Source of the DNA: Octopus sinensis
Taxonomy: Eukaryota
DNA: 29,704 bases
Direction of reading: 5' to 3'
NCBI RefSeq assembly: GCF_006345805.1
Contig: NW_021832893.1
Location: forward strand, 1 to 29,704
Both the position numbers and the translations under genes were made by a program. Shown one piece after another: positions 1 to 29,704 of the stretch (its first letter is position 1; every line of letters starts with the position of its first letter). The notes beneath the pieces were generated by a model. It worked only from the letters and a program-made list of their open reading frames with translations. It did not search any database and was not told the DNA's origin.

Positions 1-1245
<1,245 letters not shown>

Positions 1246-1261
1246 TTATATATAAAATACT

Positions 1262-1415
1262 TATTGACAACTTACCGTATTCAGACAAAAACTACAAATC
1301 ACAGACCGATAACTAATTAGTCTAATTAATAATAATGATGTCAATTTCAAAGCACCTTGCACACACAGAAGACAGTAAGTGTATGACGTCATCAAGAGTG
1401 AAAGCACACTGTTTT
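1262..1415 (-). promoter_or_regulatory. Orphan copy of the ZnF-gene promoter, exon 1 and splice donor
   Basis: Close copy of 12030-12180, including TGACGTCA at 1384-1391 and a minus-strand GTAAGT donor (GT at 1275-1274). Confidence 0.6.
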
Positions 1416-1432
1416 GTGGCCGACCGGAATGA

Positions 1433-1865
<433 letters not shown>

Positions 1866-3188
1866 ATGAATGCTCCTTATAAAATATGCTGTCTTCCTCT
1901 AGGTGATGAGAATATCAAAGACACTTCTGAATGTAGAGATTTCCTTCATGTCAACATGTTGTGATATTCTGAAATAGGAAAAGAAGCAGTAAGTTAAAAC
2001 TGGATAGTTGACCAACATAAGTAATTAAACATTGCAGAATTTACATCACTACCATTGTCATGCATTTACTGTCCATGCTTGCATAAGTAGATTGAGTTGG
2101 AAGGTGTTAGAAGCTAATGGGAATGAGCTATAGCCAAAACGAAAATATAGTGGGCATAACATGACCAGAGTAGTGAGTTGATGCCATCCAGAATTTCACA
2201 GAGCAAGTTGCCACAAGTGAAATGGGCTGTTATGAAGTGATCAGAGTTAATGATAAAGAAGCATTGTTACTCGTCTGCCGCCTTTCCGCTAACTAATTAA
2301 AACTCCCACTTCTCTTCATGGATACTGAATTGCCCTCTAGGATCCAAACGAGCCCACCCTGATGGGCTGAAGAATGACATAGCAGACACATGCTATGTGT
2401 CACAACTAAATAGCTTTCCTGACTTGCTACAATATTAAATACTGGCAGAATCACTAAGATGCCGGATTAATTGCTTAACAGCATTTCGTTCGTAAATAGC
2501 TTTGTCAAACTAGAGATTATAGCAATCAGGAATGGGAGTGTGTCTGTGCATTGTTTATTTCTCTTCAATCAGGTACACACTGTGAGGGTGAGTACGATTG
2601 ATCATTTGAGCATCCAGATGCCCCTCCCACCTAACCACGAGTCCCTTCTCTGAAGACCAGCTTGCTAGCTAGCCCACAGTCTGTCAAAACTTGGTGCCTC
2701 AAACGTCTTTCCGTTGAAAAAAAAAATTATTATTATTATCATCATCAACATTAATATTTTATAAACCACAAAAAGTAGAGTCGGCTCATCGAGCAAAACC
2801 CTGACTCCAAATACATCTTACAATTTCATGAGTCCTTCATTAGAAAAAGGGACAACGGTAATTATTCTCTTTCCTCTCGCAGGTGTTACGACCACTCACG
2901 GAAACGGAGACACACGTCTTTGTGAGCAGGAAGGATCTCCTCAGTAGAATCAATAGCTGCAAACCCTCTGAAGACCTCACAGGTTGTGTCCGAGTAGAAT
3001 GGATATAATTCGCCTCTACCCATCTATAGACAGATTTTCTTGTGGGGTGCTTGTAAAGACAAGAACATTACATACGTTGGGGAGACATCTAGAAGCATTG
3101 CAGGGGGATGAAATAAAAATTAGAGGCAGCATGACCACATAACCAGTCCTCCATACTCTACCAAAGATGCTAATATATATATATAGTA

Positions 3189-3300
3189 GGTGCTAGTCGC
3201 GAAGACTGAACCCGGTTTGGGCATCCGCGCTAGCCAGTCGTAGGTAGTCGAACCTACAGCGACTTGCATATGCAAATGAGCTGATTGGCGCAACATTGCA
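3189..3300. mobile_element. Single terminus of a MITE-like element related to 10844-11223
   Basis: Gapless alignment at ~65% identity over ~75 nt with the left terminal repeat of 10844-11223. No second terminus found. Confidence 0.5.
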
Positions 3301-3945
3301 AAAACTTAGTTACTAGCGAGCCCCTACTGAAGCTTAGGAAATATTTTTCAACGATATACGGTGTATATTATTTTAAAGACAATTGCGTTTTTTTTTTCGT
3401 TACAAAGCAATTAGAAGCACTGAAAAAAAAGCAAAACAACCTTAAGGACAGTCAAACATTTTTTTTTCAAAGTAGACCACTACAGGTGACAATTCACTTG
3501 TGTTAACTTTGAATAGCTACGGCAAACTGCAGCATGAAAATTCAAAAGAAAGTTTTAAAAAATTGGCTTAACCCCTCCCCAACAAGGTAATTTTACTGTA
3601 GGCATCAACAGGAAAACCGGTTACTGGTGACAAGCCAACAACGTGGGGTCAGAATTTAGTTGCCAGCCAGATAGAGGAAGGGTAGTACAGTGACAGATCA
3701 CAGACGAAGATAACACTAATTGCCTCGTATGAAATGGTTCAGTGTCAACTTATGAGGCTCCTGTCAACGACCAAGTCACTTCAATGTAAACTTATAGTAA
3801 CCAAATTTCCCCCACGTAGAAATGAAACATTTCTATGAAGTAAAGGGTTACTTTACGTCTGGTTAAAAATAAACTCCTTTGATCAGGTCCGCACGACCAG
3901 GGCAGTGTTGGGACACTTCAGTTTAGAAGTTATTAATTAAGACGA

Positions 3946-4100
3946 GGTACGTTCTGAGTTCAAATTCCGTCGAGGCTGACTTTAACCTTTTATTACTTCT
4001 GGGTCGATAAATTAAGTACCAGTTAAATATTGGAGCCGTTGTAATCGACTATTGACCGCCCTCAAATTTCAGGTCTTGTATCTAAAGAAGAAAATATTAT
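3946..4100 (+). mobile_element. 5'-truncated tRNA-derived SINE (family 2, OK/Meta-like) with 15-bp TSD
   Basis: GTTCAAATTCC B-box-like motif and GGGTCGATAAATTAAGTACCAG core. TSD TATTAWTTAAGACGA at 3931-3945 and 4095-4109. Empty site at 11899-11913. Confidence 0.8.
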
Positions 4101-4433
4101 TTAAGACGAATTAATATATTTTCCTTATATTTTTATGTTTTCGCTTCGAAATGATTACTGTAACATCGAAAGATTCACAGAATTCTACGATTTACAATAT
4201 TATTATTAGTATTATTATCATCATTAAAGCCTTAAAGTAAATCTTTGTCAACTTACCCTGTTCAGATAGAAACTGTGAGTCAGTTAATTAAGCACCTTAA
4301 TTAATAATTGGAGCTTGGTAGTGTAGAAGTTATTTCCCTTTGTATGATTGTATTTCTTGAATTCTCCAATAGATGTCTCTACTGACTGGTTGGATTCGTT
4401 CCAGCATTTTTGTCTGTTCCCTTATTTTAACTA

Positions 4434-4824
4434 CCAGTAGTGTAACCCGGCGTTGCTCGGGTTTGTTTCGACCCTTTAGAATTGGAATTTTTGAAAAGTA
4501 AAGATGTTGCATAATGTAGCTTCTTATTCTCTTTAAGTAAACATTTCTCTGTTTGAAATACACCGAGAAATGTCGACACAACAGTAAAAAAATCGTAAAA
4601 TATAGTGATTTTCATAGAAAAAGAGGCACCTTTTTGATGTAAACTATTTTTGGTGTTAACATGGTCTGATTTGAATTTTATCTTCTACGGAATGAAGAGC
4701 AAGCCATCTTCTATCATACTCTCAATTTTGGTCAACTTGCTCCGCAGGGTCTTGGAGGAGATAGTGTTAGTTGAAGGCTACCAAACCTGCCATACACAGA
4801 CAACTTCAGCTTTATACACAGAGA
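4434..4824 (-). mobile_element. Non-autonomous Helitron
   Basis: On the minus strand: A|TC 5' end, CCCGAGCAACGCCGGG 3' hairpin and CTGG|T end. Mirror of 20978-21373. Confidence 0.75.
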
Positions 4825-5070
4825 TTTCACTTTCAATTCTTTTTTTTTTAATTTTCACCAGGTCATTTTAAGAAAGTTTACTCATATATTCTGTTACAAA
4901 ATACCGGTCCCCTGATACAGGAACCATGCAATTGATTATTGGTGTAATTTATAGAGATTTTCATCTCAAATTGCCCACTGCCGGCCTCAATTTCATTATC
5001 TTCACTGTAGAATATGTTATTTCCTAAATCTATTTCATCATCGTCAACTTCAATGTCGTCACCGTAAGAC

Positions 5071-5739
5071 ATACTCTTTTACTTATTTCAGTCATGTGAC
5101 TGAGGCCATGCTGGAACACCGCCTTTAGTCGAGCAAATCGACCCCGGGACTAATTCTTTGTAAGCCTAGCACTTATTCTATCAGACACTTTTGTCGAACC
5201 GCTAAGATACAGGGACGTAAGCACACCAGCATCAGTTGTCAAGCATTTTTGGGGGGACAAACACAGACACACACACATATATATATATCAAAATAAGCAA
5301 CAAGAATGACTACGGAAATTTGGTACAATAGTTTTACGCTACATCATTTTATTAAATATTGTAAGTATTACAACAGTTTTAAAATGTAGAGCACTCATCA
5401 GCCAATTATAGAAACGATTGCACCAAATTACCAGAGTCATTCTTGTGCTTATTTTGATTATAATCACCCCACAATTTTTTATGGATAACACCATACAAAA
5501 TTCTGGTGCATCTAAATTAAGTACCATATTCATTGGAATCTAAATTTTTACTGAACTTATGTATATATATATATATATATGTATATACATATATTTCCAT
5601 CTCCCAAATCTACACACATGGCTTTAGTCGGCCCGAGGCTATAGTAGAAGACACTTGGCCAAGATGCCACACAGTGGGACTGAACCCGGAATCATGTGGC
5701 TGGTAAGCAAGCTACTTACCACACAGCCACTCCTTAGCC
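5071..5739 (-). mobile_element. tRNA-derived SINE family 1 (OR-like) with an insertion in its central (TA)n
   Basis: Head GGCTAAGGAGTGGCTGTGTGGTAAG and tail AGTAAAAGAGT. Homologous to 7003-7384, 15554-16336, 17284-17666 and 19632-20750. Confidence 0.85.
5287..5458. mobile_element. 172-bp foldback (MITE-like) element
   Basis: ATCAAAATAAGCAACAAGAATGACT at the left end pairs with AGTCATTCTTGTGCTTATTTTGAT at the right end. Imperfect inverted repeat of ~50 bp. Confidence 0.55.
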
Positions 5740-5916
5740 TATAATAATACTAACTTTTTCTATAAACATGCATTCACATCAGGGATTACCTACAACCAAA
5801 CAGTCAAAAAATGCAGACAGGTTTGTTTGTGTGGTAAGGAACTTTCTTTCCAGCCTCATGGTTTGGAGTTCAATCCCAATGCAGAGCACATTGAGCAAGT
5901 GCTTTCAGCTATACCT

Positions 5917-6136
5917 ATTTCTTTATTACCCACAAGGGGCTAAACATAGCGGGGACAAACATAGGTATTAAGTCGATTACATCAACCCTAGTGCATAACT
6001 GGTCCTTAATTTATCGATCCCGAAAGGATGAAGAGCAAAGTTGAACTGTGCAGAATTTGAACTCACAATGTAAGGGCAGCCAAAATACCGCTAAACATTT
6101 CGCCCGACGTGCTAACGATTCTGCCAGCTCGCCGCC
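5917..6136 (-). mobile_element. SINE family 2 with 13-bp TSD
   Basis: TSD TTCAGCTATACCT at 5904-5916 and 6137-6149. Head GGCGGCGAGCTGGCAG. It sits at the end of an older family-1 SINE head (~5820-5905). Confidence 0.85.
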
Positions 6137-6164
6137 TTCAGCTATACCTCGCTTTAACCAAAGT

Positions 6165-6460
6165 CATCATCATTATAATCATTTAATGTCCGTTGTCCAA
6201 GTTGACATGGTTCGGACGGCTTGACCATGACTGGGGGTGATTTGGCATGGTTTCTACTGCTGGATGACCTTATCTAACACCAACCACTCTGCTTTTATGT
6301 GACCTCAGAGTCTGACAGAACTACGAATTTACTTGGCTTCATGGCCTTCACAAGCAAGATATAATACAAAAGGTCTGAGTTATTCATCATTGTCTCTGTG
6401 AGGCCAAACACTTGAAAGGTCCTTCCACACACCATCGACATTAGCTACTTTGCCGCCGTT
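6165..6460 (-). mobile_element. Old RTE-clade LINE 3' end
   Basis: (ATG)n tail, 3' UTR similar to 19821-19960, and a residual FGLTETMMNNSDLL resembling the RTE C-terminus. Mirror at 18750-19025. Confidence 0.55.
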
Positions 6461-6879
6461 CAAGAATTGGAACTGGAGATCGCCATTTCCAATGACTTCA
6501 AGGGCCACCTCCCAGTGGAATCAGGCGTCAACAAAGAGCCCTCGTCTACAAGACGACCAAATTTTTTTGTTTTTTCCAAGGTCTGGGCTCTCCCTCCCCT
6601 AAGCCCTAGACCATCGCCTAATCACCCTTACCCGGAGAAAGAAATACAAAAGGCCTTACCTGTTGACCTAGGTGGGATGAGCAATCACTGTCAAGAAATA
6701 AACATGTCCTTGCATGCTGCTGTCTCTCCTTGAACTTCCTGCCCATGCATGCCCCGTGGCTGTTCCTCCGGCCCCTGCAGTCTTCACTTCTGTCTACCTC
6801 ATCTGCAATCCTCTCCACCAACACCACATAGCTCATCACAGCCCATAACACACCACACTATACATGCTTTCTTCCTCAA

Positions 6880-7720
6880 AATTTTAATGTCTGTGTTCCA
6901 TACAGGCATATGTTGGATAGTTGACCAGAGCTGACAAAGCCATGAGTTGCACCAGTTTCCTTGTCTGATTTGGCTTTTCTACAGCAGAATGCATTTCCTA
7001 ATACTCTTACTCTTGACTCTTTTACTTGTTTCAGTCATTTACTGTGGCCATGCTGGGCACCACCTTTTAGTCGAGCAAATCGACACCAGGACTTATTCTT
7101 TGTAAGCCTAGTACTTATTCTATCAGTCTCCTTTGCTGAACCACTAAGTAATGGGGAGGTGAACGCACCAGCATCGGTTGTCAAGCGATGTTGAGAGGAC
7201 AAACACATATATATATATATATGACGGGCTTCTTTCAGTTTCCGTCTACTGAATCCACTCACAAGGCTTTGGTCAGCCCGAGGCTATAGTAGAAGACACT
7301 TGCCCAAGGTGCCACGCAGGGGGACTGAATCCGGAACCGTGTGGTTGGTACGAAAGCTACTTACCACACAGTCACTCCTATGCCTATGTCAACCCTTTTT
7401 ACAGAGAGCAACTGGGTGTTTGTTTTTATGGGACACCATCACCAGTGCTGCTGAGTTGGCACTAGTACCTGTGCTTATAATATGAGCCCCTTATCCATGC
7501 ATTTTACGTGTCACCACCATCAATGCTTCTTTTTGTGTCATCTCATCACCAGTGCTTGTGATATGGGTCCAGCATCAGCACAATTGCCTTTTTCCTGGGA
7601 CCCTCACCAGCGAATTCTATGTGACAACAAAACTGACATGGTCCTCAAGGACCTTGCAAGACAAAATAGCTGAAAACTGGCAGGGTAGTATTGAAGGGAC
7701 GTCACCTTGTGCCAGTTGAC
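6880..7720 (-). mobile_element. Old RTE-like 3' UTR interrupted by a SINE
   Basis: TTTAATGTC...GTTGGA...GTCTGATTTGGC...TTTCTAC pattern shared with the younger RTE copy. Mirror at ~16930-17790. Confidence 0.45.
7003..7384 (-). mobile_element. SINE family 1, full length
   Basis: Near-identical reverse complement of 17284-17666, with head, central (TA)n and AAGAGT tail. Confidence 0.9.
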
Positions 7721-8151
7721 AGGTTTAAGGTACAAAGGGAACAGGGTCCAGATATAGTGCAAAAAAACAAGCACAAAATAAATATTTTATTCATTATTCT
7801 TTATTAAGAAATTCCTATAACTGATGAAAGGAAAAGCCTGTGTTTTAGCAGACCAATTAGTGTTAATTATTGTTATGACTTAATAAATTTTGACATGAGA
7901 CAGTAACACGTCTCTGTGAATACCACATGTTTATGCATGTGGCTTTTTCGAGAGAATCATTTGCCACACGTCACACTGACATGGCTACTCTCATGTAGGG
8001 ATTCGTTTCATGGACAGTTAAGTTAGGGTCTATGAGAGAATGCTTTAACACAGACACGACCATTACATAGGTTGGTGTCTGGTATGAACATTTTCATGTG
8101 TAGTTACAACACACCATTTGCAAAAAATGAATTACAACAACTAATGCGGGA

Positions 8152-8478
8152 TTATGGCTTCTCTACTGTATGTGTATGTGTGTGTCTATTCAACTGATGC
8201 CTTTGAGAAAATGACTCACCACAGATCTCACAGTGATAAGGTTTCTCACCAGTATGAATGCAATTGTAAGTAACCAAATGACTATTACGAGAGAATGATT
8301 TACCACAATTATCACACTGATAAGGTTTCTCACCAGTATGAATGCGATTGTGAATAACCAATTGACTATTATGAGAGAATGATTTACCACAGATATCACA
8401 ATGATAAGGTTTCTCTCCTGTATGAATGTGTTTGTGATTAGTCAACTGCCTATTACAAGAGAATGATTTGGCACAGAT
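8152..8478 (-). pseudogene. Out-of-frame distal fingers of gene B
   Basis: Four more finger units (CNRQLTNH with Cys->Phe, HNSQLVIH, RNSHLVTY, QRHQLNRH) after a ~11-nt deletion near 8500. Confidence 0.8.
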
Positions 8479-8479
8479 A

Positions 8480-9229
8480 TCAAAATGATAGGGTTTCTCT
8501 CTGCTTATGTTTAGTTAAAACGTTCTTTTTAGAGAATGATTTACCACAGATATCGCAATGATATGGTCTTTCTCCTGTATGAACACGTTTGTGCTTAGTC
8601 AATTGACTCTTAGAAGGGAATAACTTACCACAAATATCACAATGATATGGCTTCTCTCCTGTATGAGTAAGTTTGTGCCTAGTCAAGTGGTTACTTAGAG
8701 AGAATGATTTACCACAGATATCGCAATGATATGGTCTCTCTCCTGTATGAATGCGATTGTGATCAACCAAATTACTATTATGAGAGAATGATTTACCACA
8801 GATATGACAATGATATGGTTTCTCTCCTGTATGTGTAAGTTTGTGGCTACTCAACTGACTACATTGTGAGAATGATTTACCACAGATATCGCAAAGATAT
8901 GGCCTCTCTCCTGTATGAATGCGATTGTGAGTAACCAAACTACTATTACGAGAGAATGATTTACCACAGATCTCACAATGATATGGTTTCTCTCCTGTAT
9001 GTGTACGTATGTGATCAGTCAAGTGAGTGCTTCCAGAGAATGATTTACCACAGATCTCACAATGATATTGCTTCTTTCCCGTATGTGTACGTTTGTGTCT
9101 AACAATGTCACTACTGTAAGAAAATGATTTTCCACAGATATTCCAGTGATATGGCTTTTCTTCTTTGTCAAGATTTTCTGATTCAGTTAAATTATTCATT
9201 TTGAGAGAATTACTTATCATACACTTCAC
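8480..9229 (-). CDS. C2H2 zinc-finger protein, copy B (6 intact fingers plus degenerate first and last)
   Basis: 249-aa ORF of CxxC-x12-H-x3-H units with TGEKPY/TGERPY linkers and a short leader [17 protein letters not shown]. Inferred intron 12039-9496. AATAAA motifs at 7805-7800 and 7791-7786. Confidence 0.85.
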
Positions 9230-10264
9230 AATGATAAAGTGTTTTTCATTTCCATGAATACATTTCTGTTCACTTTTGTCACTTCATTCAGATAACAATT
9301 TAATGCAATGTTTCTTCCATACATTCCACAGAATGAAAAATATTCCGCTGTCTCTTGTTATAGACTGTATTTATATACAGAGGTAGATTTATTCATGAAT
9401 GCTCCTTACAAATATACTGTCTTCCTTTAGGTGATGAGAATATCAAAGACACTTCTGAATAGAGAGATTTCCTTAACGTCAAATGTTGTGATATTCTGAA
9501 ATAGGAAAATAAGCAGTAAGATAAAACTGGATTGTTGCCAACATAAGTAATTCAACATTACAGATTTTATATCACTACCATTGTCATGCATTTACTGTCC
9601 ATGCTTGCTAAGTAGATTGAGTTGGAAGGGGTGTTAGAAGCTAATGGGAATGGAGCTAGCAAAACGATAATATAGTGGGCATAACATGACCAGAGTAGTG
9701 AGTTGATGCCATCCAGAATTTCACAGAGCAAAGTTGCCACAAGTGAAATGGGCTGTTTATGAAGTGATCAGAGTTAATGATAAAGAAGCATTGTTACTTG
9801 TCTGCCGCCTTTCCGCTAACTAATTAAAACTCCCACTTCTCTTCATTGGCACTGAATTGCCCTCTAGGATCCATACGTGCCCACCCTGATGGGCTGGAGA
9901 ATGTCATAGCAGAACAGTGCTATGGTGTGACAACTAAAATAGCTTTCCTGACTTGCTACAATATTAAATACTGCAGAATCACTAAGATGCCGGATTAATT
10001 GCTTAACAGCATTTCGTTCGTAATAGCTTTGTCAAACTAGAGATAAAAGCAATCAGGAATGGGAGTGTGTCTGTGCATTGTTTATTCTCTTCAATCAGGT
10101 ACACACTGTGAGGGCGAGTACGATCAATCATTTGAGCATCCAGATGCCCCTCCCACCTAACCACAATCCCTTCTCTGAACACCAGATTGCTAGCTAGCCC
10201 ACAGTGAAGGTCCCTCTTTATATTTCGTCTGTCATAAGTTGGTGCCCCAAACGTCTTTCCTTTC

Positions 10265-10385
10265 AAAGCATGACTTCCACTGAGGTCGACTTTCATCCTT
10301 TCGAAGTAAATAAAATAAGCAGTAGAGCACTCGAGTCCCTGAAATTAACTCGTCCCCTTTCTACAAATTTCAGGTTTTGTAATTA
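10265..10385 (+). mobile_element. SINE family 2 fragment in the intron of B
   Basis: GAGGTCGACTTTCATCCTTTCG core. Absent from the paralogous position in A' (~2710). Confidence 0.6.
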
Positions 10386-10843
10386 AAAATACAAAAAGAA
10401 AAATCATTATTATTATTATCATCAACATTAATATTTTATAAACCCCAAAAAGTAGTCGGCTCATGGAGCAAAATCCTGACTGCAAATACATCTTACAATT
10501 TCATGAGTCCTTTATTAAAAAAAGGGACAATGGTAATTATTCTCCTTCCTCTCGCAGGTGTTACGACCACTCACGGAAACGGAGACACACGTCTTTGTGA
10601 GCAGAAGGATCTCCTCAGTAGAATCAATAGCTGCAAACCATCTGAACACCTCACAGGTTGTGTCCGGGTAGAATGGATATAATTCGCCTCTACTCATCTA
10701 TAGACAGAGATTTTCTTGTGGGGTGTGCTTGTAAAGACAAGAACATTACATACGTTGGTGTGACATCTAGAAGCATTGCAGGGGGATGAAATAAAAATTA
10801 GAGGCAGCATGACCACATAACCAGTCCTCCATACTCTACCAAA

Positions 10844-11223
10844 GGTACTACTCAAAAAGAATGGTCCCGGTGCGCGCACTCGTGCTAGTCCGTCGTGACT
10901 GGTCGATCCGTCAACGACTACCTAACGCGAGTACGCAAATTAACAGATGCGCGTATAATAATATATGTATATAATGGCTGAATATATATCAAATAAAATG
11001 GGTTTTGCCTTAAACAAAGTAAATAAAAGACTCAACAAAAGAAATTACTTACTTTGTGTTTTATTTTCTTTGTTTAAAAAAAGTTATTTGTTAAAAAAAA
11101 AACCTCATACATGTCTAGCGCAGGCGAGTGTGATTTTTAGTCGCGCACTCGCGTTACGTAATCTTTGTAAGATCGACAAGTCACGACTAGCTAGCACCGG
11201 GACCACGCTTGTAGAAAAGTACC
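10844..11223. mobile_element. MITE-like element with imperfect GGTAC-starting TIRs
   Basis: Left GGTACT...TGGTCCCGGTGC...GTCGTGACTGGTCGATC pairs with right GATCGACAAGTCACGAC...GCACCGGGACCA...AGTACC. AT-rich interior, no TSD visible. Confidence 0.65.
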
Positions 11224-12039
11224 CATATGTATAAGCATAAATACATATATTAATAAAAGAATTACTTACATAATCCAAATGTCCGTAGTATATATATATA
11301 CATGTATGTATAAGCATAAATACCTATATGTATATACGTGTATATTCATGCAAGCTGCCGCATACAGACACATGCACAGCAACAAACAAAAAGAAACAGC
11401 TCCAATAATGGACATGGTCAAGAACCAGTGAAGAGGTTGCAAGAATTAAGGAATATTTTAGAAAATAAATAAATGAACGGTCCTCAAAAGTAACCCCCGA
11501 ATTGTTTTCCCCCAAAATTCCTACCTTCTCGGAATCTATATCGTCCGAGGTATATTTGTAGAAAATTCATTTAAAAATATAACATTTCTTGAAAGTTAAG
11601 AAGAATTGAAGTTCACGCGCCGCTGAATTTTCCAAAACTCCTCACACCAAAAGCACTTTCCTACAAATTTTTGTATATTCGGAACTACGTACTATAACAA
11701 ATATTCGTAGAATATTTAATTAAGTTACGATCATCCAAAGTGGTGGGGCATGAATCTGTAGTTATGCCGCTTCTCCGTTCGTTTTTACTCGTTAATCAAA
11801 CGTTTTCTTCTCATTTTACAAATAAATTTCCTCTATATCACATCTAACAGCCGATAATAGGTTTCAGAAACAACAAACCAACATTTCAGTTTGGAAGTTA
11901 TTATTTAAGACGAGGGAATATATTTTCCTAAAGTTTTTATGTTTTCGCTTCGAAATAATTACTGTGACACCGAGAAGTTTACAGAATTCTATTAATTACA
12001 TTGTTATTAGTAGTATTAGTATCATCATTGTCAACTTAC

Positions 12040-12190
12040 CGTATTCAGAGAAAAACTGCGAATCACAGACCGATAATTAATTAGTCTATTTAATAATAAT
12101 GATGTTAATTACAAAGCACCTTGCACACACGGGAAGCCAGTAAGTATATGACGTCATCAAGAGTCAAAGCGCGCCTTCCGGGGCCGATCC
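12040..12190 (-). promoter_or_regulatory. Putative TATA-less promoter and non-coding exon 1 of gene B
   Basis: CRE palindrome TGACGTCA at 12149-12156, ETS-like CCGGAAG on the minus strand (12181-12175), local CpG enrichment, and a GTAAGT donor at 12039. Function is inferred. Confidence 0.5.
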
Positions 12191-12419
12191 ATCAACGGCA
12201 GGAATTATTTCCCTTCATTTCATAGTATTTCTTCCTTCATCTCTGGCCCCGATTTGCTGTCTTACTTCAGATATCTTCTAAAGAGCAAGATGGGGTCGGA
12301 GAGAAAGACCCCTGCCACCGAATGAACGAAAAACGATGGAATTTGTGGAGAAAGGTGGGAACCCAGCTTAATCATTGATAAATCTTTATTATAATCTACG
12401 ATTGTACATAGATTTGGAC

Positions 12420-12995
12420 ATAACAAGACAAACAATTACAAAGAATGTTATGAGAGTTCGAATGAAACTTAAAAATTTAGTTATAATATGACATAAACGA
12501 AAACTTGGCTTACTTTTTGCCTTTTAACGAGAACTTAGTGCGTTTCCTTTTTTAAATAACATTAGAAAACATAACATATGTTAAAATGAAAAGCGGGGAG
12601 AAGCGCAGGCTCCGAATTTTGAACCCGGCAGCCTATAAGGCCCAGCAACTAATTTTTCCTTTCTTTGATGATTACTGAAAAGTCGACCTCGGCGGAATTT
12701 GAACTCAGAACGTCGCAGCAGACGAAATATCGCCAAGCATTTTGCCCGACGTGCTAACGTTTCTGCCAGCTTGCCACCGTCCCAGCTTAATCGTTGATGA
12801 AAGGAAAAGATCGTTGCCGGGCTTTAGAGGGTGCCGGGTTCGAACTTTTAATCTTTTTGTTTGTTTTCGTTTTATTTTTTAAAAAGTTCTAGTTAAAGGA
12901 AAATTTAAGTGTTATATAAAATATTTCTAAAGTAAATTTTTAACATGTAACTCATTCAAACTCATATAACATTTTTGTCTTTTGTTTGACCTGTA
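12420..12995. repeat. Diverged inverted repeat at the palindrome axis
   Basis: 12420-12665 aligns to the reverse complement of 12795-12995 at roughly 70-75% (e.g. AAGTTCTCGTTAAAAGG vs AAGTTCTAGTTAAAGG, and CATTCGAACTCTCATAACAT vs CATTCAAACTCATATAACAT). Confidence 0.6.
12660..12780 (-). mobile_element. SINE family 2, 5' half
   Basis: Head GGTGGCAAGCTGGCAGAAACGTTAGC through GAGGTCGAC. A repeat CCCAGCTTAATCRTTGAT occurs at ~12362 and ~12781. Confidence 0.75.
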
Positions 12996-13009
12996 TTGTC
13001 CCATTCTAT

Positions 13010-13228
13010 ATATATTTCTTTACTACCCACAAGGGGCTAAACACAGAGGGGACAAACAAGGGATTAAGTCTATTATATCGACACCAGTGTTTCACTGGTA
13101 CTTAATTTATCGACCCCAAAAGGATGAAAGGCAAAGTCGACCTCAGCGGAATTTGAACTTAGAACGTAGCGGCAGACGAAATACTGCTAAGCCTTTCGCC
13201 CGGCGTGCTAACCTTTCTGCCAGATCCC
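13010..13228 (-). mobile_element. SINE family 2, near full length
   Basis: Homologous to 5917-6136 and 19053-19290. Confidence 0.85.
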
Positions 13229-13233
13229 CAAGA

Positions 13234-13678
13234 GGCGATGTTTCGCTTGTCGTAGCACAAGTTTCCGTCGATTTCCGTAAAAAATGTAAACACTGAATCG
13301 GCCATACATACACACATACATACACACACACACATACATAGATACATACACACACACATACATGCAGACATACATATACACATACACCGAGTAAAAAATT
13401 TCAGTTATCTCTTTCTTTCACACATTACTCTCTCTGTCTCTTCACACACACTAACAGAAGCACTTCACTTACACAACATACTGTCTGTCTCCCACACCCC
13501 ATCAAACACACACACACATGTACATCAATGCTTTCCATGCACGGTAACTTCAAAAGAACTTCCCTCGTCATACAATCGCTTTCTCTTAGTCTCTTTCGCT
13601 CTCATTACTTATGTAAAAAAATAAAAGTTTTTTACGGAAATCGACGGAAACTTGTGCTACGACAAGCGAAACATCGCC
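13234..13678. mobile_element. Merlin-like MITE with perfect 51-bp TIRs and an 8-bp TSD
   Basis: TIR GGCGATGTTTCGCTTGTCGTAGCACAAGTTTCCGTCGATTTCCGTAAAAAA at 13234-13284 and inverted at 13628-13678. Flanks CCCCAAGA / CGCCAAGA match 7 of 8. GG termini plus an 8-bp TSD fit Merlin/IS1016. Interior has a (CA/TACA)n tract. Confidence 0.75.
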
Positions 13679-13809
13679 CGCCAAGATCCTCATGATCGTA
13701 ATAAAGATTCCATTTCATAGTAGTTCTCTAATTCTCTCATAGATGGCTCTACTGACTAGTGGCTTCCTTTCAGTTTCTCTCTTAGTTTCATTCTGTTAAT
13801 ATCTGTATT

Positions 13810-14330
13810 GTGTGTCAAGGCGCTCATTATTATTAATTAGACTAATTAGTTATCGGTCTGTGATTTGCTGTTTTTGTCTGAATACGGTAAGTTGACGATG
13901 ATGATAATAATACTACTAATAACAATGTAATTAATAGAATTCTGTGAACTTCTCGGTGTCACGGTAATTATTTCGAAGCGGAAACATAAAAACTTTAGGA
14001 AAATATATTTCCTCGTCTTAAATAATAACTTCCAAACTGAAATGTTGGTTTGTTGTTTCTGAAAACCTATGATCGACTGTTCACGAACGAAATGCTGTTA
14101 AGCAAATTCTGGATGGCATCAACTCACTACTCTGGTCATGTTATGCCCACTATATTTTCGTTTTGGCTAGCTCCATTCCCATTAGCTTCTAACACCTTCC
14201 AACTCAATCTACTTATGCAAGCATGGACAGTAAATGCATGACAATGGTAGTGATATAAAATCTGCAATGTTGAATTACTTATGTTGGTCAACTATCCAGT
14301 TTTATCTTACTGCTTCTTTTCCTATTTCAG
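13810..14330 (+). other. Exon 1 and short intron (13887-14330) of gene C
   Basis: GAATACG|GTAAGT donor and TTTTCCTATTTCAG acceptor. The intron is an internally deleted version of the B intron. Confidence 0.6.
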
Positions 14331-14696
14331 AATATCACAACATGTTGACATGAAGGAAATCTCTACATTCAGAAGTGTCTTTGATATTCTCATCACCTAA
14401 AGGAAAACAGTATATTTATACGGAGCATTCATGAATAAGTCTACCTCTGTATATAAATACAGTCTATAACAAGGAACAGCGGAATATTTTTCTTTCTCTG
14501 GAATGTGGAGGAGGTGATTGCTTTCCTGGTGAATTAAAGTTGGATAAATTTACAAAGGAGTTGACAATTTCCATCTGCTGTTTTAGATATCGAGTAAGAT
14601 CGTGGATGGAAGAAAGATTGCATTAAATAATTCTCTGCATGAAGTGACACGACGGAACAAAAACATATTCATAGAAAGGAAAAACACATTATCTTT

Positions 14697-15356
14697 GTGA
14701 TATGTATGATAAGTAATTCTCTCATAATGAATAATTTAAGTAAACCAGAAATCCCCAACACAGAGGATAAGGTATATAATTGTAATATCTGTGGTAAATC
14801 CTTCCTTCAGTATCGTTACTTAACTTATCACCAACGTACACATACAGGAGAGAAGCCATATCACTGTGATATCTGTGGTAAATCATTCTCTTATAATTGT
14901 CATTTGGTTACTCACAAACGCGTTCACACGGGAGAGAGACCCTATTATTGTGATATCTGTGGTAAATCATTCTGTGAACGTACAGTTTTGACGAAACATA
15001 AGAAGATTCATACTGGTGAAAAACCATATCAGTGTGATATCTGTGGTAAATCATACTCTCGTAATAGTCAATTGGTTAGTCACAATCGCACTCATACAGG
15101 AGAAAGACCATTTAATTGTGATATCTGTGGTAAATCATTCTGTGAACGTAAAGTTTTAACTAACCATAAGAAGATTCATACTGGTGATAAACCATATCAT
15201 TGTGATATCTGTGGTAAATCATTCTCTCAGAGTGGTAGTGTCACTACACACAAACGTACACATACAGGAGAAAAACCTTATCATTGTGATATCTGTGGTA
15301 AATCATTTTCTCAAGGTAATCACTTGACTAATCACAAACTTACACATACATGGTAG
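14697..15356 (+). CDS. C2H2 zinc-finger protein, copy C (7 intact fingers)
   Basis: 219-aa ORF with helices QYRYLTY, YNCHLVT, ERTVLTK, RNSQLVS, ERKVLTN, QSGSVTT and QGNHLTN. The real start may be the ATG at 14703 or 14727. Confidence 0.88.
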   Translation: MICMISNSLIMNNLSKPEIPNTEDKVYNCNICGKSFLQYRYLTYHQRTHTGEKPYHCDICGKSFSYNCHLVTHKRVHTGERPYYCDICGKSFCERTVLTKHKKIHTGEKPYQCDICGKSYSRNSQLVSHNRTHTGERPFNCDICGKSFCERKVLTNHKKIHTGDKPYHCDICGKSFSQSGSVTTHKRTHTGEKPYHCDICGKSFSQGNHLTNHKLTHTW

Positions 15357-15553
15357 AGACCATATCATTGTGATATCTGTGGTAAACCATTCTCTCAAAG
15401 TAGTGACTTGACTATCATTGGTAAATCATTCTCTCAAAAGAAACACTTGATTATGCACAGTCGTATATATACACGAGAGAAGCCATATCTTTGTTTTATC
15501 TGGTAAATCATTCTCTCAAAGGAGTCATTTGGCTTATCACAAACTTACACATA

Positions 15554-16336
15554 GGCGTAGGAGTGGCTGTGTGGTAAGCAGCTTGTTTACCAACTACATG
15601 GTTCCGGGTTCAGTCCCACTGCGTGGCACCTTGGGCAAGTGTCTTCTACTAGAGCCTCGGGCCGACCAAAGCCTTGTGAGTGGATTTGGTAGACGGAAAC
15701 TGAAAGACGCCCATCGTATATCTCTATCTCTATATATATAAACGGCAGTTTGTCTGTGCGTGTTTCTGTGTGTCTGTTTTCTTGTACCCTCACCCTGACC
15801 ACGGCTTTCAACCGATTCTGATGAAACTTGACACACACATAGCCCAATGTCATAATTCAAAACTATCGCAGCGAAAATTTTGAAAAGTTCCCCCAGTTCT
15901 GAAAAAAATCGATAAATTCGACATGGGGTCGACAATCAGAAACACAAACCACAGGGGACGCAACTCGACCTTTTTAACTATCAAAAAAAAATTTACCATC
16001 ATTTTTTTCCCCATTTTTTTTCTATTTGTTGGCTATAACTCTCTAAAAATGCTTTATAGTTATTTCCCTTACAAACCCGAGCAACGCCGGGCGATACTGC
16101 TAGTATGTATATATATGTGTGTGTATATTTTTGTGTGTCTGTGTTTGTCCCACCAACATTAATTGACAACCGATGCTGGTGTGTTTACATCACCGTAACT
16201 TAGTGGTTCAGCAAAAGAGACCGATAGAATCAGTACTGGGCTTACAAAGAATAAGTCCTGGGGTCGATTTACTCGACTAAAGGCGGTGCTCCAGAATGGC
16301 CAAAGTCAAATGACTCAAACAAGTAAAAGAGTATAA
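15554..16336 (+). mobile_element. SINE family 1 with a nested Helitron
   Basis: Head GGCGTAGGAGTGGCTGTGTGGTAAG, GGTTCAGTCCC B-box-like motif and AAGTAAAAGAGT tail. Confidence 0.88.
15721..16103 (+). mobile_element. Non-autonomous Helitron
   Basis: A|TC 5' end, hairpin CCCGAGCAACGCCGGG at 16076-16091, and CTAG|T 3' end, inserted in the SINE (TA)n. Confidence 0.82.
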
Positions 16337-16858
16337 GGGAGAGAAACTATATCATTGTAATTACTGTGCTAAATCATTTGCCCTTAATTGTCATTTGGTT
16401 ATCACAAACGTGTTCATACAGGAGAGAAACCTTGTCACTGTTTTGTTTATGGTAAATCTTTCTCTCAAATTAATCACTTCACTAATAAGACACATGTGGG
16501 GGAGAAGCCATAATCCTGCATTAGTTGTTGTAATTCATTTTTTGCAAATGGTGTTGTAACTACACACGAAAATGTTCATACCAGACACAACCTATGTAAT
16601 GGTCGTGTCTGTGTTAAAGCATTCTCTCATAGACCTAACTTAACTGTCCATGAACGAATCCCTACATGAGAGTAGCCATGTCAGTGTGACATGTGTGGCA
16701 CATGATTCTCTCGAAAAAGCCACATGCATAAACATGTGGCTATTCACAGAGACGTGTTACTGTCTCAATGTCAAAATTTATTAAGTCATAACAATAATTA
16801 ACACTATTTGCTCTGCTAAAACACAGGCTTTTTCCTTTCATCATTATAGGAATTTCTT

Positions 16859-16878
16859 AATAAAGAATAATGAATAAA
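16859..16878 (+). terminator. Putative polyadenylation signals of gene C
   Basis: Two AATAAA followed by a T/GT-rich tract, conserved in mirror image in B. Confidence 0.45.
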
Positions 16879-17283
16879 ATATTTATTTTGTGCTTGTTTT
16901 TTTGCACTATATCTGGACCCTGTTCCCTTTGTACCTTAAACCTGTCAACTGGCACAAGGTGACGTCCCTTCAATACTACCCTGCCAGTTTTCAGCTATTT
17001 TGTCTTGCAAGGTCCTTGAGGACCATGTCAGTTTTGTTGTCACATAGAATTCGCTGGTGAGGGTCCCAGGAAAAAGGCAATTGTGCTGCTGCTGGACCCA
17101 TATCACAAGCACTGGTGATGGTGATGAGATGACACAAAAAGAAGCATTGATGGTGGTGACACGTAAAATGCACGGATAAGGGGCTCATATTATAAGCACA
17201 GGTACTAGTGCCAACTCAGCAGCACTGGTGATGGTGTCCCATAAAAACAAACACCCAGTGCTCTCTGTAAAAGGGTTGACATA

Positions 17284-17666
17284 GGCATAGGAGTGACTGT
17301 GTGGTAAGTAGCTTTCGTACCAACCACACGGTTCCGGATTCAGTCCCCCTGCGTGGCACCTTGGGCAAGTGTCTTCTACTATAGCCTCGGGCTGACCAAA
17401 GCCTTGTGAGTGGATTCAGTAGACGGAAACTGAAAGAAGCCCGTCATATATATATATATATGTGTTTGTCCTCTCAACATCGCTTGACAACCGATGCTGG
17501 TGCGTTCACCTCCCCATTACTTAGTGGTTCAGCAAAGGAGACTGATAGAATAAGTACTAGGCTTACAAAGAATAAGTCCTGGTGTCGATTTGCTCGACTA
17601 AAAGGTGGTGCTCCAGCATGGCCACAGTAAATGACTGAAACAAGTAAAAGAGTCAAGAGTAAGAGT
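17284..17666 (+). mobile_element. SINE family 1, full length
   Basis: Mirror of 7003-7384. The empty site is seen at ~24055-24070. Confidence 0.9.
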
Positions 17667-18036
17667 ATTAGGAAATGCATTCTGCTGTAGAAAAGCCAAA
17701 TCAGACAAGGGAAACTGGTGCAACTCATGGCTTTGTCAGCTCTGGTCAACCTATCCAACATATGCCTGTATGGAACACAGACATTAAATTTTGAGGAAGA
17801 AAGCATGTATAGTGTGGTGTTATGGGCTGTGATGAGCTATGTGGTGTTGGTGGAGAGGATTGCAGATGAGGTAGACAGAAGTGAAGACTGCAGGGGCCGG
17901 AGGAACAGCCACGGGGCATGCATGGGCAGGAAGTTCAAGGAGAGACAGCAGCGTGCAAGGACATGTTCATTTCTTGACAGTGATTGCTCATCCCGCCTAG
18001 GTCAACAGGTAAGGCCTTTTGTATTTCTTTCTCCGG

Positions 18037-18800
18037 TAAGGGTGATTAGGTGATGGTCTAGGGCTTAGGGGCGGGAGAGCCCAGACCTTGGAAAAAACAA
18101 AAAAACTTTGGTTCTTTTGTTGTATTTGAGGAATCTTTGTTGACGCCTGATACCACTGGGAGGTGGCCCTCTTAGTCGCTGGAACTGGAGATCCCCAGGT
18201 CCAAATTCTTGAACTGTTGGGGTTAGTGTTGGTGTTGGTGGTGATGGCAGAGAGAGGTGGCAGCAGTGACAGGAACAGCAATGGTGGCAGTAGCAGCGAA
18301 GGTGATGCCAGCAGTGGCGATGGTGAAAGCGGCAGTGCTTGTTGGTGCTGGTGTTGCTAAGCAACAAGACGGGTAAAGGTGATTAGGTGATGGTCTAGGG
18401 CTTAGGGTCGGGAGCCCCAGACCTTGGAAAAAAAGGGATTTTTGTTGACGCCTGACACCCATGGGAGGTGGCCCTCGAAGTCGTTGGAAATGAGATCTCC
18501 AGGTCCAATTCTTGAACGGCGGCAAAGTAGCTAATGTCGATGGTGTGTGGAAGGACCTTTCAAGTGTTTGACCTAAGGGTGATTAGGTGATGGTCTAGGG
18601 CTTAGGGGCGGGAGACCCCAGACCTTGGAAAAAACAAAAAAACTTTGGTCGTCTTGTAGTCGAGGGATCTTTGTTGACTCCTGACACCACTGGGAGGTGG
18701 CCCTCGAAGTCGCTTGAAAAGGAGATCTCCAGGTCCAATTCTTGAAAGGCGGCAAAGTAGCTGATGTCGATGGTGTGTGGAAGGACCTTTCAAGTGTTTG
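18037..18800 (+). repeat. Three copies of a ~175-225-bp unit starting with a G-rich motif
   Basis: Units start at ~18037, ~18377 and ~18574 with GGTGATTAGGTGATGGTCTAGGGCTTAGGG. A low-complexity spacer lies at 18213-18376. There is one inverted copy at ~6410-6630. Confidence 0.85.
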
Positions 18801-19052
18801 GCCTCACAGAGACAATGATGAATAACTCAGACCTTTTGCATTATATCTTGCTTGTGAAAGATATCAAACCAAGTAAAATCAGAGTGGCTGGTGTTAGATA
18901 AGATCATCCAGCAGTAGAAACCATGCCAAATCAGACCCAGTCTGGAGCAGCCTTCCAGTCCTGGTCAAACCGTCTGAACCATGTCAACTTGGACAACGGA
19001 CATTAAGTGAGGATAATGATGATGACTTTGGTTAAAGCGAGGTATAGCTGAA

Positions 19053-19454
19053 GGTGGCGAGCTGGCAGAATCGTCAGCACGTCAGGCGAAATGCTTAGCG
19101 GTATTTTGGCTGCCGTTACATTCTGAGTTCAAATTCCACCGAGGCCGACTTTGCCTCTCCTCCTTTCGAGGTTGATTAAATAAGTACCAGTTATGCACTG
19201 GGGTCGATGTAATCAACTTAATCCATTTGTCTGTCCTTGTTTTTCCTCTGTGTTTAACCCCTTGTGGGTAGTAAAGTAATAGGTATTTCATCTGTCGTTA
19301 TGTTATGAGTTCAAATTCCGCCCAGGTCGACTTTGCCTTTCATCCTTTCGGGGTCGATAAATTAAGTACCAGTTACGCACTGGGGTCGATGTAATCGACT
19401 TAATACCTATGTTTGTCCCGTCTATGTTTAGCCCCTTGTGGGTTATAAAGAAAT
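19053..19454 (+). mobile_element. SINE family 2 tandem dimer within one TSD
   Basis: TSD AGGTATAGCTGAA at 19040-19052 and 19455-19467. Full unit to ~19290, then a 5'-truncated unit from ~19298. Confidence 0.85.
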
Positions 19455-19631
19455 AGGTATAGCTGAAGGCACTTGCTCAATGTGCTCTGCATTGGGATTG
19501 AACCCTAAACCATGAGGTTGGAAAGAAAGTTCCTTACCACACAAACAACCCTGTCTGCATTTTTTGACTGTTTGGTTGTAGGTAATCCCTGATGTGAATG
19601 CATGTTCATAGAAAAAGCTATTATTGTTATA

Positions 19632-19790
19632 GGCTAAGGAGTGGCTGTGTGGTAAGTAGCTTGCTTACCAACCACATGGTTCCGGGTTCAGTCCCACTAC
19701 ATAACACCTACTATAGCCTTGGGCTGACTAAAGCCTTGTGAGTGGATTTGGTAGACAGAAAATGAAAGAAGCCCGTCGTATATATGTATG

Positions 19791-19821
<31 letters not shown>

Positions 19822-20750
19822 CATCATCGTTTAATGTCCGCTTTCCATGCTAGCATTGGTTGGACGGTGCAACTGAGGTCTGGGAAGCCAGAAGGCTGCA
19901 CCAGGCCCAGTCTGATCTGGCAGTGTTTCTACGGCTGGATGCCCTTCCTAACGCCAACCACTCCATGAGTGTAGTGGGTGCTTTTTACATGCCAGATGAG
20001 GCTGGTGAACGGCCACACTCTGCCACCGGCACGGAGGCCAGGCGAGGCTGGCAATGGCCACAATCGGATGGTGTTTGTTATGTGCCACCGGCACGGAGGC
20101 CAGGTGAGGCTGACAATGGCCACAATCGGATGGTGTTTGTTATGTGCCACCGGCACGGAGGCCAGTCGATGCGGCACTGGCTATGGCCACGTTTGGATGG
20201 TTCTCTTATGTGCCACCGGAACTAGTATCACAACTTCAAATTCTATTGATGTTCATCGATTTCGATTTTCACTTGCCTCAACAGGTCTTCACAAGTAGAG
20301 TTTTGTGTCCCTAGAAGGAAGGTATGCACAGGTGGACTGACTACGTCCCAGGTAGAGGCCACGGGTTTCGGCCTCACTTGTCCTGCCGGGTCTTCTCACG
20401 CACATCATACTTCCAAAGGTCTTGGTCTCTGGTCATTTCCCCGGTGAGACTTAATGAGCGAAGTTTGTGCTTCACCACTTCGTCCAGGTTTTCATGGGTC
20501 CACCTCTTCCACAGGTTCCCTCAACCACTAGGGTGTATATGTATGTTTGTGTGTCTGTGTTTGTCCCCACAACATTGCTTGACAACTGATGGTGGTGTGT
20601 TTACATCCCCGTAACATAGCGGTTCAGCAAAAGTGACTGATAGAATAAGTGCTAGGCTTACAAAGAATTAGTCCCGGGATCGATTTGCTCGACTAAAGGC
20701 GGTGCTCCAGCATGGCCACAGCCACATGACTGATACAAGTAAAAGAGTAT
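19632..20750 (+). mobile_element. SINE family 1 split by an RTE insertion
   Basis: 5' half 19632-19820 and 3' half 20530-20750. Mirror of 5071-5739. Confidence 0.85.
19821..20527 (-). mobile_element. 5'-truncated RTE-clade LINE 3' end
   Basis: Minus strand reads LDEVVKHKLRSLSLTGEMTRDQDLWKYDVREKTRQ*. The 3' UTR has ~62-bp tandem repeats (GTGCCACCGGCACGGAGGCCAG...) and an (ATG)n tail. Confidence 0.72.
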
Positions 20751-20977
20751 GTCTTACAGTGACGACATAGATATAGGAAATAACATATTCTACAGTGAAG
20801 ATAATGAAATTGAGGCCGGCATTAGGCAATTTGAGACGAAAATCTCTATAAATTACACCAATAACCAATTGCATGGTTCCTGTATCTGGGGACCGGTATT
20901 TTGTAACAGAATATATTAGTAAACTTTCTTAAAATGACCAGGTGAAAATTAAAAAAAAAACAGAATTGAAAGTGAAA

Positions 20978-21373
20978 TCTCTATGTGTATAAAGCTGAAG
21001 TTGTCTGTGTGTGGCAGGTTTGGTAGCCTTCAACTAACACTATCTCCTCCGAGACCCTGCAGTGCAAGATGACCAAAATTGAGAGTATGATAGAAGAAGG
21101 CTTGCTCTTCATTCCGTAGAAGATAAAATTCAAATCGGACTATGTTAACACCAAAATTATTTACATCAAAAAGGTGCTTCTTTTTTTTCCTATGAAAATC
21201 CCTATATTTTACGATTTTTTTACTGTTGTGTCGACATTTCTCGGTGTATTTCAACCAGAGAAATGTTTACTTAAAGAGAATAAGAAGCTACATTATGCAA
21301 CATCTTTACTTTTCAAAAATTCCAATTCTAAAGGGTCGAAACAAACCCGAGCAACGCCGGGTTACACTGCTGG
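20978..21373 (+). mobile_element. Non-autonomous Helitron
   Basis: A|TCTCTATGTGTATAAAGCTG 5' end, the same 3' hairpin as 15721-16103, and CTGG|T end. Confidence 0.75.
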
Positions 21374-21723
21374 TAGTTAATATAAGGGAACAGACTAAAG
21401 TGCTGGAACGAATCCAAGCAGTCAGTAGAGACATCTATTGGAGAATTCAAGAAATACAATCATATAAAGGGAAGTAACTTCTACACTACATCAACCAAGC
21501 TCCATTATTAATTAAGGTGCTTAATTAGCGATCGCTGACTCGCAGTTTGGATCTGAACAGGGTAAGTTGACAAAGATTTACTTTAAGGCTTTAATGATGA
21601 TAATAATACTAATAATAATATTGTAAATCATAGAATTCTGTGAATCTTTCGATGTTACAATAATTATTTCGAAGCGAAAACATAAAAATATAAGGAAAAT
21701 ATATTAATTCGTCTTAAATAATA

Positions 21724-21872
21724 TTTTCTTCTTTAGATACAAGACCTGAAATTTGAGGGAGGTCAATAGTCGATTACATCGGCTCCAATATTTAACTGGT
21801 ATTTAATTTATCGACCCAGAAGGAATAAAAGGTTAAAGTCAGCCTCGACGGAATTTGAACTCAGAACGTACC
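21724..21872 (-). mobile_element. SINE family 2 fragment with TSD, same insertion as 3946-4100
   Basis: TSD TCGTCTTAAWTAATA at 21709-21723 and 21873-21887. Confidence 0.8.
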
Positions 21873-22094
21873 TCGTCTTAATTAATAACTTCCAAACTGA
21901 AATGTTGGTTTGTTGTTTCTGAAAACCTATGATCGGATGTTAGATGTGATATAGAGGAAATTTATTTGGGCATTCCGTAACAAACTTTTTTTTTTTTACA
22001 TATGGACTTGCGGGAACTTTTTGAAGTAATGAGAGCGAAAGAGACTAAGAGAAAGCGATTTTATGACGAGGGAAGTTCTTTTGAAGTTACCGTC

Positions 22095-22894
22095 CAGGGG
22101 AAGCATTGATGTACATGTGTGTGTGTGTGTTTGATGGGGTGTGGGAGACAGACAGTATGTTGTGTAGGTGAAGTGCTTCTGTTAGTGTGTGTGAAGAGAC
22201 AGAGAGAGTAATGTGTGAAAGAGAGAGATAACTGAAATTTTTTACTCAGTGTATGTGTATATGTATGTATGCATGTATTTGTGTGTGTATGTATCTATGT
22301 ATGTGTGTGTGTGTGTATCTATGTATGTGTGTGTGTGTATGTATCTATATATGTGTGTGTGTGTATGTATGTATGGCCGAGAAGAATATCTATTCATGAG
22401 AAGAATATCTCCACCTCATTTTATAACTCTCCCGTCTTTTTCTTACCAGTTCGCCATTGTCACATCAACAGAGACATTAAGGCTGCACAGTAGCAGTCGA
22501 CAAGGCATGTATAACGATTAAATAAAAAAAATTTTGTCTATATCTTCGATCACTGTCATTATTCCATTGAGTCAACCTCATTATTTTCTACATAGCAGAC
22601 CGTTACATAAATAGGCAAAGGTAATCTTTCGTTTTAACTCGAAATAATGTAAACACTGAATCGGCCATACATACACACACACATACATACACACACACAT
22701 ACATACACACACACATACATAGATACATACATATACACATACACCGAGTAAAAAATTTCAGTTATCTCTCTCTTTCACACATTACTCTCTCTGTCTCTTC
22801 ACACACACTAACACAAGCACTTCACTTACACAACATACTGTCTGTCTCCCACACCCCATCAAACACACACACATGTACATCAATGCTTCCCCTG
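22095..22894. repeat. Intronic inverted repeat made of MITE interior sequence
   Basis: 22095-22379 is the reverse complement of 22662-22894. Both match 13290-13530, and the left copy extends to ~21990. Confidence 0.85.
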
Positions 22895-23473
22895 CTATGA
22901 CGAGTAACAATGCTTCTTTATCATTAACTCTGATCACTTCATAAACAGCCCATTTCACTTGTGGCAACTTTGCTCTGTGAAATTCTGGATGGCATCAACT
23001 CACTACTCTGGTCATGTTATGCCCACTATATTATCGTTTTGGCTAGCTCCATTCCCATTAGCTTCTAACACCTTCCAACTCAATCTACTTATGCAAGCAT
23101 GGACAGTAAATGCATGACAATGGTAGTGATATAAAATCTGCAATCTTTGATTACTTATGTTGGTCAACTATCCAGTTTTATCTTACTGCTTCTTTTCCTA
23201 TTTCAGAATATCACAACATTTGACGTTAAGGAAATCTCTCCATTCAGAATTGTCTTTGATATTCTCATCAACTAAAGGAAGACAGTATATTTATAAGGAG
23301 CATTCATGAATAAGTCTACCTCTGTATATAAATACAGTCTATAACAAGGAACAGCGAAATATTTTTTCTTTCTGTGGAATGTATGGAAGAAACATTGCAT
23401 TAAATTGTTATCTGAATGAAGTGACAAAAGTGAACGGAAATGTATTCATGGAAATGAAAAACACTTTATCATT

Positions 23474-23968
23474 GTGAAGTGTATGATAAATAATTCTCTC
23501 AAAATGAATAATTTAACTGAATCAGAAAATCTTGATAAAGAGGAAAAGCCATATCACTTGAATATCTGTGGAAAATCATTTTCTTACAGTAGTGACGATG
23601 TTAGACACAAACTTACACATACGGGAGAGAAGCAATATTATTGTGAGATCTGTGGTAAATCATTCTCTTGTAATAGTAATTTGGTTGATCACAATCGCAT
23701 TCATACAGGAGAGAAACCATATCATTGCGATATCTGTGGTAAATCATTCTCTCGAAGTAGTCAATTGACTAGGCACAAACGTATTCATACGGGAGAGAGA
23801 CCTTATCATTGTGATATCTGTGGTAAATTATTCTCACTATATAATCACTTGACTAGCCACAGACTTACACATACAGGAGAGAAGCCATATCATTGCGATA
23901 TCTGTGGTAAATCTTTCTCTCAAAGTCATCAATTGACTAATCACAAGCGTACAAACCTGTCAAAGTGA
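23474..23968 (+). CDS. C2H2 zinc-finger protein, copy D (3 intact fingers plus degenerate first and truncated last)
   Basis: 164-aa ORF with a leader nearly identical to B. Helices CNSNLVD, RSSQLTR, LYNHLTS and QSHQLTN. It ends at a deletion junction. Confidence 0.8.
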   Translation: MKCMINNSLKMNNLTESENLDKEEKPYHLNICGKSFSYSSDDVRHKLTHTGEKQYYCEICGKSFSCNSNLVDHNRIHTGEKPYHCDICGKSFSRSSQLTRHKRIHTGERPYHCDICGKLFSLYNHLTSHRLTHTGEKPYHCDICGKSFSQSHQLTNHKRTNLSK

Positions 23969-24344
23969 CGTTCCTTCAATACTACCTTCCTCCCTGCCAG
24001 TTTTGAGCTATTTTGTCTTGCAAGGTCCTTGGGGACCATGTCGGTTTGTAAAATGGTTGACATTAGGAAATGCATTCTGCTGTAGAAAAGCCAAATCAGA
24101 CAAGGGAAACTGGTGCAGCTCATGGCTTTGTCAGCTCTGGTTGAAGCATCCAACATATGCCTGAATAGAAAACAAACATTAAACGATGTAGGAAGTATTC
24201 TTAGCAAGGTGAAGCGCTTGTCCTTTGACATGCACAACAGCAACTAACATTTTTCTCCTCTTATTCTCCTCCAAAGTATTGTGAACAAATATGCAAATAT
24301 TTGTTGCGTCTGTTATTTTATAATGAATACATGCAATGTGTCAA

Positions 24345-24500
24345 ATCACTGGCAGAAACTTCAGCACACCAGGCAAAATTGTTTTTGGTATTTCGTCTGT
24401 CTTTCCATTCTGTGTTGAAATTTTGCTGAGGTCGACTTTCACTTCCATTCTTTAAGGATTGATGAATTAAGTACCAGTTGCCTAATGCTGTCAACCTAAT
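24345..24500 (+). mobile_element. Old, degenerate SINE family 2 copy
   Basis: CTGGCAGAAAC...GGTATTTCGTCTG...GAGGTCGACTTT...GATGAATTAAGTACCAG. Confidence 0.65.
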
Positions 24501-24524
24501 CAATTTCGAATCTTGTGCCATGAG

Positions 24525-24960
24525 TAGAAAAGAGGGATCTTTTCAGTTTGAACGGCAGTGTTTTTCTAGTGGTGTTATATGAAATTGTCACCCATAATTA
24601 TGACCCTAGTATCGATCTATTGCATTTCAATCTCTTTTAGGGTTAGGGGTGGGGGGAAGGGTATATTTTTGGTTTCACAAATGTAAATAAACCCAATCTG
24701 TTTCTTAAACAAGGGACATATTCATATGGCACAGATGCGAACGTGTGACTTACCTACGTCGCCAACCTCCAAATACGGTTGTATTTCCTTGCAAACCCCC
24801 TCATACCATTGCCCACCGCATTTTACCACCCAGTATAAATTTTGGGGCCAATCCGACTCCATCTACCGCCCCTTAAATGGTTCCCATCCCAAAATGAGAC
24901 AAATAACCAAGAAATCAAACAACTTTTTCGCATTTCAGCTTCATAGATATTGATAATGGA
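24525..24960. repeat. Probable degenerate interspersed repeat(s)
   Basis: TTTAGGGTTAGGGGTGGGG tract and a TTTCAGCTTCATAGATAT end resembling a Helitron 5' end on the minus strand. Family not established. Confidence 0.3.
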
Positions 24961-24989
24961 TATAGATATAAATACAATCATAACAGTCT

Positions 24990-25440
24990 ACAAGGAGGCG
25001 AAGGTGTAACACAACTATAGCAAAAGATTTTTTAGAAGTAACTGAACAACAGTCTAGAAAATTGTCAAAAAATTTTAAGAGATTGGTTCCACGGCTGGGC
25101 GCCCTGGACGTGGCCAAAAAAGAAATGTGCGGACCCTTCAGCTTATCAAATGTATCAAAGAGAAGACACAGTGAAATCTTCGTCGTTCCCTCAGAAAACT
25201 GGATGCTACAGTAAAAATAAGCTGAACATCGGTGTATCCAAGCGCTGAAGGAGTGTCTCAGGACCCAACGATAAAAGATGATCCGTTGTCATGAGCTCAC
25301 ACAAGTTTACAAAGCCATGGAACTGGAGAGGAATCGTCTTAGCATGCGTGAGATTGTTGACGAAAAGGAATTTGACATCGAATAGATAGTAAACCAGCAG
25401 AATGGCCAGCCTTTGTGTGTATCTGGCTCCGTCGAGGGTG
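24990..25440 (+). mobile_element. Tc1/mariner (maT-like) transposase fossil
   Basis: Manual translation gives GRPGRGQKRNVRTLQLIKCIKEKTQ*NLRRSLRKL (DNA-binding region) and IVDEKEFDIE*IVNQQN (first catalytic Asp motif), with stops and frameshifts. Confidence 0.62.
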
Positions 25441-25489
25441 GATCGATAAATTGACGTCAATATGTGATGCTTGCATACTACTTCCAACA

Positions 25490-26050
25490 TAAAACCGAGC
25501 GACCATATCCATAACAGTGAGGTACTATCAAAATGCAGCATATCAGGTACTGGAGCCATCCTCATCACCATACAGTTGAGATGGTCAGGTCATCTCTCAC
25601 GTATTCCAAAGCAACTTCTCTTAGGCCAATTCCTATAAGGAAGGTCAGTTGAAAGGTCACTCCTACGCTTCAAAGGCAAACTAAAAAAACAATCTGAAGC
25701 GATGCAACATGCCCTTTTCTCCCTGGGAAACCAAAGCACCAGATCGCAGAAGCTAATACTAGACCTTCTTCTCGTCAGGTTTGAGAATAATCGGCTCCAA
25801 CAACGGGAACAACTTCGTGCAAGCATAAAGGTACGCTGGCAAAACACTATTCCACTAAATAGAAACCTCGCATGTCATTGTGGTTTTGGGGCACGAAGCA
25901 AAGCAGGCTTTATTGTCCGCTGAAGAAAACACATGGTAAATGATCCAGAAGCACTGAAACAAAGTGAGCACTCAACTGGTTTTATTTGCCAAAAGATTTG
26001 CAAGGCACCAGGGGGCATCAAGAGAGACATTCGCGTCCAGAGAACACGGT
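25490..26050 (+). mobile_element. RTE-clade LINE fossil (post-RT region and C-terminal Cys motifs)
   Basis: Manual translation gives DHIHNSEVLSKC...ILITIQLRWSGHLSRIPKQLLLG, WETKAPDR, RFENNR, CHCGF and [17 protein letters not shown]. Confidence 0.68.
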
Positions 26051-26102
26051 TAACACTTTATTTTACTGAACCTCTATTTGTTGTTCACGACGAGAGAATC
26101 CA

Positions 26103-26360
26103 TCATATATGTGTGTATGTGTGCATGTATGTGTATGTGTGTCTGTGTGCGTGTGTGTGTGTATGCGTGTGTGTGTCTGTGCATGTATGTGTGTATGCGT
26201 GTGTGTGTGCGCGCGTGTGCGTGTATATGTGTGTGTGCGTGTGTGTGTGTATGTGTGCGGGTGTGCGTGTGTGTGTATGTGTGTGTGCACGTGTGTGCAT
26301 GTATATGTGTGTGTGCGCGTGTATGAGTGTGTGTGTGTGTGTGTGTGTATTCACACAGTT
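26103..26360. repeat. Compound (GT)n microsatellite
   Basis: Directly visible. Confidence 0.97.
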
Positions 26361-26483
26361 TGATGTGTTGAATTGAACCAATCGCCCCCAGTAATTGTCT
26401 TTTCTCAGGCAGCTACTCATTCGTTCCTTCTCTCTTTTTGTTGAAGTGCCATGTTACAGGGACATGGACATAGCCAATAGAAT

Positions 26484-26578
26484 CCACACACACACACACA
26501 CACTTACGTACGCACATATACACACATGCACTCACGCATGAGTTCGCGCGCACACACGCACAAACACACACATATACG
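26484..26578. repeat. Compound (CA)n microsatellite
   Basis: Directly visible. Confidence 0.9.
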
Positions 26579-26726
26579 TTCCAATGCAAAGAAATGCAAA
26601 TTTTATTTTATTTATGAATATGTAATGAGCAAAACTGAAAGGAATTCTAAACATTTTAATTTTTATTAAAGACCACATTAATAAAGTAACTTATATCTGT
26701 GTACTCTTCATTTTTTTCTTGTTCAT

Positions 26727-27122
26727 TATGTATATATACATGTAGATATCTATATACGTATATATATACATGTATGTATGTATGTATGTATGTATGTATG
26801 CATGCATGCATGCATGTATGTATGTATATATGTATGCATCCATGCATGTATGTATGTATATATGTATGTATGTATGCATATATGAATGTATGTATGTATG
26901 CATGTATGTATGCATGTATGTATGCATGTATGTATGTATATATGTATGTATGTATATGTGTATGTATTTATGTAAGTATGTGTGTATGCATGCATGCATG
27001 CATGTATGTATGTATTTATGTATGTATGCATGCATGCATGTATGTATGTATGCATGCATGTATGTATGTGTGTATGTATGCATACATGCATGTATGTATG
27101 TATGTACGTACGTATGTATGTA
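26727..27122. repeat. Compound (TATG)/(CATG)n microsatellite
   Basis: Directly visible. Confidence 0.97.
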
Positions 27123-27238
27123 TTGCATCTTATTACAAGTCAGTAGCTTGCGGATTTTCCTGTCAATTTTCATTATTTCACTAGTATTCCAGTTGAGCAC
27201 ATTGAAGCTATAAAGAACAACTGGTACTGCTAAGGAAT
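27122..27238 (-). mobile_element. Fragment of a second, diverged R4/Dong element
   Basis: Translates to NSLAVPVVLYSFNVLNWNTSEIMKIDRKIRKLLTCNKM, homologous to NALAIPVVTYSFNIVNWSITEICQLDRKIRKLLTMHRM in the adjacent element. Confidence 0.75.
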
Positions 27239-27243
27239 TATTA

Positions 27244-27282
<39 letters not shown>

Positions 27283-29704
27283 GTTTGACTTTTGCTTTAT
27301 GTTTGTACAAGTTGGCTCCAAGTCTCACCCAGAGACCTCAAGAGACAACAGGTTGCCATATATTTGGGGGTTTTTGGTGTTGTACTAGTGAATGTCTAAT
27401 AAATAAATTTAAAAAAAAAAGTTTGTTTTAAACCTTGGGATTACATAGAGAGTATTTTGCGCAGGATATGAGCAGTTCCCTACCTTTTGAATTTCTGCCA
27501 TTTTGGGGTTTCCTGGTATCTGAGTTAGGTAGCAATCAGCCCCTTTCGCTATCATTCCCAGGGCACCTATGACAACAGGTATTATTTAAGTCTTCAGGTT
27601 CCATATTTTGCTGATTTCTATTTCAAGATCTTTATATTTGCTCAGTTTTTGGTAGGTCTTGACGGATACGTTTATATCGATTGGGACAGTCATATCTATG
27701 AGGAGGCATGTTCTTTGTCTGAAGTCTTTCAATATGATGTCTGGCCTATTTGCGTCTATCTTTCTGTCAGTTTGAATGGTGAAGTTCCAGAGGAGTGAGA
27801 TGTGGTCATTTTCAAGCGCTGAAGGTGGATTGTGTTCCCACCAGTTTTATTCATGGGGCAAATCCAGGTTTTTGCAAATTACCCAGTGAATATATTGTGC
27901 AGCTCTATCATGCCTGTTGAGGTACTCTGTAGGCGCTAGAAGACTGCATTTGGAGACAACATGATCAATGGTTTCATTTTGTTGTCAGCATGCATGACAT
28001 GTTGGGCTACTGCCGTTCTTTAATATGTTGGCCTGGTAGTTTCTTGTTGGTAGGCATTGATCTTGAGCTGCTATGATAAACCCTTCTGTTTCAGATTTTA
28101 AGCCAGAGGCCATTAGCCATTGATGGGTCAGGGCTTTGTCAATATCTGCATTATTCGCTCTCTTTGGGTATTTGCCATAGAGAGGTTTTTCTTGCCATTT
28201 ATTATTCAGAATATCTAGGGCCGCAGTTTTGGCATGGGTTTTCATGCGCATAGCTTTTTCTGTGCTTGTTTCTTGTATGTCTATCTCTAATTCCGAAATT
28301 TGTTGTATTCGGAATTCACTTAGATATTCCTTTGCCTGTTTTGTTACTGAGTATGATGCTTTCTTGTTTTCATGTTTTGAGACAAGTTTTAACATCCAGT
28401 CCTCAGACTTTTTCAGGTAGGTGTCTAGGCCAATTGTAGCAATCTTCATTGTTATTGCCAGTTGTAAAAGACCACGGCCTCCCTCTTTTCTTGGCAGATA
28501 AAGTCGTTCTGTATCTGCCTTAGGGTGGTGCATTCTATGCATTGTCAACAGTTTTCGTATTTTTCTGTCGAGCTGACATATTTCAGTAATTGACCAGTTA
28601 ACGATATTGAAACTGTAAGTTACGACTGGTATGGCTAATGCATTGATCGCTTCGATCCTGTTTCTTGCATTCAGCTCTGTCTTGAGTATTGCTCTCACTC
28701 TTCGATAACATTCTCTCCTGATCCTTTCCTTCATCTCTGAATGCCTTATTCCATTCCCCTAGGTACTTGTAGCTCTCCACTGGGTCTAGTTCTTTTATGA
28801 CATTCTGCTGGTCAAGGTTAACGTTAGATGTTTCTGTCATTTTTCCTTTGATAAAGGTAGCTTTTGCACATTTATCGAGGCTGAATTGCATTCTGATGTC
28901 GTCACTGAATTGTTTGACTATCGCTTGTAAGCCCTTGAGTTGTTGGTCACTTTTTGCAAAAAGCTTTAAATCATCCATGTAAATGAGATGGTTTATATTT
29001 TTATCAAACATTTTATACCCGTACTGCGCATCATTGAGCAGTTTTGAGAGAGGTATTAAGGCTAAACAAAAGAGGAGTGGTGACAGTGAGTCACCCTGGA
29101 AAATGCCACATGAAATTTTTACATCACCAGCATTTAGGGATTCATTGTCACTGTCCAGAGTTAGTGTGGTTCTCCGTGATCTCATACTTACAGTCAAAAA
29201 GTTTCGCAGAGTAGGTGCTATCTTATACATTTCCAGGCATTTCCTAATCCAGCTATGTGGTAGGCTATCAAAAGCCTTTTTATAGTCTATCCAGGCTATT
29301 GATAAGTTTTTGTGTCGTTTGACGATCTTCTAAGATCATCTTATTGATGAGTAGTTGATCTTTACAGCCGTAGGATCCACGTTTACATCCTTTCTGTTCA
29401 TTAGGGAATATGCTGCTGTCTGTTAAAAAACTATAAGTATATTCCGTCAGGACAGATGTTAGCGTTTTATACATAGTTGTTAAGCAGGTTATGGGTCTAT
29501 AGTTTTTTGGTTCATTTGTTTCTTCACTTTTTGGAAGCAGGAATGTTAACCCATTAACTAGCCAAGGAGGAATCCTACTAGGGTGTTGCAAAACATCATT
29601 GTAAAGTTCTGTTAGCAGTTCATGGCTCTCTGGGAAGACATTCAACCAGAAGTTAGGAATTTTATCCTTTCCTGGAGACTTCCATTTGCTTGACCTCCTG
29701 AGAG
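27237..29704 (-). mobile_element. R4/Dong-clade non-LTR retrotransposon (RT, CCHC, REL endonuclease), decayed, running off the window
   Basis: WKSPGKD, NYRPITCL, QKGC, DYKKAFDS, GIFQGDSLSPLLF, YMDD, QDQCLPT, CHAC-x7-H-x4-C, RHD, NRPDI...LIDMTVP and KLSKYKDL motifs. Frameshifts near 29325 and 28760, stops in the REL part, and a (TAA)n tail at 27237-27280. Confidence 0.9.

What the first reader, a model, noticed from the sequence alone, without database searches (positions are those of the whole stretch)
1865..23310. ~21-kb imperfect palindrome of tandem zinc-finger genes (A'<-B<- | ->C->D)
Colinear inverted homology can be followed block by block: 3920-4320/21480-21900, 4330-5290/20530-21480, 5560-6400/18800-19800, 6400-8250/16450-18100, 1865-2230/22905-23310, plus the exon 1 and acceptor regions of B and C. 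A tandem gene pair was apparently mirrored head-to-head. Cephalopod C2H2 expansion in clusters is established knowledge. A palindromic amplicon architecture, comparable to Y-chromosome palindromes or breakage-fusion products, offers a specific mechanism for it that I do not recognise as described.
Basis: partly seen in the sequence, partly recalled or inferred. Interest (0 to 1): 0.72.

Follow-up and report, generated by a model that had tools for sequence, protein, structure and literature searches.

The report
Head-to-head octopus zinc-finger gene duplication
Two ~10-kb blocks of an octopus zinc-finger gene cluster really do lie as diverged mirror images of each other, but this is an ordinary, decaying inverted segmental duplication and not a new amplification mechanism.

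Summary
The reported inverted homology is real. Seven colinear blocks (E=0 for the large ones) join a left arm (1863-12102) to a right arm (13824-23310) around a 1.7-kb non-palindromic spacer. The DNA is octopod, judged from LINE protein hits. Each arm holds about 1.3 copies of a ~7.7-kb repeat unit: an exon-1-like element, a 5' segment with an acceptor, a C2H2 finger exon and an intergenic block.

The arms are not clean copies:
- Only ~58-62% of each arm aligns.
- Non-coding divergence is ~5%.
- Each arm has private insertions and deletions, including a SINE inside C's finger array.
- A 1.5-kb tract is ~99.4% identical, which points to recent arm-to-arm gene conversion.
- The finger exons break the mirror. 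B resembles D and the inverted remnant Z, while C's exon is ~20% divergent, with breakpoints at the exon edges. This is an exon cassette swap.

A' is only a 5' fragment joined to an inverted exon remnant. B, C and D are all truncated.

A haplotype mis-join is very unlikely but could not be tested with reads. Inverted segmental duplications, including ones in zinc-finger clusters, are well known in mammals. I rate this a new member of a known kind, of low to moderate interest.

The parts
189..938 (+). Decayed LINE reverse-transcriptase fragment. It flanks the structure and is not part of the palindrome.
   Evidence: Pfam RVT_1 E=4.5e-15. Best protein hits are Octopus 'jockey-like' RT. 93% nt identity to a copy in O. 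vulgaris locus L001.
1263..1405 (-). Third exon-1-like element x (type I), called 'A'''. It carries the donor-like ACGGTAAGTTG (1268-1278) and an upstream TGACGTCA (1384-1391).
   Evidence: 91% direct match to 12027-12170 and 97% inverted match to 13824-13894. Alignment A2. Motif scans.
1436..1867 (+). Z: a decayed, inverted remnant of the 3' end of a finger exon (about 5 fingers, stop codon and 70 bp downstream). Probably what is left of A''s own exon.
   Evidence: 84-bp period on the + strand. Broken frames. Fingers 90-96% identical to B's last fingers. 83.5% inverted match to 8501-8084. Alignment A3.
1863..3172 (-). A': 5' gene segment only (p plus pL). Truncated about 70 bp before the end of the shared p segment, where it is joined to Z.
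   Evidence: Direct matches to 9392-10267 (90.9%) and 10394-10850 (94.3%). Inverted match to 22899-23310 (95.2%). Breakpoint visible in alignment A1.
3913..8334 (-). d_B: intergenic block downstream of B. Its distal end (about 3913-4300) is the type II x element of unit A', with a donor-like site at 4249-4259.
   Evidence: Colinear inverted blocks to 16338-21905. x homology. Motif.
6660..8140 (.). Left copy of the near-identical tract. Its partner is about 16525-18010. Contains a mirrored SINE copy (7016-7389 = 17281-17653).
   Evidence: 9 substitutions in 1,481 bp against a 5.15% background, binomial P=4e-23. Exact runs of 339 and 245 bp. 343 nt at 100% (I5).
8152..9323 (-). B finger exon: leader plus 8 fingers in frame (ORF 8480-9229), then an ~11-bp linker deletion, then 4 more fingers in another frame (ORF 8152-8445).
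   Evidence: Pfam zf-H2C2_2 E=2.8e-63.
9321..10850 (-). B 5' segment: p (9321-9721, with the TTTCAG acceptor-like site) and pL (9721-10850, shared only with A').
11819..12170 (-). x_B: type I exon-1-like element with donor-like site 12032-12042 and TGACGTCA at 12149-12156. This is the inner end of the left arm.
   Evidence: 94.6% inverted match to 13824-14081. Alignment A2..
12171..13823 (.). Non-palindromic spacer. Contains repeat fragments and a MITE-like element (13234-13678) with perfect 51-bp terminal inverted repeats.
   Evidence: No inverted match symmetric about the axis. No Pfam domain in its ORF.
13824..14081 (+). x_C: type I exon-1-like element, donor-like site 13884-13894. It lacks the upstream TGACGTCA segment.
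14104..14506 (+). p_C: 5' segment with the acceptor-like site. Joined 22 bp after x_C, with pL absent.
   Evidence: 94.6% to 9721-9321. Alignment A1.
14507..15552 (+). C divergent exon cassette: a private 96-bp block (14507-14602; 99 alignment columns), the leader, 7 fingers in frame (ORF 14697-15356), an in-frame stop, then decayed fingers.
   Evidence: Leader differs from B at 32/171 and from D at 34/171 sites. Array 73.7% to B. No orthologous finger diagonal..
15553..16337 (+). Arm-specific tRNA-derived SINE (with an internal variable region) inserted in a finger linker of C. Absent from B.
   Evidence: 795 bp in C against 13 bp in B. Head and tail align with four other copies. Matches SINE copies in O. 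vulgaris L001 at 85-91%.
16338..21905 (+). d_C: begins with C's decayed last fingers (16338-16520), then the mirror copy of d_B. Includes right-arm-only expansions (18215-19281; 19817-20535, a dispersed repeat). Its distal end holds most of type II x (x_D, which runs 21504-21968), with the donor-like site at 21559-21569.
22024..22895 (.). Foldback-like repeat between x_D and p_D (arms 22095-22327 / 22894-22666, 92.7%). Related to the MITE-like element in the spacer.
22899..23382 (+). p_D: 5' segment of D. Mirror partner of A' (1863-2275).
   Evidence: 95.2% inverted match. 96.3% direct match to 14104-14506. Alignment A1.
23363..23968 (+). D finger exon: leader plus 5 fingers (ORF 23474-23968). 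The last His of finger 5 is lost where a deletion joins the array to the d block.
   Evidence: 91.9% inverted match to B 8754-9802. Pfam E=2e-36.
23961..24479 (+). Fragments of D's downstream block (d_D).
   Evidence: Direct matches to 16955-17034 (86%), 17667-17788 (92%) and 19062-19192 (74%).

Best explanation
This is a real, moderately old inverted segmental duplication inside an Octopus C2H2 zinc-finger gene cluster.

The cluster is built from a ~7.7-kb repeat unit: an exon-1-like element x, a 5' segment p with an acceptor, one large finger exon, and an intergenic block d. A block of at least two tandem units (type I followed by type II) came to lie as a mirror image of itself. This gave A''<- A'<- B<- | ->C ->D, with the divergent B and C exon-1-like elements 1.85 kb apart.

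Since then the arms have evolved separately, with about 5% substitutions. The later events were:
- A SINE and another repeat inserted in the right arm only.
- The pL segment was lost from C and D at different breakpoints.
- D's array was cut by a deletion.
- B acquired an 11-bp frameshifting deletion.
- A''s exon was inverted and mostly deleted.
- One finger exon was replaced as a cassette. Most likely C's was overwritten by a distant paralogue, because homology with such a donor exists only within the exon. Alternatively B's was overwritten by a neighbour.
- A recent arm-to-arm gene conversion re-homogenised 1.5 kb just downstream of the stop codon.

Shown directly: the mirror arrangement, the divergence pattern, the mosaic breakpoints and the gene lesions. 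Inferred: the order of events, the direction of the exon swap, and that the original event was an inverted duplication and not an inversion.
For: - Colinear inverted blocks with E=0.
- Five copies of the donor-like ACGGTAAGTTG: three on the - strand in the left array and two on the + strand in the right array. x-to-x spacing is 7,783 bp on the left and 7,675 bp on the right.
- x subtypes alternate I-II outward on both arms.
- d_B-d_C divergence is 0.6-5%, against 8-26% for d_C-d_D.
- Arm-specific insertions and deletions exist, including a SINE in C's array.
- Background non-coding divergence is 151/2931 = 5.15%, while the tract has 9 substitutions in 1,481 bp (P=4e-23).
- Exon mosaic: Z resembles B through the last fingers, and the pattern switches to B resembling C exactly at the stop codon. 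In the leader, B-D differ at 4/171 sites and B-C at 32/171.
- There are no N gaps.
- The lesions are not homopolymer-type errors.
Against: - No independent assembly, reads or orthologous locus could be retrieved. The physical reality of the arrangement rests on internal evidence only.
- The pL segment is shared by A' and B and absent from C and D. This within-arm pattern needs two independent losses under the mirror model.
- The four-copy p segment is star-like. Informative sites number 4 for (A'C|BD), 1 for the mirror pairing and 0 for the tandem pairing, so it does not support the mirror pairing.
- Each arm is truncated at a different end: the left arm at its outer end, and the right arm apparently at its promoter-side inner end. 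A single clean copy event therefore does not explain both boundaries.
Confidence: 0.6

Rival explanations
1. No inverted duplication took place. A two-unit block was duplicated in tandem (I-II-I-II, all in one orientation), and part of the array was later inverted. This produces the same head-to-head, colinear mirror picture without any palindromic amplification step.
For: - Both arms are segments of tandem arrays with the same ~7.7-kb period.
- Within-arm identity (A'-B 91-94%, C-D p 96%) is of the same order as between-arm identity (92-95%).
- Neither arm is intact at both ends.
- Inversions between inverted repeats are common in duplicated regions (PMC12330633).
Against: - Undoing a simple inversion between the 1863 junction and the axis does not restore a continuous unit. 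The missing 3' part of p_A' and its exon are not found next to the axis. This is an inference from the coordinates.
- It needs two events where an inverted duplication needs one.
- Later rearrangements could hide the original breakpoints, so this evidence is weak.
Confidence: 0.25
2. Assembly artefact: two haplotypes, or a fold-back chimeric long read, were joined in inverted orientation, so only one arm exists in the genome.
For: - Not tested with reads.
- The excess of 1-bp indels in the near-identical tract (17 indel events against 9 substitutions, compared with 8 against 61 in the distal block) suggests a long-read assembly with imperfect polishing in repeats.
Against: - About 40% of each arm does not align.
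- Non-coding divergence is 5.15%, and the finger exons differ by ~20-26% with different recognition residues.
- Each arm has private transposon insertions and deletions.
- There are no N gaps.
- The spacer is 1.7 kb of unique sequence.
- Allelic haplotypes or a fold-back read would give near-identical arms along their whole length.
Confidence: 0.05
3. An actively maintained palindrome of the sex-chromosome type. The arms are much older than 5%, and recurrent arm-to-arm gene conversion keeps the non-coding flanks similar while the finger exons escape homogenisation. This architecture would be a recurrent route of ZNF expansion in octopus.
For: - Divergence falls into three strata: 0.6%, about 5%, and about 20% in the exon.
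- The transitions at the exon edges are sharp.
- At least one recent conversion tract is present.
Against: - B's exon is close to D's and to Z's, so the exons are not simply old and unconverted.
- Downstream of the stop codon all three copies (Z, B, C) are about 92-97% alike, so C's exon alone is the outlier.
- The genes are decaying.
- Only one locus was examined.
Confidence: 0.1

Closest known systems
Inverted intrachromosomal segmental duplications in mammalian genomes, including KRAB zinc-finger clusters (PMC12330633)
   Same: Both are paralogous blocks of at least 1 kb and mostly at least 90% identity, in inverted orientation on one chromosome. Both carry zinc-finger genes, have transposons at or near block boundaries, and can undergo non-allelic recombination or conversion.
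   Different: Here the host is an octopod and the genes lack KRAB. The arms are small (~10 kb) and only 1.7 kb apart, whereas about 70% of mouse inverted SD pairs are at least 1 Mb apart. The copies are heavily decayed.
Sex-chromosome ampliconic palindromes (human Y P1-P8 and X palindromes; from my own knowledge)
   Same: Two inverted arms surround a short unique spacer, and arm-to-arm gene conversion is evident, here as one 1.5-kb tract at about 99.4%.
   Different: Overall aligned identity here is 92.5%, against >99.9% for those palindromes. About 40% of each arm cannot be aligned. The genes are disrupted. There is no sign of sustained homogenisation along the whole arm.
Fold-back / breakage-fusion-bridge inverted duplications and DUP-TRP/INV-DUP template-switch rearrangements (from my own knowledge)
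   Same: Copies lie head-to-head with a short spacer. Direct and inverted copies of one unit coexist. A second inverted junction is present at 1863-1867.
   Different: The event is old (about 5% diverged). No terminal deletion, copy-number ladder or clean microhomology junction could be shown, and the boundaries are blurred by later events.
Octopus lineage-specific C2H2 ZNF expansions in clusters (Albertin et al. 2015, as cited in PMC13218726 and PMC12513265)
   Same: Adjacent paralogous genes each have one large exon of TGEKP-linked C2H2 fingers, sit in a transposon-rich octopod region, and repeat in tandem within each arm.
   Different: The papers I could search do not analyse gene orientation or inverted duplication. 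This locus adds a head-to-head junction, a conversion tract and an exon cassette swap.

Membership tests
Inverted segmental duplication (large imperfect palindrome) | Two copies of at least 1 kb and at least 90% identity, in inverted orientation on the same molecule | tested here: met
   Blocks of 1,393 bp (92.5%) and 1,896 bp (94.1%), plus shorter blocks at 94.6-95.2%.
Inverted segmental duplication (large imperfect palindrome) | Colinear order of blocks along both arms | tested here: met
   Seven blocks form a single colinear chain.
Inverted segmental duplication (large imperfect palindrome) | Both copies physically present in the genome (spanning reads, normal depth) | not testable with these tools
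   No reads and no second assembly of the locus were available. Exact-protein look-ups were negative.
Sex-chromosome-type ampliconic palindrome | Arm-to-arm identity of about 99.9% or more over the whole arms | tested here: not met
   92.5% over aligned columns, and only 58-62% of each arm aligns.
Sex-chromosome-type ampliconic palindrome | Arm-to-arm gene conversion | tested here: inconclusive
   One 1.48-kb tract has 9 substitutions against a 5.15% background (P=4e-23). This shows a single event, not sustained homogenisation.
Sex-chromosome-type ampliconic palindrome | Intact amplified genes in the arms | tested here: not met
   B has a frameshift, C has an in-frame stop and a SINE insertion, D is truncated, and A' lacks its exon.
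Fold-back / BFB inverted duplication | Head-to-head copies with no spacer or a short one | tested here: met
   The spacer is 12103-13823, 1.72 kb.
Fold-back / BFB inverted duplication | Adjacent terminal deletion or stepwise copy-number ladder | not testable with these tools
   This needs chromosome-scale context and read depth.
Fold-back / BFB inverted duplication | Microhomology or short inverted repeat at the junction | tested here: inconclusive
   The inner boundary is fuzzy (about 13812-13824). At the outer junction the two HSPs overlap by 5 bp (1863-1867), but later rearrangement is likely there.
Octopus C2H2 ZNF cluster | Adjacent paralogous genes with arrays of C2H2 fingers joined by TGEKP-type linkers | tested here: met
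   Pfam zf-H2C2_2 and zf-C2H2 with E values down to 2.8e-63. 84-bp periodicity. Translations.
Octopus C2H2 ZNF cluster | Octopod origin | tested here: met
   The top named hits of the LINE fragment are all Octopus, at 70-88%. The SINE and LINE match O. vulgaris locus L001 at 89-93%.
Assembly artefact (haplotype mis-join or fold-back read) | Arms at allelic-level identity along their full length | tested here: not met
   5.15% non-coding divergence, ~20-26% divergence in the exons, and private insertions of 0.7-2.1 kb.

The most novel reading that the evidence does not exclude
The two arms form a long-lived palindrome whose non-coding flanks are repeatedly re-homogenised by arm-to-arm gene conversion, while the finger exons are exchanged as cassettes with other paralogues. 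Such head-to-head units would be a recurrent, genome-wide route by which octopus C2H2 genes multiply and shuffle their DNA-binding arrays.
Probability: 0.1. Interest if true: 0.55.

Novelty: new member of a known kind. Interest (0 to 1): 0.25.

Why it matters
This is a concrete, base-level example of how an octopus zinc-finger cluster turns over. It shows tandem and inverted duplication, transposon hits, deletions, non-allelic gene conversion, and replacement of a whole finger exon within otherwise mirrored flanks.

It does not establish a new amplification mechanism. It does give three things worth testing genome-wide in cephalopods: the ratio of inverted to tandem ZNF neighbours, exon-limited conversion, and recent conversion tracts.

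It also carries a practical warning. The excess of 1-bp indels in near-identical repeats suggests residual consensus errors in this assembly, which matters when calling pseudogenes.

Tried and rejected
1. **Generic homologue search with B's finger ORF.** It was swamped by vertebrate C2H2 proteins at 60% identity or less. No Octopus orthologue appeared, so it said nothing about origin.
2. **Search restricted to the family-specific leader, residues 1-42.** No candidate was found.
3. **Exact-product look-ups.** I tried the C, B and D ORFs (C with the GTG start; B and D with the ATG start) and two transposon ORFs. None is on record, so no independent assembly of the locus was available.
4. **Fetching the loci of the two best Octopus RT hits.** O. 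vulgaris locus L001 shares only dispersed repeats with the window and shows no synteny. L002 was not available to the script.
5. **tRNA and Rfam scans.** Nothing was found. The SINE head is too degenerate for ARAGORN.
6. **Tree signal in the four-copy p segment.** It has only 5 informative sites and is star-like, so it cannot decide the pairing.
7. **dN/dS for B versus D (omega 0.51, dS 0.245).** I rejected this as evidence. The finger matrix shows that the in-register alignment is not orthologous after finger 1.
8. **A target-site duplication for the SINE in C.** No clear one was found.
9. **Simple-inversion reconstruction from the 1863 junction and the axis.** It does not restore a continuous unit (inference).
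10. **Remaining ORFs of 90 aa or more in the arms and spacer.** None has a Pfam domain.
11. **Albertin et al. 2015.** The library does not hold it.

Full report

Yes. A dynamic-programming chain joins seven blocks, given here as left/right coordinates:
- 12102-11846 / 13824-14081 (94.6%)
- 9721-9321 / 14104-14506 (94.6%)
- 9323-8348 / 14603-15542 (73.7%; the finger arrays)
- 8334-6458 / 16338-18214 (94.1%)
- 6089-5558 / 19282-19816 (84.9%)
- 5285-3913 / 20536-21905 (92.5%)
- 2275-1863 / 22899-23310 (95.2%)

The left arm is 1863-12102, the right arm is 13824-23310, and the spacer is 12103-13823. E-values are 0 for the large blocks. Only 7.5% of the left arm and 24% of the right arm match dispersed repeats found in an unrelated 20.6-kb Octopus vulgaris locus. 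The symmetry is therefore locus-specific and is not caused by transposons that happen to lie in opposite orientations.

**What organism and what genes?**

The decayed reverse-transcriptase ORF at 189-938 has its best named hits in Octopus vulgaris (88%), O. bimaculoides and O. sinensis. The window's LINE and SINE match copies in an O. vulgaris contig at 89-93%. The 84-bp-period arrays are C2H2 finger exons, with Pfam zf-H2C2_2 E=2.8e-63, 4.8e-58 and 2e-36 for B, C and D. No other ORF of 90 aa or more in the arms or spacer has a Pfam domain. No tRNA or Rfam family was found.

**Anatomy of the repeat unit**

I aligned the four gene 5' regions and the copies of an element I call x. Together they show a unit made of four parts:
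- **x:** exon-1-like, with a conserved donor-like ACGGTAAGTTG.
- **p:** about 400 bp with a TTTCAG acceptor-like site. In A' and B it is preceded by a 1.1-kb segment, pL.
- **The finger exon:** one large exon that opens with a short leader containing an in-frame ATG (MISNSL…).
- **d:** a 4.4-5.5-kb intergenic block whose distal end is the next unit's x.

The donor-like motif occurs five times against 0.47 expected. Three copies are on the - strand (1268, 4249, 12032) and two on the + strand (13884, 21559). The x-to-x spacing is 7,783 bp on the left and 7,675 bp on the right. The layout is therefore A''<- A'<- B<- | ->C ->D, and the B and C donor-like sites are 1,852 bp apart.

x comes in two subtypes. 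Type I is found in B, C and A''. Type II is found in A' and D, and has a ~165-bp insert and a 5' part only about 75% similar to type I. The I-II alternation is mirrored on the two arms. Exon and splice assignments are inferences from sequence, since no transcript data were available.

- The array at 1436-1867 is on the + strand. It is a decayed remnant (Z) of the last ~5 fingers, the stop codon and 70 bp of downstream sequence of a finger exon. It is joined in inverted orientation to the truncated p segment of A' at 1863-1867. A' is therefore a wreck and not a gene copy.
- About 40% of each arm has no counterpart in the other. The unmatched pieces are:
  - 2,124 bp on the left (9722-11845, including pL) against 22 bp on the right.
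  - 795 bp on the right (15543-16337) against 13 bp on the left.
  - 1,067 bp on the right against 368 bp on the left.
  - 719 bp on the right against 272 bp on the left.
  - 1,637 bp on the left against 993 bp on the right.
- The 795-bp block is a tRNA-derived SINE sitting in a finger linker of C. Four other copies are in the window.
- The 719-bp excess lies in a dispersed repeat that is also present several times in the O. vulgaris locus.

**Divergence is strongly heterogeneous**

Outside the finger arrays and the proximal d block, the arms differ at 151 of 2,931 aligned sites, or 5.15%. From just after B's stop codon (8152) down to about 6660, only 9 substitutions occur in 1,481 bp (binomial P=4e-23), with exact runs of 339 and 245 bp. 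I interpret this as a recent arm-to-arm gene-conversion tract.

Within that tract there are 17 indel events, 13 of them of 1 bp, against 9 substitutions. The distal block has 8 indel events against 61 substitutions. That excess looks like residual long-read consensus error over essentially identical sequence. The window contains no N.

**The finger exons do not follow the mirror**

Mirror partners B and C are only 73.7% identical across the arrays. There is no orthologous finger diagonal, and the best single-finger match is 88%. In the non-repetitive leader they differ at 32/171 sites, whereas B and D differ at 4/171. Z matches B's last fingers at 90-96%.

A three-way alignment shows Z resembling B, with C different, through the last two fingers. 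Exactly at the stop codon (…GAGAAGCCATAA) the pattern flips to B resembling C, and downstream all three are about 92-97% alike. At the 5' side the switch lies between the end of p and the leader, where C has a private 96-bp block (14507-14602).

One finger exon has therefore been replaced as a cassette, with breakpoints at the exon's edges. I favour replacement of C's exon by a distant paralogue. That would explain why the tract stops where exon homology stops, and why C alone is the outlier among flanks that are otherwise about 95% similar. Replacement of B's exon by a neighbouring copy also fits, and the direction cannot be settled from this window.

**Coding state**

- **B:** 8 fingers in frame, then an ~11-bp deletion in a linker, then 4 more fingers out of frame.
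- **C:** 7 fingers, then CAT ACA TGG TAG in place of the HTGE linker, then decayed fingers, the SINE, and a decayed tail.
- **D:** its array is joined by a deletion to a point about 400 bp downstream of the position of the stop codon, losing the last His of finger 5.

These lesions are not homopolymer-type errors. All copies are shortened relative to an ancestral array of at least 12 fingers, and the locus looks like birth-and-death decay.

**Artefact or real?**

A haplotype mis-join or a fold-back chimeric read would give arms that are near-identical along their whole length. Instead the arms show 5% non-coding divergence, ~20-26% divergence in the exons, private transposon insertions and deletions of 0.7-2.1 kb, and a unique 1.7-kb spacer. 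I put the artefact at about 5%. I could not test read depth or spanning reads, and no second assembly of the locus could be retrieved.

**How did it arise?**

A'-B identity is 91-94%.

Three observations complicate this:
- pL is shared within the left arm and missing from both right-arm copies. The breakpoints differ, so two independent losses are plausible.
- The p segment is phylogenetically star-like.
- Each arm is truncated at a different end.

A tandem block duplication followed by an inversion would give the same end state. Undoing a simple inversion between the 1863 junction and the axis does not restore a continuous unit, but later rearrangements could hide that. I therefore commit to an inverted duplication of a block of at least two units (confidence about 0.6 for the whole account). 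The inversion model stands at about 0.25, and a maintained palindrome at about 0.1.

**Comparison with what is known**

Inverted segmental duplications are a standard feature of duplicated regions. In mouse GRCm39, 21,986 of 54,730 intrachromosomal SDs are inverted, and genes lying within inverted SDs include KRAB zinc-finger genes (PMC12330633).

Y-type palindromes are defined by near-perfect arm identity (from my own knowledge), which this locus fails. Fold-back or BFB products share the head-to-head layout with a short spacer, but the diagnostic terminal deletion or copy-number ladder cannot be tested here.

The cephalopod C2H2 papers I could search do not analyse gene orientation or inverted duplication (PMC12513265; PMC10547256; PMC13218726).

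**Verdict**

- Novelty: a new member of a known kind.
- Interest: 0.25.

The most interesting residue is the combination of a recent conversion tract with an exon-precise cassette swap inside otherwise mirrored flanks. That would be worth a genome-wide look.

Noticed in passing
window 6660-8140 and 16525-18010: In the near-identical tract, indel events (17, of which 13 are 1 bp) outnumber substitutions (9). The distal block has 8 indel events and 61 substitutions. This suggests residual long-read consensus errors where reads cannot be placed uniquely, and it is a caution for frameshift and pseudogene calls in this assembly.
   Followed up: partly
window 7016-7389, 17281-17653, 5073-5742, 19629-20748, 15553-16337: A tRNA-derived SINE family of about 375 bp. 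Its head is ATAGGCGTAGGAGTGGCTGTGTGGTAAG…GGTTCCGGGTTCAGTCCCACTG, and it has a central microsatellite that accepts nested insertions. Copies in an unrelated O. vulgaris locus are 89-91% identical. ARAGORN does not detect it.
   Followed up: partly
window 13234-13678 and 22024-22895: A MITE-like element with perfect 51-bp terminal inverted repeats (13234-13284 / 13628-13678) and an internal (CATA)n. A related foldback-like structure with ~230-bp arms (92.7%) lies just upstream of D's 5' segment.
   Followed up: no
window 1384-1391 and 12149-12156: A palindromic TGACGTCA (CRE-like) motif lies about 110 bp upstream of the donor-like site in the exon-1-like elements of A'' and B. It is absent from C, whose upstream homology ends at about 13824. 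A third copy is at 25452. The window has 3 matches against 0.37 expected.
   Followed up: partly
window 7900-8150 and 16520-16780: Downstream of the stop codons of B and C, the translation still shows decayed finger-like motifs (for example …CVKAFSHRPNLTVHE… and …CQCDMCG..FSRKSHMHKH…). The ancestral array was probably longer.
   Followed up: no
window 18035-18804, 19100-19460, 20021-20219: GC-rich tandem repeats (about 200-bp and 62-bp periods) inside the intergenic block. They are expanded in the right arm relative to the left and account for the 83-85% identity blocks.
   Followed up: no
window 26104-27128: About 1 kb of (TG)n and (ATGT)n microsatellite. This is the source of the long spurious C/M/Y/V-rich and H/T-rich ORFs on both strands.
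   Followed up: no
window 27985-29645 (- strand): A second LINE fragment. Its reverse-transcriptase region (RVT_1, E=4.8e-14) is split over three ORFs in different frames, so it is frameshifted and decayed.
   Followed up: no
window 1863-1867: A second inverted junction. The truncated 5' segment of A' (- strand) abuts the 3' end of a finger exon on the + strand, and the two BLAST alignments overlap by 5 bp. This suggests an in-place inversion plus deletion of A''s exon.
   Followed up: partly
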